Shown here: positions 1 through 64,000 of the stretch, one piece after another
Position numbering within the stretch: position 1 is the first letter of the stretch
Layout: the number at the start of each line of letters is the position of its first letter
Assembly: GCA_044225365.1 (NCBI GenBank)
Contig: JBGAIQ010000025.1
Location: forward strand, 1 to 64,000
Length of the DNA stretch: 64,000 nt
Direction of reading: 5' to 3'
Source of the DNA: Planctomycetota bacterium
Lineage (GTDB): Bacteria; Planctomycetota; B15-G4; JADJEK01
Position numbers and translations under genes: made by a program
Notes under the pieces: generated by a model
What the model saw: the letters and a program-made list of their open reading frames with translations, nothing else
The model's database searches: none
What the model was told of the DNA's origin: nothing

Positions 1-360
1 CCAGTTCGCGGCCCGAGCGAGAGGCCCGTGCGGCCTGAGCGCAACGCCCCCTCGGCATCTCATGAGACTGCCGGGCGGAGCCCGGCGCTCCTTATTGAAT
101 CTCTTCTCCCCCCTTCGCTCCTAGAGGGAAGCGCGAGCGGGAGTCCGTTCGCGAAGCATGCGCGGTCCGCCGCGCGCGGAGTCGAACGGAGCTCCCCGAG
201 CGCACACCTCGTAGAGCGCAAACACTACGCCGCCGCAGGCGACACCAACACAGTGCCCGCACGGCTGGCGGGCGAACGCCAGGACGGCCCCGCGGCCGGA
301 GCCATATGGGGGCCAGTTCGCGGCCCGAGCGAAAGGCCCGCGCGGCCTGAGCGCAACGCC
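1..360. repeat. Two 48-bp direct repeats (1-48 and 313-360), with a REP-like palindrome at 70-91 between them
   Basis: CCAGTTCGCGGCCCGAGCGA(G/A)AGGCCCG(T/C)GCGGCCTGAGCGCAACGCC occurs twice with 2 mismatches. GCCGGGCGGAGCCCGGCGCTCC at 70-91 matches the reverse complement of the element at 41719-41740 with one mismatch. Confidence 0.85.
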
Positions 361-371
361 TCCTATGCGCC

Positions 372-1886
372 TCACCGCAAATTATCGTCTCGATACGTCC
401 GGTAGATGGGCGGGATGTAGCGGAGCTTGGCTTCTCGGAGTTTCGGGACGAGGTCGGCGGGGACGTCGATCATGTACTTCACGGTGTCGACCATGCGCTC
501 GTAGCTCGTGAGCGTGATCTCGAAGTGCGGGACGTCCTTCTCCCAGCGCGTGCGGACGAAGACCTGCTCGAGGCCGCGCTCATGGGAGTTGGTCGCGAGG
601 AGTTTGTCGCCGCTCGGATGGACGAGGTAGGCGAATCCCGGATAGGGGCCGCGCGCGAGCAGGAGCTTGCGCTGTTCCGCGGGTTCGCCGGCCGAGAGGA
701 TCCCCACGCCGAATCCGTGCAGCGTGTAGTCCTCGTTCGGAACGAGCAGCGAGATCGGAAGGTTGCCGAACACGAAGTGCTCGCCGTCGAGATTCACGTG
801 GATCTCGATGTACTCGGTCTTCTCCGCCTTCGGATCGCGATCCGTGGTCCACCACGTGTAGCTGGTCTTCGGATCGACGAGGAAGATCTCGGCGTCCTTC
901 GCCTTCGCGAGGAACGAGAAGTCGAATTTCCGACGCGTCGCGAAGCTGTACTTGCCGGGCGGTTGAAACTCCGAGAGGAGCGTTTCCTTGGTGGTGAGAT
1001 CGGAGAGCTTCTCCGGCTTCACGAGCTTGCCGTCCTTCTCCACCATCGCGAATCCGCGCCCGAGTTTGCGGCGCGAACCCTGCGAGGAGTAACCAGCCTT
1101 CGCGTCGGGCGCGAGAGTGGCGCTCACTTTGCCGAGCGACTGCTTCACGGTGCGCAGGCGATCGAGATCGACGCCGCGATCGGCCTTGTCGAATTGGAGC
1201 GCCTTCTCGACGAAGTCTCGCGGCAAGGCGTTCACCCGCGCGACGAGATCGTAGTAGCGATCGTTCGGAAAGCCGAACCAGGCGTGATAGATCTCGCCCG
1301 AGGTATCGACGGCGTTGAACTCCCAGAGACCCGGGCCGAGGCAATTGTTCGTGAACGACATCCGGTTCGGCATGTAGTTCGGGTTCGCCTTGAATTCGTA
1401 GTCGTTGCCGCGCTTCCAAGGCGACGCGGTCTCGTCGAACTTGCTCTCGAAATGCGTCATCGAGTCCTTCGAGCTGCCCCGTGGGAAGTCGATGGAGTTG
1501 CGCGAATACTCGGCGAGCATCAGGTTGAAGGCATCGAAGTCGTCCGGCGGATTCGCCGGCGAATAGTGCAGGCGCGGCACGAGCTGATCGAGCGGGACGT
1601 TTTCGTAGGTGACCGTCTCGCCCGTCTTCTTGCTCTTCAGGACGATGCGCGCCGAGTCGTCGCCGCGGATCTGGATGTCGAGGCCGTCGATCGCCTCGAG
1701 GTCGTGCTTGCCCCGCAACAGCGATTGCGTCTCCGGCGTGAAGAGCGCACCGGAGTCGTTCTTGTCCTCGAGCGTCGACTTGATCTCGAGATCGTCGATC
1801 TCGACCTTCGTCGTGTTGCACGCGGTCACGCAGAGACCCATCGACAAGAGGAGGAGCGCGGCGCCTTCTGGTCTCGAGAGTTTCAT
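372..1886 (-). CDS. Hypothetical lipoprotein (~504 aa)
   Basis: ATG at 1886 overlaps the upstream stop (ATGA coupling); lipobox-like LLLLSMGLCVTAC; protein-like composition; no family recognised. Confidence 0.8.
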   Translation of the reverse strand: MKLSRPEGAALLLLSMGLCVTACNTTKVEIDDLEIKSTLEDKNDSGALFTPETQSLLRGKHDLEAIDGLDIQIRGDDSARIVLKSKKTGETVTYENVPLDQLVPRLHYSPANPPDDFDAFNLMLAEYSRNSIDFPRGSSKDSMTHFESKFDETASPWKRGNDYEFKANPNYMPNRMSFTNNCLGPGLWEFNAVDTSGEIYHAWFGFPNDRYYDLVARVNALPRDFVEKALQFDKADRGVDLDRLRTVKQSLGKVSATLAPDAKAGYSSQGSRRKLGRGFAMVEKDGKLVKPEKLSDLTTKETLLSEFQPPGKYSFATRRKFDFSFLAKAKDAEIFLVDPKTSYTWWTTDRDPKAEKTEYIEIHVNLDGEHFVFGNLPISLLVPNEDYTLHGFGVGILSAGEPAEQRKLLLARGPYPGFAYLVHPSGDKLLATNSHERGLEQVFVRTRWEKDVPHFEITLTSYERMVDTVKYMIDVPADLVPKLREAKLRYIPPIYRTYRDDNLR

Positions 1887-4585
1887 CGCGCGACTCCTTG
1901 CGAACGAACGATCGTCACGGTCTGGTCCACCACTCCGCCGAGTTCGTGGCGCGTCACGGTTCGGTTCTTGTCCGGCCATCGCACTTCGACGAAATCCGCC
2001 TTCTCCGATCCCAGGCCGACGAGCACCGGCACGAGTGCGGTCGAGACGAAGCTGCCATCGCTCGCGCGGTGGTAGCGCAGATGCTTGCCGTTCACGACGA
2101 CCTTGGCGCCGAGCGCGTCCTTGTTCAGCGTCCCGCTGTCATCGACGAGCGAGAGCTTGATCCAGTGGCCGCCGGTCGTCGGACCGTAGCGATTGAGGAA
2201 GAGTCGCGTCGAGCCCGGCTCGTAGTTCGTGGGCGCGGGGAACGACGGATGATGCGAGGGTACGACCTGCGCCTTCCCGTCGATCATCGCCTTCAGGTTC
2301 TGGGCTTTGCTGCTGCGACTGTCGTATCCGCCCTTGTTGCGGACCAGGATGTCGGCGAAGCCGTCGCCATTGAGATCGACGCCGAGAGCCGCGCGAGCAT
2401 TCTCACCGGCCTGCAGCATGTCCTGATTGATGATCCGCTCCTGGATCATGGGACCGTTCGTCGACCAGACGCTGCGATCGTAGCTGTAGACGACATCGCG
2501 CTTCGGCCACGCCTGGGTCGGCGCCTGGCGCCAGATGTAGCCTTCGTCCGCGAGCGTCTCGTAGTGGAGCTCCTGGATGTTGAAGACGTGGTACTCGGCG
2601 GTCTCGTCGACGAACCGAAGCGTGCTCGCCTTGTCGTCGGTCTCGTTCACGAGGAGGCGGCCGGGATTCAGCCCCATCGCGCTCATGAATCCACCGCGCG
2701 CGGACAGGCCGCCCACGATGTAGAGGTCGACCTTGCCGTCGTTCTGGACGTCGAGCGCCGGACTGCCCCACGCGAACTCGTAGGGATCGAGTGACGTCTC
2801 GTCGAACAGGTTCTTCTTCTTCAGGGATTCGTAGAGCGGGTGGACCATGTTGGTCGGGATCGTCGTGTCCGGCGGGAGGACCGTCGAGTGATCGACCTGT
2901 GTTGCGAACTCCTTGTGGCGATCGGAGCCGTCGAGGATCGCGTGCGTGGCATCCACCGAGTCGGTGAAGAACTGGCGAATCGCCTCTTCCACCATGATCG
3001 GCGGATCGAACACGAGATTCATCGGAAACGTCGACATCGACGCATTGAGCACGCCGCCGCCCGAGTTGCCGCAGTAGAGATCCTCGCGCAGGTCGTTGTT
3101 GAAGTCGGCCGCCGCGAAGCTCATCCAGTTGCCGCCGCGCGGCGTCCGCGCGTGCTCCCACTTCTTGAACGCGATCGCACCGTTGCTGCTCTCGTTGTGG
3201 AACAGCGTGAGCGCCCCGCCCATATCGTCTCCGACCCATAGGTCCATCAGGCCGTCGTCGTCGATATCGTTCACGACAGAGCACCAACTGATCTGGCCGT
3301 GCTCGCATTCGACGCCGTTCATCACGATGTACTTCGGCTTGTACGGCTCTACCGTGCGAAGCATCAAAGACATCCAGTCCGGCAGCAGGGGATACCGCTT
3401 CATGCGGTAGTAGTCGGGCATCGGGTTGTCTTCGTCGTACACGTTGTCGACGTTGATGTCCTTCGCGATGTCCTTGAAGGAGAGGGTGCCCGTCTCCATC
3501 AGCATGTTTCGGAACAGGCAGTTCGCGGCACCCGCGAGCAGCGGGCTGCTTCCGACCCAACAGTCCTCGTCCATGCGATTCGTCTCGAAGACGTCGAGAT
3601 CGCCGTCGAGATCGAAGTCGCAGACCGTGAGCGACGTCGTGGGCCGCTTGCTCTCGATCCCGGTCTCGCGGGAGACGTCCTTCCACTCCGGAAGGCCATC
3701 GCCATCCTGATCCCCCATGTTGAGGAAGAGCGACGAGGCCGCTTCCGGCTCGTCGCCACGACTGCTCTTGCGACGATCGTCGACGCTGATGCGCGGATCG
3801 CAGTGGACGAGCGATTCACCGAGGGGCGTCATCGGCGAGACCGATTCGCGCACTTGGCGACCGATCGGATCGATGAACTGGGTCTGGATGCCGCGCGTCT
3901 GCGGGTCCGACCACACCATGCCCGTGGGCTTCGCCGCGACCAGGAGGTCGGGCCGTCCGTCCCCGTTGAAGTCCGCCGCTACCGCCGTGGTGGCTGCGCG
4001 ACCGAAACGCTCCGTCGAATCGTCGGCGCTCTCGCGCGGGAATAGGTAGTTCTCGACGAGGAGCTCCTCCTTCTGGAACTGCGGGTTGCCCTTCGCGAGT
4101 TCCTTCACCGACTTGAAGATCGGCTTGCCCTTCTCGTCGTTCCCCTGGTTGAGGTAGAGCATGCTCGCCATGTAGCGCGGCTTGTCCACGATGACGCCAT
4201 TCGCATCGGTCGGGCGAGTCCAGTTCTGGCCGTCCTGGCAGAAGTAGACATCGGGCTTCCCGTCGCCGTTCGCGTCGAAGACGCACGCGCCGTCGCCGTC
4301 GAGCATCGAGAACAGATTCGACCAGTCCTTCGCGTCGTCGTCGAACGCATCGATCTCCTCGAAGGGAACGATGCCGTCGAGCTTCACCTTGCGCTCGGCG
4401 TTCTTCGCCGCCGTCGCATTCAGCTCCTTCAGCACGTCGATCTGGTTCTGACCATCGAAGTCGACCATCGCGGCGCCGAAGTATTTCGGGATGTGACACC
4501 CGCAGATCGCGAGCAGCGACCCGCTGAGTGCTGCACGAAGAACGCAACTCGAGCGCGAAGCCCTGGCGGGCGTTCGGTTCGTCAT
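1883..4585 (-). CDS. CRTAC1 / FG-GAP repeat protein with C-terminal ASPIC/UnbV domain, likely lipoprotein
   Basis: Repeated DxNxDGxxD motifs (DANGDGKPDV, DFNGDGRPDL, DFDLDGDLDV, DLNGDGFADI); C-terminal ALGAKV...VGLG...VEVRWP; N-terminal LLAICGC. Start chosen at MTNRTP. Confidence 0.85.
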   Translation of the reverse strand: MTNRTPARASRSSCVLRAALSGSLLAICGCHIPKYFGAAMVDFDGQNQIDVLKELNATAAKNAERKVKLDGIVPFEEIDAFDDDAKDWSNLFSMLDGDGACVFDANGDGKPDVYFCQDGQNWTRPTDANGVIVDKPRYMASMLYLNQGNDEKGKPIFKSVKELAKGNPQFQKEELLVENYLFPRESADDSTERFGRAATTAVAADFNGDGRPDLLVAAKPTGMVWSDPQTRGIQTQFIDPIGRQVRESVSPMTPLGESLVHCDPRISVDDRRKSSRGDEPEAASSLFLNMGDQDGDGLPEWKDVSRETGIESKRPTTSLTVCDFDLDGDLDVFETNRMDEDCWVGSSPLLAGAANCLFRNMLMETGTLSFKDIAKDINVDNVYDEDNPMPDYYRMKRYPLLPDWMSLMLRTVEPYKPKYIVMNGVECEHGQISWCSVVNDIDDDGLMDLWVGDDMGGALTLFHNESSNGAIAFKKWEHARTPRGGNWMSFAAADFNNDLREDLYCGNSGGGVLNASMSTFPMNLVFDPPIMVEEAIRQFFTDSVDATHAILDGSDRHKEFATQVDHSTVLPPDTTIPTNMVHPLYESLKKKNLFDETSLDPYEFAWGSPALDVQNDGKVDLYIVGGLSARGGFMSAMGLNPGRLLVNETDDKASTLRFVDETAEYHVFNIQELHYETLADEGYIWRQAPTQAWPKRDVVYSYDRSVWSTNGPMIQERIINQDMLQAGENARAALGVDLNGDGFADILVRNKGGYDSRSSKAQNLKAMIDGKAQVVPSHHPSFPAPTNYEPGSTRLFLNRYGPTTGGHWIKLSLVDDSGTLNKDALGAKVVVNGKHLRYHRASDGSFVSTALVPVLVGLGSEKADFVEVRWPDKNRTVTRHELGGVVDQTVTIVRSQGVAR

Positions 4586-4834
4586 GAGGAACTCCTGACC
4601 ATTCGATTCACGGATTCGTAGAGCCTGCCCGGCTGGACGATGCGGAACACTGCGACCACCGAGTGTAGCGGCGCACCGCACTCGTCAAAGAAAACGTGTG
4701 AGCGGCCGAGCTTCGTGGCTTCGAACCGGGGCAATCCGTCGCACGTCGCCATCGCATCCGCTGCGCGCCCGCGATATCCTCGAAGCTCGTTCACATCGAA
4801 CCTGCCCCGGACGGGGATCGCGGAGAACGCAGAG

Positions 4835-5914
4835 ATGGCGGCGGCTCGGCATCACTTCAAGGTCGGCTTGTTCGTCGTACTGCTCACGATCGGATGCGCT
4901 GCATTCCTGATTTGGATCGGTTCGACCGGTGTGGGTACGAAGGACACCGTCCCCGTCGCCGTCTTCTTCAATGAGTCGGTCCAGGGGCTCTCCGAGGGGT
5001 CGGAGGTGAAGTACCGCGGCTTCAAGATCGGGGAGGTCACCACGATCGACGTCGCGTCGGACAGGAAGCACCTCGAGGTGAAGTGTCTGCTGCGGCGCGA
5101 TTTCGCGGAGAAGATCGGCGTCCTCGCGGGCAAGCCCGACCCGAAGAACCCGGGAATCGCGATGGCCGATGCCGTCGTCGCGAGTCTCGTGTCCTCAGGA
5201 CTGACCGGCCTCAAGTTCGTCGACATCGATCTCCCCGCAAGGATGCCGGAGAGCGCCCTCGGGGTGCCCGATGGCGTGACGGTCCCGGACGGCGTCAGCA
5301 TCGTCCTGCCTTCGACGCCATCGACATTGAAGAGCGTGGAGATCGCGGTCAACGATGCCTTGGACGCCGTAAAGATGCACGGCCCCAACGTCGGCGGCAT
5401 CATCGACGGTCTCTATCAATTCCTCGACTCCTTGAACAAGACCGGCGTCACACAGCAAGCGACCGACACGATCAAGCACCTCGACGAACGCATCGGCCAA
5501 CTCGACACCAAAGGTCTCTCGGATTCGGCGAACGGCCTGTTCACCGAGGTCGGAAAGGCCGTCGCCGGCGCCAACACGACGATCAGCGACCTCGCCGCCG
5601 AGAATGGCGACATCCGTCGCACGGTCCGTCAGATCGAGAGTTCCGCGCGGACGCTGTCGGACGAGGTCAAGTCCGCGGATCTGCCCAACACGACGATCGC
5701 CGTGCGCGACAGCGCGGATCGAGTCGGCAAGGCCGCCGATGCCGTCGCGGGCGCCGCGACCCAGCTCACGAGCATCCTCGGCGAATTGGATCTCACGCTC
5801 CGCTCGGTGCGCGCCACCGTCGACGAACTACGCGGCCTCGTGATCGTCGTCGAACAGGATCCGAGCGCGCTGCTGTTCGGCCGCGACTACCGAACGGGGC
5901 CGCCCAAGAAGTAG
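4835..5914 (+). CDS. MlaD/MCE family lipid-transport protein
   Basis: N-terminal TM (KVGLFVVLL); MCE motif FNESVQGLSEGSEVKYRGFKIGEV...GLTGLKFVDI; helical tail ending DPSALLFGR. Confidence 0.9.
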   Translation: MAAARHHFKVGLFVVLLTIGCAAFLIWIGSTGVGTKDTVPVAVFFNESVQGLSEGSEVKYRGFKIGEVTTIDVASDRKHLEVKCLLRRDFAEKIGVLAGKPDPKNPGIAMADAVVASLVSSGLTGLKFVDIDLPARMPESALGVPDGVTVPDGVSIVLPSTPSTLKSVEIAVNDALDAVKMHGPNVGGIIDGLYQFLDSLNKTGVTQQATDTIKHLDERIGQLDTKGLSDSANGLFTEVGKAVAGANTTISDLAAENGDIRRTVRQIESSARTLSDEVKSADLPNTTIAVRDSADRVGKAADAVAGAATQLTSILGELDLTLRSVRATVDELRGLVIVVEQDPSALLFGRDYRTGPPKK

Positions 5915-7458
5915 GTTCGACGCGCGGGATGCACCTCGTCGAACCAGACGACGGCGTCATAGGAATCCGTGGGAACGACCTGGAACTTCACGGGGCCGAT
6001 CCACGTGAGTTGCGGCGCGACGAGCCATGACAAGACGCCGGACGGCGGCGGCATTCGCAGGGGTGGCTCGATCCCGAGCACGAACGAATCGATCCCCGCG
6101 GCCGCGAGCTGCGCCTCGAACGAGGGAGATCGGCGACTCTGCTCGTCGCGAAGGGTCGTGAGCTCGCGGTCGGGATCCACGAAGCGCCCGGCCGTGCCGG
6201 CGATGACGACGTAGCGATCCATGAATCGCCGGGCGAGGAAGTAGCCCTCCCCGGCCGAGCTTCCCGAGTCCTCTAGGCCGCGCGCGCGATCGAGATGGGC
6301 GGTCGCCGCGAAGTCGAAGGTCTTGCCATAGCGCTGGGCGAGGTATGCGACGTTGTCGGCGAGGTGCTCCTCACGCGACTCACGGCCCGCGAGATAGGTC
6401 GCGAGTTCGGCGGTCGTGTAGTCTCGATCCGTGATCTGCACGTGGGGCATCGGAGGCAGGGGACGCCTCCCCGCCGAATAGACGCGTTCGAGATATTCGA
6501 GCGAAGTGTCGCCGCCGTTGGTGCGGCCGTACATCACGCCATGCGTATTTCGGGATTCGAGGTCCTGCCACATCTGCTGGGCGACCACGATCGTGCGCTG
6601 CGCCCAATCGAAGTCGTCCTCGCCCGTCGTGCCGATCCACTCGGCGCGATGATCCTCCATGAAGGCGAGCACCGCTTCGATCTCGGCGCCGATCTCGGCA
6701 TGTTCCGCGTCGCCGAGTTGGTCGTAGCCGAGCGAGCAAACCGCATCGAGATGATCGGGATCGATGTGATCGGCCCCCACCTTCTCGCGGAGGGTCTGCT
6801 CGACGAAGTCGACGACCGCGGCTGCCTTCACCGCGAGCGCATCGAGCCTCGCGAGCCGCTCGCCCGCACCGACACGCTCGAAATACGGCTTCGCGAGAGC
6901 GAGGGGAACGGTCAGCGTATCGCCTCGGACGGAGAGGTCCTTCCCACCCCAATGCACCAGGGGCCGACCCGCGAGCGCCGCTTCCTGGTTGAACTCCTTG
7001 ACCCACGTGACGAGCGCCCGCGCCTCCTCGAACTCGCCCATGCGGTGAGTGAATCCCTCGCGCATCACGTCGTCGAGGACGAGTCCGCTGTCGCCCCGCA
7101 CATCGGTCACGTAGCGGTCGACGACGCGCGCCTCGAGGATCCCCGTCTCGAGAGTGATCGCGCGAACGTCGTGCGTCCGCACGAGGTGTTCGACGAGTGC
7201 GTTTCTAAATTCAGCGAACTCGCGGAAACCGTGATCCGGCTCTCCGAAACCGATCACCAGCGCATCGCGGACGATCGAGTCGATCTTCTCGAACGCGGCT
7301 TCCTGGTCCTCGAGTCGCGCGGCGTGCGAGCGGATCCACGTTGCCACCTCTGCATTCACCGACGGGTCGGAAGAGCCGCCGGCGCAAGCGCTCCAAAAGA
7401 GCAGCGAGACACCGACAAGAAACCTCGCGAATCGCGAGTGCGAAGCGTTCCGTCCCAT
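5887..7458 (-). CDS. Erythromycin-esterase-family hydrolase, likely lipoprotein
   Basis: VIGFGEPDHGFREF, AITLETG, REEHLADNV and YDAVVWFDEVHP motifs; LFWSAC lipobox-like. Alternative GTG start at 7482. Confidence 0.8.
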   Translation of the reverse strand: MGRNASHSRFARFLVGVSLLFWSACAGGSSDPSVNAEVATWIRSHAARLEDQEAAFEKIDSIVRDALVIGFGEPDHGFREFAEFRNALVEHLVRTHDVRAITLETGILEARVVDRYVTDVRGDSGLVLDDVMREGFTHRMGEFEEARALVTWVKEFNQEAALAGRPLVHWGGKDLSVRGDTLTVPLALAKPYFERVGAGERLARLDALAVKAAAVVDFVEQTLREKVGADHIDPDHLDAVCSLGYDQLGDAEHAEIGAEIEAVLAFMEDHRAEWIGTTGEDDFDWAQRTIVVAQQMWQDLESRNTHGVMYGRTNGGDTSLEYLERVYSAGRRPLPPMPHVQITDRDYTTAELATYLAGRESREEHLADNVAYLAQRYGKTFDFAATAHLDRARGLEDSGSSAGEGYFLARRFMDRYVVIAGTAGRFVDPDRELTTLRDEQSRRSPSFEAQLAAAGIDSFVLGIEPPLRMPPPSGVLSWLVAPQLTWIGPVKFQVVPTDSYDAVVWFDEVHPARRTYFLGGPVR

Positions 7459-7478
7459 CGGGGGCTCTTTCGGGGTCT

Positions 7479-9110
7479 TCACTGCGCGGCGAGGACGGCT
7501 TTGTCGCCGTCGTAGCGCACTCCGCTCGCCCGGAAGAGCTTCTCGACGAAGACCGACTTGCGCGCGGATTCGGCGTAGTTCGCGAAGATCGATGGTTGCG
7601 TCTTGAAGGCCTTCTTCATGCCCTCTGTCGCTTCCTTCGTCTTGCCGTCGAGCGCGTCGAGCAAGGCGATCCCGAGGAGGGCTCCCGCTCGCGTCTCGGT
7701 CTTCAGCGAGTTCTCGAAGTGGAAACGCGCGACGTCGGCCGTCTCTCCCGGGCGCCCCTCTTCGAGTGCGAGGAGGAGGTTCGAGAATCCGATGCGTTCC
7801 TCGCTGTCGGCGACGGACGGTTGTCCCGTCAGCTTCGAGATCGCGGGCAGCCGCTTCAGATCGTCCTTCGTGATCAGGTTGTTCGCGGCACCGAGCGTCT
7901 CGATGACGACGCGCGCGATCATCGCCTGGCCCTCGACCGAGGGATGCACGTTGTCGAGGATCCAATTGCGGCCGACGATCCCCTGGGGCGAGGCCTCCGC
8001 GAAGCGATTCTCCACGTCTGCAAGCAGCGCCGGCGTCTTGTCCGCCACTTCGCGGACGATCGCATTCAGCTCCGTGGTCGCGCGATTCACTCGCCCGTCG
8101 TAGTCGCGGGCGAGCCGATACTGCTCCTTCGCTTCGGGGAAGCGCTCGAGTCCGTCGAGCGCCTTTCCCCGCGCGTAGTAGATGCCGGCAGGAGTGGCAT
8201 CGATCTTCGCGGCCTGCTCCGCGAGATCGAGCGCGTGCTGGAAGTCGCGGGCCTTCGACGCCGCGATCGACTCCGCGATCAACGCCGTCTCCTTCTCGCG
8301 ATCCTCTCGCGAGAGGTCCGCGCGATAGACGTCCGCCATGGGCGGGAAGTCGCGCATGTTCGACACGCTGGTGCACAGCACGAGTCCGATGTCGCGGCGC
8401 TCGCAGACGTCGACGAACTCGTTCAATCGATCGCGGAAGGCCGACAGCACGAGGCCGTATTCCTTGCCGTCGATCGGGCGATGATCGGGCGCCTTGTCCT
8501 TGATGCTCTCGTTGACCTGCACGACCGGCTCGACGTGGAAGGATCGCAGCACGAGTCGTCGCAACGCCATCTTCTCGACGATTCCCGTCAACTCCCCGAG
8601 GACGGGATGCTCGCTCGACTTCATGAGCGCGCCGACGTTCTTGGGATGGAACTCGTTGTGCGCCGAGTAGAGGACGATCAGGTCGGGCTTCAGATCGACG
8701 ACCTCATGCAGCACTTCGACTTCGCCCGCCGAGTACTGCCCGCCGACTCCTGCCCCGAGCACTTCGAACTTCTGCTCGGGCTTCAGGAGCGAGAGCAAGT
8801 GTTGGATCACGAACGGAAACGCCATTTCCTGGATCGGATGACCCTCGACCGTCGAGCCGCCAATGCAGACGATGCGGATCACGTCGTCCGGCTTCTTCTC
8901 GGCGTAGGGCGGATACCACTTCTTCGGATGCGACGGATCGCGCTGCCAGTAGCGCTCCCCGTTCTTGCCCGTCGTGACGGCGAACAAGCGGCCGCTCGAC
9001 ACGTCGTTCGCGCCCACGATCGCACGCGCCACGAATTCGGCGAGCGAGACCGTCACGAGGGGGAAGCAGATGGCGAGCGCCGCTCGCTGCAGAACGGTTC
9101 GAAACTTCAT
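7479..9110 (-). CDS. Membrane-anchored SGNH/GDSL hydrolase-like protein with TPR repeats
   Basis: IVCIGGSTVEG (block I), YSAHNEF (block III), LDNVHPSVEG (DxxH); TPR-like helices; N-terminal TM. Confidence 0.85.
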   Translation of the reverse strand: MKFRTVLQRAALAICFPLVTVSLAEFVARAIVGANDVSSGRLFAVTTGKNGERYWQRDPSHPKKWYPPYAEKKPDDVIRIVCIGGSTVEGHPIQEMAFPFVIQHLLSLLKPEQKFEVLGAGVGGQYSAGEVEVLHEVVDLKPDLIVLYSAHNEFHPKNVGALMKSSEHPVLGELTGIVEKMALRRLVLRSFHVEPVVQVNESIKDKAPDHRPIDGKEYGLVLSAFRDRLNEFVDVCERRDIGLVLCTSVSNMRDFPPMADVYRADLSREDREKETALIAESIAASKARDFQHALDLAEQAAKIDATPAGIYYARGKALDGLERFPEAKEQYRLARDYDGRVNRATTELNAIVREVADKTPALLADVENRFAEASPQGIVGRNWILDNVHPSVEGQAMIARVVIETLGAANNLITKDDLKRLPAISKLTGQPSVADSEERIGFSNLLLALEEGRPGETADVARFHFENSLKTETRAGALLGIALLDALDGKTKEATEGMKKAFKTQPSIFANYAESARKSVFVEKLFRASGVRYDGDKAVLAAQ

Positions 9111-9212
9111 TCGGATTGCCCAAGACGACGCGCTTGAACACCGGCAGCGCGCCGATCCGTATCGAATCTCGCGCGACAGAATACTCGAAAGAGCGAAAAG
9201 TCGAGCGCGTCG

Positions 9213-10196
9213 TCAGAAGCGCTTCGGCAGGGCGAGCCCGCGCGAGTGGACGACCTTGGCCAGCGTCAGATACCAGAACGCGGGCACGAAGAAGAACAAC
9301 GCGACACCGCCCCATCCGATACGGCTCGCGATGACGATCGGCACGATGAGCCGCGAAGCCATCTCGATCGGCATCAGGTCCTGCGCCATCTTCGGCCAGT
9401 CGTAGCGACGATGCGACAGGAGTCGGAACGAGAAGACGAGCGCCGAGCCCCCGAAGAACGCGAGGGCGATCCACTGTGAACGCGACGTGTCCGGGTCGCG
9501 AGAGAGCGCGAACGCCGCGAGCCCGACGGTGGTCGACTTGAGCAAGAGCCCGAGCGCGACGAACGGCCTGCCGATCACCATCGATTCGCCGTCCGTCGCG
9601 ACGAACCGCTGCGCCAATGTGATCGCCCCCGCGGCCTTGTCGTTCGGCACGTCCTTGAGGCCGCCTTCGATCGCGTTGAAGAACAGGTGCTCGACGAACA
9701 CGATCGCGACGACGATCCACGCGACGAGCGTCACCTCCTCGAACGGAGCCACGGCGAGCGCTCCGACGAGACAAAGGCTCGCGGCGGAGACTCCGAACAA
9801 CAGATCCGATCCGAGCACGTGCTTCGACACGTGGTCGTACACGATCGCGAGGAGCGACGCGACGAGCACGAACGCGAGCGCACGGAACGGAAGCGCCATG
9901 GAGGCGACGAGGAGCATCGAGACCAGCAGGACGCCGATCACGATGCGCGCGGCCCGCGGGGACAGATCGCCTCGCACGAGTACGCGATCGTCCAGCGCCG
10001 GAGTTCGGCGATCGACCTCGAGATCGCACAGATCGTTGTGGGCGAACGTCCACGCCACGAAGAGCACGTTCATGACGAGCAACGCCGCGAGGATGCTTGC
10101 AGGCAGAGCGCGCCCGCACTGAGCAAACGCCGCGAGGAGCGAGATGTACCCGAAGGCGAGATACTCGACGCGGCAGAGTTTGAGGATGGGGATCAT
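9213..10196 (-). CDS. UbiA-family membrane prenyltransferase
   Basis: NDLCDLEVD and KDVPNDKAAGAITL acidic motifs; RVLVRGDLS; many TM helices. Confidence 0.9.
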   Translation of the reverse strand: MIPILKLCRVEYLAFGYISLLAAFAQCGRALPASILAALLVMNVLFVAWTFAHNDLCDLEVDRRTPALDDRVLVRGDLSPRAARIVIGVLLVSMLLVASMALPFRALAFVLVASLLAIVYDHVSKHVLGSDLLFGVSAASLCLVGALAVAPFEEVTLVAWIVVAIVFVEHLFFNAIEGGLKDVPNDKAAGAITLAQRFVATDGESMVIGRPFVALGLLLKSTTVGLAAFALSRDPDTSRSQWIALAFFGGSALVFSFRLLSHRRYDWPKMAQDLMPIEMASRLIVPIVIASRIGWGGVALFFFVPAFWYLTLAKVVHSRGLALPKRF

Positions 10197-10234
10197 GCCG
10201 TCTCGGGTCAGCGCTCCGCACCGACCCCTGCGCT

Positions 10235-11341
10235 TCACATCCTGCGCTTCACGCTCGAGAAGTCGCAGAACTGGCGAAGCAGTTCCTTGTATTCGTCTCG
10301 GAGGTGCAGCCGGTCGACGAGGGCCTGCGACTTCGCGTTGTACTCGTTCGCGAGATCGAGGGCGAACTCGAGGCCGTGGTACTTCTTGACCAGGTCGTAG
10401 ACCTTTCGCTTCTGATCCTCGTCGCGCGTTCGCGAGTTCAAGATGGTCTCGATGAGTCTTGCGTCGTCCTTCGAGGCGGTGCGCAGGACGTGATTGATGA
10501 GCAGCGTGCGACGGCCCGTCGTGATGTCCTCGCCCGCGATCTTCCCCCACGCCTCGGAGTCCGGCTCCATGTCGAGGTTGTCGCCCTTCACGTGGTAACC
10601 GATGAGGACGTACTCCCCGAGCTTCTCGAGGATCGGGATGTCCTCCGCGGGCGCTCCCGCGATGATCGCGGCGTAGCGCAATGGGCCGCGGAACGAAAGG
10701 AACGCGCAGCGGGCGATCGTCTCCTGCAGGTACTGCGGGATCGTGACCGTGTTCTTGTTCGCCGCCGTCCAGTACAGCTCCTCGATCTGCCCGTAGCCCA
10801 TTTGGATGTGCTCGAACGCGACGGCGTCGAGCAACTCGAGTGCGACGGAAGTGGGAAGACCGAGCAGATTGTCGTTGAAGATCCGATGCGACAGCGAGAA
10901 CGCCGTACACGACGAGATGTTCGCGATCGCGTAGCCGTGCGCGATGTGGCCGCAAGGACCGCCCCGTCGCAGTTCGGAGTGATCGATGTAGTCGTCCATC
11001 ATGATGGAGCTGTCCTCCATCACCTCGATCGCTCCCATCAATGCGCCGAAGCGATTCGAGTCCTCGCCGTAGGCGTCGAGCACGAGCGCGACGAGGACGG
11101 GTCGCAGCATCTTGCCGCCGCGATCGAGGTACTCGTGAGTCGGACGCAGCACGGTGTCGGCAATCGTCTCGAGGTCGGGCTCGAACAACGGTTCGAGTCC
11201 AGTCACCTGTTCGAGGTCGCGCTTCGTCATCACGCGTGGGAAGTAGTCGTCGATCTCCCGCTTCACTCGCTCGTACTTGGCGAGGTAGTAGTCGCGGAAC
11301 TCGGTGGGCATGCCGTCGACGATCTTGTCGATCTTGCTCAT
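10235..11341 (-). CDS. Trans-polyprenyl diphosphate synthase family protein with atypical second Asp-rich motif
   Basis: GGKMLRP, DDYIDHSELRRG (FARM), GQ, GKIAGEDITTGRRTL; the SARM position reads YHVKGDNLD. Confidence 0.9.
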   Translation of the reverse strand: MSKIDKIVDGMPTEFRDYYLAKYERVKREIDDYFPRVMTKRDLEQVTGLEPLFEPDLETIADTVLRPTHEYLDRGGKMLRPVLVALVLDAYGEDSNRFGALMGAIEVMEDSSIMMDDYIDHSELRRGGPCGHIAHGYAIANISSCTAFSLSHRIFNDNLLGLPTSVALELLDAVAFEHIQMGYGQIEELYWTAANKNTVTIPQYLQETIARCAFLSFRGPLRYAAIIAGAPAEDIPILEKLGEYVLIGYHVKGDNLDMEPDSEAWGKIAGEDITTGRRTLLINHVLRTASKDDARLIETILNSRTRDEDQKRKVYDLVKKYHGLEFALDLANEYNAKSQALVDRLHLRDEYKELLRQFCDFSSVKRRM

Positions 11342-11345
11342 CGTC

Positions 11346-12422
11346 TCACTCCTTCTCGAACGCCGCGGAGAAGGACTGCGCCGCGTGGGGCAGAAGGTGC
11401 GCCCGCGTGAGCTCGTCGCGAAACAGGCGGACGTGCTGGAGTTCCTCGTCGCGCATCGTTCGAAGGGTCTCCACGCGACAACCCTCTCGCGCGACGCGTG
11501 CGAGCGCTCGCGCAACGTGCTTCACTCGCGGGAACCGGGTGCCGGACAACGGCGCGAGATCGACGGCGAGGCGGTCCGCCGCGACCACTGAACCCGGAAA
11601 CCACATCGGCAGCGACACGTCGTGCTCCGGCGCATCGTCCGGTTCGCGGAAGTCCGTGAGCGACTTCCTTTCGAGCCGCAACTTCACCGCCACGGAGAGG
11701 TGGGAGAACGCTCGCTTCACGGCCGCGAGGTCTTCTTCGCTCCGTCCCACGAGAACCGTCGCCATCGCAGCGGGCGAGATCACGAGTTCGCAGAGGAGCA
11801 TGGGAGCGATCGCGAGCCATTGACCGCGGGTGACCCCGGAGAATCCCCGGTGAGCGAATCGAACGAAGCACGCTCGCGCGATCCCGGTGGCCGTGAACGA
11901 TCGATGCCCCCATCGATGCACCCCGATCCGCACTTCGGGCGCGACGTCGAGTTCGTTCGTCACGATGAGCCAGCGCGGATAGTTGTTGAGCCACTGCGCC
12001 CCGTAGCGCAATTGAACGAGCCGCTCCGCCGTCGCCTGATCCGGCGTCTTGTCCGCGAACGCGCCGTGATAGTTGAAGTGATCGTTGATGCGAGTCGCGA
12101 AGTGGGCGTACTCGAGGATGACGGCGGCGTGACGTGCGCCCTTGCTCTCACAGCCGTACTCGCGCAATACCGCGTGGAGCAGCGCCCCCGCCCCGCTCGG
12201 CCGCTCGAGGAAGGGCTTCGCGAGATCGAGGAACCCGGCGTGGATCGGTTCGAAGTCCCAATCGAACTCGGTCTCGCGGATCACTTTCGCGAGCAAGTGC
12301 TGGGGGTCTTCGAGCAAGGCGCGCTCGCGCGCGAGGCGACCCTCGACGAAGGCCCGATCGGCCGGTGTCACATAGTGATCATCGATCTGCGCGAGCAGGG
12401 CTGCGATGGGCGATGCGTTCAT
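11346..12422 (-). CDS. Degenerate polyprenyl-synthase-like protein (possible non-catalytic subunit)
   Basis: Similar length to the adjacent synthase; ILEYAHFATRINDHFNYH aligns by eye with IEVMEDSSIMMDDYIDH; no DDxxD. The ORF is solid but the function is tentative. Confidence 0.6.
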   Translation of the reverse strand: MNASPIAALLAQIDDHYVTPADRAFVEGRLARERALLEDPQHLLAKVIRETEFDWDFEPIHAGFLDLAKPFLERPSGAGALLHAVLREYGCESKGARHAAVILEYAHFATRINDHFNYHGAFADKTPDQATAERLVQLRYGAQWLNNYPRWLIVTNELDVAPEVRIGVHRWGHRSFTATGIARACFVRFAHRGFSGVTRGQWLAIAPMLLCELVISPAAMATVLVGRSEEDLAAVKRAFSHLSVAVKLRLERKSLTDFREPDDAPEHDVSLPMWFPGSVVAADRLAVDLAPLSGTRFPRVKHVARALARVAREGCRVETLRTMRDEELQHVRLFRDELTRAHLLPHAAQSFSAAFEKE

Positions 12423-12460
12423 GGTCTCTTCAGGGATTGCGCCGGGCGATGGCATCGACG

Positions 12461-13522
12461 TCAGTGTTGCGCTGGGGTCGTCTTGCGGAACTCCGCTCGC
12501 GCGGACTCGAGGGTCGCTCGCGCCGCGTCCGGGATCGCGCGGTCCTTCGCGAACTTCACGGAGAGCTCATCGCGCCAGGTCGTCCATAGCGCGTTCTCTG
12601 CCGCGGTCGGGACGTGGATCGAGAAGCCCGCTCGCTCGAGCACGCGACGGAAGGAGTCGGCTCGGCTCTTGCGATCGTCCTCGATCTTCGAGAAGCCCGC
12701 CTTCAACTCGGCTTGGAAGATCGCGCGATCGGCTTCGGCGAGCGACTCGATCGCGGCGCTCCGCATCACGAGTTGGAAGTCGACGACGAAGAGCGGCAGA
12801 TCGAGGAGGAACCGCAGATGTCGGTGCCACTGCTTCAGGATCGCGAGATCGGGCAACGTCATGACGCAATCGACGCTCTTCGGACTCTTGCCGCCGGCGT
12901 CGTCGAGCGGGGCCGTGAGCGCCGCCTCCACCTCGTCGAATCCGAGCGGAACGGGGATCGCGCCGGTCATCCCGAAGTCGAACTCCGCGCCGGGTTGCTT
13001 CGGCGTCCACAACCGGCGACCCTTGAAGTCGGACGGGACGATGAGCGGCGCCCGCGCGAGCAGGTACGCGAAGCCCATCCCCGATCGGGCGACGATTTCG
13101 AGCCCGTGGCTCGCGATCTCCTTGGCGACGGTCGGCAGGAGCTTGCTCGCGATGAACGCCGCCTCGTCGAACGACTGAGCGGCGAGCGGCATCACGATCG
13201 CAGCCAAACTCGGAGAAACGCTCGCGAGCAATGCCGACGGCAGGACCGCACCGTCGAGTTCGCCCTTCTCCAGCGCCGGGAGATCGTCCTGGCCGAGCGT
13301 GGTCTGACCCACGAGTTCGATCTTGACCCGTCCTTCGGTCTTGGCTGTCACGGCGCGCGCCGCGGAATCGAGTGCGTCGAACGCACGGAAACCCTTCGGA
13401 AAGCCGCTCGCGATCCTCAACGAGGTCGCCGCAAGCCCACGACGCGAAGCGAAGATCGGCCCCGCCGCGAGCGCCGAGCCGACGAGCGCGCAGAAGTTCC
13501 GCCGATTCAATACGGAGACCAC
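12461..13522 (-). CDS. dctP: TRAP transporter substrate-binding protein, DctP/TatP type, with Tat signal
   Basis: NRRNFCAL twin-arginine signal; KTEGRVKIEL, GELDGAV, DFKGRRLW, GAIPVPL. Confidence 0.85.
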   Translation of the reverse strand: MVSVLNRRNFCALVGSALAAGPIFASRRGLAATSLRIASGFPKGFRAFDALDSAARAVTAKTEGRVKIELVGQTTLGQDDLPALEKGELDGAVLPSALLASVSPSLAAIVMPLAAQSFDEAAFIASKLLPTVAKEIASHGLEIVARSGMGFAYLLARAPLIVPSDFKGRRLWTPKQPGAEFDFGMTGAIPVPLGFDEVEAALTAPLDDAGGKSPKSVDCVMTLPDLAILKQWHRHLRFLLDLPLFVVDFQLVMRSAAIESLAEADRAIFQAELKAGFSKIEDDRKSRADSFRRVLERAGFSIHVPTAAENALWTTWRDELSVKFAKDRAIPDAARATLESARAEFRKTTPAQH

Positions 13523-14409
13523 GGGTCCTTCTCTCCGGAAAGCACCGCGCGAGCGCGATGCTGAGCGATGACGTTCAATAGTGTCTTGCCGGGCGCCCGC
13601 GGATCCGCCGCGACGACTTCACGCAGGAGCCGATCTCGCATCGCGAGGTCGCCCTTGCGCGCCGCATAGTGCAGCGCGAGCCCGACCTTCGCGGTGAAGT
13701 CCGTTCCCCCGGAGATCTCGAGCAATCGCTCGAAGTGACGCCGCGCCGGTTCGAGGTCGCCGCCTTGTTCGGGCGAGACCATCGAGGCGAAGCCGCCGAG
13801 ATAGAGATGCGCGATGCCGTTGCCCGCGGTCTCGTCGAGCACGAGGACTCGTTCGAGGATCGAGCGCACGCGCGGCAGATCGCCGACGGCCTCGAGGTCC
13901 TCCCCGGCCGAGCGGATGTACGCGGCCCAGGCCGACCCGATCGCGAGCAGGGCAGGGACGTCGTCCTTCGTCGCCCGGGCGAGCTTGCGATCGAGTTCGT
14001 CGAAGGTGCACTCTCGAAGCCCCTGCAACTCGGGATTGCTGCGCTTCACGCCCTCTTCGGCGTAACGATAGGCTTTCTTGGCGAGCACGCGGAACCGCTC
14101 GGGCTGCGCGTAGGAGAGGCTCGCGAGGGCGGAGTTGAGCTGAGCGCCCGCGAGCCAGGGCTGCGGCTCCTCGGGATTTCCGGCAAGGATGCCATCGAGC
14201 AGGATCACGAAGGCAGGCACGCCCGCGATGACCGTGTCGATGTCCTCGCTGTCGAACACCGCACGACCCATGCGTTCCATGAACGCCGAGTCGAGCTTCG
14301 GCTGGAACAGCGAACAACCGGTCGTGAGAGCCACGAGGCTCACGACCAGGGCGCGAGACGGGCTCCAGCATCCTCGCTCGACGCCGGGGTTCGCGCAGCG
14401 GTTCGTCAC
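13507..14409 (-). CDS. TRAP transporter TatT component (TPAT) lipoprotein
   Basis: LTTGC lipobox; DLPRVRSILERVLVLDE...AHLYLG...GGDLEPARRHFERLLEIS...NVIAQHRA; adjacent to DctP. Start is uncertain. Confidence 0.8.
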   Translation of the reverse strand: MTNRCANPGVERGCWSPSRALVVSLVALTTGCSLFQPKLDSAFMERMGRAVFDSEDIDTVIAGVPAFVILLDGILAGNPEEPQPWLAGAQLNSALASLSYAQPERFRVLAKKAYRYAEEGVKRSNPELQGLRECTFDELDRKLARATKDDVPALLAIGSAWAAYIRSAGEDLEAVGDLPRVRSILERVLVLDETAGNGIAHLYLGGFASMVSPEQGGDLEPARRHFERLLEISGGTDFTAKVGLALHYAARKGDLAMRDRLLREVVAADPRAPGKTLLNVIAQHRARAVLSGEKDPWSPY

Positions 14410-14419
14410 GTGTCGGGGG

Positions 14420-15196
14420 TCAGACGGCCTGTTCGCGCAGGTTCCGGCGCACGCGCGGCCGGATCGCGACAGCGCTCGGCGGCGCGACCTCGCGCGCATG
14501 CTTCATGAACTCGATGACGGCGTCACGCGTGATTCCGGTCGTGCGATCGCCCTTCGAACACACCGCGCCCCGGACGCCGACGATGTCCGCGCCGACGTTC
14601 GACAGCACCGCGATGTGCTCGCGCTTCACCGAGCCGGCGAGCGCGACGAGCAGTCCGAACGAATGCGCGAGCTCGGTGAACTCCCTCAGGTCCTTCTCGC
14701 TGAGCGAGTCGAAGAGATTCTTGCCGTCCTTCATGAACGTGTCGAGCATCGCCACGTCCGACCCGGACTCGTGAGCCGCGCGGACGATGTCGAGATGATT
14801 CACGCCGCCGAAGCGCTTCCAATCGGCATATCCCGAAGCGACCGTGATGACGTCATTGCTGACCATCCGCACCGACTTCACGACCGACGTCATCATCTCA
14901 CGCGCTTGCTCGAGATTGGTGGCGCCATGCAGACCCGCCTTGACGTAGTCGACGCCGCATTGCGCGCAGCCGTAGGCGGCGAGGCCCGCCGTTCCCGGCT
15001 TGAAGGGCAGGTCGCCGAGAGTCGCGGAGAGCATCACGCCCTTGCCGCCGAGCGTCTCGACGATCGACTTCAGCATCCAGGGGGGCTGCGCTCCGAGCGA
15101 CCCTTCCTTGACGTTCTTGAGGTCAAGGATGTCGCAACCACCCTCGATGACGATCTTCGCTTCTTCGAGCGAGATCGGACTGATCAGTACCTTCAT
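14420..15196 (-). CDS. mfnB: (5-formylfuran-3-yl)methyl phosphate synthase (4-HFC-P synthase), archaeal-type
   Basis: LISP..EEA...GGCDILDLKNVKEGSLGA.PPW, SATLGDLPFKPGT, DYVKAGL, GYAD, AMLDTFMKDGK, ALAGS and DIVGVRGAVC follow methanogen MfnB closely; Asp25 and Lys27 positions are retained. Confidence 0.93.
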   Translation of the reverse strand: MKVLISPISLEEAKIVIEGGCDILDLKNVKEGSLGAQPPWMLKSIVETLGGKGVMLSATLGDLPFKPGTAGLAAYGCAQCGVDYVKAGLHGATNLEQAREMMTSVVKSVRMVSNDVITVASGYADWKRFGGVNHLDIVRAAHESGSDVAMLDTFMKDGKNLFDSLSEKDLREFTELAHSFGLLVALAGSVKREHIAVLSNVGADIVGVRGAVCSKGDRTTGITRDAVIEFMKHAREVAPPSAVAIRPRVRRNLREQAV

Positions 15197-15542
15197 ACGT
15201 CCTCACGTCACGGGCCGCATTCACTGCCGAACTTGCCGATTACGAGGAGCCGCGCATTCCGGTTCCTCGGCGGTCGCAAGTGTCTTTGGGTCGTCGGCTG
15301 GATCCACGGGGCGCCGCGCGCCCTAGGCGAGAATCGTCGCTCGATCACTCCTCTGCCGAAGCCGGCCCCGCAGAGGATGCCGGACTCCGACCGAACGCGG
15401 CACCGTCGCCACGCCGTACACTCGGTCGAATCGTAACCTTCGAAGCTCGATTGTCACGCATCTCGTCCTGGCATCGCGTGGACTGCGGACTCCAGGTTCC
15501 ATCGTTGAGGTTCGGGGCGAGGAACGGTCAAGTAGCCAGGAC

Positions 15543-17840
15543 ATGCGATCCTCCTTCGTCCGCACCTTTGCCCGCGTGCCCGTGGAATGGCCGAAATCCA
15601 CGTTGCTGGTCTTCCTCGTCCTCGCGGCCGCGGCGCTCTACCCGCCGCCGTCCTTCCAGATGCATCAGGAGGACGTCAACGATCTCGATTCCGACGACCC
15701 CGAGATCCGGCTGCTCGCCGAGTTCAACAGGAAGTTCGGCGACGAAGAGGTCCTGCTCGTCGCACTGGAGTCGAAGGACGCCTTCGCCGAGGATTCGCTG
15801 CGACATCTCGAACGCGTGAGCGAGGCCGTCGCAAATCTCCCCACCGTCGACCGCGTATATTCCCTGTTCACCGTCGACGACTTCAAAGTCGAAGGCGGGC
15901 AGATGGGGTCGGAACGCTTCCTGCGGGAGCAGCCGAGGACACCCGAGGAACGCGCCGCGAAACGGGATTTGGCGCTCCACAACTCGACCTTTTCCGGCTT
16001 CCTGCTGTCGAAGGATGGAACCGTTGCGACGGTCACCGCGGTCCTCCGCAAGGAGAATGGTGCCGTGCCGCAACGCGCAGAGGTCGCGAAGCGGCTGCGG
16101 GAGATCGCGGCCGATGGCCGCCCGGCGGACATGCACAGCTACGTCACCGGGCGCGGCGCGCTGTTCCTCGAAGCGGACGAAGCCGGTCGCAAGGACCTGA
16201 AGCGCTACCTGTGGCTGACGCCCCTCCTCATCGTCGGCCTCCTCTACTGGGTGTTCCGCAGCTTCCGCAGCATCGCGATCGCCCTCTTCGTGTGCGGCCT
16301 CGCGGTCACGGTCACCGTCGCCCTCTACATCCGTGCGGGAAATCCCGCAGGGATGATGTTCGCCGTGCTTCCGATCCAGGTCGGCGTCATCTGTCTGTCC
16401 GACATCATCCACCTGCTCGCTCGCGGGCAGGAGTGCGTGCTCGAACTCGGACGGGAAGGGCAAGGGGGCGACAAGAAGGCGGCCTTGCGGGCGACGATGG
16501 AGCACATGATCCCGGCCTGCTTCTACACGGCCCTCACGAGCGCGATCGGGTTCTTCTCGTTCACCTCCGCGGGCCTCGGCTCGCTCGTGACCCTCGGCCT
16601 GTGGGTCGGCATCGGGATCCTGCTCGCCTGGGTCCTCGCGATGACGCTGGTCCCCGCGCTCCTCGCCCTGCTGCCCTCCCGCCGCGAGTCCGAGCAGGTC
16701 CATTTCGCGCCCTGGATCTCGGGCTACCTCGTCGAGATGGCGGTGAACCTGGTCGCCAGTTCGAAGCGGAAGCGAACCGGGGTGACGCTCGCCTGGATCG
16801 TGGCCCTCGTGATCGCCGGATTCGGCGTCGCGCGACTCGACGTCGATTCGGACTTCACGAGCTACCTGCCGCCGGACTCCGAGACGTCGGTGGCGTCGCG
16901 GATCCTGCGCGACAAGCTCGCGGGAACAGCGACGCTCGAGGTCCTGCTCGAAGGCGAGAAGCTGTGCTTCGAGGAGCCCTACGCGATCGCGGCCCTCGCG
17001 AGCGTCGATGCCTATCTGCACACGCGTCCCGAGGTCGACAAGACGTTCTCGGTCCTCGACTTCATGAAGCGCATGAGCGAGGCGCGCGGCGGCGGCAAGG
17101 GCACGATCCCGAGCGATCCGGCGGGATTGACCGAAGCGTTCTTCGTGCTCGAAGGCAGCTCCGAGGTCGATCGCTTCATCACGAAGGATCGCGATGCGGC
17201 GAGGATCTCGATCCGGTTGAACGCACACTCGACGAAGGGACCGGTCGAGGTGGTGCGCGGGCTCGAGGAGTTCCGCACGTCGCTCGATCCGCGACTGAAG
17301 CTGTCGACGACCGGCGTGTCGAAGATCTTCGCTGCGACGTCGCAGGCGCTCGTCTACGGCGAGACGAAGTCGCTGTTCCAATCGCTGTTCTGGGTGTCGC
17401 TCGCGCTGCTCGTAGCGGTGCGCTCGTGGCGGATGGGTTTGATCGCGCTGCTCCCGAACGTCGCGCCGATCCTCATCACGCTCGGCACGATGGGGTGGCT
17501 GCACGTGCCGCTCGACATCGCGACGATCCTCGTCGGATCGATGGCGCTCGGAATCGCGGTCGACGACACGATCCACCTGATCACACGGCACACCGAGGAG
17601 CAGGGAATCGAGCCCCGCGGCGCGCTGGTGCGGACGCTGCGCTCTTCGGGTCACCCGTCGATCTTCACGACGTTCGTGTTCACGGGGGGATTCCTGGTAT
17701 TCCTGCTGTCGAGCTTCCCGCCGATGCGCGCGTTCGGCGCGCTCGCCGCCTACGCGATGATCGTGGCGATGTTCGCGGACCTCACGCTGCTCCCACTTCT
17801 CTTGCGCGGCCCGCGCGAACTTGAACCGCGGGGCGGGTGA
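15543..17840 (+). CDS. MMPL/RND family lipid exporter
   Basis: Two repeats of periplasmic domain plus TM bundle; TALTSAIGFFSF, ALGIAVDDTIH, ADLTLLP; divergent from mfnB. Confidence 0.92.
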   Translation: MRSSFVRTFARVPVEWPKSTLLVFLVLAAAALYPPPSFQMHQEDVNDLDSDDPEIRLLAEFNRKFGDEEVLLVALESKDAFAEDSLRHLERVSEAVANLPTVDRVYSLFTVDDFKVEGGQMGSERFLREQPRTPEERAAKRDLALHNSTFSGFLLSKDGTVATVTAVLRKENGAVPQRAEVAKRLREIAADGRPADMHSYVTGRGALFLEADEAGRKDLKRYLWLTPLLIVGLLYWVFRSFRSIAIALFVCGLAVTVTVALYIRAGNPAGMMFAVLPIQVGVICLSDIIHLLARGQECVLELGREGQGGDKKAALRATMEHMIPACFYTALTSAIGFFSFTSAGLGSLVTLGLWVGIGILLAWVLAMTLVPALLALLPSRRESEQVHFAPWISGYLVEMAVNLVASSKRKRTGVTLAWIVALVIAGFGVARLDVDSDFTSYLPPDSETSVASRILRDKLAGTATLEVLLEGEKLCFEEPYAIAALASVDAYLHTRPEVDKTFSVLDFMKRMSEARGGGKGTIPSDPAGLTEAFFVLEGSSEVDRFITKDRDAARISIRLNAHSTKGPVEVVRGLEEFRTSLDPRLKLSTTGVSKIFAATSQALVYGETKSLFQSLFWVSLALLVAVRSWRMGLIALLPNVAPILITLGTMGWLHVPLDIATILVGSMALGIAVDDTIHLITRHTEEQGIEPRGALVRTLRSSGHPSIFTTFVFTGGFLVFLLSSFPPMRAFGALAAYAMIVAMFADLTLLPLLLRGPRELEPRGG

Positions 17841-17985
17841 CCGTCCGCGCGATCGCCGTCCGATTTCCACGCGCGGAGATTTGCCACGCCGTCTGCGGCA
17901 AACTCAGATTCGTTCCTCGCGAGTGGATGCGGCAACGCAGATGCGAGCGTCGCGGCCGTCCGTGAGGGCGAGGTCGATCGATTCA

Positions 17986-18177
17986 CACGGAGGACCACGG
18001 AGGTCAGAGGAGGACTACGGGGGTCGGAGAAGAACAGAGATTCAGGAAAGGGGCCGTCCCGCACACGCGATGCGATCGAAGCTCCTCGGCAACCGCGTTC
18101 GCAATGACCGCCGAGGTGGCCCCCTTTCCCGTTTCCTAACCTCCGTGGGCCTCCTCTGACCTCCGTGGGCCTCCGTG
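17986..18177. repeat. Imperfect ~44-bp inverted repeat pair (17986-18029 / 18134-18177) built of CACGGAGG units; REP/MITE-like
   Basis: CACGGAGGACCACGGAGGTCAGAGGAGG is nearly the reverse complement of CCTCCTCTGACCTCCGTGGGCCTCCGTG. Confidence 0.8.
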
Positions 18178-18361
18178 GAAAACTCTTCATCGTTCACCGA
18201 AAGCGCGCGCGGGAATACACGAGCGAGCGTCGCGGCAACCCGTGAGGACGCTGTCGACCGCGGCGCGATGAGTTCGCATCCGACGGCGTGCAAACCTCTG
18301 CGGCGGGTTCTTCATCGTCGTCCGTTCACACGATGCGTTCGCACCCAAGACTCTCCGGGGT

Positions 18362-19162
18362 ATGCTCCCGAGCGTGATCCAGTTGAACGTTCCCACGAAG
18401 CCCGCACTCGTGAAGATCGGCGGGTCGATCGCCACGGTCGCGGATGGCGATCATGTGAATCGCAATGTCCTGATGCGGCTCGCCGGCGAATTCCGCGAAG
18501 CCGGAATCCCGCTCGTACTCGTCCACGGCACGGGGCATGTCGGCAAGCCATGGGCCCATCGCGGCGGGTTCGCGACGAGCGGCTACCTTCCTCCGTGGGA
18601 GAAGAAGACCTCCCTCACCATTCGCTCCGAGCTGCGGAGCCTCAACCGAAAGATCGTCGAGTGCCTCTCGCACGGCGGCCTCCGCGCGATCGGAATGGAA
18701 TTCGAATCGTGGCAGGAACTCGGCAGACGCCATCCCTCCGCTGCGCGCCACCAGATCGAGGAACACCTCCATCACGAAGAGACCCCTGTCTTCTTCGGTG
18801 ACATGCTGGCGCAACCCGAAGGCGGCTATCGCGTCTACTCGAGCGACCGCATGCTCATCGATCTCGCGCGCCGCGTTCCGTTCGGGACCGGTCTCCTCCT
18901 CACCGACGTCGAGGGCGTCCTCGGCGGGACACCGGAACGACTTCTTCCCGAAGTCTCCGAAGGAACGCTCGCCCACGTCGCGCGAAGGACGAGCGACGAC
19001 GCCGATGTGAGTGCGGGCATGCGGGGCAAGCTCGCAAACGCGTTCGTGCTCGCACGGCACGTGGAACGGTGCTTCATCGCGAGCGGAATGAAGCCCGGTG
19101 TCGCCCGCGATCTCCTCCTTCGACGCGACGCGCCCGCGACGCGAATCGTGGTCGATCCGTGA
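18362..19162 (+). CDS. Isopentenyl-phosphate-kinase-like amino-acid-kinase-family protein
   Basis: VKIGGSIAT, LVHGTGHVGK, PVFFGD, SSD, TDVEGV and DVSAGMRGKL (cf. IPK DVTGGM.GK). Confidence 0.8.
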   Translation: MLPSVIQLNVPTKPALVKIGGSIATVADGDHVNRNVLMRLAGEFREAGIPLVLVHGTGHVGKPWAHRGGFATSGYLPPWEKKTSLTIRSELRSLNRKIVECLSHGGLRAIGMEFESWQELGRRHPSAARHQIEEHLHHEETPVFFGDMLAQPEGGYRVYSSDRMLIDLARRVPFGTGLLLTDVEGVLGGTPERLLPEVSEGTLAHVARRTSDDADVSAGMRGKLANAFVLARHVERCFIASGMKPGVARDLLLRRDAPATRIVVDP

Positions 19163-20130
19163 ACGCTGTGAACGATTTCCGATCGAGCGCGATCGGCCTC
19201 GGATGCTGGGCGATCGGCGGACCGTTCTTCCGCGGGACCGAGCCGCTCGGCTGGGGCGAAGTGGACGACGACGAATCCGTTCGGGCGATCCATCGCGCAC
19301 TCGAACTCGGCGTCACGTTCTTCGACACCTCGGACTTCTACGGCTGCGGTCGTTCCGAGCGCGTGCTGGCGAGCGCGCTTCGCGATCGCCACGACGTCGT
19401 GATCACGACGAAGTTCGGCTATCGCTGCGACGAAGCCACTCGCCAGGTGCTCGGTCACCGCGATCTTCCGAGAGAACTGTCCACGGCTCTCGACGCCAGT
19501 CTCGCGCGACTGCAGCGCGATCACGTCGACCTCTACCTCCTCCATCTTCGCGACTTTCCGCTCGAGCGCGTCGACGACCTCGTCGCCGCCCTCGAGACCG
19601 AAGTCGCGAAGGGACGCATTCGCGGGTACGGCTGGAGCACCGACGATCCGCTGCGCGCACGGGCGATCGCTCGTGGAGAGCACTGCGTCGCGATCGAGCA
19701 AGCGCTCAACGTCTTCCAGGGCGATCGCGATCTCTTGCGTTTCACGCAGGAGCGAGGCCTCCTGTCGATCGCCCGCAGTCCCCTCGCGATGGGATTGCTC
19801 GCGGGCCGCACGACTCGCGCCGGCGCGGACGACATAAGGTCGCGGATCGCGGACTCGAATCCCTCGTGGCGCGCGATTCACGATCGTCTCGAAACACTTC
19901 GAACGGTGCTCACTCGCGACGGGCGCACACTGGCGCAGGGCGCCCTGCTCGCGCTGCTCTCGCGCGGCGAGAACGTGATCCCGATACCGGGATTCCGCTC
20001 CGTCGCGCAGGTCGAGGAGAATGCGGTAGTTCTTCGAATGCCGGCAATGGATCCAAAGGACGTCGCACGGATCGACGAACTCGTCGCCTCGCTCACGCTG
20101 CCGCCCGACCCCCTCACGTTGCGAGGATGA
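19159..20130 (+). CDS. Aldo/keto reductase
   Basis: GLGCWAIGG, FDTSDFYG, TKFG, DLYLLH (D/Y/K/H tetrad), PIPG; GTGA overlap with the kinase stop. Confidence 0.93.
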   Translation: MNAVNDFRSSAIGLGCWAIGGPFFRGTEPLGWGEVDDDESVRAIHRALELGVTFFDTSDFYGCGRSERVLASALRDRHDVVITTKFGYRCDEATRQVLGHRDLPRELSTALDASLARLQRDHVDLYLLHLRDFPLERVDDLVAALETEVAKGRIRGYGWSTDDPLRARAIARGEHCVAIEQALNVFQGDRDLLRFTQERGLLSIARSPLAMGLLAGRTTRAGADDIRSRIADSNPSWRAIHDRLETLRTVLTRDGRTLAQGALLALLSRGENVIPIPGFRSVAQVEENAVVLRMPAMDPKDVARIDELVASLTLPPDPLTLRG

Positions 20131-20137
20131 TCTCACG

Positions 20138-20896
20138 ATGCCCGCTTCCCGAAGAGTTCCTGCATTCGTCCTCGCTCTCTCGATCCTCGGCTGTCGACGA
20201 AACGACTCGAGCGCAACGTCGCACCTCACGATCGCCGCCGCATCCTCGCTCCGCGAGTTGCTCGAGGCGACGGCGCCCGCGTTCGAGACTGCGCACGCGG
20301 GCTGCCATCTCACGTTCTCGTTCGACGCGAGTTCGACGCTCTCGCGGCAGATCGAAGTCGCCGATGGGTTCGCCGCCTTCCTTTCCGCCGATCGCGCCAA
20401 CATCGATCGAATCACTTCGCGCCTCGACGCGACGACGATCACGAGCTTCCTCTCCAACACGCTCGTGATGGTCGCCCGAGCCGACATCCCGGATCCGGTC
20501 GTCGATCCGGCGAAACTGAGCACTTCCTCGGGCAGGATCGCGCTCGCCCTCGAGGCCGTGCCGGCTGGGAAGTACGCGCGGAAGTACCTCGCGAAGCGCG
20601 GCCTCCTGTCCCGACTCTCCGATCGCATCGTCGGCGGCGAAAACGTGCGTTCGACGCTCGCGCTCGTCGAATCGGGTGCAGCCGACTACGGCTTCGTGTA
20701 CCGCACCGATGCCGCGATCGCGAAGCAGGCGAAGATCGTCTTCGTCGTCTCCAAGGACGATGACCCGGGAATCGAATACGTCGCGGCGTGCGTGCAGAAC
20801 GCACCGACGATCGCTGCCGAGTACGTGCGATGGCTTCGCAGCGACGACTTCTCGAAGGCGGCGACCGATCGCGGCTTCCTGCCACCGCCGCGCTGA
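20138..20896 (+). CDS. modA: Molybdate ABC transporter substrate-binding lipoprotein
   Basis: AAASSL, ASSTLSRQI, FLSAD, NTLV, VPAGKYA, ENVRSTL, ADYGFVYRTDA. Confidence 0.9.
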   Translation: MPASRRVPAFVLALSILGCRRNDSSATSHLTIAAASSLRELLEATAPAFETAHAGCHLTFSFDASSTLSRQIEVADGFAAFLSADRANIDRITSRLDATTITSFLSNTLVMVARADIPDPVVDPAKLSTSSGRIALALEAVPAGKYARKYLAKRGLLSRLSDRIVGGENVRSTLALVESGAADYGFVYRTDAAIAKQAKIVFVVSKDDDPGIEYVAACVQNAPTIAAEYVRWLRSDDFSKAATDRGFLPPPR

Positions 20897-20899
20897 CGT

Positions 20900-21964
20900 T
20901 CAGAACGACAACGGAAACCCGAGCAGGTCCGCCGCGAGGCCAAGGCGCCACATCGGCACGAGGCCTTTCACTCGCATCCGCTGACGCCCCTCACGATCGA
21001 CGAGGACGAATGCGGACTCCCGTGGCGGGATGCCGAACGCCGCGCGAAGCGAAGCATCGTCCACGACGCGTCGCCACGGCTTGTCGACGAATCCCTCGAC
21101 CGTTCCCGCGATCACGATCGTCGGCTTTCGTCCGTTCGCCAAGTCCTTGGCGTGCGCGAAGAACGACAGGACCCGAAGGTCGGGATCGTCCGGGGGCGCG
21201 AATCCCGACAACAGCAGGGTGAGGGGAGAACCGGAGAGCAACGGGACGTCCTTCGCACTCGCCTCCTTCGCGAGGAAGCAGATCGCGAGGGGCGGAGCGG
21301 CGTCGCTCCCCAGCAACGAGGCGAGATCGGGCCCGGGAGGTGTCGCGAGGCTCGCTTCGGACGGCGCACCCAGGAGCTTCGTGACGAGGGAGATCTCCGA
21401 TTCCCCGGGTTCAGAGACGATACGAACCACTTCTCGCGACGGCGAGACGAGGACGACCGCGACTCGACCCTTCGGCAGTTCGAGGGCGTTGCCGAGCGCG
21501 CGCCCGAAATCGAGATAGAAGCGCATCGGGAACTCGCCTCGCGACTTCGCCATGAGCGCGATCGGCGGTTTTCGCAGCCATTCGGGCATCGCGGGCGACG
21601 AGACGATTCCGACGACTCCGGCATTCCACGGGCGATCCACCGGTGAATCGATGCATTCGCCGAGGGCCGAGACCCACCGTAGAGCCGCCGGGTCGGTGAA
21701 CGAGTTCGGGTCGCAACACAATAGGATCATCCCCCGGCCCGAGCGCACCGCGTCTTCGACGTCGAGCGCCGGCAGGTCGCCCTGCGCCGGGATCTTCAGG
21801 AGCGAGAGTTGAAAGGCGTCCGGCAGCGGGGGCAGTGCCGACGGGACGACATCGCGCGGCGCGAAGACCGTGGCGCGCATGAGCCAGATTCCAGCGCAGA
21901 GGAGGAGGACCGCCGCGAGCAGTGCGCCGCATCCGATGCGCTTCATCGCTCGCGCGATCTTCAT
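20900..21964 (-). CDS. Hypothetical membrane-anchored protein, possibly two degenerate thioredoxin-like modules
   Basis: N-terminal TM; two segments resembling a redoxin C-terminal half (ALELPKGRVAVVLVSPSREV; AFGIPPRESAFVLVDREGR); 11 bp downstream of pbpC. Confidence 0.6.
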   Translation of the reverse strand: MKIARAMKRIGCGALLAAVLLLCAGIWLMRATVFAPRDVVPSALPPLPDAFQLSLLKIPAQGDLPALDVEDAVRSGRGMILLCCDPNSFTDPAALRWVSALGECIDSPVDRPWNAGVVGIVSSPAMPEWLRKPPIALMAKSRGEFPMRFYLDFGRALGNALELPKGRVAVVLVSPSREVVRIVSEPGESEISLVTKLLGAPSEASLATPPGPDLASLLGSDAAPPLAICFLAKEASAKDVPLLSGSPLTLLLSGFAPPDDPDLRVLSFFAHAKDLANGRKPTIVIAGTVEGFVDKPWRRVVDDASLRAAFGIPPRESAFVLVDREGRQRMRVKGLVPMWRLGLAADLLGFPLSF

Positions 21965-21975
21965 GCATCTCCGTT

Positions 21976-23712
21976 TCAGTAATCGGACGGATCGAGCGTG
22001 GCGACGATTCGCGCGAAGAGAGGGGCCGCGACCTTCACGCCCACGAGTTCGACGCCATGGCGCGCCGCGCGGCCATCGAGATTACCGAGCCAGACCGCGA
22101 TCGCGAAACGCGGCGTGACGCCGACGCACCACGCATCGCGCCGGCCGCTCGACGTGCCGGTCTTCCAAGACACTCGACCCTCGCCCACGATTGCGTAATC
22201 GCTCGGCGCTCCCGGCAGCGGGTGCCCGGTCGCGAGGATCGACAGGATCTTCGCGCGCGAGGTCGCGTCCGCCTCCGCGACGGCGAAGCCGGGATCGGAG
22301 AAACGCCGCCAGGCCTCGGCGAGTTCGCGCGGTGAGAACGCCGAGCTGCCGAGCGCCGCGTCGAGCGTCAGCTTGGACTGTCGCACCGGCAAGCCGAGCG
22401 ACCGCAACATCGACCGGAAGCGCGGCAGACCGAGGCGCGACAGCATCTCGACCGCGGGGAGATTTCGCGACTGCACGAGCGCTTCCTTCAGTGGCAAGGA
22501 GCCTTGGAACGAGCCGTCGAAGTTCCAGGGCTCGTAGTCGCCGAATGCCTTGGCCCGATCCATCACGAGGGAGTCCGGACCGGCGATCCCGTTCGCGATC
22601 GCGGCCCCGTAGAGGAAGGGCTTCAGAGTGCTTCCGACATCGCGGCGCTGCAGCGAGACGTCGACGCGCGAATAGTTCCAGTCGCGTCCACCGACGACGA
22701 CTCGCGGCGCTCCATCGCGACGATCGAGCACGACGACGGCGGCGCCATCCACCGGCGTCGTGTCGGCCCGCACGATCGCCTCGACTCGCTCCTGCATCTC
22801 GGCATCGAGCGTCGTCCGCAACTCTCCGCCCTTGTTCTTCGTGCTCAACCCATGACGCAACGCTCCGTCGCAGAAATGGGTCGCGAGGAAGGGCCAATCG
22901 TGATGCATCGCCGTCACGGGCTTCGCCACGAGGGCGGCCCGATCGGCCGGAGCGAGATCGCCTCGCTCGCACATCCGATCGAGCACTCGATCGCGAGCGA
23001 TGCGCAGCGCCCCGAGGCCGCCCCCTTCCGAGCCCGTGGAGGACGAAGGGTTCGCCCTCGGAGGCGCGCGCTTCGAGGGTGCGGGTAACAGAGCGACCAG
23101 CGTCGCGGCTTCGTCGATCGCGAGTTCACTCGCGTGTTTCCCGTACCAGAAACGGGCCGCCGCCTCGAAGCCGCGAATGCCCGACCCGAGAGGCGCGAGA
23201 TTCAGGTAGTGCTCGAGGATCTGGTCCTTGGTCAAAGCTCGTTCGAGCTGACGCGCGCGAAACGCCTCGATCACCTTCGCCATCCAGGTGCGAGGACGTG
23301 GCTCGACGATTCGCACGAGCTGCGAGGTCAATGTGGACGCACCCGAGACGACGCGACGCGCGCGCAGATTGTCGAACGCGGCCCGCCCGATCGCGAAGAA
23401 GTCGACGCCGGAGTGTTCAGCGAACCTCCCGTCCTCGCCCGCGAGCAACGCTTTCACCAGGTTCGGCGAGAATGCGTCGAGGGGCATCGCGATGCGCCGC
23501 TCGCCATTCTCCGCGGAGATTCGAAGCTCCGTACCGTCGCGCGCCACGACTCGAATCGACTCTGGAAACGAGTCGAACCGATCGAGCGGGAACGGGCACG
23601 TCGTCCCGATCGCGCGCTCGGTCGCGACGAGTGCCAGGAAGAAGAGCACGCCGGCGACGACGACGCCGAACGCGATCGAGAGTTTGAGGAATCGACGTGC
23701 ACCCAGCTTCAT
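21976..23712 (-). CDS. pbpC: Penicillin-binding protein 1C (transglycosylase/transpeptidase)
   Basis: EDGRF..HSGVD and GASTLTSQL; STLK, SRN and KTGTS motifs; coupled to an alpha-2-macroglobulin gene. Confidence 0.9.
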   Translation of the reverse strand: MKLGARRFLKLSIAFGVVVAGVLFFLALVATERAIGTTCPFPLDRFDSFPESIRVVARDGTELRISAENGERRIAMPLDAFSPNLVKALLAGEDGRFAEHSGVDFFAIGRAAFDNLRARRVVSGASTLTSQLVRIVEPRPRTWMAKVIEAFRARQLERALTKDQILEHYLNLAPLGSGIRGFEAAARFWYGKHASELAIDEAATLVALLPAPSKRAPPRANPSSSTGSEGGGLGALRIARDRVLDRMCERGDLAPADRAALVAKPVTAMHHDWPFLATHFCDGALRHGLSTKNKGGELRTTLDAEMQERVEAIVRADTTPVDGAAVVVLDRRDGAPRVVVGGRDWNYSRVDVSLQRRDVGSTLKPFLYGAAIANGIAGPDSLVMDRAKAFGDYEPWNFDGSFQGSLPLKEALVQSRNLPAVEMLSRLGLPRFRSMLRSLGLPVRQSKLTLDAALGSSAFSPRELAEAWRRFSDPGFAVAEADATSRAKILSILATGHPLPGAPSDYAIVGEGRVSWKTGTSSGRRDAWCVGVTPRFAIAVWLGNLDGRAARHGVELVGVKVAAPLFARIVATLDPSDY

Positions 23713-26700
23713 CGCACCACCAATTCGGAGAGCGCGCTCGACGACCAAGCGACGATTCCGGGACGATACAAAGCCTCGCAGCGAGCCGGAGGGATTTCAT
23801 ACGCTCCGCGGAACGTCGCACGGATCGGGTACCGCAGCTCGAAGTCCCCCGCGGGGAGGTGATCGACGAAGAAGAAAGCGCCTCCGTCGCGGATCTCGAC
23901 ACGGTCGGTCGCGATCCCGCTCACGCGATTCTCGCCTTCGCAACCGGCGGCGATCGAGTCGATGATGGCCACACCATCGACGTCGCGTTCGGCGTGTCCG
24001 CGCAGAACCACTTCGTAGAGTCGGCCGCGTTCGATCGCCGCACCCGGCAGGATCGGCAAGTCGTCGGGAACATTGTGGATCGTGCGGCGGATCGTGAGAT
24101 CCGCGGACGCAGACTTCGACGGCGGGGCACGCCGCCCCACCACCTCGAAGACGCCGAACACCGGGCCATCCGCCCCCACCACGATCGACTCACCGCCGCG
24201 CAGAGTCGCCGTCCAGTCGAGCGATTCTCCCCCGGGGCCGTTCGACAGAGAGCGCTCGATGCGATTCCCACCCACCGTGATCGTCAAGTTCACCCGCAAG
24301 TCCTTGGACTGCGGAAGACCGAAGGCCGCGAAGTACGTGCGCAGCGCGAGCAGGCCGTGAGCCATCTCGTACGTCGTGAGCTGCTTCGGGTCCTCGAGAC
24401 GGGGGAGGAGTCGCGCGGCGATGGCGTCGACGTGGGAATCCTTGGGATCGACGACGAGCCAGGTGCGCAGTTCGAGAGCAGAAGAGACGAATGCCGAGCC
24501 CAAGGATCCCAATGAATCGCCCAGTGAATTCGATGATCTGTCGTTCACGATCGAGGGCTCACCCGCCGCCGGCGCTGGAGAAGCCACCGCGCCGAGCGAG
24601 CCGAGCAATAGGGCCCGTGCGCGTTCGCGCTCGCCCGCTCGCGCGAGCGCAAGAGCCGCGCGGATCCGGGCATTGCGGACCTTGCTGCGCGCGGCGCGCT
24701 CGATCGCTGGCCGCGATGGAATGCCTGCTCGCCCAGCGAGGTCGGCCGCCGTCGCGGCGATGAGCGGATCCTCGCTGTTCGCGAACTCTCGAGCGGCATG
24801 CGCGGCGGCACGCTTCAACGCGCCCTCGGGTACGGGGAACCCGCGATCGGAGAGTTCGAGCATCGCTTCGAGTGCGTGCAGCGTCGGAAGCGGGTACTCC
24901 TCTGCGGAATCGCGCCAGAAGCTGAATCCACCGGCTGCGGTCTGCGCCGAGAAGATCTTCTGGAGTCCGACGTGGACGAACGCGTCGAGTGCGACCCGCT
25001 CCTTGCCTTCGTCGCCGTCGCCGACCAGGGTCATGTGGGCCGCTCCGATCCTCGCGAGGAGTTGCGACGAGACCTGCTCCGTGCATCCGTACGGGTAATC
25101 GAGGAGCTCTCGCTCCGCGGCGGCGAGTCGCGATTCCTGATGTCCGTCGAGGACGAGGCGAACACGGACGTTCCCTTCGAACGAAGGATCGACCGTCAAC
25201 GTGCGCTCGGAATCCGAGCCGAAGGCGATGGCCTCACGCGAAGTCGTGATAGGACGCTGCGGCGCGATCGAGAACGCCGCGACGACCGTGCGTTCGAAAG
25301 CGCCGAGCTTGCCCTGCACGCGCACTTCGCCACGCGAAAGGGCGACCCTCGCATCGCTCGTCTCCTGATCGTCGACGAGCACGGGAACGTACAACGTGCG
25401 TTCCTCTCCGATCGCGAGCGGCACGCGGATCGTCGGGCCGGAACCCGAGAGCGCGAGATTCTCGCCGCAGGCGATGTCGAGCGTCAGATCGCCCGCGACA
25501 CCTGTCGAGTTGCGCACCGTGACGGGTACTTCGAAGCGATCGCCGCGACGCACCACGTGGGGCGTCGACATCGCGATCGAGAGCGGCGCCTTCACGATCG
25601 TCTCGGCGAAATCGCAGCCGAATCGCTGCGCGCCGCTGGCGATCGCAATGAGCGCGAGGCGCCCTTCGTAATCACGCGCCGCCCCGAGATCGAGCTGTAC
25701 CGTGGCTTCACCATTCGCGTCGAGATCGACTCGGCGCATGAGCACGACGCTGCGCTGGTCGACGCCTGTCGCTTCGATCCGTCCCGCCGCGATCGAATCG
25801 AAATCGCCGTCACCGCCGGGGGCGCTCACGTCGAAGATCGCACCGTGGCGCAGCGCCAGCGCGGAGTCGGCGCCTCGCGAGTCGAGGCGCCGCTTCGCGA
25901 GGAAGAACTCGCGCGGATCGGCCGCCGGCGAGGCTGCGCCGAACAAGGCCCCGCGGTCGACCGCGAGCACGACGCATTCACTGCCCGGTCCGAACCGCGT
26001 CGCGTGGACCTTCGCCTCGAGCATCGAACCTGGTTCGACCGCGCGCGGGGCCTCGAGCGTGAGGGCGCCGACGTGTTCCGCACAATCGATCTCGATCACC
26101 GTCGAGCAGGAGAATAGGGACGCGCGATCGGCGTCCTCCGGCGAACCGCCCATCTCCTTCTGCGGTCGCGCCAGCGTCGCGATCACGTAGGCCGAGGGCG
26201 GCAGCCCGTTCCTCGGCAGATCGATGGCGACCTGGTTCTTCCCGGCCTCCAGCACCGCGCGAGTCGCCGCGTGGATTCCTCCGCCTTCGACCGTGATGAG
26301 CGCAACGCCCTTCATCGGGGAGTCGATCTCGAGCGGAATGCGGTCGCCCGGAGCGAAGCGATCACCGAGGGCGGTGAGGACCAGTTCGTCGGGACGCGGG
26401 GCGGACGACGTGACAGGGACGTCGACGCGACGGTCCTGCGAGCCGACCGAGATGAAGAGGGACCCGTAACCGGGGTCGCCGATCACGCCGAGTTGCGCGG
26501 CGTCGACGTGCGCTGCGCCGTTTCGAATGGTCACGTCGACCTTCTTCACGACGCTTCTCGTCTCCACGTATCGCTCGGACCGTGGACGAACATGCACCCG
26601 ACCGCGCCTCCCCATCGACGCGCCGATCTCGAGAGGAACGCCTCCGGTCCATTCGTACGAGCGCCGCACGAGTTCGACCACGACCGTGAGTTCGCTACGG

Positions 26701-29282
26701 TATGGAGACAAAGACGCGGACGACCCGCCCACGAGCGCGACGAGGTCGAGGCCATCTTTCGTCCAGCGCGCCCCGATGCGGTAGTCCTTCGGCAGTACTT
26801 CTCCTTCCAGCGAGCGTGTGACGACGCGTCCGCCCGGATCCTCCACCTCGATCGTCGCGAGCGCGCGCAGGAATTGCCCCTTCGTCTCCGGCGATGCAGG
26901 CGACAACGGCGGCACGTCGAACTCGACGCGCGCGTGGCCGGCTTCGTCGAGCGCCGTGGTGATCGAGGGCAATGCTCCGTGTCGCGGATCGGCGAGGTCC
27001 GCCGACTCGAACACACCGCCGAACTCGAATCCGCTCTCGTCGACGAACGACTGCGGCGAGAGATGCACGCTGACCGTGGCTCGCGCGGAGACGAGCGGAG
27101 CACCCGACAACCAATGAGCATCGATCTCGATCGCGCCACGCGATCCGAACGCGAGCGCTTCCTCGAACTTCGCGGCGACCTCGATGCGCGGCGGAGTGAC
27201 CGTCGCGACGCGGAACGAAGTGCCGCCGATCGACTGCTCGGTCGCAGCATCCTGAACGTCGACTCGCCAGTATCCGAGCGGATCGCTCGGATCCGTCGCC
27301 ACGTCGAACACGAGGATGCCGCCCGCGCTCGGGTCGAGTCGTTGATCGCCGCGCACGCGCTGCGCCGGGTCGTACCACTTCACGCGCAGAGGCCGCCGCG
27401 ACGCCGCGAGGGTGTCGTCCCGCACCAGGGCGACGACGTGTGCAGACTCGCCCGGACGCACGATCCCGCGATCGGTCGCGACGAACGCCTCGAGCTGGCC
27501 CTTGCGAAGGTAGTCGCGCTCGGCGGCGTCGGCAGCGAAGACCGACCCATTCGCGCAAGGATCGACCTCGAAGTGCGAGAGATCGACGAATGCCGTGTCC
27601 TCGTCCTTCCTGGCGACGACGCAGAACGGCGTCTCGTCGCCCACGAAGGCGAGCATCGCGAATCCTCGCTCGTCGGTCACTCCCTGCGCCAGGCGTTGAT
27701 TCGTCTTCGACAACAATTCGACCGATGCGCCGCTCGTGGGCGCGCCGCTCGCGAGCGACGCCACATGGACGAGCGCGGACTCGCGCGTCGCACGGAACGC
27801 GATTCGCAGATCCGTGATCGCGATGAGCTCCCGCTGCACGCGCCACTCCTGCTCGCGATCGAACACTTCGACGAGGAACATCCCGCGCGGCGGTTTACCG
27901 AGCATCTCGCGGAGATCGACTCGTTGCTCGAAGCGGGTGTTTCGCGCGGCCGAGATCGGAAAGGTGCGTTCGACGAATCCGCCGCTGAATGCGGGATCCG
28001 GGTCGCTGTCGGCCGAAGAACGCTGCTGGCGGAGGAAATGGAGGGCGTTGTTGTCGTAGACCTGCTTCGCTCGCACCACGACCGTCTCGACGTTCATCCC
28101 GAAGACCGCGATCTCGGGGCGCGCCAGCGACGACAGCACGATCCCGTCGTCGACGAAGCCGACCGTCGGCTCGGAATCCGCGATGCGCACCGGCAGAAGC
28201 AGCGCCTTCTCGAGACGCGCGAGTCCCTTGCCCGGGAATCCCGCAGCCAGCGTGACCGTGTAGGTCTCGCCAGGTTCGAATTGGCCGGTCAGCCGCACAC
28301 CGGAGAGCCCGATGCGGAAAAGCGAGAAGTCGACTCTCGGTTCGAGCGTGATCCACGGAGCATCGGGATCGACGATCTGCCGATCGAACATCACGTCGAT
28401 GCGATCGCTCGTGCCCGCCACCGACTCGATTCCGAGCGGAGCGACGAGATCGACACGCCATTCGTTTTCGGTCGACTCGAGAGGCACGTCGCCCTCTCGC
28501 GCACGCAATGTGTCGGCGATCGCAACCCGGACTACGTTGGGCGCCCCATCGCCAAGACGAATCTCGAATCCCGAGACGATGCCGATCGCATCGCGATCAC
28601 CTACTTCGTCCCCGCCTTCGGTGGCGTCGACGACGAGGTCGCGGACCTCACGGGTGAGTTCCTTGCCCGCCTCGTCCCGCACGAGGAGCGCGCGATCGAG
28701 AGCGGCGAGATCCAGCCTCATGTCGAATCCGACGAAGAACCGGCGCACGCTCGCATCCTGCTCGAGCGCGGCGACGGCCGCGACCCGCGGTCCCGCAGTC
28801 GCGAATTCGCTCGTCGTTCCCGTCTCGACGAGGCCGAATTCGGTCCGTAGGTCGCGCTTCACGACCAGCTTGAAACGACGTGCACGCGGCAGAGGGTTCT
28901 CGAGGACGAGCGTGATGCGATCGAAAGGATGCGCCGTGTCCGTCGCGACGCTCGCCTTGCGCAGGGCGAACGGATTCGCAACGGGATCCGCCTTTGCGTT
29001 GGCGGAGACGAGGTCGAACGCGGAAGCGTCGAGCGCTTCGAACGTGCTGGCCTCGAGCTTCGTCGCGAAGTCGATCACGATGCGTTCGCGCGAGGCGTCG
29101 TTCGGATCGCGTTCGACGCGCGTTCGCATCGCCGACGGCCGAAGGCGAAGGAGATCGACGCCGCAGGGATCGGGACCGGTCACGGTCGATCGTCCGGCGA
29201 GGAAGCAGAGGAGTCCGAGAGCAATGAAACGAAACGACGAAGGAGTCGCCGCGAGCCGCGCGGCGAACGAGGAGAGGCGCAT
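23709..29282 (-). CDS. Bacterial alpha-2-macroglobulin
   Basis: TDRGIVRPGE (MG2), thioester YPYGCTEQ, GGFSFW, C-terminal PPARCEALYRP; ~1857 aa. Confidence 0.93.
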   Translation of the reverse strand: MRLSSFAARLAATPSSFRFIALGLLCFLAGRSTVTGPDPCGVDLLRLRPSAMRTRVERDPNDASRERIVIDFATKLEASTFEALDASAFDLVSANAKADPVANPFALRKASVATDTAHPFDRITLVLENPLPRARRFKLVVKRDLRTEFGLVETGTTSEFATAGPRVAAVAALEQDASVRRFFVGFDMRLDLAALDRALLVRDEAGKELTREVRDLVVDATEGGDEVGDRDAIGIVSGFEIRLGDGAPNVVRVAIADTLRAREGDVPLESTENEWRVDLVAPLGIESVAGTSDRIDVMFDRQIVDPDAPWITLEPRVDFSLFRIGLSGVRLTGQFEPGETYTVTLAAGFPGKGLARLEKALLLPVRIADSEPTVGFVDDGIVLSSLARPEIAVFGMNVETVVVRAKQVYDNNALHFLRQQRSSADSDPDPAFSGGFVERTFPISAARNTRFEQRVDLREMLGKPPRGMFLVEVFDREQEWRVQRELIAITDLRIAFRATRESALVHVASLASGAPTSGASVELLSKTNQRLAQGVTDERGFAMLAFVGDETPFCVVARKDEDTAFVDLSHFEVDPCANGSVFAADAAERDYLRKGQLEAFVATDRGIVRPGESAHVVALVRDDTLAASRRPLRVKWYDPAQRVRGDQRLDPSAGGILVFDVATDPSDPLGYWRVDVQDAATEQSIGGTSFRVATVTPPRIEVAAKFEEALAFGSRGAIEIDAHWLSGAPLVSARATVSVHLSPQSFVDESGFEFGGVFESADLADPRHGALPSITTALDEAGHARVEFDVPPLSPASPETKGQFLRALATIEVEDPGGRVVTRSLEGEVLPKDYRIGARWTKDGLDLVALVGGSSASLSPYRSELTVVVELVRRSYEWTGGVPLEIGASMGRRGRVHVRPRSERYVETRSVVKKVDVTIRNGAAHVDAAQLGVIGDPGYGSLFISVGSQDRRVDVPVTSSAPRPDELVLTALGDRFAPGDRIPLEIDSPMKGVALITVEGGGIHAATRAVLEAGKNQVAIDLPRNGLPPSAYVIATLARPQKEMGGSPEDADRASLFSCSTVIEIDCAEHVGALTLEAPRAVEPGSMLEAKVHATRFGPGSECVVLAVDRGALFGAASPAADPREFFLAKRRLDSRGADSALALRHGAIFDVSAPGGDGDFDSIAAGRIEATGVDQRSVVLMRRVDLDANGEATVQLDLGAARDYEGRLALIAIASGAQRFGCDFAETIVKAPLSIAMSTPHVVRRGDRFEVPVTVRNSTGVAGDLTLDIACGENLALSGSGPTIRVPLAIGEERTLYVPVLVDDQETSDARVALSRGEVRVQGKLGAFERTVVAAFSIAPQRPITTSREAIAFGSDSERTLTVDPSFEGNVRVRLVLDGHQESRLAAAERELLDYPYGCTEQVSSQLLARIGAAHMTLVGDGDEGKERVALDAFVHVGLQKIFSAQTAAGGFSFWRDSAEEYPLPTLHALEAMLELSDRGFPVPEGALKRAAAHAAREFANSEDPLIAATAADLAGRAGIPSRPAIERAARSKVRNARIRAALALARAGERERARALLLGSLGAVASPAPAAGEPSIVNDRSSNSLGDSLGSLGSAFVSSALELRTWLVVDPKDSHVDAIAARLLPRLEDPKQLTTYEMAHGLLALRTYFAAFGLPQSKDLRVNLTITVGGNRIERSLSNGPGGESLDWTATLRGGESIVVGADGPVFGVFEVVGRRAPPSKSASADLTIRRTIHNVPDDLPILPGAAIERGRLYEVVLRGHAERDVDGVAIIDSIAAGCEGENRVSGIATDRVEIRDGGAFFFVDHLPAGDFELRYPIRATFRGAYEIPPARCEALYRPGIVAWSSSALSELVVR

Positions 29283-29390
29283 GGGGTTCCCGTGGGAGGA
29301 GCGCGACACGCCGGGGCCGCACCAGCGTCCGGAGGGAAACGGACGTGGGGCGGGAATGCCGAGAGTGTCGTGGAGCCAACCGCTGCGACG

Positions 29391-29431
29391 AGTGTAGGCG
29401 CTCCTCGACTCTGTCAACATGCTGTCAACAT
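29391..29431 (-). promoter_or_regulatory. CTGTCAACAT direct repeat (two copies, 11-bp period) overlapping a possible TTGACA-N15-TACACT promoter for the a2m-pbpC operon
   Basis: CTGTCAACAT at 29411 and 29422; AGTGTA at 29391-29396. The 15-bp spacer is suboptimal. Confidence 0.4.
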
Positions 29432-29714
29432 CCCGCCCATCAACGAAGCGGCCCATAGCACACGGCGAACGGCCAGCTCCGTCCAGGTAGCGAAGTTCAG
29501 GCAATGGCGGACGGGTGTTCCGCGCTCTCGAATGCCGCGAGGGCTTCGAACCTTCGCACCTACTCGAAAACATCGTCGGCGATCGAGTGCGGCTTGAATC
29601 AATTCGCCGCAGGATCCGCGCGACCACCACAAAGGCTGATTTGGATTCATCTAATGGCAATCAATTGTCCGGGGGTTGTCCGGGGTTCGAGGCGAACTGG
29701 GTATGCTCGCAGCG

Positions 29715-30377
29715 ATGGAATCCTCCCTGCGACGCATCCTCGAGCCCGAAGTGATGGACACGCCCGACGAGGCGGAGGCCTACGACCGTATGGACCACGG
29801 CGAGGTCAATCGCGCCCTGGTGCAGCGGTTCGTCGAACTCGGCGCCCGAGGCAGGATCCTCGACGTGGGCACCGGACCGGCGCACATCCCGATCCTCGTC
29901 GCAGCCGCGATCGGGGACTGCTCGATCGAGGCGATCGATGCCGCGCATCACATGCTCGCGCACGGCCGCCGCAATGTGGCGCGCGAAGGGTTCTCGCATC
30001 GCATCCGCCTCACATTGTGCGATGCGAAGCGCCTCCCCTTCCCCGATCACAGCTTCGACGCGGTGATCAGCAACAGCATCGTCCATCACATCCCCGAGCC
30101 GAGTGCGTGCTTCGCCGAGATCGCGCGGGTGGTGAAGCGGGACGGTGTCATCCTCTTGCGCGATCTGAAGCGCCCGTTCGATCGCGCCGAGCTCGATCAT
30201 CTCGTCGCGACCCACGCGAGGGACGCCGACGATCGCCAGCGCGGGCTGTTCCGCGATTCCCTGCACGCGGCTTTCACCCTCGGCGAGATCCGCAGTCTGC
30301 TCGCAGCGTCCGGTCTCCCCGACCTTCGCATCTACGCCAACAGCGATCGCCACTGGACGGCCGAGCGCGGCCGCTGA
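29715..30377 (+). CDS. Class I SAM-dependent methyltransferase
   Basis: ILDVGTGPA, DAKRLPFPDHSFDAVISNSIVHH; N-terminal EPEVMD..EA.AYD.MDH. Confidence 0.9.
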   Translation: MESSLRRILEPEVMDTPDEAEAYDRMDHGEVNRALVQRFVELGARGRILDVGTGPAHIPILVAAAIGDCSIEAIDAAHHMLAHGRRNVAREGFSHRIRLTLCDAKRLPFPDHSFDAVISNSIVHHIPEPSACFAEIARVVKRDGVILLRDLKRPFDRAELDHLVATHARDADDRQRGLFRDSLHAAFTLGEIRSLLAASGLPDLRIYANSDRHWTAERGR

Positions 30378-30472
30378 ACGCGCCCCGATTTGCATTCCAA
30401 CGCGAACCGCTAGGATTCGTAGGAATGCGAGGCGGTGGATCGCCGCGGAATCATCCTCCCCAAAGAAAGAAA

Positions 30473-31519
30473 ATGGAGAACTTCATGCTCGTCGGTATCT
30501 CTCGGATCATGGCCCTCGTCTTCCTGCTCGCGGGAATCGCGTTCGGAGGCGACGACGCCAAGACACTCGCCGCCAAGATCCAAACGGCCGAGGCCAAGAA
30601 GGACTACGCCGCGATGATCGACGCCGGCAAGCAATTGCTCGCGCTCGATCCCAAGAGCGCGGTCGCGATGAACGGGCTCGGCATCGGGCTCCACATGAGC
30701 GGCAAGTACGACGAGGCCCTCGAGTACCACAAGATGCTCGCGGCCTCGGGCGCGAAGGACGCGTCGACGGGTGCCTACAACGCTGCGTGCGCCTACGCCC
30801 TCAAGGGCGACACGGAAGCCGCCTTCGAATGGCTCGAGAAGTCCCACAAGATGGGCTTCGATCAGGTCGGCCAGGTCAAGATGGATAGCGACCTCAAGTC
30901 GCTGCACAATGATCCGCGCTTCAAGCAGATCCTCGAAGCGATGGCGGATCCGGCGCCGGCGAAGACCGCCGTGGCCGCCGCGGGCGACGAGACCAAGAAA
31001 GCCGCGCCGCAGGCATTCATCGCGTCGCAGTTCAAGGAGCGCCGTGGCACGCGCGTCGCCGCGTTCGGCGATGCCTGGTGCAAGCAGGTCTCGATCGAGT
31101 ACGGCCCGGTCAACTGGAAGGACGAGTACGAGGACCAGATCAAGAGCGGCAAGCTCGATGGTCAGCGCTGGCGCACCGGTTCGGACTTCTGGACCAATGT
31201 CGACGCGAGCACGTCGTTCGTGCTCGGCGACAAGACGTTCGACGCCGGCGAGTACTACCTGATGACCGAGCGCTCGAAGGACGGTCAGTACACCGTGATC
31301 CTCGTCCCCGCCGCCGAGATCCGAAAGGCTCAGATCGACGCGTTCCAGGCGCCGGAGTCCAAGGGCGGCGTTGCGGTCGCGATGAAGCACGAGAGCATCG
31401 ACGAAGCCGATGAGCTCGTGATCCGTCTCCAGACGGAGAACCAGGGCAGCACGAAGGGCAATCTCACGATCAAGTTCGGCACGCACCAATTGTCGGCGCC
31501 GTTCGAGATCAAACTCTGA
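30473..31519 (+). CDS. Secreted TPR protein with C-terminal DUF2911-like domain
   Basis: Signal peptide; YNAACAYALKG...AFEWLEKS...DSDLKSLHNDPRF; VSIEYG...WRTGSD...AGEYYL. Confidence 0.8.
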   Translation: MENFMLVGISRIMALVFLLAGIAFGGDDAKTLAAKIQTAEAKKDYAAMIDAGKQLLALDPKSAVAMNGLGIGLHMSGKYDEALEYHKMLAASGAKDASTGAYNAACAYALKGDTEAAFEWLEKSHKMGFDQVGQVKMDSDLKSLHNDPRFKQILEAMADPAPAKTAVAAAGDETKKAAPQAFIASQFKERRGTRVAAFGDAWCKQVSIEYGPVNWKDEYEDQIKSGKLDGQRWRTGSDFWTNVDASTSFVLGDKTFDAGEYYLMTERSKDGQYTVILVPAAEIRKAQIDAFQAPESKGGVAVAMKHESIDEADELVIRLQTENQGSTKGNLTIKFGTHQLSAPFEIKL

Positions 31520-31539
31520 GACTTCGGCCGTCGTAGCAG

Positions 31540-31580
31540 GAGCGCGCGGGACGAAGGTCGTTCCGCGCGCTCTTCGTTTT
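31540..31580 (+). terminator. Rho-independent terminator
   Basis: GAGCGCGCGGGAC...GTTCCGCGCGCTC hairpin followed by TTCGTTTT. Confidence 0.7.
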
Positions 31581-31594
31581 CACGTCCGATCATC

Positions 31595-33184
31595 ATGAGA
31601 CCGAGGACCTACTTCTTCGCCGCGGTCGCGATCCTCGCGCTGGTCGCCTTCGCCCTCTACGAGTCCTCGTCGCGCGTCGCCGTCGACCGCGAGCCACGCA
31701 CGCCGACGCCCTCGCCTTCGCTCACGGCGCCGCATCTCAGAAGCGATGGAAGGGCCGACGAACTTCGTGATCCGCAGCCGAGCGTCGCGCGAGAAGAAGC
31801 GGTTGCCGCGCCGCTCGTCGCGCCGATGCCCGGGGCGACGAGCGGCAGCGTCGTCGTCCATTTCACGAGCAAGGGCGCTCCCGTCGCGAATGTCGGCATC
31901 CGCCTCACGCAGCCGGTGAATCGCGCGGGGATCGACGCCCCGCAGCGTGAATCGACCGACGCGGACGGCATCGCGCGCTTCGACGAAGTACCGCCGGCCT
32001 CGTACGTCGTGCGCTGCGATCGCGGCCCCTCGCCAAGGGTCCAGGTCGTGGCCGGCGAGGAGTCGCGGGTCGAGATCGCGATCGACGATGGCATCGGAAT
32101 CGAAGGCCGCGTCGTGGACGAGAAGGGACAGGCCGTCGCGGGCGCCGACGTCTTCCTCTCGCGCTTCGGCCAGTGGGAGGAGGACGCGGTCGTCGCCACG
32201 TCGCGGACGGACGGCGCGTTCGACATCGCGGGTCTCGTCGGGAACAACCACATCGGGGCCCGCAAGGCCGGCTACGCGCCATCGGCATTGTTGCGCATCC
32301 GCGACTCATCGGGGGCCGAGAACGCACCGAATGCGCAGGAGAAGTTCACGCTCACGCTCGTGACCGGCGGTTCGGCGATCTTCGGCCGAGTGACCGACGC
32401 GAATGGGCAGGCCTGCGCTCACGCACGGGTCATCGTGGATCCCGACACCACGTACTCGAACCCGACGGAGGATGGCAGCCTGCGCCGGCACGAACGATGG
32501 ATGTTCACGGCAAGCGATGGCAGCTATCGCGTGGAAGGCCTCGAACCCGGAATGCACTCGATCTCGTTCCGCGCACAGGCGATGGCTCCGCATCGCCAGG
32601 AATGCACGACCCCGCGCGATGGCGCGACCGAAGTGAACGTCGTTCTGCGAATGGGCGCGGTGATCTACGGCATCGTGACCGATCCCGCCGATCCAATCGG
32701 CCGATGCGTCGCAGGGGCGCAGATCTCGGCCGAAACCGGGTTCTTCAGTGAATCGTCGTTCGCCACGTCGGACGCGCAGGGCGCCTACCGCTTCGATTCG
32801 CTTCCTGCGGGTGAGATCAAGATCGCGGCGACCACGGCGAACGCGCCGCGGTCCGAGCAGAAGGCGACGACGATCGAGGGTCAGGCGACACGCGTCGACA
32901 TCACATTGCGAGTGACCCTCGAGTTGAAGGGGCGCGTCGCCGATGTCGCAGGTGGTCCGATCAAAGGCGCGCGAATCTGCGCCATCTCGACGCAGGAGTC
33001 CACCCTGTGGGTCCGCGAGACGCACTCGACCGACGATGGATCGTTCTCATTCACCGGTGCACCCGACACACCTCTGCGACTCATCGCCTACTGGCCCTCC
33101 GATCCGGCGTCGCGCGGCGCCGAGAAGGACGACGTCCGCGCCGACAAGGGCGAGATCGTGATGGTTCTGAAGAACGGCCCGTGA
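31595..33184 (+). CDS. Carboxypeptidase-regulatory-like (beta-sandwich repeat) membrane-anchored protein
   Basis: Repeated GRV.D..G..V.GA.V / TD.DG.F modules; N-terminal TM. Confidence 0.85.
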   Translation: MRPRTYFFAAVAILALVAFALYESSSRVAVDREPRTPTPSPSLTAPHLRSDGRADELRDPQPSVAREEAVAAPLVAPMPGATSGSVVVHFTSKGAPVANVGIRLTQPVNRAGIDAPQRESTDADGIARFDEVPPASYVVRCDRGPSPRVQVVAGEESRVEIAIDDGIGIEGRVVDEKGQAVAGADVFLSRFGQWEEDAVVATSRTDGAFDIAGLVGNNHIGARKAGYAPSALLRIRDSSGAENAPNAQEKFTLTLVTGGSAIFGRVTDANGQACAHARVIVDPDTTYSNPTEDGSLRRHERWMFTASDGSYRVEGLEPGMHSISFRAQAMAPHRQECTTPRDGATEVNVVLRMGAVIYGIVTDPADPIGRCVAGAQISAETGFFSESSFATSDAQGAYRFDSLPAGEIKIAATTANAPRSEQKATTIEGQATRVDITLRVTLELKGRVADVAGGPIKGARICAISTQESTLWVRETHSTDDGSFSFTGAPDTPLRLIAYWPSDPASRGAEKDDVRADKGEIVMVLKNGP

Positions 33185-33239
33185 TCGTGGGGAGTGTGAT
33201 GCGTTGTGATCGCGGGGGCGACTCGCATAGACTTCGGGC

Positions 33240-35876
33240 GTGACCGAAGAGAACGCACCCCAGAAACTGAGGATCGCCGACGACAAGCCGCTCACTCCGG
33301 CGATGGCGCAATACCATCGGTGGAAGACGGCGCATCCGGACTGCATGCTCTTCTTCCGGATGGGCGACTTCTTCGAGTTGTTCTACGAGGACGCAAAGCG
33401 CGCCGCCGACGACATCGGCCTCACGCTCACGTCCCGCTCGAAGGGACCGGATGCCGTGCCGATGGCCGGCGTTCCCGTGCGCAACGTCGATCACTACCTG
33501 AAGAAGCTCGTCACCCTCGGCCACCGTGTCGCGATCTGCGATCAGATCCAGGATCCGAAGGAGGCCGACGGCGTCGTTGATCGCGCGGTCATCCGCATCG
33601 TGACCGCCGGCACGCTGACGGAGGACGACCTCCTCGATCGCGCTCAGGCGAACTACCTCGCCGCGATCGCGATCCACAAGAGCAAGACGGCGGGCATCGC
33701 GTTCCTCGACGTCTCGACCGGCGAGTTCGGCGTCGAAGAATGCGCGGAGGGCGACATCGTCGACTCGCTCACGCGACGGAACGCGGCCGAGGTGGTCCTG
33801 CCCGAGTCCCTGCGCGACGCCCCCATCGCGGCGCATCTGAAAGCGGCAGGCATCAAAGCGATCACGCTGCGGCCCGATTGGGAGTTCGAGAAGAACTCCG
33901 CGCTCGAGGCGATCGCCGAGCAATACGGCGTCACGACGCTCGACGGTTTCGGACTCGACGCGGAGTCCCCGATCGCGCAGGCCTGCGGTGCGGCGCTGCG
34001 TTACGTCTCCCTCACGCAGAAGACGAAACTGAAGAACCTCGCTCCGCCGCGACTCGACGCGACGACGCGACGGCTCGTACTCGATCGCGCGACGCGCGCC
34101 TGCCTCGAGCTCACGCAGACCGCGCGCGATGACCGCCGCGAGGGGTCGCTGCTCCACGTACTCGACGACACCCGCACCGCCCTCGGCGCTCGCCGCCTGC
34201 GGGAGTGGCTTCTCGCACCACTCGTCGCCGTCGACGAGATCGCGGCGCGCCAGGCCGCTGTCGCGGAGTTCGTGGGCTCGCGGGATTCGCGCACCGACCT
34301 CGCCGCGCTGCTCTCGCAGATCGGCGACATCGAACGATTGCTCTCGCGAATCGTCACGCGCCGAGCGAACGCTCGCGACACCGTCGCCCTCCGCGCCGCT
34401 CTCCGCACGGTTCCCGCGCTGCGCGCCGCGCTCGCGTTCGCGAGCTCCGCCGAACTCGTGCGGACCCGCGACCGGCTCGATCCGCAGAGCGATCTCCTCG
34501 TCCTCCTCGAGGGCGCGATCGCCGACGAGCCGCCGCTCACACTTCGCGAGGGCGGCATCATCCGCGACGGCCATTCGACAGAACTCGACGAACTGCGCGG
34601 CATCCATCGCGACGGCAATCGCTTCCTCGTCGAGTATCAGCAGCGGGAGATCGAACGCTCGGGGATCCAGAACCTGCGCGTCGGCTTCAACTCCGTCTTT
34701 GGGTTCTACATCGAGATCACGAACTCGTGGAAGGATCAGGTCCCTCCCGACTACATCCGCAAGCAGACGCTGAAGAACTGCGAGCGGTACATCACACCCG
34801 AACTGAAGGAGTACGAGAGCAAGGTCCTGAACGCGGAAGAACGCGCCAACAAGCTCGAGTTCGAGTTGTTCGAGAACGTTTGTTCGAGGATCACGGCGGC
34901 CCAGGACGCGTTGAAAGCGACCGCGTCGGCGATCGCCGATCTCGACGCGCTCTTGTCGCTCGCGAGCGTCGCACAGCTCCACGGCTGGACGCGACCCGTG
35001 GTCGACGAGGGCGACGAACTCGTGATCGAGGATGGCCGCCATCCCGTCATCGCCCATCTCATCGGCCAGGCGAACTTCGTCCCGAACGATGCGCGGCTCG
35101 ACGGCAAGGAGCGGCGCCTCGCGATCGTGACGGGCCCCAACATGGCGGGCAAGTCGACCTTCATCCGCCAGGTCGCGCTGATCCAGATCCTCGCCCAACT
35201 CGGCAGCTTCGTGCCCGCGAAGGCCGCACACGTCGGCGTCGCCGATCGAGTGTTCGCTCGCGTCGGGGCGTCGGACGACCTGTCGCGCGGCCACAGCACG
35301 TTCATGGTCGAGATGACCGAGACTGCGAACATCCTGAACAACGCGACGAAGAAGAGCCTCGTGATCCTCGACGAAGTCGGACGCGGGACGTCGACGTTCG
35401 ACGGAATGGCGCTCGCCTGGGCGATCTCGGAGCACCTGCTCCTCACGATCGGCGCCCGTACCCTCTTCGCGACGCACTATCACCAACTGATCGATCTTTC
35501 CGGGGTGCATCGAGGCGTGATCAACCTGTCGGTCACCGTCCGCGAATGGGGCGACGAGATCGTCTTCCTGCATCGAATCGCCGAGGGCGGTCTCGACAAG
35601 TCGTACGGCATCCACGTCGCTCGCCTCGCAGGCGTTCCTCGCGCGGTGCTCGAGCGCGCCGCGGCGATCCTGCTCGATCTGGAGAAGCAGGCGCCGGAGC
35701 TTCAGCCGTCGTCCCACGGAGCCCGCGCGGCCGCGCCCCCGAAGAAACAACAAGCGCTGTTGTTCGAGTCGAGCGAGCAGGAAGTGGCACGCGATCTCAA
35801 GAAGCTCGATCTCGATCGACTCTCGCCGATCGAGGCCCTCCTGAAGCTCCAGGAGTTGAAGAAGAAGCTCTCGTAG
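33240..35876 (+). CDS. mutS: DNA mismatch repair protein MutS
   Basis: TPAMAQY, FFRMGDFFELF, TGPNMAGKST, STFMVEM, DEVGRGTST, SYGIHVARLAG. Confidence 0.98.
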   Translation: MTEENAPQKLRIADDKPLTPAMAQYHRWKTAHPDCMLFFRMGDFFELFYEDAKRAADDIGLTLTSRSKGPDAVPMAGVPVRNVDHYLKKLVTLGHRVAICDQIQDPKEADGVVDRAVIRIVTAGTLTEDDLLDRAQANYLAAIAIHKSKTAGIAFLDVSTGEFGVEECAEGDIVDSLTRRNAAEVVLPESLRDAPIAAHLKAAGIKAITLRPDWEFEKNSALEAIAEQYGVTTLDGFGLDAESPIAQACGAALRYVSLTQKTKLKNLAPPRLDATTRRLVLDRATRACLELTQTARDDRREGSLLHVLDDTRTALGARRLREWLLAPLVAVDEIAARQAAVAEFVGSRDSRTDLAALLSQIGDIERLLSRIVTRRANARDTVALRAALRTVPALRAALAFASSAELVRTRDRLDPQSDLLVLLEGAIADEPPLTLREGGIIRDGHSTELDELRGIHRDGNRFLVEYQQREIERSGIQNLRVGFNSVFGFYIEITNSWKDQVPPDYIRKQTLKNCERYITPELKEYESKVLNAEERANKLEFELFENVCSRITAAQDALKATASAIADLDALLSLASVAQLHGWTRPVVDEGDELVIEDGRHPVIAHLIGQANFVPNDARLDGKERRLAIVTGPNMAGKSTFIRQVALIQILAQLGSFVPAKAAHVGVADRVFARVGASDDLSRGHSTFMVEMTETANILNNATKKSLVILDEVGRGTSTFDGMALAWAISEHLLLTIGARTLFATHYHQLIDLSGVHRGVINLSVTVREWGDEIVFLHRIAEGGLDKSYGIHVARLAGVPRAVLERAAAILLDLEKQAPELQPSSHGARAAAPPKKQQALLFESSEQEVARDLKKLDLDRLSPIEALLKLQELKKKLS

Positions 35877-35912
35877 GCGCGGCTTCGAAGGGAAGAACGC
35901 GCGCGCCTTCGA

Positions 35913-37532
35913 TCACCGGGAGATGCGGATCGTGCGCGGAGGGCGGCACGTCTCGAGGTTGCACACGGTGTAGATGAGGTCGGCCACGAACGAATCGCCG
36001 GGAGCGACGCGTTTCAGCGGAATACGGATGTCGCAGTAACCGGTGATCTCGCCGCGCGCATCCGCCCGCGGCGAGAATTCGGCCGCGAGCGCGAATGACG
36101 AGCCTTCACCGATCCGCAACTGCACTCCGCGCGCTTCGTCCGTGGGCGGATAGAGATGCCACCCGCTGCGGATGCTGATCACGATGCTGAGCTCGCTCGA
36201 AGTCGCCTGCGCTTCGATCCGCACCGGATCGTCCGCGGACATGCCTTCGACGCGCAGGACGACGCTCTTCGCCCGTTGCCCTTGGGCGCGCCACTCGTAG
36301 CCGCCCGTCTCCGTGAAGTAGAGCTTCCCCTCGTTCGCCGTCACCCAGTTCTTCAGATCCTGCGGTTCGACGCCGGGTACGTAACGCTTCACGAGCTTCG
36401 TCGCGAGATCGTCCTTCGGGTCCTTCTCCAAGCGATCGATCAATGCTGCGAGGAACTTCTCGTCGGAGTTGCCGACCCCGAGCGCCTTGCACTCCGCATC
36501 GACCTCGAGCTGGTATTTCGCCATCGGACCCGAACCGCTCGCCTTGCGGAGGAAGGGGCGCCGTTCCTCGAACCACCGCTTCGACGCCTCGCGATCCTTC
36601 ACGACCTCTTCGGGAACCCGCTCGCCGCAGATCGTGCGCTCGATCGCGTCGCGCAGGCCGTGCTGCTCCTCGTAAACCTTGCGCCAGACGAAGAGCACAT
36701 CACCGAGTCCGTCCCGGGGCTCGTACTCGCGCAGCGACTCCACGAAGCGGCCTCGTGACTTCGCCGCATACGCGATCGCGTTGAGGAAGAGCCGCTCTCC
36801 GGCCGGCGTGAAGCCGTCGGCGCGCCCTTGAAATCCCCACATCACGAACGAGCCATGACGGGCGACGGCGGCATAGCGTGGCCCCTTCATGTTGATGCCG
36901 CCGAGGATCCTCTCCGCATCCGGCGAGTCCTCGAATCCGTGGTTGCTCGTGACGAGGCCAGGCTCGGAGAACTTCTCCCTGAAGATCGAGAACGTCTTCA
37001 CCGTGTCGCCGAAGTCCGGCTCGAACATCTTGAAGTTGTCGGGAGTCTTCGTGTCCTCGAACTCGATGGCGACGGGAAACGGCTTGCTGAGGATCTCGTG
37101 TTCGGGCCGTAGCACGACGGCCTGATGATTCAGGCAGAGTCAGCCATACTGCCACGAGGTCTTCAGCTTGAAGGAATCCGAGACGAAGCCGCCTTGCCCC
37201 CCGACGAGGACGACGGGGAATCCCTGCAGATCGTCGAGCGTGAAGCCAATCTTCTCGCCCTTCAAGCCTTTCAGCTTCCCGTCGGAATCGAGTTCCTCGA
37301 CCTCGCCGCCGATGACGAGCACGTCCACATCGGCGAGATCGGCGGTTCGAAACTCCGAGAGCGACAACGTGCGTACGGACTGCGCGTGCTCTTCGAAGAA
37401 GCGGCGATAGGTATCGGTATAGGGCGTGCCTGCATTGCCCGCGTAGAGCACCCGCAACGGCAACTTCAGGGCGTCGCCCGCGTCCCCGGCCGCGACCCCG
37501 AGGAGGACACTCAGAACGAGGGGAATGAGCAT
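35913..37532 (-). CDS. Putative secreted selenoprotein (539 aa; UGA at 37140-37142 = codon 131, G-U-L-C) with DsbD-N-like C-terminal domain
   Basis: ORFs 37140-37532 and 35913-37115 are in frame and separated by a single TGA (WQYG*LCLNHQAVVLRPEH). Only the first part has a signal peptide. A hairpin follows the UGA. C-terminus reads GWHLY...YTVCNLETCRPP. Confidence 0.72.
37105..37122 (-). promoter_or_regulatory. Candidate bacterial SECIS hairpin
   Basis: mRNA GGCCGU-CGUGCU-ACGGCC; the stem starts 17 nt after the UGA and G is the second loop base. Confidence 0.55.
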
Positions 37533-37633
37533 TTCAATTCCTCGAACGTGGAGATCGGGCGAAACACCGGAACACGGCCGGGCCGATTCTACTCGAACGC
37601 GCGGGTTCCCCGAGCGGATGAAGTCACGCCACC

Positions 37634-37676
37634 AAAAGCACGCGACCGCATCCAACCACCGGTCGGATGCGGCCGC
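37634..37676 (-). terminator. Terminator downstream of tRNA-Gly
   Basis: Minus strand GCGGCCGCATCC...GGATGCGGTCGC hairpin followed by GTGCTTTT. Confidence 0.65.
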
Positions 37677-37683
37677 ATTCGTA

Positions 37684-37758
37684 TGGAGCGGGTGAAGGGG
37701 ATTGAACCCTCGACAACAACGTTGGCAACGTTGTGCTCTACCACTGAGCTACACCCGC
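37684..37758 (-). tRNA. tRNA-Gly(GCC)
   Basis: GCGGGTGTAGCTCAGTGGTAGAGC-ACAACG-TTGCCAA-CGTTG...GGTTCAATCC...ACCCGCTCCA; cloverleaf with encoded CCA. Confidence 0.97.
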
Positions 37759-38006
37759 GAGCACGGTTCTCGTGCCTCGCCGCCACGGTGTTTCCACCGA
37801 ACAAGCGAGCGGAGGAGTCTAGCAGGCAATGCGACCGAGACAAGCGGCGTCGGGGGCCAAAAATGTAGGGCCTGACCTCCGCTCGGAAGACCGGAACAGG
37901 GGGGCTTTCGAGTCGCTCGTCGCGTTCGGTTACAATGGCCGCGTCTTGCGTGGGATCCACGCGGTCTGCCCCGCGCCCTCGAAGCACGAGATCGACGAGA
38001 AAAGCC

Positions 38007-39854
38007 ATGGTCCGCAGCGTCGCGCATGTCTTCTTCCACTCGGCCGAGCGTCACCCGGACAATCCGGCGTTCGAGGAGATCTCGGGTCGCGTCTGGACGT
38101 ACGCCGATCTCGCACGGGATGTCGAGGAATTGGCTCTCGGATTCTCGACGCTCGGCGTCCATGCAGGCGATCGTGTCGGCCTCTTCGCGGACAATTCGAT
38201 CCACTGGATCCTGTGCGACCTCGCGATCCTCGCGATCGGCGCCGCCGACGTGCCTCGCGGAACGGATACCGCGCCGACCGAGATCGACTACCTGATTCGC
38301 CACAGCGGAGCGCGGATCGTCGTGCTCCAGGATCGGAAGCTCCTCGACGAACTCGCACCGGTCCTCGCCGATATCGCCGATCTGCAGTGCATCGTCTTGC
38401 AGTCCGGCAGCTTCAAGGAAGGCGATCCACGGATCGTGCTGTCGCTCGACGAGGTGCGCGAACGCGGTCGCCAGCGCATGCGCAGCGGCGCGCAGCTCGA
38501 GCCGCTGCTCGAGAACGTGCGCGACAACGACACGGCGACGATCGTCTACACCAGCGGAACGACCGGCCGGCCGAAGGGCGTCGTCCTGACCCACGCCAAC
38601 GTGCTGCATGTGATCCGCGCGATTCCCGGCGTCATCAGCTTCGGCGAGGACGATGTCTTCTTGTCGATCCTTCCGGCGTGGCACATGTTCGAGCGCATCA
38701 TCGAGTACGCCGCGCTCTCGAAGGGCTGTCGCACCGTCTACACCGACAAGCGGCGCGTGAAGAAGGACCTCGATCGGGTCCGGCCGAGCGTCCTCGCCGC
38801 GGTTCCGCGCGTGTACGAAGCGCTCTACGAGGAAACGCGCAAGAAACTCGCGGACGGCCCGCCGTTGCGACGAGCCCTCGTCGACTTCCTGCTGCGCGCG
38901 AGTTCCTATCACGCCTCGGCCTGCCGCATCGATCCTGCCACCGGTCGCGTGGAGTGCAGCCGCCCGCTCCTCGGACGTCTCGCCGCCCCGCTGCGACGCA
39001 TCGCGGATCGCATGATCTTCTCGCACATTCGGAACGCGCTCGGCGGACGATTGCGCGCGCTCGTGTCGGGAGGCGGCTCGCTCCCGCGACACATCGACGA
39101 GTTCTTCGACATCATCGGACTCACGCTGCTGAACGGGTACGGACTGACCGAGACGGCCCCGCTCGTCGCCGTCCGCAGACCGAAGCAATCCGTTCTCGGC
39201 ACCGTCGGCGCACCCATTCCGGGGACCGAGATCGAGGTGCGCGACGCGAACGGCAAGGTGGTGCCGCGCGGTGAGGTCGGCGTCATCCACGTTCGCGGAC
39301 CGCAGTTGATGCCGGGCTACTATCGCGACCTCGCAGCGACGCAGAAGGCGATCGACGGCAAGGGCTTCTTCGACACCGGCGATCTCGGCCGCCACTTCGA
39401 GAGTGGCGATCTCGCGATCACGGGCCGAGCGAAGGACACGATCGTCCTGCGCGGCGGAGAGAACGTCGAACCGGAACCAATCGAGAACGCGCTCCGTCTC
39501 TCGCCCTACATCGCACAAGTCGTCGTCGTCGGGCAGGACCAGAAGACGATCGGGGCTCTCATCGTTCCCGACTACGAAGCGATCCGCGTCCGTGCGGCGC
39601 TCCCGGTGAACGCGGGAGAAGACGATGGCTCGAGCAAGCCCGACGCCGCCGCGGTGCAGCAACTCATCGGTTCCGAGATGAAACGCCTCGTCGATCGTCC
39701 GACCGGATTCAAGTCGTACGAGCAGGTACGGCGTTTCGTAATCCTCGACACTCCGTTTACCGTTGAGGGCGGCGAATTGACCGAGACCCTCAAACTGCGC
39801 CGCCACGTGATCGCGGACAAGTATCGTGAGGAGATCGCGCTCATGTTCGCGTGA
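38007..39854 (+). CDS. Long-chain fatty acid-CoA ligase (AMP-dependent synthetase)
   Basis: YTSGTTGRPKG, GYGLTET, FDTGDLG, GRAKDTIVLRGGENVEP, LTETLKLRR. Confidence 0.95.
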   Translation: MVRSVAHVFFHSAERHPDNPAFEEISGRVWTYADLARDVEELALGFSTLGVHAGDRVGLFADNSIHWILCDLAILAIGAADVPRGTDTAPTEIDYLIRHSGARIVVLQDRKLLDELAPVLADIADLQCIVLQSGSFKEGDPRIVLSLDEVRERGRQRMRSGAQLEPLLENVRDNDTATIVYTSGTTGRPKGVVLTHANVLHVIRAIPGVISFGEDDVFLSILPAWHMFERIIEYAALSKGCRTVYTDKRRVKKDLDRVRPSVLAAVPRVYEALYEETRKKLADGPPLRRALVDFLLRASSYHASACRIDPATGRVECSRPLLGRLAAPLRRIADRMIFSHIRNALGGRLRALVSGGGSLPRHIDEFFDIIGLTLLNGYGLTETAPLVAVRRPKQSVLGTVGAPIPGTEIEVRDANGKVVPRGEVGVIHVRGPQLMPGYYRDLAATQKAIDGKGFFDTGDLGRHFESGDLAITGRAKDTIVLRGGENVEPEPIENALRLSPYIAQVVVVGQDQKTIGALIVPDYEAIRVRAALPVNAGEDDGSSKPDAAAVQQLIGSEMKRLVDRPTGFKSYEQVRRFVILDTPFTVEGGELTETLKLRRHVIADKYREEIALMFA

Positions 39855-39922
39855 GACGCACGGACGCAAGGCGTGCGTTCGTTGGATTCGTACACGAAGC
39901 ACGGAAGTAGGTTGAGCCCGCG

Positions 39923-40768
39923 ATGTACCCGATGATCCCGTTGACCATCGCAGGCTCCGATCCTACTGCGGGGGCGGGCATCGAAGCGGACCTCCTCACC
40001 TTTGCGCGCTTCGGTCTCCACGGCGCGGCGGTAGCGACCGCGCTCACCGAACAGGACACCAAGACCGTGAGAGCGGTGAATCCCGTGGCGCCCGCCGCGC
40101 TCCGTCGCCGCCTGGTCACTCTGCTGCGCGATGTGTCCGTCGCCGGAGCAAAGACCGGACTGATCCCGAGCGCGACGCACGTGCGTGTGATCGCACGGGT
40201 CTTTCGCGAGGCGCCGCCGAAGTATTTGGTCGTCGATCCGATCGTCGGGGCGACGCACGGGAAGCGCTTCCTCGACCGCGCGGCGATCAAAGCGCTGCGC
40301 GACGAGTTGCTGCCACTCGCGACCGTGCTCACGCCCAACCTGCCGGAAGCCGCGGCATTGCTCGGATGGACCGAGTCCCGCGTCGTCCGGTCGCCCGAGA
40401 AAGCGTGCCTCCATCTTCGAGCGCTCGGCGTGCGCGCCATCGTGCTGAAGGGTGGACACGCGAAGGACTCCGCCGTCTCGACGGACGTACTCGACGATTC
40501 CGGTCGCCTGCATCATTTCAAGGCCGCGCGCCTCGGCGGCGACGTCCACGGCACGGGATGCGCGTTCTCCGCCGCGCTCCTCGCCGCGCTCTGCGAGTCG
40601 CCGCGTTTCCTGCAGCAGAGTGATCGCGAACTCGAATACGCGACGAGCATCGCCAAGGATTACGTCACGGGTGCGATCCACTTCGCATCACAGATCGGGT
40701 CGGGTCGATTGCGCCTCGGCATCGTGCTCGATGCTTCGGATCGCGAGCGAGAGGACATCGCTCAGTAA
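39923..40768 (+). CDS. thiD: Hydroxymethylpyrimidine/phosphomethylpyrimidine kinase
   Basis: LTIAGSDPTAGAGIEAD, TPNLPEA, LKGGH, HGTGCAFS. Confidence 0.93.
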   Translation: MYPMIPLTIAGSDPTAGAGIEADLLTFARFGLHGAAVATALTEQDTKTVRAVNPVAPAALRRRLVTLLRDVSVAGAKTGLIPSATHVRVIARVFREAPPKYLVVDPIVGATHGKRFLDRAAIKALRDELLPLATVLTPNLPEAAALLGWTESRVVRSPEKACLHLRALGVRAIVLKGGHAKDSAVSTDVLDDSGRLHHFKAARLGGDVHGTGCAFSAALLAALCESPRFLQQSDRELEYATSIAKDYVTGAIHFASQIGSGRLRLGIVLDASDREREDIAQ

Positions 40769-41658
40769 CCCGCGGACCTCAGGAGTTCCGCTGCGAGTTC
40801 GACCTCGCGCGGAGCAAACCGCGAGTCGACCTCCATCACGAAGGGCACCCTCGACGGCAACACGTCGCGCAACGCTTTGAAGTCGATCTCGCCGCTCCCC
40901 GGCGGCAGGTGCGTGTCGACGCCCGCGATGTCGTGGAGACTCACGCCGACGATGCGCGACGCGTGATCGCCCGCGAATTGATCCTTCGCCGCGAGTCCGG
41001 CCTTCTCGTGAAGACGGGCCACGCCGGCGTCGTGCCAGTACCCGACACCGCGCCCCTTCAGTTCGTCGAGGAGGAGGCCGAGGGCGCGCAGGTTCGGGAA
41101 ACCCGCGAACGAATCCGGCGTCGCGATCGCGAAGCGGATCTCAGGTTCGGCAACGCAGAGGTCGAACAGATTGCGGCACGCTCGTTCGAGATCCGGTTCG
41201 AGCCGTTTCTCGATGTCGTGGGCCAGCGCTTTGCCGAGTCGTTCGGTCTCGGCGTCGACACCGTGGGCGGTGAGCCGCCCGCGCAATTCGGCGTCGCGAT
41301 CCTTCCCGCGCTCGAGGGCGTGTTCGCCGAGATGCAGCACGACGATCGGAGAGCGCACCGCCTTCGCCATTGCCGCGGCGCGCAGGATGGCGCGGCGGGC
41401 GGCGCCGACGGTTTCACGGTTCGCCGCGAGGAGCGACGGCGCCGCGTCCCCGTCTTTCTCGATCGCGAATCGCGTCTCGACCGCAACGACGCGAGACCCT
41501 GCCGGTTGTAGGAGCGACACCAACTCGTCCGCTGCCGGTTGGGGTACCGCGTCGGAAAGGCCGCAGTCGCGCACGCCGACCTTGCGCATCATCGAGAGCA
41601 ATGACGACGCGGAGAACGGACGGCGACCGAGGTAGCGAGTCGACAGCGCGAGAGTCAT
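40762..41658 (-). CDS. Sugar-phosphate isomerase/epimerase-like TIM-barrel protein
   Basis: YWHDAG, SLHD, HLPPGSGEIDF and VMEV motifs. Confidence 0.8.
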   Translation of the reverse strand: MTLALSTRYLGRRPFSASSLLSMMRKVGVRDCGLSDAVPQPAADELVSLLQPAGSRVVAVETRFAIEKDGDAAPSLLAANRETVGAARRAILRAAAMAKAVRSPIVVLHLGEHALERGKDRDAELRGRLTAHGVDAETERLGKALAHDIEKRLEPDLERACRNLFDLCVAEPEIRFAIATPDSFAGFPNLRALGLLLDELKGRGVGYWHDAGVARLHEKAGLAAKDQFAGDHASRIVGVSLHDIAGVDTHLPPGSGEIDFKALRDVLPSRVPFVMEVDSRFAPREVELAAELLRSAGY

Positions 41659-41662
41659 CTTT

Positions 41663-41740
41663 GGACCGCCGGGCTCTGCCCGGCAAACGGTATGGGGTGG
41701 TATGGAATGGTCTGAGTCGGACCGCCGGGCTCCGCCCGGC
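41663..41740. repeat. Two REP-like palindromes GGACCGCCGGGCTC(T/C)GCCCGGC
   Basis: Copies at 41663-41684 and 41719-41740; same family as 70-91, 56625-56961 and 60543-60640. Confidence 0.8.
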
Positions 41741-41960
41741 ATTCGTGTAGAGAACTCCAGATTAGAAAGACTTTACGTTCCACTCGAAGCTTCAGAACCA
41801 AAAGACGTATCCAACACCGCCTCATCTCCGAACGTTTTCGTAGAATCGAAAGTCTCGCCGCCTGATCCCCCTCCGGCGAGCCGCCGCGCGGCAACGCGCT
41901 GGCGCCCTGGAAAACGCGAACACCTGACACCTTGAAAGAGGATTACGGAGCATCTCTCCC

Positions 41961-44234
41961 ATGCGAACCCTTGCGAAGAGCTTGATCCCCATGTTGCTCG
42001 TGACGGCGCTCGCGGCGACCGCGCGCGCGGAAGGCGGCTATCTCGGCGTCACCATCAACGACGCCGAAGGCGGGATCCAGATCCTGACGGTCCGAGACGC
42101 GTCGGCCGCCGCGGCCGCCGGTGTGAAGTCCGGCGATGTCGTACAGGCGATCGGTGAGACGAAGATCGCGAACCTCGACGACTTCCAGAAGCAGCTCGCC
42201 AAGCTCTCCGCGGGCGACAAGATCACCCTCAAGGTGAAACGCGGCGAGGCCAACGAGACCTTCGAAGTCACCCTCGGAAAGCGCCCGGGCGAGAGCGTCG
42301 CGACGACGACGACCGTGTCCAGCGAGCCCAAGGCGGCCCATTCCGGAAACGCGATTCCGGCGACTCCGCTCATCGCGGCTCCGGTCGAACCCGCCCCTGC
42401 GCAGGCCCCGGCCGCTCCCGCTCCTCCGGCAAAAACGGGCGGATCGATCACGAGCAACGTAAGCCTCAAGGCCGCGCCGGGTGGCGCGGGGCTCGGTATT
42501 TCGACCGCCACCGCGGCGCCGCCGCGCAAGGGCGGATTCCTCGGCGTCACCCTCGAAGGTGGTGACGGCGCGGACAACACGATCTCGTCGGTCGTCGACG
42601 GCGGCCCCGCCGCCAAAGCCGGCATCAGCAACGGCGATCAGATCGTTGCGATCGATGGCAAGACCGTCGCGAGCGCGAGCGACATCAGCGGCTACCTCGC
42701 GACGAAGCAGGCCGGCGATTCGGTCGAGATCACGGTGATGCGCGACGGCAAGCGCAAGCTGCGGACGGCGACACTCGCCGCTTATGGCAAGATCGGTTTC
42801 GCTGCGGGCCCGGGCAACACCGTGGGCGGGATTCAGCTCTCCGCGCCGGCCGAGGTGCCTGAGAAGGCCAGTGACAACGAGAAACCCAAGACCGCTGCGG
42901 GCGGCATGCGCGCAAAGCGCGCCGAGAATGCGAACAAGGCCACGGCATCCAAGAAGTCCGGCGGTCGCGGCTGGCTCGGTGTCATGCTCGAGGGCAACGA
43001 CGGCGCTCCGATCGTCTCGGAGCCGACCGAGAACAGCCCCGCGGCGAACGCCGGGATCAAGGCCGGAGACGCGATCGTCCAGGTCGGCGACCAGCAGATC
43101 GAGAGCACCGAAGATCTGCTCGCAGCGCTCGACGGCAAGGCGGGCCAGGACGTCGCCGTCGTCGTGAAGCGCGGCGGAGCGACGAAGAAGTTCGGGATCA
43201 CGCTGGGCGACGTCCCCGCCGAGCACGCGGTGGCGGAAGCCAACGAACCGAATGAACCCATGCCGAAGGCGACACCGAAGGCGAAGATGGATGCCACGGT
43301 GAAAGCGGCCCACGAAAGCACGGAGCGCGCGATCAAGGCGGCGAACGAAGACGCTTTGAAGGCGAAGAAGCGGGTCGACGAGCAGGTCGCGAAGGCCCGC
43401 GAGGAAGCGAAGATGGTTCGCGAACAGGCCGCCGAAGCGCGCGAGAAGGCCGCGAAGGCGCGCGCCGAGATTCGCGACCGAGTGGGCAAGGGAGCGCCGG
43501 CGGAATCGACGGCGACGACCGAGCGTTCGCGCTGGTTCTTCCCGATCGGCAAGGAGCTCCCGCTCCGTGTCGAGAAGAAGAAGGGCGACATCTGGATCAC
43601 CACGGGCGCCGGCTCGCAGGGCATCCTGGTGCCGCAGGACGGCAGCACGAGCGTCACCCTCGAAGCGAAGGGCGACGGAGTCGAGGTCGTCGTCGGCGGA
43701 GGCCAAACCGCTGGCGAGGTCCACACGTTCACGTTCAGCCCCGAGATGGGCAAGAGCGGGGACGGCAAGTCGTTCTTCAAGGTCGAGATCCCGAGCGTCG
43801 GTGACGCGAAGGTGATGACCCGTCACAAGGACGACGACGACGATGATGACGACGACGCGGACGATGACGATGACGACCATGAGCACGGCCACACCGATCA
43901 CGGAATGGCTCACGGCAACGGCGTCTTCGTCCTCGGCGGCGGCGACATTCCCCATCACGAGATCGTCGTCGAGAAGGGCCACGACCTCGTCGTTCCGCAT
44001 CCGCCGGTCGCGGGCGGCGGCGGCATCATCATCAACAACAACGGCGGCACGGTGATCATCGGCGACTCGGCGATCAAGCTCCGCGCTGCGCATGGCGGCG
44101 AGAAGCGAATCGACGTGCTCATGAAGGACGGCGACGCCGACGCCAAAATGAAGACGCTGAAGGAACTCGGCTACATCGGCGAGAAGGCCGAGAAGAAGGC
44201 GAAGAAAGCCGAGAAGAAGAAGGACAGCAACTGA
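41961..44234 (+). CDS. Secreted triple-PDZ protein with Ala/Lys coiled region and Asp/His-rich tract
   Basis: Signal peptide; GYLGV, GFLGV and GWLGV each followed by a (P/A)A..AG(I/V)..GD.(I/V) motif; poly-Asp then HEHGHTDHG; no protease domain seen. Confidence 0.88.
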   Translation: MRTLAKSLIPMLLVTALAATARAEGGYLGVTINDAEGGIQILTVRDASAAAAAGVKSGDVVQAIGETKIANLDDFQKQLAKLSAGDKITLKVKRGEANETFEVTLGKRPGESVATTTTVSSEPKAAHSGNAIPATPLIAAPVEPAPAQAPAAPAPPAKTGGSITSNVSLKAAPGGAGLGISTATAAPPRKGGFLGVTLEGGDGADNTISSVVDGGPAAKAGISNGDQIVAIDGKTVASASDISGYLATKQAGDSVEITVMRDGKRKLRTATLAAYGKIGFAAGPGNTVGGIQLSAPAEVPEKASDNEKPKTAAGGMRAKRAENANKATASKKSGGRGWLGVMLEGNDGAPIVSEPTENSPAANAGIKAGDAIVQVGDQQIESTEDLLAALDGKAGQDVAVVVKRGGATKKFGITLGDVPAEHAVAEANEPNEPMPKATPKAKMDATVKAAHESTERAIKAANEDALKAKKRVDEQVAKAREEAKMVREQAAEAREKAAKARAEIRDRVGKGAPAESTATTERSRWFFPIGKELPLRVEKKKGDIWITTGAGSQGILVPQDGSTSVTLEAKGDGVEVVVGGGQTAGEVHTFTFSPEMGKSGDGKSFFKVEIPSVGDAKVMTRHKDDDDDDDDDADDDDDDHEHGHTDHGMAHGNGVFVLGGGDIPHHEIVVEKGHDLVVPHPPVAGGGGIIINNNGGTVIIGDSAIKLRAAHGGEKRIDVLMKDGDADAKMKTLKELGYIGEKAEKKAKKAEKKKDSN

Positions 44235-44266
44235 CCCACGTCTTCGAGTTCTCCGTCAAGACACGA

Positions 44267-44301
44267 AACGGCGGCGCTCCCCTTGCGGGAACGCCGCCGT
44301 T
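44267..44301. terminator. Hairpin between convergent genes (likely bidirectional terminator)
   Basis: AACGGCGGCG...CGCCGCCGTT inverted repeat. Confidence 0.65.
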
Positions 44302-44334
44302 CTCATGGATCGAATGGGAGTACGAGCTCGATCG

Positions 44335-45078
44335 CTATGGCTTGCGTAGCACGGCTGCGCGCGCTGCCGTCGCCTCGGCGCCATGCCACAGTTCGTCGAA
44401 GCGCCACCGACTCGCGGGATAGCCGGGCCGATACGGATCCACGTAACGCGCGCGCAGCTCTTTCTTCTGCACCGCGAAGCCCGGAGTGGGAGATGCCATC
44501 CACGCGCGAGCGACTTCGGAAGCACGCGTTTGGAGTCGTTCGGGATCGACGAGTTCGTCGAGCAGCCCGATCGACTGGGCGGTCGCGGGATCGTAGAGCT
44601 CGGCGCCGAGCACGATCTTGTGCACCTGAGTGGGCGTCAGCAGCGCTCGCAGGATGTCGAGAACGATCGACGGACAGTTCACGCCGATTCGCACTTCGTT
44701 CGTTCCAACCTTGTAGGCACCCGTCGCGGCGATCCGATGGTCCGCGGCGGCCGCGAGGATGCATCCGCCCGCGACGGCGTTGCCGTTGACCGCTGCGACG
44801 ACGGGCGCGGGGAAGAAGAACAGGCGCGAGAACACTTCCTCGAACGTCACCAGGAAGCGCTCGAACTCCACCGACGAGAGCGCGGAAACCGCATTCAGGT
44901 CGAGTCCCGCGCAGAAATGGCGACCGCTGCCCGTGAGCACGAGCCCACGCGCGCCCGCCTTCTCGACCTCGGCGAGCGCCGCGCCGAGCGCTTGGATCAG
45001 GGCGGGCGAGATCGCGTTCGCTTTGCCCTCGTCCATCTCGATCGTCGCCAACTGATCGTTCGCAACCTGTATTCGCAT
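44335..45078 (-). CDS. Enoyl-CoA hydratase/isomerase family protein
   Basis: FCAGLDL, PVVAAVNGNAVAGGC, NEVRIG. Confidence 0.92.
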   Translation of the reverse strand: MRIQVANDQLATIEMDEGKANAISPALIQALGAALAEVEKAGARGLVLTGSGRHFCAGLDLNAVSALSSVEFERFLVTFEEVFSRLFFFPAPVVAAVNGNAVAGGCILAAAADHRIAATGAYKVGTNEVRIGVNCPSIVLDILRALLTPTQVHKIVLGAELYDPATAQSIGLLDELVDPERLQTRASEVARAWMASPTPGFAVQKKELRARYVDPYRPGYPASRWRFDELWHGAEATAARAAVLRKP

Positions 45079-45111
45079 GAGACCTCGCTCGTTTGCCTCG
45101 TCGACAGACGT

Positions 45112-46563
45112 TCAGACTCGGACTTCGCCCTTCGCCGCGAGCCGATGCGCGTGGCGACGAACGACCGGGTCGACTTCTTCGCGCACGAATTCCTCGACCT
45201 GTTCCTTGCTGCGACCGATGAATCGCTCCGGGCGCGACAGCTCGGGAAGGAGCGAATGCACCGAGCGGAATTTGGTGTCGCCACGAATGCGCTCGAACAG
45301 ATCGTTCGGCCGGCCGGCTTTCGTCTCCTCGGCGGCCGCGATCGAATGCACGCGAATCGACTCGTGCATTTCCTGTCGATCGCCGCCGAGCTTGGTCGCC
45401 GCCATCATCAGCTCTTCGGTCGCCATGAACGGGAGTTCGCGCGCCACGTGGCTCTCGATCTGCGCTTCGTGGACGACGAGGCCCGAGCAAACGTTGAGCA
45501 AGGTCTGGAGCAGTCCGTCCGTCGCGAGGAACGCCTCGGGGATCGAGAGCCGGCGATTGGCGGAGTCGTCGAGCGTCCGTTCGAGCCATTGATTCATCGC
45601 GGTCTGCGCCGCGGAATCGACGAGCGAAGTGACGAATCGCGCGAGCGAGCAGATGCGCTCCGACCGCATCGGATTGCGCTTGTACGCCATCGCCGACGAT
45701 CCGATCTGGTGCTTCTCGAAGGGCTCCTCGACCTCGCGCTCGTGCGCGAGCAGTCGCAGATCCGTCGCGAACTTCGACGCCGAAACCGCCACGCCGGCGA
45801 GTGCCGCGAGGATCTCGAAGTCGAGCTTGCGCGAGTAGGTTTGGCCCGTGACGCCGTAGCACCTCGAGAAGCCCATCGCTCTCGCGACGCGATTCTCGAG
45901 TTCGCGAACCTTCTCGTGATCGCCGTCGAACAATGCGAGGAACGACGCCTGCGTGCCCGTCGTGCCCTTCACGCCGCGCAGCCTCATCTCGTCCTTCACG
46001 CGCTCGAGATTCTTCACGTCGTCGAGGAGGTCCTGGATCCAGAGGCAGGCGCGCTTACCGACGGTCGTGAGCTGAGCCGGCTGGAAGTGGGTGTACGCGA
46101 CGCACGGCAGAGCTCGTCGCTCGAGCGCAAACCCCCGCAGCCGATCGATCGCCGCGACGAGCGGTGTGAGGAGCAGATCGAGCGCCTCCCGCATCAACAC
46201 CTGGTCCCCGTTGTCGGTGACGAAGCAGCTCGTGGCCCCGAGATGAAGGATCGGTTTCGCCTTCGGCGCGACGTGCCCGAACGCGTGGACGTGCGCCATC
46301 ACGTCGTGGCGGAACTTGCGCTCGTAGTCGTCCGCGAGCTGCAGGTCGATGTCGTCCTGATGCGCTTCGGCATCGGCGATCTGCTCGCTCGTGATCGGCA
46401 ATCCGAGTTCGTGCTGCGCCTTCGCGAGCGCGACCCACAAGCGTCGCCATTCGCGGACCCGACGAGTCGGGGAGAACACAGCGGACATCGGGGCGCTCGC
46501 GTAGCGCGCGAGCGGACTCTCGTATCGCTCGGGGCGTTCGGACTTCTCTCGTTGTTCGGTCAT
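45112..46563 (-). CDS. purB: Adenylosuccinate lyase
   Basis: RHDVMAH, HLGATS, THFQPAQ, GSSAMAYKRNP. Confidence 0.97.
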   Translation of the reverse strand: MTEQREKSERPERYESPLARYASAPMSAVFSPTRRVREWRRLWVALAKAQHELGLPITSEQIADAEAHQDDIDLQLADDYERKFRHDVMAHVHAFGHVAPKAKPILHLGATSCFVTDNGDQVLMREALDLLLTPLVAAIDRLRGFALERRALPCVAYTHFQPAQLTTVGKRACLWIQDLLDDVKNLERVKDEMRLRGVKGTTGTQASFLALFDGDHEKVRELENRVARAMGFSRCYGVTGQTYSRKLDFEILAALAGVAVSASKFATDLRLLAHEREVEEPFEKHQIGSSAMAYKRNPMRSERICSLARFVTSLVDSAAQTAMNQWLERTLDDSANRRLSIPEAFLATDGLLQTLLNVCSGLVVHEAQIESHVARELPFMATEELMMAATKLGGDRQEMHESIRVHSIAAAEETKAGRPNDLFERIRGDTKFRSVHSLLPELSRPERFIGRSKEQVEEFVREEVDPVVRRHAHRLAAKGEVRV

Positions 46564-48560
46564 CTTCGCAATGTACCCAAACGCGCGGGTCGGTTCACGC
46601 CTGCGGCGGGTTGCTCACGAGTTCTCGAGTCGTCGCTCCGAGCGACTTTGAATCGCGCCTCACGACGCCCCGGATCGATGCCTTCGACCTCGACTTCGAG
46701 TCGATCTCCAACCCTGCGCCGGCTCCTCGACTCGCGCACGAGTCCGCCGATTGCGAGCCCTTCGAGATCGACGAAGAATCCGAACTCGCGAACGGCGACG
46801 ATCGTCGCCGTGTATCGGTCGTGATTCCCCGTGCGCAGTCGATCCGCGAAGTGCGCGAGCAGCTTCACGACCTTGCTCACGCGTTCCGCTGCCGCTGAAT
46901 TGCGCTCGGTCGCGGAGACGTGGTTCGCAATCTCCGACAACTCCGCCTCGGAGGACTTCGACGGCGACGATGCGCCGACGCGGCGAAGCAGACGGTGCAC
47001 CACGAGATCGGCGTAGCGACGGATCGGCGACGTGAAGTGCGTGTAGTGCTCCTTCGCGAGGCCGTAGTGACCGAGGGGCTGCGTCGCGTACCGCGCGCGG
47101 GACATCGCCTTCAGGAACCCAACGCGCAGCAGCGCCCCATCCTGCGATTCACGCAGCCTCGCGAGGAGATCCTGCACCTCCGCGCGCCGGCGGAGATCGC
47201 CGCATCGAATGCGCGACTTCAGCACGGACTCGCGGAACGACGCGATCCGATCGGGCTCCGGTTCTTCGTGGATTCGATGCAGCATGGGCTTCTTCTGCCG
47301 TGCGAGATGCGCGGCCACGGCCTCGTTCGCGAGCAGCATGAACTCCTCGATGAGTCGATGCGCCGAATCGTGAGATGCCGGAGAGACGCGCGACACGCGG
47401 CCCGCCGCATCGAGATGGATCTTCGTCTCGGGCATCTCGAGATCGAATGCGCCACTCGAGAAGCGCCGTCGTCGCATTCGACTCGCGATGCGGTCGGCCG
47501 CGACGAGCATCCGCTCGATGGCGTTCGCTGGTCTTCGCTCGAGTACCTCGCTCACCTCCTCGTAGCTGAACCGACGTTGCGAGCGGATGACCGCGGGATA
47601 GAACTTCGCTCGCTCGACGACTCCGTCGTCCGTGAGCGCGAACTCCACGCAAGACGTGAGTCGATCGACGTTCGGCAGGAGCGAACACAGTCCATTGCTG
47701 AGCGATTCCGGGAGCATCGGAATCACGCGATCGACGAGGTACGTCGAGTTCCCGCGCGACCGGGCCTCACGATCGAGGAGCGATCCTTCCCGCACGTAGT
47801 GCGAGACGTCGGCGATGTGGATCCAGAGCGTCGAGCCGCCCTCGGCACGCGGCTCCAGACAGAATGCGTCATCGAAATCGCGGGCATCCTTGGGGTCGAT
47901 CGTCACGACGCGATGCGAACGACAATCCTCGCGGTGCTCGAGATCGCGGCGCGCGACCGTGCTTCCGCATGCCGTCGCCGCTTCTTCGACCGTCGCGGGG
48001 AACTCGGCAGACAGACCGTATTGCCGTAGGACACAGAGCGTGTCGACCCCCTTCGCATCGGGAGGCCCGAGGATCTCGACGATCCGGCCGGCGACGGACG
48101 CCGCGCGCTCCACGATCTCGACGACGACCTTTACGCCAAGCTGATCGCGAAGATCGAATCGCTGTGGATCGACCAATTCGATCGCGAACGGGGCGCCGGG
48201 ATCGTCGAGCGACACTTGGAAGCGCTTGTCTTCCCGCCGCAGGGTTCCGACGTGACGCGATCGGTTGCGAGCGAGGACGCGCACGACTTGCGCCGTGCAC
48301 TCCGGACCTGGGTTCCGGCGCGGCGGGATGGATCTCGTTTCGGCCGCGAGGAGTCGAACCGCGACGCGATCGCCGTCGAGCGCGGTCGCCGTCTTGCCGC
48401 TCGGAACGACGATCTTGGGGTGACCCGATGTTTCCGGGACGAGGAAGGCGCGACCGCTCGGGGCGATCTTGAGGACGCCGACGATGTGTTCGGCGGAGGA
48501 GTCGGGGTTCGCGCGAGGGAGATGAAGGGAGGGATCTCTACGAGTCTTGGACGAAGGCAT
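46560..48560 (-). CDS. rnr: Ribonuclease R (RNB family)
   Basis: TIDPKDARDFDDA, HIADVSHYV, IEEFMLLAN, HFTSPIRRYADL; short S1-like tail. Start is uncertain. Confidence 0.9.
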   Translation of the reverse strand: MPSSKTRRDPSLHLPRANPDSSAEHIVGVLKIAPSGRAFLVPETSGHPKIVVPSGKTATALDGDRVAVRLLAAETRSIPPRRNPGPECTAQVVRVLARNRSRHVGTLRREDKRFQVSLDDPGAPFAIELVDPQRFDLRDQLGVKVVVEIVERAASVAGRIVEILGPPDAKGVDTLCVLRQYGLSAEFPATVEEAATACGSTVARRDLEHREDCRSHRVVTIDPKDARDFDDAFCLEPRAEGGSTLWIHIADVSHYVREGSLLDREARSRGNSTYLVDRVIPMLPESLSNGLCSLLPNVDRLTSCVEFALTDDGVVERAKFYPAVIRSQRRFSYEEVSEVLERRPANAIERMLVAADRIASRMRRRRFSSGAFDLEMPETKIHLDAAGRVSRVSPASHDSAHRLIEEFMLLANEAVAAHLARQKKPMLHRIHEEPEPDRIASFRESVLKSRIRCGDLRRRAEVQDLLARLRESQDGALLRVGFLKAMSRARYATQPLGHYGLAKEHYTHFTSPIRRYADLVVHRLLRRVGASSPSKSSEAELSEIANHVSATERNSAAAERVSKVVKLLAHFADRLRTGNHDRYTATIVAVREFGFFVDLEGLAIGGLVRESRSRRRVGDRLEVEVEGIDPGRREARFKVARSDDSRTREQPAAGVNRPARLGTLRR

Positions 48561-48863
48561 GCAGGGAGTCGAAGGCGGAACGGGGTTCCGGGTTCTTCGC
48601 GGAGTCTTTCGGATGTGGGGAGTGCGCGAGACATCGCGCGGAATGGGATCGAATGCGAGAGCGCCCGACCATCGGGCGAGGGAAACCGACACGTCGTCGG
48701 CGATTCTTATTGAGTTCTTCCCGAGTGCGCCGACGGTTCCCTATCGGAGGCCGTGGCGATCGATCTGAAGGGAGGGATCGCGACGATGCCAATCTCATGG
48801 CTGCGCTGGCAGATCCCTGATTCGCGGCAATCTACCCGATCTTGGCCGTGCGCGCAAGCCGCG

Positions 48864-49355
48864 TCAGCGCGATGCGAATCCCGAACTCGAGAGCGCGAGC
48901 GCGATGCAGGCCGCGACGCCCTTCAGAGCGCGAGCGCGATCTTGCTTCTGCGAGAGGAGCGCATGGATCAAGCACACCGCGGCGGTCGCGCCCGCGAAAT
49001 CCGTGACGAGATCGACGGGATCCGAGGAGCGCATCTTCACGAACGACTGGTGGTATTCGTCCAGCACCGCGAAGCACAGCACGAGGACCACGGAGATCAC
49101 GCGACTGCGCAGTCGCAACTCGAGTCGCTGACCGCCGCGTCCATCGGGAGTGCGCTCGAGCTGCGCGAGCGCGATCCACGCCGACAGAACGGCGAACATC
49201 GGCGCGTGCATCAGGTTGTAGAACATGCGCACGAAGAAACCGGTGCCCGGCAGTTGATTCCCGGGAATGCTCGAGAGCGTCGTGATGATGCCGGCGTGAA
49301 CGATCGCGAGGACGACGAACAGTCGCTTCGGGAGGGCGAAGAATCTCGTGATCAT
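48864..49355 (-). CDS. VanZ-like membrane protein
   Basis: H..MFAVL and DEYHQSFVKMRSSDPVDLVTD. Confidence 0.85.
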   Translation of the reverse strand: MITRFFALPKRLFVVLAIVHAGIITTLSSIPGNQLPGTGFFVRMFYNLMHAPMFAVLSAWIALAQLERTPDGRGGQRLELRLRSRVISVVLVLCFAVLDEYHQSFVKMRSSDPVDLVTDFAGATAAVCLIHALLSQKQDRARALKGVAACIALALSSSGFASR

Positions 49356-49362
49356 GCGCGGC

Positions 49363-49797
49363 TCAGCGTCGCTTCACGAGCACGAGCCGCACGCAGGCCC
49401 CGGGCTCGAATTCGACGCGCACGGAATCGGTCTTCTTTCGGATCAGGAACAGTCCACGGCCGCGCTCGAGATCGAAATCCGGCGGCTCGTCGGTCAACGG
49501 GCTCGCCAACTGGCGTTCGAAGTCCTCGCGATCCGCATCGCTGCACCCGCTTTCGATCCCGATCTCCACGCCATCGCTCGCTGCCCTCGCGTCGAGGTGG
49601 ATCTTGCCGTCGCGGAGGTGACCGTGGTCCATCACGTTGAACATCGCCTCGGACACCGCGAGCGCGAGATCCGCGACGCGCCGCTCGTCGAGACCATGGG
49701 CTCGCGCGTAGCGTTCGATCGCGCTGCGCGCTTCGCGCATCGCCTGAGCTTCGACCGTTACTTCGAACCTCTGGAAGTCGTCCGCCATCGCGATCAC
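49363..49797 (-). CDS. RsbW-like anti-sigma factor / HATPase_c protein
   Basis: LAVSEAMFNVMDHG and ERGRGLFLI; coupled to nadC. Confidence 0.85.
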   Translation of the reverse strand: MIAMADDFQRFEVTVEAQAMREARSAIERYARAHGLDERRVADLALAVSEAMFNVMDHGHLRDGKIHLDARAASDGVEIGIESGCSDADREDFERQLASPLTDEPPDFDLERGRGLFLIRKKTDSVRVEFEPGACVRLVLVKRR

Positions 49798-50684
49798 AGC
49801 TTCTCGATGTCGAGCGTCACGTCGAGCGACTTCGCGCTGTGCGTCAGCGCGCCGATCGAGATCCGATCGACGCCGGTACTCGCGAACGCACCGACGTTCT
49901 CGAGCGTCACGCCGCCCGACGCTTCGAGCACGAGCGGAGGTCCGCCCGCGGCGGCACGCGCCTCTCCGGCCTTGCGCACGATCGCCACGGCCGAGCGCAG
50001 CCGTTCCGGCGTGAAGTTGTCGAGCAGAACCGAATCCGCGCCGCCGGCGACGATGGCGAGCGCTTCTTCCTCCGTGCGCGCCTCGATCTGGATGAACATG
50101 CCGGGCGGCGAGTTCTCGCGCGCGAGGCGAGTCGCCCGCTCGATGCCGACCGGATCTCCCGATGCTGCGAGGAAGTCGAGGTGATTGTCCTTCACGAGAA
50201 CGGCGTCGTAGAGACCGCTGCGATGGTTCGTTCCACCGCCCGCCTTCACCGCCGCTTTCTCGAGGTGCCTCAGGAGAGGAGTCGTCTTGCGGGTGTCACA
50301 GATCTTCACGCGGGGATCCCCCGCCCTCCGGACGAACTCGCGCGTCAGCGTCGCGATTCCGCACAACCTCCCGAGGAGATTGAGTGCGAGCCGCTCGCCC
50401 GTGAGGACCGAGCGGGCCGAGCACGTGACGACGCCGACCGACGCGCCGCCCTTCACCTCGCTCCCCTCGGCGGCGAGCACCTGCGTATGAGCGAACGGAT
50501 CGAGGAGCGCGAAGACTCGCAGCGCCGCGTCGATACCGGAGACCACGCCCGGAACGCGTAGCTTGAGTACGCCTCGCGCCCTTCGATCAGGAGGTAGGAG
50601 TGCGAGCGTCGTGCGATCGCCATCGCCGACGTCCTCGTTGAGCGCGTCCTTCAGGAACGCATCGAGATCGAATTCGAACCGCAT
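49794..50684 (-). CDS. nadC: Quinolinate phosphoribosyltransferase
   Basis: GERLALN, DTRKTTP, NHRSGLYDAVLVKDNH, LLDNF, EASGG, ISIGALTHS. Confidence 0.97.
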   Translation of the reverse strand: MRFEFDLDAFLKDALNEDVGDGDRTTLALLPPDRRARGVLKLRVPGVVSGIDAALRVFALLDPFAHTQVLAAEGSEVKGGASVGVVTCSARSVLTGERLALNLLGRLCGIATLTREFVRRAGDPRVKICDTRKTTPLLRHLEKAAVKAGGGTNHRSGLYDAVLVKDNHLDFLAASGDPVGIERATRLARENSPPGMFIQIEARTEEEALAIVAGGADSVLLDNFTPERLRSAVAIVRKAGEARAAAGGPPLVLEASGGVTLENVGAFASTGVDRISIGALTHSAKSLDVTLDIEKL

Positions 50685-50706
50685 CAGCTCGTCCTCGCCG
50701 AGCAGT

Positions 50707-51162
50707 CTACCGTCGATCTTCTGAGGATTGAGCGGGTTCAGTGGGCGCAGGCTCGTCGCTGAAACAGATCTCGTGGATCAGCTTCTCGACCGTCTTCTCG
50801 CCGATACCCGTCACGCGAAGGAGGTCGGGATAGCCATGGAACGGCCCGTGTTCGGATCGATACTCGACGATCTTCGCCGCTCGGTCCTTTCCGATCTCGG
50901 GCAGCAGGGCGAGCGTGTCGGCATCGGCGCTGTTCACATTGACGCGAACGCGCGCGGCGGCCGACTTCGAGAAGGCCCCTCCCACCTCGAAGACGTGTCC
51001 CCAGGCGAGCAGTCCCATCGCCAGGAGGAGGCCGAACATTCCGAGCGTATAGGCCCGACGCTCACTACGGCTCGAACTCGAGTGGTCACTGCGACTCTGC
51101 GCCTGCGGTGCGTCCTCGTGACTCGCTCTCTCTTGGTCTTGCGGCTCGGACGTGTTCGTCAC
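50707..51162 (-). CDS. ComEA-like helix-hairpin-helix DNA-binding membrane protein
   Basis: VNVNSAD...LPEIG...IVEYR..HGPF...VTGIGEKT. Confidence 0.88.
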   Translation of the reverse strand: MTNTSEPQDQERASHEDAPQAQSRSDHSSSSRSERRAYTLGMFGLLLAMGLLAWGHVFEVGGAFSKSAAARVRVNVNSADADTLALLPEIGKDRAAKIVEYRSEHGPFHGYPDLLRVTGIGEKTVEKLIHEICFSDEPAPTEPAQSSEDRR

Positions 51163-52256
51163 GAATCAGCCCTCGCTGCCACGCGCGTCCGCTCCGCCGC
51201 CACCGCGGATTCACGAACGGGGCGCTTCGACGCCGCCGTTTCGGTGAGTCTCGACGAGTGAGGGGACGCGGACGAGTTTCGCGTCGCAACGAGATTGAAG
51301 AACCTTTCGAACAGACTGTCGAGGGTCGCCGTCATCGAAGTCGAATCTTGCACCAGCGTGGCGTCGACGCCGTCCTCGACGCAGACCTGTGCCGTATTGC
51401 CTTCGCCACGGGAGAGCGCCGCGAGTCGCCGTGAACCGAGCCGGAAGCAGACGAGGTCGCCGTCCTGCTCCTCGAGGACGTCCGGAGACATGCGTACGAT
51501 CCGGCGCTTCAACTCGTCGAAGTAGTTCAGCCGCTCGCTGGCCGCGTGTCCGTTCGCTTGCGGCGCCGCGCGCGAATCGAGGGCGCGGCCCACGCCGTCC
51601 GATTCGGAAGTCTCGGATCCGCGGCGTGCGCCGTTCGCACGCGCTCCGTCGGTCGTTGGAGCCGCCTTCGACTCGACCGCTTCCTGCACCGTGAAATTCA
51701 CGGCAACCGCGGCGCCATCGCCGATCGCAATCGCCGGAACGGGTTCCACGATCTCGCCGCCGATGAGACGCAGTCCGTGCGGACGTTTGCCGAGTTGGCC
51801 GCCCTGATCGCCGCCACGGGCGAGCAGGAGGATCTGGCGACCCGTCGCGCCTTCGACGACCGCGACCTCGACGAGCGTCGTCCCTCCACCAGGGAGGAGG
51901 CGACAGCGCGCCTCCTCGCGATCCGAGAAACGCCGCGAAACGAGCAGCAATCGCGGATCCGCCGTTTCATCGAGGGAATCGGAAGCGAGCAAGCGAGCGA
52001 GCAGTGCGCGGCTGCGACGATAGGCAAGGACGGCGTCGGCGGCCCGAACGTGGAGATCCTCGAATCCATTCTCGACGAGGACGAGGACCGCGCGGCGATC
52101 GATGTCGATCGCGAGTGCGTCGAGCACGACGGCGTCTTCGAGGGGCACCGCGCGAGCGAGGATCTTGAGACCGCGCTCGACGGCGTCGAGTTCAGTCACG
52201 ACGAGTCCCGCGAGATCCGGCGCAACGTCCTGCTTCGATCCGTGGACGGGGATCAT
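51159..52256 (-). CDS. Hypothetical protein (degenerate NucS/PD-(D/E)XK-like N-terminus; DUF5655-like C-terminus, tentative)
   Basis: VERGLKILAR...LDALAID...AVLV resembles the endonuclease fold but lacks ExK; stop is coupled to the comEA-like gene. Confidence 0.55.
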   Translation of the reverse strand: MIPVHGSKQDVAPDLAGLVVTELDAVERGLKILARAVPLEDAVVLDALAIDIDRRAVLVLVENGFEDLHVRAADAVLAYRRSRALLARLLASDSLDETADPRLLLVSRRFSDREEARCRLLPGGGTTLVEVAVVEGATGRQILLLARGGDQGGQLGKRPHGLRLIGGEIVEPVPAIAIGDGAAVAVNFTVQEAVESKAAPTTDGARANGARRGSETSESDGVGRALDSRAAPQANGHAASERLNYFDELKRRIVRMSPDVLEEQDGDLVCFRLGSRRLAALSRGEGNTAQVCVEDGVDATLVQDSTSMTATLDSLFERFFNLVATRNSSASPHSSRLTETAASKRPVRESAVAAERTRVAARADS

Positions 52257-52413
52257 GACGGATCCTTACGATGGGCGATGTCCGCGCCCCCTGCCCGCGA
52301 CCTCGAGACCGCCAAGAGTTCGCGGGAGGGAACGGGGCTCCGAATCCACTTCTGCACAATTCGAAGTACCGCCGGTCATGGATTGTAGTTGACATGAGCC
52401 ACCGTACAACATC

Positions 52414-53652
52414 TTGGATCCTTCGAACTTGAACCCCCCGGTCGCCGTTTCAACCGTGTCACGCGCCCGCTGGTCCAGTCTTCGGACTCTGTTCCCGGTC
52501 ACGGACCGCTACGCGTACTTCAATGTCGCCGCGAACGCGCCACTCCCGATCCCGGTCGTGCGGGCCATGGCTCGCTACGCCGAGGATCTCGCCGACCACG
52601 GTTCGCGCCACTACCTCGACTGGTTCGCCGTCGCGAAACGCACGCGCAGCCGGGCCGCGGCTTTGCTCAATGCGCGCAGCGATGAGATCGCGCTCGTCCG
52701 CAATACGAGCGACGGACTGTCGATCGTGGCGCACGGCCTCGACTGGAAGAAGGGCGACAGCGTCGTCCTCGTGAACGGCGACTTCCCCGCGAACATCTAC
52801 CCCTGGCTGCGCCTGCGAGAACTCGGCGTCGAGGTTCGCCTCGTGCGTCCCGACGATCGCCACCGGATCCACCCCGAGCAACTGCTCGCTGCGTGCGACG
52901 GGTCGACGCGCCTCATCGCCGTTTCCTTCGTTTCGTTCGCGAACGGTTTTCGCTTCGACATCCGCACTCTCTCGCAGATGGCGAAGCCGCGCGGCATCCT
53001 CGTCTGCATCGATGCGATCCAGGGACTCGGTGCTCTGCGACTCGACGTCGTCGCCGATGGAATCGACTTCCTCGCGGCGGACGGCCACAAGTGGCTTCTC
53101 ACGCCCGAGGGCATTGGCATCTTCTATGTGAAGAAATCGCTGCTCGACCGGTTGCGGCCACCGCTCGTGTCGTGGCTCTCGATGAAGCAGCCATTCGACA
53201 CGCACTACCGCGGCGAGATGCACGACGACGCGCGACGCTTCGAATTCGCGACGCCGAACACGGCGGGCGTCTACGCGCTCGACGCCGCGCTCGAGCTCAT
53301 CACGAACGTCGCCAGCGAGAGACCGGAGGATCGGGCGCGCGAGGGCGACGCCACGGCCTCGACCGCCGCGAGTTCGATCCGCGAGATCGAATCGCGCGTG
53401 CTCCATCTCACCGATCTCATGGTCGAGGGCCTGCGATCGCGGGGCTGTCGCGTGCTGTCGCCGCGGGGCGAACTCGAACGATCCGGGATCGTGTCGTTCG
53501 AGAAGTCCGGTCTCGATTCGAACGTGCTGACACAGAAACTGCTCGATGCCGGAATCCAGACCGCGATGCGCGCCGGCGCCGTGCGGGCGGCAGCGCACTT
53601 CTACAACGACGAGACCGACGTGGAGCGGCTCCTTTCGGCGATCCCGAGATGA
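52414..53652 (+). CDS. Class V PLP-dependent aminotransferase-family enzyme
   Basis: YFNVAA, NTSDG, DAIQGLG, DGHKWLL (PLP Lys), RFEFATPN, HFYN. Confidence 0.9.
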   Translation: MDPSNLNPPVAVSTVSRARWSSLRTLFPVTDRYAYFNVAANAPLPIPVVRAMARYAEDLADHGSRHYLDWFAVAKRTRSRAAALLNARSDEIALVRNTSDGLSIVAHGLDWKKGDSVVLVNGDFPANIYPWLRLRELGVEVRLVRPDDRHRIHPEQLLAACDGSTRLIAVSFVSFANGFRFDIRTLSQMAKPRGILVCIDAIQGLGALRLDVVADGIDFLAADGHKWLLTPEGIGIFYVKKSLLDRLRPPLVSWLSMKQPFDTHYRGEMHDDARRFEFATPNTAGVYALDAALELITNVASERPEDRAREGDATASTAASSIREIESRVLHLTDLMVEGLRSRGCRVLSPRGELERSGIVSFEKSGLDSNVLTQKLLDAGIQTAMRAGAVRAAAHFYNDETDVERLLSAIPR

Positions 53653-54482
53653 CGCTCTTCGCGTCGCTCGACTCCGCGTTCATCGAGGGGATCGGGCTCA
53701 CGGTCGTCGGCGGTCTCGTCAGCGCTTTCGCGCTGCGGCGCGTGCTGCGCGTCGGGCCGCCCCTGCCGGCGACGCATCCGATTCCCGATCGCGTGAGCTT
53801 CGAGCTCTGCTTCGTCGCGTTGATCGGGCTCGTGTTGCGCGGCGTCCTCGCACCGGTCTTGCTTCGCTTGTTCGGCGACGATGGTTTGAAGCTCGACGAA
53901 GTCGACCGCGACCTGCTCGCGAGCCTTGGGTGCAACGGCCTGCTCATCGTCTTTGCCGTGCTGTTTGCGCAGCGGCGTGGACGATCCGCGGGTTTCGCTG
54001 TCGGCCTCGACGGTTCGCGCCGCGAGACGCTCCTCTTCGAATCGGGACTCGCGATCCTCGGACTCATCGCCGTCGCGCCGTTCTTCGTCGCCTCGTTCGA
54101 ACTCAATGCGCTCGTCCTCGATCGACTCGGCATTGCGCAACAACAGGCAATGGTGCAGCAACTGCTCGCGGCGAAGGACAAGCTCCACGACGCGTGGATC
54201 GTGGTCGGGATCGGAACCCTGATCCCGTTCTGCGAGGAGATCCTATTCCGGGGTCTCATGCTCCGCGGACTCGTCCAGGTGTTGCGGCCCGGGCCCGCGA
54301 TCCTGGCTTCCGCGCTATTCTTCGCCGTCATGCACGATCCGTCCGCGCGCGTCCCCGTGTTCGTCCTCGGATTGCTCTTCGGACTACTCTACGTGCGAAC
54401 GCGGTCGATCTTGGCGCCCTTCGTCGCTCACGCTCTTTTCAATACCGCGCAACTCCTCCTCGTGATCCCGAACGCGCAATGA
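53649..54482 (+). CDS. CPBP (Abi/CAAX) intramembrane metalloprotease
   Basis: EEILFRG, FAVMH, AHALFN; ATGA overlap with the upstream gene. Confidence 0.92.
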   Translation: MTLFASLDSAFIEGIGLTVVGGLVSAFALRRVLRVGPPLPATHPIPDRVSFELCFVALIGLVLRGVLAPVLLRLFGDDGLKLDEVDRDLLASLGCNGLLIVFAVLFAQRRGRSAGFAVGLDGSRRETLLFESGLAILGLIAVAPFFVASFELNALVLDRLGIAQQQAMVQQLLAAKDKLHDAWIVVGIGTLIPFCEEILFRGLMLRGLVQVLRPGPAILASALFFAVMHDPSARVPVFVLGLLFGLLYVRTRSILAPFVAHALFNTAQLLLVIPNAQ

Positions 54483-54505
54483 TCGCATCCCCCTGAGGTT
54501 CGAAG

Positions 54506-55036
54506 ATGTCGACTTCCAGCTTCGCCAACGACCGATGCTTCCTCGCACCGCACGAATGCGGAAAGGACGCGCTCGTCGCGTCGACGGCTTCGGTGATGGG
54601 CAACGTTCACCTCGAGGCGGACGTGAGCATCTGGTACGGAGCCGTCCTGCGCGGCGACGACGAGTCGATCACGATCGGCGCGCGCACGAACATCCAGGAC
54701 AACAGCGTGGTGCACCCGCTGCCCGGAATTCCAACGCGAGTCGGCGAAGACTGCACCATCGGTCACAATGCGATCGTCCACTGCAAGGAGATCGCGCCGC
54801 GATGCCTGATCGGAATGGGCGCGATCCTGCTCGGTGAAGCGGTGATCGGCGAAGAGTGCATCATCGCCGCCGGCGCGCTCGTCAAGGAGAAGGCGGTGAT
54901 CCCGCGGCGCTCGCTCGTCGTCGGCATGCCGGGTCGCGTCGTTCGGGAGGTCACCGACGCGGAAGTGAAAGCGATCCTCGAGAGTTCGCGCGAATACGTG
55001 GAAAAGGCGAAGAAGCATCGCCGCGCGAATTCGTGA
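54506..55036 (+). CDS. Gamma-carbonic-anhydrase-family hexapeptide protein
   Basis: SIWYGAVLRGD, NIQDNSVVH, IGHNAIVH, LIGMGA. Confidence 0.93.
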   Translation: MSTSSFANDRCFLAPHECGKDALVASTASVMGNVHLEADVSIWYGAVLRGDDESITIGARTNIQDNSVVHPLPGIPTRVGEDCTIGHNAIVHCKEIAPRCLIGMGAILLGEAVIGEECIIAAGALVKEKAVIPRRSLVVGMPGRVVREVTDAEVKAILESSREYVEKAKKHRRANS

Positions 55037-55052
55037 GAGCCGGTCGCGAGTG

Positions 55053-55093
55053 AAGAAAAGAAAGGGCGCGCGGACCACACCTCCGCGCGCCCT
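55053..55093 (-). terminator. Strong terminator whose U-tract is on the minus strand
   Basis: 12-bp stem AGGGCGCGCGGA/TCCGCGCGCCCT; the minus-strand tail is TTCTTTTCTT. Confidence 0.75.
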
Positions 55094-55099
55094 CTCTCG

Positions 55100-55243
55100 C
55101 TGCGAACACCGGAAACCGATGCTCGTAGCCAGACTCACCTACAAGACCCAGACCTGCCCAACGCCGTGGTCTGGCCGGGACACCCGGCCTATCCACTTTC
55201 CAGGTCCTGTCGACGAGCACCTGCGAATCTGTGCGTTCCGCAG
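55100..55243 (-). ncRNA. Putative structured non-coding RNA, family not recognised
   Basis: Six helices readable by eye; the long ones close via G-U pairs on the minus strand; paired ends; immediately followed by the minus-strand terminator; no credible minus-strand CDS. Confidence 0.55.
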
Positions 55244-55401
55244 GCAGCAAAAAGACGCAGCGCGCGCCGCGCAGGTTCCGTGGAAGTGGGAGGTTTGCCG
55301 CGGCACTCGCCGCCGCCGCGCGTCGAGCCGACGCGTTTCATCGCGCAAGCGATCGTAACTCCTCGCTTGACGGCGATCTGGAACGAGCGAACAATCGAGG
55401 C

Positions 55402-56613
55402 ATGCGGCCAAACCTCCACGCAATCTTCACGCTGCCGCTGCTGATTTCTTTTCTCGGACTCGGCGCCTTCGCGCGCATCGAGCCGCCGAGACCGACCGCG
55501 CCCGGCCAGGAAGGAAAGTTGTGCTCGCGGTGCAAGACGACGGGCCGCATCGCGAATCCGTTCCTCGACGAGCGCTGGAAGAAACTCGAGGACGGGTGTC
55601 TGCATTGCTCGGAGCGGCTCGATCGCGATCCGTCGGGACACGGATTCGAATGGATCCCGTGCAAGGGTTGTCAGGCCGTCGAACTCAACAAACAGGCCAT
55701 CGCGGAGTTCACGAAGAATTCGAAGGTCGAGATCGACTGGCTCGCCGACCGCCGGAAGATCGATCAGACGCTGAAGCCCCACACCAAGTTCGTGCACGTC
55801 GAGACGCCGCACTTCCAAGTGATCTTCGGCGTCACGGGGATCGTGCTCGAGGATCGCACGGTTCTCGATCAGCACGCAGCCGCGCATCTCTACGCGCGAC
55901 GACTCGAGGACATCTACTCCTGGTTCCAGAAGCTCATCGCGACCTCCGACAAGGAAGCGAAGGTGCTGAAGCACCAGATCTTCCTCCTCGACGACGAGCG
56001 CACCGACAAGGAAGCGGCCCAGCAGTACGCGAGCCTCGCGACCGATCGAGCGGCGCGCGTCGTCGGCGATCCGTCGATCCTCGTGACGTGGCGCAACAAG
56101 GCGAACTTCAAGACTGACGCCGCGTTCCATGAGCACGTCGCGCACCACGTGATCCACAACCTCTGCGGGGTCTTCCACCTCAAGGCGTGGCTCGCGGACG
56201 ACGCCGGATGGCTCGAAGAAGGACTCGCCCACGTCGCCGAGATGGAACTCTTCAACAAGGCCGGCAACACCTGCAACGTCGAGGGCACGGGCGGCGACAT
56301 GTCGGACTCCGACTGGCAACCGGTCGTCCGCAAGATGGTGACCGTGGGCGGCCTCGAATCCTTCGCGGAGCTGATGAACAAGAAGGCGTTCATGCTGACC
56401 GACCCCGAGCACTACCTCGCGTGGTCCTACACCGACTTCCTGTTGAAGAAGAAGCCGAACGGCCTGCGCCTACTCCTCATCGCCCTGAAGGAGAAGAAGC
56501 CGCAACGCGACGCCCTCAAGGACGTGTTCGGGCTGTCGACCGCGGGGATCGACGAGGAATGGCAGAAGTACGTCCTCGCGAACTATCGCCAGAAGCCGCT
56601 CGTGGAGAAGTGA
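55402..56613 (+). CDS. Secreted hypothetical protein with three CxxC motifs and a peptidase-MA-like C-terminal region
   Basis: Signal peptide; CSRC, CLHC, CKGC; HEHVAHHVIH...WLEEGLA...YLAWSYTDFL. Confidence 0.75.
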   Translation: MRPNLHAIFTLPLLISFLGLGAFARIEPPRPTAPGQEGKLCSRCKTTGRIANPFLDERWKKLEDGCLHCSERLDRDPSGHGFEWIPCKGCQAVELNKQAIAEFTKNSKVEIDWLADRRKIDQTLKPHTKFVHVETPHFQVIFGVTGIVLEDRTVLDQHAAAHLYARRLEDIYSWFQKLIATSDKEAKVLKHQIFLLDDERTDKEAAQQYASLATDRAARVVGDPSILVTWRNKANFKTDAAFHEHVAHHVIHNLCGVFHLKAWLADDAGWLEEGLAHVAEMELFNKAGNTCNVEGTGGDMSDSDWQPVVRKMVTVGGLESFAELMNKKAFMLTDPEHYLAWSYTDFLLKKKPNGLRLLLIALKEKKPQRDALKDVFGLSTAGIDEEWQKYVLANYRQKPLVEK

Positions 56614-56619
56614 CCCGAC

Positions 56620-56961
56620 TCTTCGGACCGCCACGCTCCAGCGTGGCATGGTTCTTCTCCATCCATGCCGGCCATGCCGGGCAGAGCCCGGCGGTCCGCA
56701 TCCCCATCTTCGGACCGCCACGCTCCATTGTGGCATGGTTCTTCCCGATCCATGCCGGTCCACATCCCCATCTTCGGAGCCACGCCCGGCGGTCCGATCC
56801 ATGCCGGATCCCCATCTTCGGACCGCCACGCTCCAGCGTGGCATGGTTCTTCCCGATCCATGCCGGGAAGAGCCCGGCGGTCCGCATCCCCATCTTCGGA
56901 CCGCCACGCTCCAGCGTGGCATGGTTCTTCCCGATCCATGCCGGGAAGAGCCCGGCGGTCC
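56620..56961. repeat. Tandem cluster of ~78-bp REP-doublet units (4 core copies plus fragments)
   Basis: GGACCGCCACGCTCCAGCGTGGCATGGTTCTTC cores start at 56625, 56712, 56820 and 56898; three are closed by GAGCCCGGCGGTCC. Confidence 0.92.
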
Positions 56962-57086
56962 CGGCGCTACCCATGTTCGCCGAGTTTGCCGAATCGGCAC
57001 AGTTCTCCATCCCGAACCGCCCTACACCCTGCGAGGAACGGTAATTGCGGACCGCGCGCGTTCCCCTCGCAGCGGCAGGAATCCCC

Positions 57087-60000
57087 ATGGCAAACCGCTC
57101 TCGACCCACCGTCCTCGCCAGCCTCGCCGTGATCGCGATCGTGGCCCTCGCGCTCTGCCTCCGCCAGGATCGATCGACGCCTCGACCCGACGAGTTGCGC
57201 ACCGCACCCGCCGCGACCCCGGCGACTCCCAACGAACCGGCGAACGCCGCGCCCGAGATCCCGGTCTCCGATCGTGAATCCGTGCCGGGAGTGGATGCGG
57301 GGACCGAGCGGCTCCAGGGTCGAGTCGTCGCGACCTCGTCGGAGCATCCGATCGGGAGGATCCAGTTGACCCTCGAACGGGAGGTGCCCGCTTTCGTGAC
57401 GATCGAGATGATCGCCGGCAACGCGCAGAATGCGCGAGCCACGGACGCCCCTTCGGTGACGAGCAACGACTGCGCCGCGGACGGAACGTTCGAGATCCGC
57501 GGCCAACGACTCGTCGGTTATCTCGCCGTGGTCGACCCGATGTACTGCGTTCGTGACGCGATCTACGTCGACGCTCGGGAGAAGACGACGACGCGCGACG
57601 TGCGCGTCGACGCGGCGGGCGTCGTCCGTGGCGTCGTCCGCGATGCAACGGGCGCTCCCTCGAAGGCCGCGAAGATCCAGATCAAGCCGAAGGTCGGACT
57701 CGACGCGGCATTCAATCGCGAGGCGAAGCGCAAGGGCCGCGAAGCCGTGACGGACGAGTCGGGCAAGTTCGAGATCCCGCATGTCCCCGCAGGGATCGAG
57801 TTCGATCTCTCCATCACCGCCGCCGGGAGTTTGAAGCAATGGCGCTCCGTGAAGACGGAGGCCGGCAAGTTCCTCGATGTCGAGGTCTCGTTGATGCCCG
57901 GCGTCGACGTCACGGGCCGCGTGCGCACCGAATCTGGGCCGCCGGTCGCGGGCGCGCACGTGCGTCTGCGTGAGGCCTCGATGCGCGTCGATTCCTCGGC
58001 CCCGCAGCGCTTCGACGCGGGGGACATGGAATGCTCGTCCGACGCCGACGGACACTTCGCTCTCCACGGCGTGCCGCTCGGCAAGTACTTCGTCGAAGCC
58101 TCTCACGCGGACTTCGTTCGCGTGACGCAGCGCAACATCGTGGTGCCCGCGGGCGGACTCGCGATTGGCGAAGACCTCGTGATGAAGAACGGCGAGAGGA
58201 TCACCGGAGTCGTCGTCGACGCGAAGGGTGAACCGGTTCCGAAAGCCGACCTTGGACTTCGCAAACCGGTGTCGTTCTTCGCGGGCGGCATGGGATTGTC
58301 GCCGGAATCGGCGGAGGATCTCGGCGGCAGGAAGTTCCAGGCGGACGATGCGGGACGCTTCTCCTCGCCGCCGCTCGCTGCGGGCGAGTACGACATCGTG
58401 GCCGGAAGGACAGGATACGTCCAGGGCGTCGCGAAGGGCGTGAAGACCGGCTCGGTCGACGTGAAGCTCGTGCTGCAGAAGCGCGGCGCGGTCGAGGGAA
58501 CCGTGATCTCGCTCGAGACGTCGGAGCCCGTCGAGGAATTCCACGTCGCCGCGCTGCGCCCCTTCGAGATGTCGAAGATCATGGACATGCAGACGTGGGA
58601 GCCGGTCCGCCATGTCGTGACGGTCTCGAAGAAGGGTCGCTACCGCATCGAGGATCTCGCAGCCGGCGAGTACACCGTCGCGGTCACGGCCGCGGGCCTC
58701 GCGCGCGGCGAAGTCGAGCACGTGATCGTGAAGGAGGGCGAGACGACTCACGCGGTGAACTTCTTCATGAAGAAAGAGAGCGTGATCCGCGGTCACGTCG
58801 TCGACAAGGCGACGCACAATCCGATCGAGGGCGCGCGTGTCTCGACGCGACAGGGCATGGATGCGCTGCAGCAGGATCCACTCTCCGTCGAGTCCGAAGG
58901 CGAAACCGACGGCGCCGGCGCGTTCGAACTGCGAGGATTGAGGCCCGGTCGCTTCACGCTCACCGCGTCGAAGCACGGCCGCGCGCCGGGATCGGCGGGT
59001 CCGTTCCATCTCGGCGACGGGGATTCGCTCGACGGCATCACGATCGAGACGACGCTCGGCGGGACGATCCGCGGCAAGGTCACGGACCAGCACGAGCAGC
59101 CGGAGACGGGACTGATGATCAGCGCGACGAAGCTCGGAGGCATCGTTCCCGGAATCACGACCACGGACGGCGACGGCAACTACGAACTCTTGGGACTCGC
59201 CGCGGGCCAGTACACCGTCACGCGGTTGTCCGCCCTCGCACTCGGATCCGAGAACATGACCGAGGACATGCTGAAGGGAATGCAGACGAAGTCGGTCCGT
59301 GTCGTCGACGGTGAGGAAGTCGTCGTCGATTTCAAGGCGGTCACGCAAGGCACGGTGACGCTCGAAGGGAAGGTGACGCGGAAGGGCAAGCCGGCGGCCG
59401 GCATCCTGCTCAGCTTCGCGGCGGTGGATGCGAAACCCGCGCCGGAGCTCGCGAGCAAGAACGGCGTCACCGATTCCACGCCGCTGCGCATCGTGACGAC
59501 CGATCAGGACGGGGCGTACAAGATGGAATCACTCACGCCCGGCGACTGGTCGGTCACGGTGCAATCGGTAGCGAATCTCTCGGACAACATGCGCCAGACG
59601 TTCGACTTCACGTTGAACGAAGCGCCAACCCAGCACGAGGACTTCGATCTCTCCGGAACGGGGATCGAAGGCACCGTGCGCAGGAAGGCGGACGCGAATC
59701 CGATTTCCGGCGCGCGCGTGTCGATCGACGCAATCGACGAATCGGTGAAGATCGACCTCTACTCGCGGCGCGTCGGCAGCCGGAGGGTCGGCGAACTCTT
59801 CTGTGATCAGGAAGGGCACTATCGACTCTCGGGCCTCGGCCCCGGGAAGTATCGCGTTTCCGCGGGCGGCCTCACCATGCTCAACCTCGGCACGTCGAAC
59901 TACGCGCGCTCGGAGCCGCGCGAGGTCCTGGTCACCGACGGGCAGATGACGGGTGACATCGATTTCGTGCTGGTCCCCGGCGGCGGCGTGACGGGGAAGG

Positions 60001-60524
60001 TGACCGCAAACGGCGCGGCCGTTCCCGGCGCATCGATGTTCTTCCTGCGCGATGGAGATCCGGTCGATCGCATCGATCCCTTCTCGTCGACGATCACGGA
60101 CGACACGGGCAACTACAAGGCGGATGGTCTCGCCGAAGGCTCCTTCACCGTCATCGCCAAGGCCGCGGGCTACGCCCCGACGTGGAAGCGCAACATCGGC
60201 GTCCATGTCGGCGATCCCACGACGCTCGATCTCGCGCTCGTCGTCGGCGGCGAATTCCGGTTGCGCGTGGTCGACACCGCAGGGCAGGACGTGACGGGAA
60301 GCTGCAGTCTCGCCGTGATCTCGAGCGACGGTCTCGACATCAGCCGTCTCGTCACGCTCTACGAACTGATCGACACCGCCTTCACTCCCGGCAACGGTCG
60401 TTCGCTCGGTTCTCTCGCACCCGGCGCCTACACCGTGACCGCCCGGAAAGGCGACCTCAAGGCCACATTGCAGGTGACGCACGGGAGCACCGCGCAGTCC
60501 GTCGACGTCGTCCTCTCACCCTAG
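57087..60524 (+). CDS. Large carboxypeptidase-regulatory-like repeat protein (membrane-anchored)
   Basis: About ten G.V.D..G.PV.GA / TD..G.(F/Y)...GL..G.Y modules; N-terminal TM. Confidence 0.88.
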   Translation: MANRSRPTVLASLAVIAIVALALCLRQDRSTPRPDELRTAPAATPATPNEPANAAPEIPVSDRESVPGVDAGTERLQGRVVATSSEHPIGRIQLTLEREVPAFVTIEMIAGNAQNARATDAPSVTSNDCAADGTFEIRGQRLVGYLAVVDPMYCVRDAIYVDAREKTTTRDVRVDAAGVVRGVVRDATGAPSKAAKIQIKPKVGLDAAFNREAKRKGREAVTDESGKFEIPHVPAGIEFDLSITAAGSLKQWRSVKTEAGKFLDVEVSLMPGVDVTGRVRTESGPPVAGAHVRLREASMRVDSSAPQRFDAGDMECSSDADGHFALHGVPLGKYFVEASHADFVRVTQRNIVVPAGGLAIGEDLVMKNGERITGVVVDAKGEPVPKADLGLRKPVSFFAGGMGLSPESAEDLGGRKFQADDAGRFSSPPLAAGEYDIVAGRTGYVQGVAKGVKTGSVDVKLVLQKRGAVEGTVISLETSEPVEEFHVAALRPFEMSKIMDMQTWEPVRHVVTVSKKGRYRIEDLAAGEYTVAVTAAGLARGEVEHVIVKEGETTHAVNFFMKKESVIRGHVVDKATHNPIEGARVSTRQGMDALQQDPLSVESEGETDGAGAFELRGLRPGRFTLTASKHGRAPGSAGPFHLGDGDSLDGITIETTLGGTIRGKVTDQHEQPETGLMISATKLGGIVPGITTTDGDGNYELLGLAAGQYTVTRLSALALGSENMTEDMLKGMQTKSVRVVDGEEVVVDFKAVTQGTVTLEGKVTRKGKPAAGILLSFAAVDAKPAPELASKNGVTDSTPLRIVTTDQDGAYKMESLTPGDWSVTVQSVANLSDNMRQTFDFTLNEAPTQHEDFDLSGTGIEGTVRRKADANPISGARVSIDAIDESVKIDLYSRRVGSRRVGELFCDQEGHYRLSGLGPGKYRVSAGGLTMLNLGTSNYARSEPREVLVTDGQMTGDIDFVLVPGGGVTGKVTANGAAVPGASMFFLRDGDPVDRIDPFSSTITDDTGNYKADGLAEGSFTVIAKAAGYAPTWKRNIGVHVGDPTTLDLALVVGGEFRLRVVDTAGQDVTGSCSLAVISSDGLDISRLVTLYELIDTAFTPGNGRSLGSLAPGAYTVTARKGDLKATLQVTHGSTAQSVDVVLSP

Positions 60525-60542
60525 CCGGACCGCCTCTTTCGA

Positions 60543-60640
60543 ACCGCCGCGCTCCAGCGCGGCATCCTTCTCCGGGTGGACCGCCGCGCTCCAGCGCGGC
60601 ATCCTTCTCCGGGTGGACCGCCGCGCTCCAGCGCGGCATC
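60543..60640. repeat. Tandem 37-bp REP-like units (two full, one partial) between convergent genes
   Basis: ACCGCCGCGCTCCAGCGCGGCATCC(TTCTCCGGGTGG) at 60543, 60580 and 60617. Confidence 0.92.
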
Positions 60641-60650
60641 CCCTCGCCCG

Positions 60651-62279
60651 TTACGGATCCCTTGCGCAGCGAAACCCGATCGAGTTGTACCAACTCCCCG
60701 CCTCCGTCCCCTGGCGCACGGCCGACAGCAGCGCGACCTTGTTGCTGTCGAACTGCCCGCCGCGGATCACGAGCTGCTTGCTCGACAGGATCGGGTCGGC
60801 GGAGAACGTTTTCATCCCCGTCTTCGTCTTCACCTCGATCGACGTGCGCTTGCTGTCGTAGGCTTCCATCCGCGAGCTCGTCCATTCCCACACGTTCCCA
60901 CACAGATCGAGCACACCGAACGGACTCGCTCCCTCCGGGAACGAACCGACGTCCGCAACCACTCGACTCCCCACGGTCGCGCCGCAGTTCGCCCGCGCGC
61001 CGCCGCTCTTGCCATCGAAGTCGAACGTCGCCCCCCACGGATAGGCTCGCCCGTCACCACCGCGCGCCGCGTATTCCCACTCGATCTCCGTCGGCAGTCG
61101 TTTTCCGTAGTACGCGGCGAACTTCTCGCATTCGCCGTTCGAGACGAACACGATCGGCTTGTTCTCGTGGCCACGAGGGATCTTGCCGTCCGCCCAATAG
61201 TTCGCACGGAGTTGCTCCGAGGGCTCCTGCTGCGTCGCGTCGAGATACCCCTTCCACTGCGCGTTCGTCACCTCGCACTTGTCGAGGTAGAAGGCGGCGA
61301 CATCGAGCGTGCGCGCGGGAGTGCTCGCCGCGAGTTGGGTCAGGAAGTTCGCGTTCTCGAGCGCGAGCGCCTCGATCTCCTTCACTCGCAGCCCGATCCT
61401 CGCCTTTCCCGCCGGGATGAAGCACATGCCCTCGGTCGAACCCTTTCCTTGGAGGGAAGACTTCACACGCGGCGAAGGATTCACGGCGATGGGAGTCGCT
61501 ACCGTCGCGACGGGTACCGCCACCCTCGAAACCTGCGGCGCGGTCGGAACGTCGAGCGCGATCGAATGCACCTCGGGCGAGTTCCGTGGCGGCGTCGATG
61601 CAGCCTTCGAGTCCTTCACCCGTTCGCTGGAGACGGCGAACAAAGCGACTCCCACCGATGCGAACGTCGCGACGGAGAGCGTCCCGCCCCACTTCACGAA
61701 CCCGCTCGTCACCGCTCGCATCGTCGCTCCACCGAATCGCTCGAGCGCGAGGAAGAGACTGAACTGCGAACCGAAATCGCGTTCGAGCCGCGCCCGCAAT
61801 CGCGCGTGCGCACGCGAGAGCTGCGCTCTCACGGTGCTCGGGTTCTCGCAGCGCGTCGCCGCGATCGCTCCCGGATCGAGACCCTCGTAGTACCTCAGCA
61901 GAAGAACGCTTCGGTAGGGCTCTTCGAGTGCCATAACAGCCGCGACGACGCGCTGCGCCGTTTCCACTCGGTCGAAGGTGTCGGCGGGACTGCCGTCGCG
62001 CACGATCTCCGCGTCCGCCGCGGACCGCTCGCGCGCGAGACGGCGCGCTTCGGCGCGCTGACGATTGCGTGCGAAATTGCGGGCGAGCGTGGCGAACCAG
62101 CCGCGTGAAGCTCCGTCCGACGACGCCTTCGCCGTTTCCGATTTCCAGGTCGCTATGGCGACTTCCTGCGCGACGTCGTCGACGGCACTGTCGTCACGCA
62201 AGAGCTGCTTCGCGATCGCGCGCACGAACTCCCGGTGCTGGATCAACGCTTCCGAGTGCAAGGTGACGGGCGGATGCAT
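60651..62279 (-). CDS. ECF sigma-70 factor fused via a TM/linker to an FGE-sulfatase (SUMF1-like) domain
   Basis: VDDVAQEV, GWFATLARN, LEEPYRSVLLLRYYEGL, TVRAQLSRA; then EVTNAQW, RLPTEIEWEYAARG, DLCGNVWEW, IGFRC. Confidence 0.9.
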   Translation of the reverse strand: MHPPVTLHSEALIQHREFVRAIAKQLLRDDSAVDDVAQEVAIATWKSETAKASSDGASRGWFATLARNFARNRQRAEARRLARERSAADAEIVRDGSPADTFDRVETAQRVVAAVMALEEPYRSVLLLRYYEGLDPGAIAATRCENPSTVRAQLSRAHARLRARLERDFGSQFSLFLALERFGGATMRAVTSGFVKWGGTLSVATFASVGVALFAVSSERVKDSKAASTPPRNSPEVHSIALDVPTAPQVSRVAVPVATVATPIAVNPSPRVKSSLQGKGSTEGMCFIPAGKARIGLRVKEIEALALENANFLTQLAASTPARTLDVAAFYLDKCEVTNAQWKGYLDATQQEPSEQLRANYWADGKIPRGHENKPIVFVSNGECEKFAAYYGKRLPTEIEWEYAARGGDGRAYPWGATFDFDGKSGGARANCGATVGSRVVADVGSFPEGASPFGVLDLCGNVWEWTSSRMEAYDSKRTSIEVKTKTGMKTFSADPILSSKQLVIRGGQFDSNKVALLSAVRQGTEAGSWYNSIGFRCARDP

Positions 62280-62354
62280 GAGCGGTCTCCGGAGTCCCAT
62301 TTGTATTGGAACACCGCAGGAGACCGTAGCGCTGCGAGAATTCGCCGTCGCGCC

Positions 62355-63788
62355 TCAGGGCGCCGCGGGCGGCTCATCCTTGAACACGTCATACCGCAGG
62401 AACCGGCAATCGGTCGGTCCGGTTCGCACCGGGATGCGGCGACTCGCCTTGAGGCCCATCAGCTTCGGCAATTCGGGATTCCCGCAGAGCACGAACGCCG
62501 TCTTGCCGCGGCACTTCGTGTGGAGGAACTTACCGAGCGCGCGCCACGATTCGAGCACGTCGCCGTCGGGATCGTCGACGCCGCCGTCGGGATCGGTCGT
62601 TTCCTCGACCTCGATCGCGGGTTCCGAGTCCTTGCCCGTGAGGCGCTGACCCCACGGCGGGTTGACGAACACCGTGCTGAAATCGATCGTGGGTTCGAAC
62701 TCGCCGATCGGCTTCTGTTCGATCGTCACCCATTTCGACACGAGGGCCGCCTTCACCGCCTTCTGCGCGAGCGCGACCGCGCCGGCATGGCGATCGGACC
62801 CCGCGAAGCGGATCGCGAGGTCGGTGCGTTCACGAGCGCGGATCTCCGCCTTCATGCGCTCGTACTCCGGCCGATTGAAGTCCGGCCAGCGCTCGAACGC
62901 GAAGCGACGCATCATGCCGGGCGCGCGGCGGAGCGCGATCCAAGCGGCTTCGATGAGGAACGTTCCGCCGCCGCACATCGGATCGATCGCGCCCGTCGTC
63001 CAGTCCCAGCCCGACAGCAGGATGAGGCCGGCGGCCGTCGCTTCGTTCAGCGGCGACTTCACCTGGATCGGCCGATAGCCGCGCTTGTGCAGACTCTCGC
63101 CCGAGAGGTTGCGGTAGAGCGACGCGACGCCGGACTTCAGCATCACGTGGATCTCGAGATGCGGATTCTTGGTGTCGACGTCGGGGCGTCGCTTCACCTT
63201 GTCGCGGAAGTGGTCGACGATCGCGTCCTTCACCTTCAGCGCGACGAAGCCCGAGTGCTTCAGCGCGGAGTCGCGCACGGTCGCGTCGACGGCGAGCGTT
63301 TGCTCGACGGCCATGAACTCGCGCCAGTCGATGCGCCGCACGCCGTCGTAGAGCGTCTGCTCGTCCGTCACCTCGAACTCGGTGACGAGCTCCTGCACGC
63401 GCGTGGCGCAGCGCAATTCGAGATTCGCGCGCCACCCCATCTTGAGGTCGCCCTGGAACCGCACGCCACCGCGCTTGCCGACGACGTCCTCCGCACCGAT
63501 CGCGCGCAGTTCCGCCGCGAGCACTTCCTCGAGACCGAGAGTGCACGTGGCGAAGTAGTCGTGGACCTTCTTGCGTCCCGACGGCTTCACGAACGGCGCT
63601 TCGCGCTCACGCGAGTCCTTTCGATCGCCGCCGCGATAGCGCGTCGTCGAGTGCGGCCGATCCGGACGAATGGGACTGCCCGGACCGCGCGGTCCGGAAG
63701 ATCCCCCCGGTCCGAACGGACGCGCAGGCCGGTCGGGGCGCTTTTGGAATGGGCGACGCGGCGGACGGTCTTGATCGTTTCCAGTCAT
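62355..63788 (-). CDS. THUMP-domain RNA methyltransferase (RlmL-like)
   Basis: GLEEVLAAEL, SGESLHKRGYR, DPMCGGGTFLIEAA, NPPWG. Confidence 0.92.
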   Translation of the reverse strand: MTGNDQDRPPRRPFQKRPDRPARPFGPGGSSGPRGPGSPIRPDRPHSTTRYRGGDRKDSREREAPFVKPSGRKKVHDYFATCTLGLEEVLAAELRAIGAEDVVGKRGGVRFQGDLKMGWRANLELRCATRVQELVTEFEVTDEQTLYDGVRRIDWREFMAVEQTLAVDATVRDSALKHSGFVALKVKDAIVDHFRDKVKRRPDVDTKNPHLEIHVMLKSGVASLYRNLSGESLHKRGYRPIQVKSPLNEATAAGLILLSGWDWTTGAIDPMCGGGTFLIEAAWIALRRAPGMMRRFAFERWPDFNRPEYERMKAEIRARERTDLAIRFAGSDRHAGAVALAQKAVKAALVSKWVTIEQKPIGEFEPTIDFSTVFVNPPWGQRLTGKDSEPAIEVEETTDPDGGVDDPDGDVLESWRALGKFLHTKCRGKTAFVLCGNPELPKLMGLKASRRIPVRTGPTDCRFLRYDVFKDEPPAAP

Positions 63789-64000
63789 CGGCGTTGCAGC
63801 ATCGAGACGACTTCGAGGTGTTCGGTCCGCGGGAACAGATCGACGGGCCGGATCGCCTTCACGTCGAACGCGCGGGACAGCATGAGCAGGTCGCGAACCA
63901 GCGTCTCGGGGTTGCACGACACGTAGACCATGCGGCGGAACTTCAAATCGCAGAGGATGTCGATGAGCTCCTCGGTGAGCCCGCGGCGCGGCGGGTCGAC
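63785..64000 (-). CDS. rlmD: 23S rRNA m5U methyltransferase RlmD/TrmA family, C-terminal part (truncated by window edge)
   Basis: Manual translation: VDPPRRGL...MVYVSCNPETLVRDL...VDLFPRTEHLEVV; the stop overlaps the next ATG. Confidence 0.88.
   Translation of the reverse strand, partial: VDPPRRGLTEELIDILCDLKFRRMVYVSCNPETLVRDLLMLSRAFDVKAIRPVDLFPRTEHLEVVSMLQRR

What the first reader, a model, noticed from the sequence alone, without database searches (positions are those of the whole stretch)
5887..20130. Candidate new pathway: MfnB furan synthase coupled to isoprenoid machinery (prenylated furan or furan-backbone lipid)
Seen: one tightly spaced minus-strand run, mfnB - tatT - dctP - degenerate polyprenyl synthase - polyprenyl synthase - UbiA - SGNH/TPR - esterase. 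Divergently lie an MMPL exporter, an IPK-like kinase and a coupled aldo/keto reductase. Known: MfnB condenses two glyceraldehyde-3-phosphates into (5-formylfuran-3-yl)methyl phosphate for methanofuran. No mfnA/C/D/F or C1-transfer genes were recognised in this window. Inference: the furan phosphate is diverted into a lipid or secondary metabolite. Model A: the reductase converts the formyl group to an alcohol and UbiA prenylates it, giving an archaeal-lipid-like molecule with a furan replacing glycerol phosphate. Model B: the kinase makes furylmethyl diphosphate, which serves as a non-canonical starter for the atypical synthase and gives linear furanoterpenoids. I know of no described cluster with this composition, but I cannot search.
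Basis: partly seen in the sequence, partly recalled or inferred. Interest (0 to 1): 0.88.

Follow-up and report, generated by a model that had tools for sequence, protein, structure and literature searches.

The report
Furan synthase wired to isoprenoid-lipid genes
A bacterium with no methane-type metabolism carries the enzyme that makes the furan ring of the methanogen cofactor methanofuran inside a gene island of isoprenoid-chain enzymes and lipid exporters, and because the same core recurs in several unrelated phyla it probably makes an undescribed furan-isoprenoid envelope lipid.

Summary
Pfam, NCBIfam and fold searches confirm every gene call: MfnB, TatT, a DctP-like protein, a motif-less polyprenyl-synthase-fold protein (degPS), a polyprenyl synthase (PS-A), UbiA, and divergently MMPL, an IPK-family kinase and an aldo/keto reductase.

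The genome (94% complete) has one mfnB. It shows no Mch, MfnE, MfnF, HMG-CoA reductase or PcrB, and it has IspH (MEP pathway). MfnB was found in 1 of 60 relatives, and only as a 32%-identical match; degPS was found in none. The cluster is therefore an accessory island.

The linkage is conserved. 14 of 20 non-Streptomycetaceae bacterial mfnB loci carry the kinase, a synthase and/or UbiA within 10 kb. Among 35 archaeal and 25 Streptomycetaceae loci there are only weak or distant hits.

PS-A is a rare, sharply defined family with an intact first Asp-rich motif and an invariant pseudo-second motif (GDxLD). It is always preceded by degPS, and a heterodimer is predicted.

The TatT/DctP/MMPL set resembles the BstABC sterol exporter.

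Best reading: MfnB makes 4-HFC-P, the kinase makes its diphosphate, PS-A/degPS and UbiA join it to isoprenoid chains, and the lipid is exported. The chemistry is inferred and no product is known. My literature searches found no description of such a cluster.

The parts
14420..15196 (-). mfnB: 4-HFC-P [(5-formylfuran-3-yl)methyl phosphate] synthase homologue, 258 aa, first gene of the minus-strand operon
   Evidence: PF04476 at 255.7 bits. Match to MJ1099 (PDB 4RC1): E 2e-73 over residues 2-230, with D25, K27, K86 and D152 conserved. It is the only copy in the genome. It scores below both NCBIfam equivalog cut-offs: 284.6 against 341 and 284.8 against 304.
13507..14409 (-). TatT-family TPR lipoprotein (the ORF can be read from 14499; a GTG at 14409 lies 10 nt after the mfnB stop; the sequence LVALTTGC looks like a lipobox)
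   Evidence: PF16811 at 164.9 bits. Best solved relative is the palmitate-binding TatT of Enhygromyxa salina, 8G52 (E 3.8e-9), followed by Tp0956. Start codons. The lipobox reading is my own, from the translation.
12461..13522 (-). DctP-like (TRAP P-type) periplasmic binding protein with an RR-containing N-terminus; no DctQ/M gene nearby
   Evidence: PF03480 at 56.9 bits; NF037995 TRAP_S1 at 113.9 bits. PDB hits are TRAP substrate-binding proteins. The order TatT-DctP-MMPL is conserved in L004 and L005.
11346..12455 (-). degPS: polyprenyl-synthase-fold protein without either Asp-rich motif; proposed non-catalytic partner of PS-A
   Evidence: No Pfam, NCBIfam or PDB sequence hit. AlphaFold model pLDDT 86.5, pTM 0.88. 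All listed Foldseek PDB rows are trans-IPPS-fold proteins; best is 9imq, E 2.1e-4, TM 0.53/0.59. The FARM position reads NDHFN. The gene lies directly upstream of PS-A in the window, L006, L091 and L092. The predicted complex with PS-A scores 0.94, best control 0.00.
10235..11341 (-). PS-A: polyprenyl-synthase-family enzyme, 368 aa, with an intact first Asp-rich motif (DDYID), a pseudo-second motif (GDNLD) and R-C in place of the usual K-T
   Evidence: PF00348 at 138.2 bits. Best PDB relative is GGPP synthase 1wy0, 79.8 bits. In the family alignment A3 (35 sequences) D117, D120, K77, R80, R125, R126, R211, C212, H250, G253, D254 and L256 are invariant.
9213..10238 (-). UbiA-family membrane prenyltransferase (start at GTG 10238, overlapping the PS-A stop, or at ATG 10196)
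   Evidence: PF01040 at 70.9 bits. Both Asp-rich motifs are invariant in 4 orthologues. AlphaFold model pLDDT 84.2. Closest folds are the archaeal DGGGP synthase 6m31/7bpu (TM 0.63/0.72), then the A. fulgidus UbiA homologue 4tq4/4tq3. No PDB sequence hit.
7479..9110 (-). Weak GDSL-lipase/TPR protein, 543 aa; same strand, about 100 nt after UbiA; membership of the module not shown
   Evidence: Lipase_GDSL_2 at 29.7 bits and TPR_2 at 21.4 bits, both below cut-off. No tblastn hit in any of the 80 mfnB loci.
5887..7482 (-). Erythromycin-esterase-family protein, last gene of the run; membership of the module not shown
   Evidence: PF05139 at 74.4 bits. Frame assigned from codon-position GC. No tblastn hit in the 80 mfnB loci.
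15197..15542 (.). Divergent intergenic region between mfnB and the MMPL gene
   Evidence: Coordinates. One sigma-70-like site lies on the minus strand at 15457-15430, but the number of such sites in the region is not above chance (2 found, 0.9 +/- 1.1 expected). No Rfam family in 4000-22000.
15543..17840 (+). MMPL/RND-type inner-membrane transporter, 765 aa
   Evidence: PF03176 at 140.9 bits, plus a sterol-sensing-domain hit at 30.2 bits. Orthologues follow TatT-DctP in L004 and L005.
18362..19162 (+). IPK-family amino-acid-kinase-fold kinase, 266 aa, of the mfnB-linked subfamily with the motif HGTGxxGKP
   Evidence: PF00696 at 80.2 bits. IPPK_Arch at 90.7 bits against a cut-off of 120. Best PDB relatives are isopentenyl phosphate kinases (7lnt, E 2.1e-13). 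H55, G56, T57, G58, G61, K62 and P63 are invariant in 11 mfnB-linked kinases.
19159..20130 (+). Aldo/keto reductase; the GTG at 19159 overlaps the kinase stop codon
   Evidence: PF00248 at 158.3 bits. Start codon. An AKR also lies in L036, between the kinase and the synthase.

Best explanation
**What it is.** A horizontally acquired gene island that builds and exports a lipid made from a furan unit and isoprenoid chains.

**Proposed steps.**
1. MfnB condenses two glyceraldehyde-3-phosphates into 4-HFC-P. This rests on homology (about 56% identity to the characterised MJ1099, catalytic residues kept). It has not been assayed.
2. The IPK-family kinase adds a second phosphate, giving a furfuryl diphosphate. 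This is the job MfnE does in methanofuran synthesis, done here by a different branch of the same kinase fold. Inferred.
3. A heterodimer of PS-A (catalytic, with a first Asp-rich motif and a pseudo-second motif) and degPS (motif-less partner) ionises that benzylic-type diphosphate and joins it to isoprene units. Alternatively it prenylates the furan. Inferred.
4. The UbiA-family membrane enzyme transfers the product to, or adds a chain on, a membrane acceptor. Inferred.
5. The aldo/keto reductase trims the formyl group. This is a local accessory step. Inferred.
6. The MMPL pump, the DctP-like periplasmic binder and the TatT lipoprotein carry the lipid to the outer envelope. Inferred by analogy with BstABC.
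For: **(1) The gene identities hold.**

**(2) This is not a cofactor pathway.**
- The own genome (94.29% complete) has one mfnB and no Mch, MfnF or MfnE.
- Five other linked genomes show 0 of 5 for Mch and 0 of 5 for MfnF.
- The controls matched in methanogens.

**(3) The kinase is not needed for IPP supply.** IspH is present and HMG-CoA reductase is absent.

**(4) The linkage is conserved** (HMM census, within 10 kb of mfnB).
- 14 of 20 non-Streptomycetaceae bacterial loci have the kinase, a polyprenyl synthase, UbiA and/or degPS. These come from 9 named phyla.
- 3 of the 6 misses are contigs that end next to mfnB.
- 1 of 25 Streptomycetaceae loci has a synthase.
- Among 35 archaeal loci: no synthase, 7 weak kinase hits (28-49 bits, mostly 3-5 kb away) and 6 UbiA hits (39-43 bits, about 7-10 kb away).

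**(5) The whole gene set recurs.**
- The Victivallales contig carries mfnB, kinase, TatT, DctP, MMPL, GT, MipA, MT, degPS, PS-A and UbiA (L005 plus L092).
- The Desulfobulbaceae genome has the set on two contigs (L004, L091).
- Akkermansia sp. has degPS, PS-A, UbiA and the kinase, with a LolA-like/MacB-type ABC exporter next to mfnB.
- Propionibacterium and Chromobacterium share the order mfnB, kinase, AsnB, PS, HAD, UbiA, degPS-like, PS-A-like; in the two Propionibacterium loci an ABC ATPase follows, and the Chromobacterium contig ends inside the last gene.

**(6) The mfnB tree.** A branch with 99% SH-aLRT support puts the window and all 13 linked loci in the tree on one side. All 55 rows on the other side are archaeal or Streptomycetaceae.

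**(7) The kinase follows mfnB directly in 7 loci.** These include planctomycete loci; two of those three genomes have only an ordinary synthase (about 82 bits) and the third gave no match at E <= 1e-20. This ties the kinase to MfnB's product and not to the synthases.

**(8) PS-A is rare and sharply defined.**
- About 80 clusters at 51% identity or more, nearly all 368 aa.
- Invariant G253-D254-x-L256, R211-C212 and H250.
- Found in 1 of 151 and 1 of 301 genomes of two groups, in both cases only the centre genome.

**(9) The PS-A/degPS complex.** Score 0.94 against a best control of 0.00. That mark was reached by 58 of 80 solved complexes and 2 of 110 mismatched pairs. The runs agree in at least 97% of contacts and the partner pLDDT is at least 89.

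**(10) IPPS-fold enzymes with a FARM plus a pseudo-SARM are known prenyltransferases** (Ord1, XiaM, ComQ; passages of PMC12510300).

**(11) MmpL plus periplasmic binder plus TatT-family lipoprotein is the make-up of the BstABC sterol exporter**, which is encoded in a sterol biosynthesis operon (passages of PMC11713862).

**(12) It is an island.** degPS was found in 0 of 60 relatives. MfnB was found in 1 of 60, at 32% identity.
Against: - No product, transcript or enzyme activity is known.
- Several mfnB-linked kinases reach or come close to NCBI's cut-off for true isopentenyl phosphate kinase: 177.5, 142.2 and 124.2 bits, and 119.7 bits, against a cut-off of 120. They could simply make IPP.
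- PS-A keeps the basic residues that bind IPP in ordinary synthases (K77, R80, R125, R126). It also has small residues at positions -4 and -5 before the first motif, as medium- and long-chain synthases do. It could be an ordinary chain-length-specific synthase.
- The complex prediction may pass through likeness to solved IPPS dimers and heteromers, and it used my own alignments.
- In the Elusimicrobia the kinase lies about 14.5 kb from mfnB (my arithmetic from the coordinates).
- In planctomycetes the mfnB-kinase pair stands without PS-A or UbiA nearby.
- MfnB scores below both NCBIfam equivalog cut-offs.
- The window's kinase and AKR are separated from the mfnB operon by the MMPL gene and a gap of about 520 nt.
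- The GDSL/TPR and esterase genes are not conserved elsewhere.
- The 80 loci are the ones most like the query out of 222 relatives. They are not a random sample.
Confidence: 0.5

Rival explanations
1. Same end (a furan-isoprenoid conjugate) by a different route. The kinase is a true isopentenyl/dimethylallyl phosphate kinase feeding the synthases. PS-A/degPS is a chain-length-specific polyprenyl diphosphate synthase. The furan monophosphate, or its reduced alcohol, is the nucleophile that UbiA (or PS-A) prenylates on carbon or oxygen. This is like 4-hydroxybenzoate in quinone synthesis or GGGP in archaeal lipid synthesis, and is close to the reader's Model A.
For: - The kinases are IPK-family and some pass the IPK model cut-off.
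- PS-A keeps IPP-site residues and has small residues before the FARM.
- The UbiA model is closest to the ether-forming DGGGP synthase.
- HAD phosphatases in the Propionibacterium, Chromobacterium and Bacteroidota loci would fit removal of the furan phosphate after prenylation.
- An AKR or an SDR-ALDH gene sits beside mfnB in some loci.
Against: - The genome uses the MEP pathway and needs no IPK.
- The kinase subfamily replaces the IPK motif residue His with an invariant Lys-Pro.
- The kinase follows mfnB directly even where no synthase or UbiA is nearby.
- PS-A's invariant pseudo-SARM, R-C and His250 set it apart from ordinary synthases.
- The AKR is not conserved.
Confidence: 0.25
2. The product is a membrane-anchored cofactor and not a structural lipid: a prenylated furan that acts as a redox or one-carbon carrier in the membrane, in the way quinones or methanofuran do.
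For: - UbiA relatives make quinones and haem O (family names).
- MfnB's only known role is in a cofactor (passages of PMC8141765).
- The formyl or aminomethyl furan is the working end of methanofuran (recalled).
Against: - No partner oxidoreductase or C1 enzyme lies in the cluster.
- Mch, MfnE and MfnF are absent.
- Three different export sets accompany the core in different phyla: MMPL/TatT/DctP, LolA-like/MacB ABC, and an ABC ATPase. That fits a product sent outward.
- The distribution is patchy and accessory.
Confidence: 0.08
3. The MfnB homologue has a different activity here and makes no furan. The cluster makes an ordinary isoprenoid lipid with another triose-derived head group.
For: - It scores below the NCBIfam equivalog cut-offs.
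- It belongs to a separate, well-supported bacterial clade.
- Other scan notes describe MfnB-like proteins in unrelated settings (leads only).
Against: - 250 bits and about 56% identity to the characterised MJ1099 over 229 residues.
- The residues I recall as catalytic (D25, K27, K85, D151 in MJ1099 numbering) are all kept and are invariant in 31 homologues.
Confidence: 0.07
4. Methanofuran/methylofuran synthesis, or mere chance adjacency of mfnB to an unrelated isoprenoid operon.
For: MfnB's textbook role. In methylotrophs mfnB sits in an 'archaeal-like' cluster (PMC8141765).
Against: - No Mch, MfnE or MfnF in the own genome, and no Mch or MfnF in five other linked genomes.
- The adjacency recurs in 14 of 20 bacterial loci from many phyla, although PS-A occurs in only 1 of 151 and 1 of 301 genomes sampled.
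Confidence: 0.03

Closest known systems
Methanofuran / methylofuran biosynthesis (MfnB, MfnC, MfnE, MfnF; Orf22/Orf21/Orf9 in Methylorubrum)
   Same: - The same first enzyme.
- The same chemical logic: a furfuryl phosphate is raised to a diphosphate so that the C-O bond can be ionised and joined to a nucleophile (PMC8141765 passages).
- MfnB here is about 56% identical to MJ1099.
   Different: - No MfnE, MfnF or Mch.
- The kinase belongs to the IPK branch, not the MfnE branch. The MfnE model gave no hit for the window's kinase and only 21 bits for one relative.
- The coupling enzymes are IPPS-fold and UbiA-fold prenyl enzymes.
- The product is probably a lipid, not a soluble cofactor.
Heteromeric trans-prenyl diphosphate synthases (hexaprenyl HexA/HexB, heptaprenyl components I/II, plant GPPS large/small subunits)
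   Same: - A catalytic subunit is paired with an adjacent motif-less subunit of the same fold.
- PDB relatives of PS-A include 3aqb_B, 9kp1_B and 3kra_A.
- degPS has the IPPS fold.
- A dimer is predicted.
   Different: - PS-A lacks a true second Asp-rich motif (invariant GDxLD), has R-C for K-T and has His for the usual Gln.
- degPS is full length (369 aa) and has no sequence-detectable relatives outside its own small family: 26 representatives among 1.84 billion proteins.
All-alpha-helical (IPPS-fold) prenyltransferases: ComQ, XiaM, Ord1
   Same: An intact first Asp-rich motif with a degenerate 'pseudo-SARM'. These enzymes transfer a prenyl group to an aromatic ring instead of to IPP (PMC12510300 passages). 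Ord1 is among the structural matches of degPS.
   Different: - There is no close sequence relationship.
- Ord1 crystallised as homodimers, whereas here a heterodimer is predicted.
- PS-A keeps IPP-site basic residues.
- The acceptor would be a furan phosphate, not an indole.
BstABC sterol exporter of Methylococcus capsulatus and TatT-associated TRAP systems (Tp0956/Tp0957)
   Same: - An MmpL-family pump, a periplasmic binding protein and a TatT-family lipoprotein are encoded with isoprenoid-lipid synthesis genes.
- TatT proteins bind lipids (PMC11713862 passages).
- The window's TatT matches Es_TatT 8G52 and Tp0956.
   Different: - The binder here is DctP/TRAP-type, while the review likens BstB to PhnD.
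- No DctQ/M gene was seen, so this is not a TRAP transporter.
- BstC itself was not matched at E <= 0.01.
- The cargo is unknown.
Archaeal ether-lipid synthesis (IPK, GGPP synthase, GGGPS, DGGGPS)
   Same: Several best family or fold matches are archaeal: IPPK_Arch, IdsA_Meth, PRK12884 and DGGGP synthase 6m31/7bpu.
   Different: - All scores are far below those families' cut-offs.
- No PcrB/GGGPS in the genome.
- No mevalonate pathway.

Membership tests
MfnB / 4-HFC-P synthase (PF04476) | Significant match to the family model over its full length | tested here: met
   255.7 bits against a cut-off of 22.4, profile positions 1-226 of 228.
MfnB / 4-HFC-P synthase (PF04476) | Schiff-base lysine and acid/base residues of MJ1099 (K27, D25, K85, D151; residue roles recalled, not taken from a call) | tested here: met
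   D25, K27, K86 and D152 align to the MJ1099 chain 4RC1. They are invariant in 31 homologues.
MfnB / 4-HFC-P synthase (PF04476) | Reaches NCBIfam's equivalog score for the named enzyme | tested here: not met
   284.6 bits against cut-off 341, and 284.8 bits against cut-off 304.
Methanofuran/methylofuran pathway | Presence of MfnE, MfnF and H4MPT-linked enzymes (Mch) in the genome | tested here: not met
   0 matches for NF040622, TIGR03123 and PF02289 in a 94.29%-complete genome. The controls matched in methanogens.
Isopentenyl phosphate kinase (NF040647) | Score at or above the curated cut-off | tested here: not met
   90.7 bits against 120 for the window's kinase. Relatives range from 92.6 to 177.5 bits, and 3 of the 5 scanned pass.
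Isopentenyl phosphate kinase (NF040647) | The HG(G/A)GSFGH motif with its histidine (the role of the histidine is recalled) | tested here: not met
   The window has HGTGHVGK where IPK 7lnt has HGAGSFGH. K62-P63 are invariant in 11 mfnB-linked kinases.
Isopentenyl phosphate kinase (NF040647) | Works within a mevalonate-type pathway | tested here: not met
   No HMG-CoA reductase; IspH present at 281.3 bits.
trans-Isoprenyl diphosphate synthase (PF00348), for PS-A | First Asp-rich motif DDxxD followed by RRG | tested here: met
   DDYIDHSELRRG. D117, D120, R125 and R126 are invariant; D116 is nearly invariant.
trans-Isoprenyl diphosphate synthase (PF00348), for PS-A | Second Asp-rich motif DDxxD, and the K-T lysine | tested here: not met
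   GDNLD with invariant G253, and R211-C212 in place of K-T.
Heteromeric prenyl diphosphate synthase | A motif-less subunit of the same fold, encoded next to the catalytic one and bound to it | tested here: inconclusive
   Fold. Adjacency in 4 lineages. The predicted complex scores 0.94 against a best control of 0.00, a mark reached by 58 of 80 solved complexes and 2 of 110 mismatched pairs. It may pass through likeness to solved IPPS dimers. Binding has not been measured.
All-alpha prenyltransferases (ComQ/XiaM/Ord1 type) | FARM kept, SARM degenerate (pseudo-SARM) | tested here: met
   Motifs; definition from PMC12510300.
All-alpha prenyltransferases (ComQ/XiaM/Ord1 type) | Transfers a prenyl group to a non-isoprenoid acceptor | not testable with these tools
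   Needs an enzyme assay.
UbiA superfamily (PF01040) | Family match and both Asp-rich motifs (NDxxDxxxD, and DxxxD with the following G..T) | tested here: met
   70.9 bits against cut-off 34.2. N54, D55, D58, D62, K181, D182, D186, G190 and T193 are invariant in 4 orthologues.
DGGGP synthase (archaeal lipid synthase) | Equivalog-level score, and a GGGP supply (PcrB/GGGPS) | tested here: not met
   No DGGGPS model (PRK12882/PRK12883) matched the window protein at E <= 0.001; its best model, PRK12884 'prenyltransferase', scored 51.1 bits against cut-off 269. Its orthologues score 48.7 and 40.1 bits on PRK12882 (cut-off 296). No PcrB in the genome. The fold is nearest to 6m31, but only narrowly ahead of AfUbiA.
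TRAP transporter (TatT-associated type) | DctQ/DctM membrane subunits beside the P and T components | tested here: not met
   No such family appears among the genes called between 372 and 23796. An MMPL gene takes that place in the window, L004 and L005.
BstABC-type lipid exporter | MmpL-family pump, periplasmic binder and TatT-family lipoprotein encoded with lipid synthesis genes | tested here: met
   definition from PMC11713862. The binder belongs to a different family from BstB, so this is a likeness of architecture and not shown orthology.

The most novel reading that the evidence does not exclude
Bacteria from at least six phyla make a new class of envelope lipid. In it a glycolysis-derived furfuryl diphosphate (4-HFC-PP) takes the place of dimethylallyl diphosphate as the starter unit of a dedicated heterodimeric prenyl-chain enzyme (PS-A/degPS). 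That would be a non-isoprenoid primer for terpenoid chain growth. The furan-tipped chain is then fixed in the membrane by a UbiA enzyme and carried outward by a BstABC-like MMPL/TatT/binder system. It would be the first role of MfnB outside cofactor synthesis and a new entry point into terpenoid chemistry.
Probability: 0.3. Interest if true: 0.9.

Novelty: new variant of a known kind. Interest (0 to 1): 0.8.

Why it matters
**What would be new.**
- MfnB is known only as the first enzyme of the methanofuran/methylofuran cofactors. A conserved, multi-phylum coupling of MfnB to prenyl-chain enzymes and lipid exporters would give it a second, unrelated role.
- It points to a lipid or meroterpenoid class for which my six literature searches found no description.
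- It defines two uncharacterised protein families (PS-A and degPS) with a clear active-site signature.
- It defines an IPK subfamily that probably acts on a non-isoprenoid phosphate.
- It adds a third example of TatT-family lipoproteins working with an MmpL pump.

**Why it is testable.** Cultured strains carry the core: Chromobacterium vaccinii MWU205, Propionibacterium acidifaciens DSM 21887 and P. australiense NML98A072. Five soluble or membrane enzymes can be assayed with commercially available triose phosphate, ATP and IPP.

Tried and rejected
- **Locus searches with one protein.** A single-protein search for mfnB relatives in genome contigs found nothing. The same search in metagenome contigs gave one distant archaeal-type locus, L090. 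I therefore could not fetch the contexts of the closest relatives (85% and 75% identity). Matching 'longest contig' lengths hint that they share contigs, but this does not prove it: mfnB and PS-A hit lists share 13 values, and mfnB and degPS lists share 4 of 7.
- **Naming the organism.** The listing of cluster members returned no names. The protein atlas on MutS gave no usable taxonomy. The organism's phylum remains unnamed.
- **Atlas on degPS.** It gave only weak leads: score 0.92 with 158 shared features, to archaeal hypothetical proteins.
- **PDB sequence searches.** No hits for degPS or UbiA.
- **RNA evidence.** No RNA holder was listed for the stretch. I laid no reads.
- **Regulatory RNA and promoters.** No Rfam family in 4000-22000. 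Promoter and terminator scans were not above chance.
- **Independent co-occurrence test.** I tried starting from PS-A in two taxonomic groups, but PS-A was too rare: 1 of 151 and 1 of 301 genomes, only the centre genomes.
- **GDSL/TPR and esterase genes as core members.** Considered and rejected. Neither gave a hit in any of the 80 loci.
- **The kinase as an MfnE orthologue.** Considered and rejected.
- **UbiA acting on GGGP.** Considered and rejected, because the genome has no PcrB.
- **Supplementary files of papers** were not available. Gene tables in the supplements of PMC8141765 or of the Bst/TatT papers might list related clusters that I could not see.

Full report
**1. What is in the window**

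The window has about 65% G+C, so long spurious ORFs abound. A codon-position GC analysis together with the ORF lists and a scan for start codons gives one minus-strand run of eight genes and three divergent plus-strand genes.

Minus strand, first gene first:

| Gene | Coordinates | Evidence (unless stated) |
|---|---|---|
| mfnB | 14420-15196 | PF04476, 255.7 bits |
| TatT | 13507-14409 | PF16811, 164.9 bits |
| DctP-like | 12461-13522 | PF03480, 56.9 bits |
| degPS | 11346-12455 | 369-aa ORF, no Pfam or NCBIfam hit |
| PS-A | 10235-11341 | PF00348, 138.2 bits |
| UbiA | 9213-10238 | PF01040, 70.9 bits |
| GDSL/TPR | 7479-9110 | weak; both hits below cut-off |
| Erythromycin-esterase family | 5887-7482 | PF05139, 74.4 bits |

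Plus strand, divergent:

| Gene | Coordinates | Evidence |
|---|---|---|
| MMPL | 15543-17840 | PF03176, 140.9 bits |
| Amino-acid-kinase-fold protein | 18362-19162 | best NCBIfam model is archaeal isopentenyl phosphate kinase, 90.7 bits, cut-off 120 |
| Aldo/keto reductase | 19159-20130 | GTG start overlaps the kinase stop |

The gaps and overlaps in the minus-strand run are a few bases. The exception is about 100 nt between UbiA and the GDSL gene.

The 'degenerate polyprenyl synthase' could not be confirmed by sequence: there is no PDB hit even with a profile. It was confirmed by structure. The AlphaFold model (pLDDT 86.5, pTM 0.88) matches only trans-isoprenyl diphosphate synthases and the related prenyltransferase Ord1 in the listed Foldseek rows. 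The best match is 9imq, with E 2.1e-4 and TM 0.53/0.59.

**2. This is not a cofactor pathway**

- The assembly holds 6.53 Mb in 103 contigs and is 94.29% complete. It has a single mfnB.
- It has no match to Mch (PF02289), MfnF (TIGR03123) or MfnE (NF040622). The same searches matched in the methanogen control genomes.
- It has IspH (281.3 bits) and no HMG-CoA reductase. IPP therefore comes from the MEP pathway, and an isopentenyl phosphate kinase is not needed for it.
- It has no PcrB/GGGPS.
- Five other genomes that carry the linkage also lack Mch (0 of 5) and MfnF (0 of 5). These are Propionibacterium australiense, Chromobacterium vaccinii, a Flavobacteriaceae MAG, an Akkermansia MAG and a Victivallales MAG.
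- An incomplete genome cannot prove absence, but six genomes agree.

**3. MfnB looks catalytically intact**

- It aligns with the crystallised MJ1099 (4RC1) at E 2e-73 over residues 2-230.
- D25, K27, K86 and D152 are invariant in 31 homologues. They correspond to the residues I recall as catalytic in MJ1099 (D25, K27, K85, D151). The roles are recalled, not read in a call.
- It falls short of both NCBIfam equivalog cut-offs: 284.6 against 341 and 284.8 against 304.

**4. The cluster is an island**

- Among 60 relatives, mfnB was found in one genome of another family. That match had only 32% identity and lay inside a 592-aa frame.
- degPS was found in none of the 60.
- The surrounding genes are chromosomal housekeeping genes: MutS, RNase R, adenylosuccinate lyase, and an alpha-2-macroglobulin with a PBP.

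**5. The linkage is conserved**

*How the loci were obtained.* A profile of 31 MfnB homologues (A1) found 222 relatives in genome contigs among 600 pattern matches. The 80 best were kept with up to 10 kb on each side. They are the loci most like the query, not a random sample.

*First pass.* tblastn with the window's proteins and all-against-all clustering of ORFs showed the window's partners beside mfnB in many bacterial loci.

*HMM census* (E <= 1e-6):

| Group | Loci | Result |
|---|---|---|
| Non-Streptomycetaceae bacteria | 20 | 14 have the kinase, a polyprenyl synthase, UbiA and/or degPS |
| Streptomycetaceae | 25 | 1 has a synthase, about 6 kb away |
| Archaea | 35 | no synthase; 7 weak kinase-fold hits (28-49 bits, against 261 bits for a linked kinase; mostly 3-5 kb away, in Bathyarchaeota and an Asgard archaeon, possibly MfnE); 6 UbiA hits at 39-43 bits, about 7-10 kb away |

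- The 14 linked loci come from Thermodesulfobacteriota, Lentisphaerota, Verrucomicrobiota, Bacteroidota, Pseudomonadota, Actinomycetota, Planctomycetota, Melainabacteria and Elusimicrobiota.
- Of the 6 bacterial misses, L008, L009 and L018 are contigs that end beside mfnB. L012 and L020 put mfnB between an adenylating enzyme, a carrier protein and an SDR-ALDH. L007 has unrelated neighbours.

*The tree.* A quick IQ-TREE of 75 MfnB rows has a branch with 99% SH-aLRT support. The window and all 13 linked loci in the tree lie on one side. All 55 rows on the other side are archaeal or Streptomycetaceae. Eight loci were dropped before the tree because their best tblastn segment was shorter than 180 residues or held a stop: L004, L009, L025, L033, L067, L068, L072 and L077.

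**6. The gene sets, locus by locus**

| Locus | Genes |
|---|---|
| Victivallales (L005, continued by L092 on the same contig) | mfnB, kinase, TatT, DctP, MMPL, glycosyltransferase, MipA, methyltransferase, degPS, PS-A (588 bits to the PS-A profile), UbiA. This is the window's whole core on one contig. |
| Desulfobulbaceae | L004: radical SAM, pyruvyl transferase, methyltransferase, UbiA; divergently mfnB, LPG_synthase_TM, TatT, DctP, MMPL. A second small contig (L091): degPS, PS-A (631 bits), kinase. |
| Akkermansia sp. (L006) | degPS, PS-A, UbiA, kinase, LolA-like protein, MacB/FtsX permease, ABC ATPase; divergently mfnB and an SDR-ALDH fusion |
| Propionibacterium australiense, P. acidifaciens, Chromobacterium vaccinii (L014-L016) | mfnB, kinase, AsnB-like amidotransferase, canonical synthase, HAD, UbiA, a motif-less synthase-like protein, a PS-A-like synthase. 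In the two Propionibacterium loci an ABC ATPase follows; the Chromobacterium contig ends inside the last gene, and its kinase and synthases rest on tblastn and HMM hits. |
| Bacteroidota (L010, L011) | radical SAM, mfnB, a HAD-containing (L010) or unannotated (L011) protein, PS-A-like synthase, kinase |
| Elusimicrobia (L061; the Pfam scans were made on L061, with the B12-radical-SAM frame not picked out in L039) | weak UbiA-like protein, canonical synthase, B12-radical SAM, PS-A, mfnB, methyltransferase. The kinase (178 and 176 bits) lies on the same contig about 14.5 kb away (my arithmetic from the coordinates). |
| Planctomycetes (L017, L022, L026) | only the mfnB-kinase pair. Two of these genomes hold just an ordinary synthase (about 82 bits to the PS-A profile) and the third gave no match at E <= 1e-20. 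|

The most constant partner of mfnB is therefore the kinase: 11 of the 20 loci, and directly downstream in 7. Next comes a polyprenyl-synthase-family enzyme, and then UbiA.

The aldo/keto reductase recurs only in L036. The GDSL/TPR and esterase genes recur nowhere.

**7. The kinase**

- Its best solved relatives are isopentenyl phosphate kinases (7lnt, E 2.1e-13).
- The mfnB-linked kinases score 90.7 to 177.5 bits on the IPK model, whose cut-off is 120. The MfnE model scores at most 21 bits. These kinases belong to the IPK branch of the fold and not to the MfnE branch.
- Eleven of them share an invariant HGTGxxGKP. IPK 7lnt has HGAGSFGH at that position. I recall that histidine as contacting the substrate phosphate.
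- IPK turns a monophosphate ester into a diphosphate. MfnE does the same for the methanofuran furan (PMC8141765, passages).
- The simplest reading is that this kinase converts 4-HFC-P, or a derivative, into the diphosphate. This is inference.

**8. PS-A and degPS**

*PS-A.*
- It has 95 relatives at E <= 0.001. About 80 clusters have 51% identity or more, and nearly all are exactly 368 aa. Sources name them GGPP synthases.
- In an alignment of 35 sequences reaching down to 30% identity (A3), the following are invariant: the first Asp-rich motif (D117, D120; D116 nearly), K77, R80, R125 and R126.
- Also invariant are G253-D254-x-L256 where ordinary synthases have DDxxD, R211-C212 where they have K-T, and H250 where they have Q. 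The comparison is with GGPP synthase 1wy0 and with canonical paralogues in the same loci.
- The PS-A-like enzymes of Bacteroidota and Propionibacterium have DDxLN and R-S at those positions.
- IPPS-fold enzymes with an intact first motif and a 'pseudo-SARM' are known as prenyltransferases acting on aromatic acceptors: Ord1, XiaM and ComQ (PMC12510300, passages).

*degPS.*
- It lacks both motifs.
- It has 7 relatives among 5.8 billion clusters and 26 representatives among 1.84 billion proteins.
- It lies directly upstream of PS-A in the window, L006, L091 and L092.

*The predicted complex.*
- The score was 0.94 against a best control of 0.00. That mark was reached by 58 of 80 solved complexes and 2 of 110 mismatched pairs.
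- The runs agree in at least 97% of contacts, and the partner pLDDT is at least 89.
- Because IPPS homo- and heterodimers have been solved, the pass may reflect that likeness. My own alignments were used, so the counts hold only roughly.

*Rarity.* PS-A was found at E <= 1e-80 in 1 of 151 genomes of the order of the Desulfobulbaceae MAG and in 1 of 301 genomes of the phylum of the Victivallales MAG. In both cases it was only the centre genome. With such rarity, its repeated position beside mfnB cannot be chance.

**9. UbiA**

- Four orthologues keep both Asp-rich motifs.
- The model (pLDDT 84.2) is nearest to the archaeal DGGGP synthase (6m31/7bpu; E 2.3e-6, TM 0.63/0.72). It is only narrowly ahead of the A. 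fulgidus and A. pernix UbiA homologues, and it is followed by the membrane phosphoribosyltransferase 8j8j.
- This does not settle the acceptor.

**10. Export**

- TatT, a DctP-type binder and MMPL keep that order in L004 and L005. No DctQ/M gene appears among the window's neighbours.
- A review of bacterial lipid trafficking (PMC11713862, passages) describes BstABC of Methylococcus capsulatus. It consists of an MmpL-family pump, a periplasmic binder and a TatT-superfamily lipoprotein, is encoded in the sterol biosynthesis operon, and is proposed to carry sterols to the outer membrane.
- The same review reports TatT proteins that bind long-chain fatty acids, and says that about a quarter of TatTs have partners other than TRAP P/Q/M.
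- The window's TatT matches the palmitate-binding Es_TatT (8G52, E 3.8e-9) and Tp0956. The binder matches TRAP P subunits, whereas the review likens BstB to PhnD.
- Other lineages pair the same biosynthetic core with a LolA-like/MacB-type ABC set (L006) or an ABC ATPase (L015, L016).
- Different exporters beside one biosynthetic core argue for a hydrophobic product that leaves the cytoplasmic membrane.

**11. Mechanism, with its status**

| Step | Status |
|---|---|
| MfnB makes 4-HFC-P | Shown by homology only |
| The kinase makes the diphosphate | Inferred |
| PS-A/degPS and UbiA, the two enzyme folds that ionise allylic-type diphosphates on Asp-bound Mg2+, join the furfuryl unit and isoprenoid chains | Inferred |
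| Local enzymes tailor the formyl group and the chain: AKR, SDR-ALDH, AsnB, methyltransferases, radical SAM, HAD | Inferred |
| The lipid is exported | Inferred |

- the kinase tracks mfnB even where no synthase is near;
- the MfnE/MfnF pathway already shows that this C-O bond is activated in this way.

The rival is that the furan phosphate is the nucleophile and the kinase is a plain IPK. The following keep that rival alive:
- the IPK-level scores of some kinases;
- the IPP-site residues retained in PS-A;
- the small residues before the first Asp-rich motif;
- the DGGGPS-like UbiA fold.

**12. Novelty and literature**

Six full-text searches found no paper that links MfnB to prenyl enzymes or describes such a cluster:

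| Search terms |
|---|
| MfnB |
| names of 4-HFC-P and UPF0264 |
| MfnE/MfnF/methanofuran |
| isopentenyl phosphate kinase + furan + prenyltransferase + gene cluster |
| MfnB + biosynthetic gene cluster |
| furfuryl diphosphate and related names |

I saw search listings only, except for the passages cited above.

Two earlier notes of this scan describe the same theme in other genomes. One (e1-2364851) concerns an Elusimicrobia operon. The other (e1-2048785) concerns a bacterial operon with mfnB, radical SAM, HAD and UbiA-like genes. They are unchecked AI notes. My Elusimicrobia and Bacteroidota loci agree with them in outline.

**13. Verdict**

- The general interpretation is supported by conservation and by the absence of the cofactor pathway.
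- The specific chemistry is open.
- It is best filed as a new variant of known kinds (prenyl-chain and UbiA lipid pathways, the methanofuran furan arm, and Bst-type export), recombined into an undescribed pathway.
- If the furan-primed chain model is right, it would be a new lipid class.

Noticed in passing
window 12461-17840; L004 6216-10489; L005 about 11577-16159: TatT lipoprotein, DctP-type binder and MMPL pump occur together, in the same order in two other phyla and without DctQ/M. This looks like a hybrid between TatT-associated TRAP systems and the BstABC sterol exporter, and could be an export machine in its own right.
   Followed up: partly
L017 9998-11539; L022 3661-5187; L026 9983-11526: In three planctomycete loci the mfnB-kinase pair stands alone among glycoside-hydrolase, esterase and BNR genes. 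Two of the genomes have only an ordinary synthase and the third gave no PS-A match. The furfuryl diphosphate may feed another, unknown acceptor there.
   Followed up: partly
L012 3648-8141; L020 8130-10738: A different bacterial use of mfnB. In L012 an AMP-binding (adenylating) enzyme overlaps mfnB upstream, followed by a carrier protein (PP-binding) and an SDR-ALDH fusion; L020 shares only the AMP-binding gene, and an ECF sigma factor follows its mfnB. This suggests a furan carboxylate loaded on a carrier. These genomes have no mfnB-type kinase.
   Followed up: partly
25 Streptomycetaceae loci between L032 and L081 (L032, L033, L035, L040, L041, L045, L046, L048, L049, L052, L056, L058, L060, L062, L063, L065-L068, L072-L074, L077, L080, L081): The 20 of the 25 Streptomyces/Kitasatospora mfnB genes that entered the tree form one tight clade that sits among archaeal sequences. 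They have no kinase or UbiA nearby, and only 1 of the 25 loci has a synthase nearby. Their function was not examined.
   Followed up: no
L014 5541-12582; L015 10001-19103; L016 10001-19123: Chromobacterium vaccinii (Pseudomonadota) and two Propionibacterium species (Actinomycetota) share the same gene order downstream of mfnB, and their MfnBs are sisters (98% support). This points to transfer of the whole operon between phyla.
   Followed up: partly
L029, L031, L047, L051, L059, L075 (about 13-16 kb in each); L028 10779-11477: Bathyarchaeota loci and one Asgard-archaeon locus have a weak amino-acid-kinase-fold gene near mfnB (28-49 bits; 3-5 kb downstream in the Bathyarchaeota loci, directly beside mfnB on the opposite strand in L028). 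It is possibly MfnE.
   Followed up: no
window 21976-29660: A 1983-aa bacterial alpha-2-macroglobulin lies next to a transglycosylase/transpeptidase PBP. I recall this as the known A2M-PBP1C pairing (recalled, not tested).
   Followed up: no
window 4640-5914: An MlaD-domain (lipid-transport, MCE-type) protein is encoded convergently, right after the last gene of the cluster. No link to the cluster was tested.
   Followed up: no
window 372-1979, 20900-21964, 35913-37139: Three well-supported ORFs (by codon-position GC) of 535, 354 and 408 aa have no Pfam match.
   Followed up: no
window 31520-33184 and 57045-60524: Two large proteins are made of 4 and 8 CarboxypepD_reg repeats.
   Followed up: no
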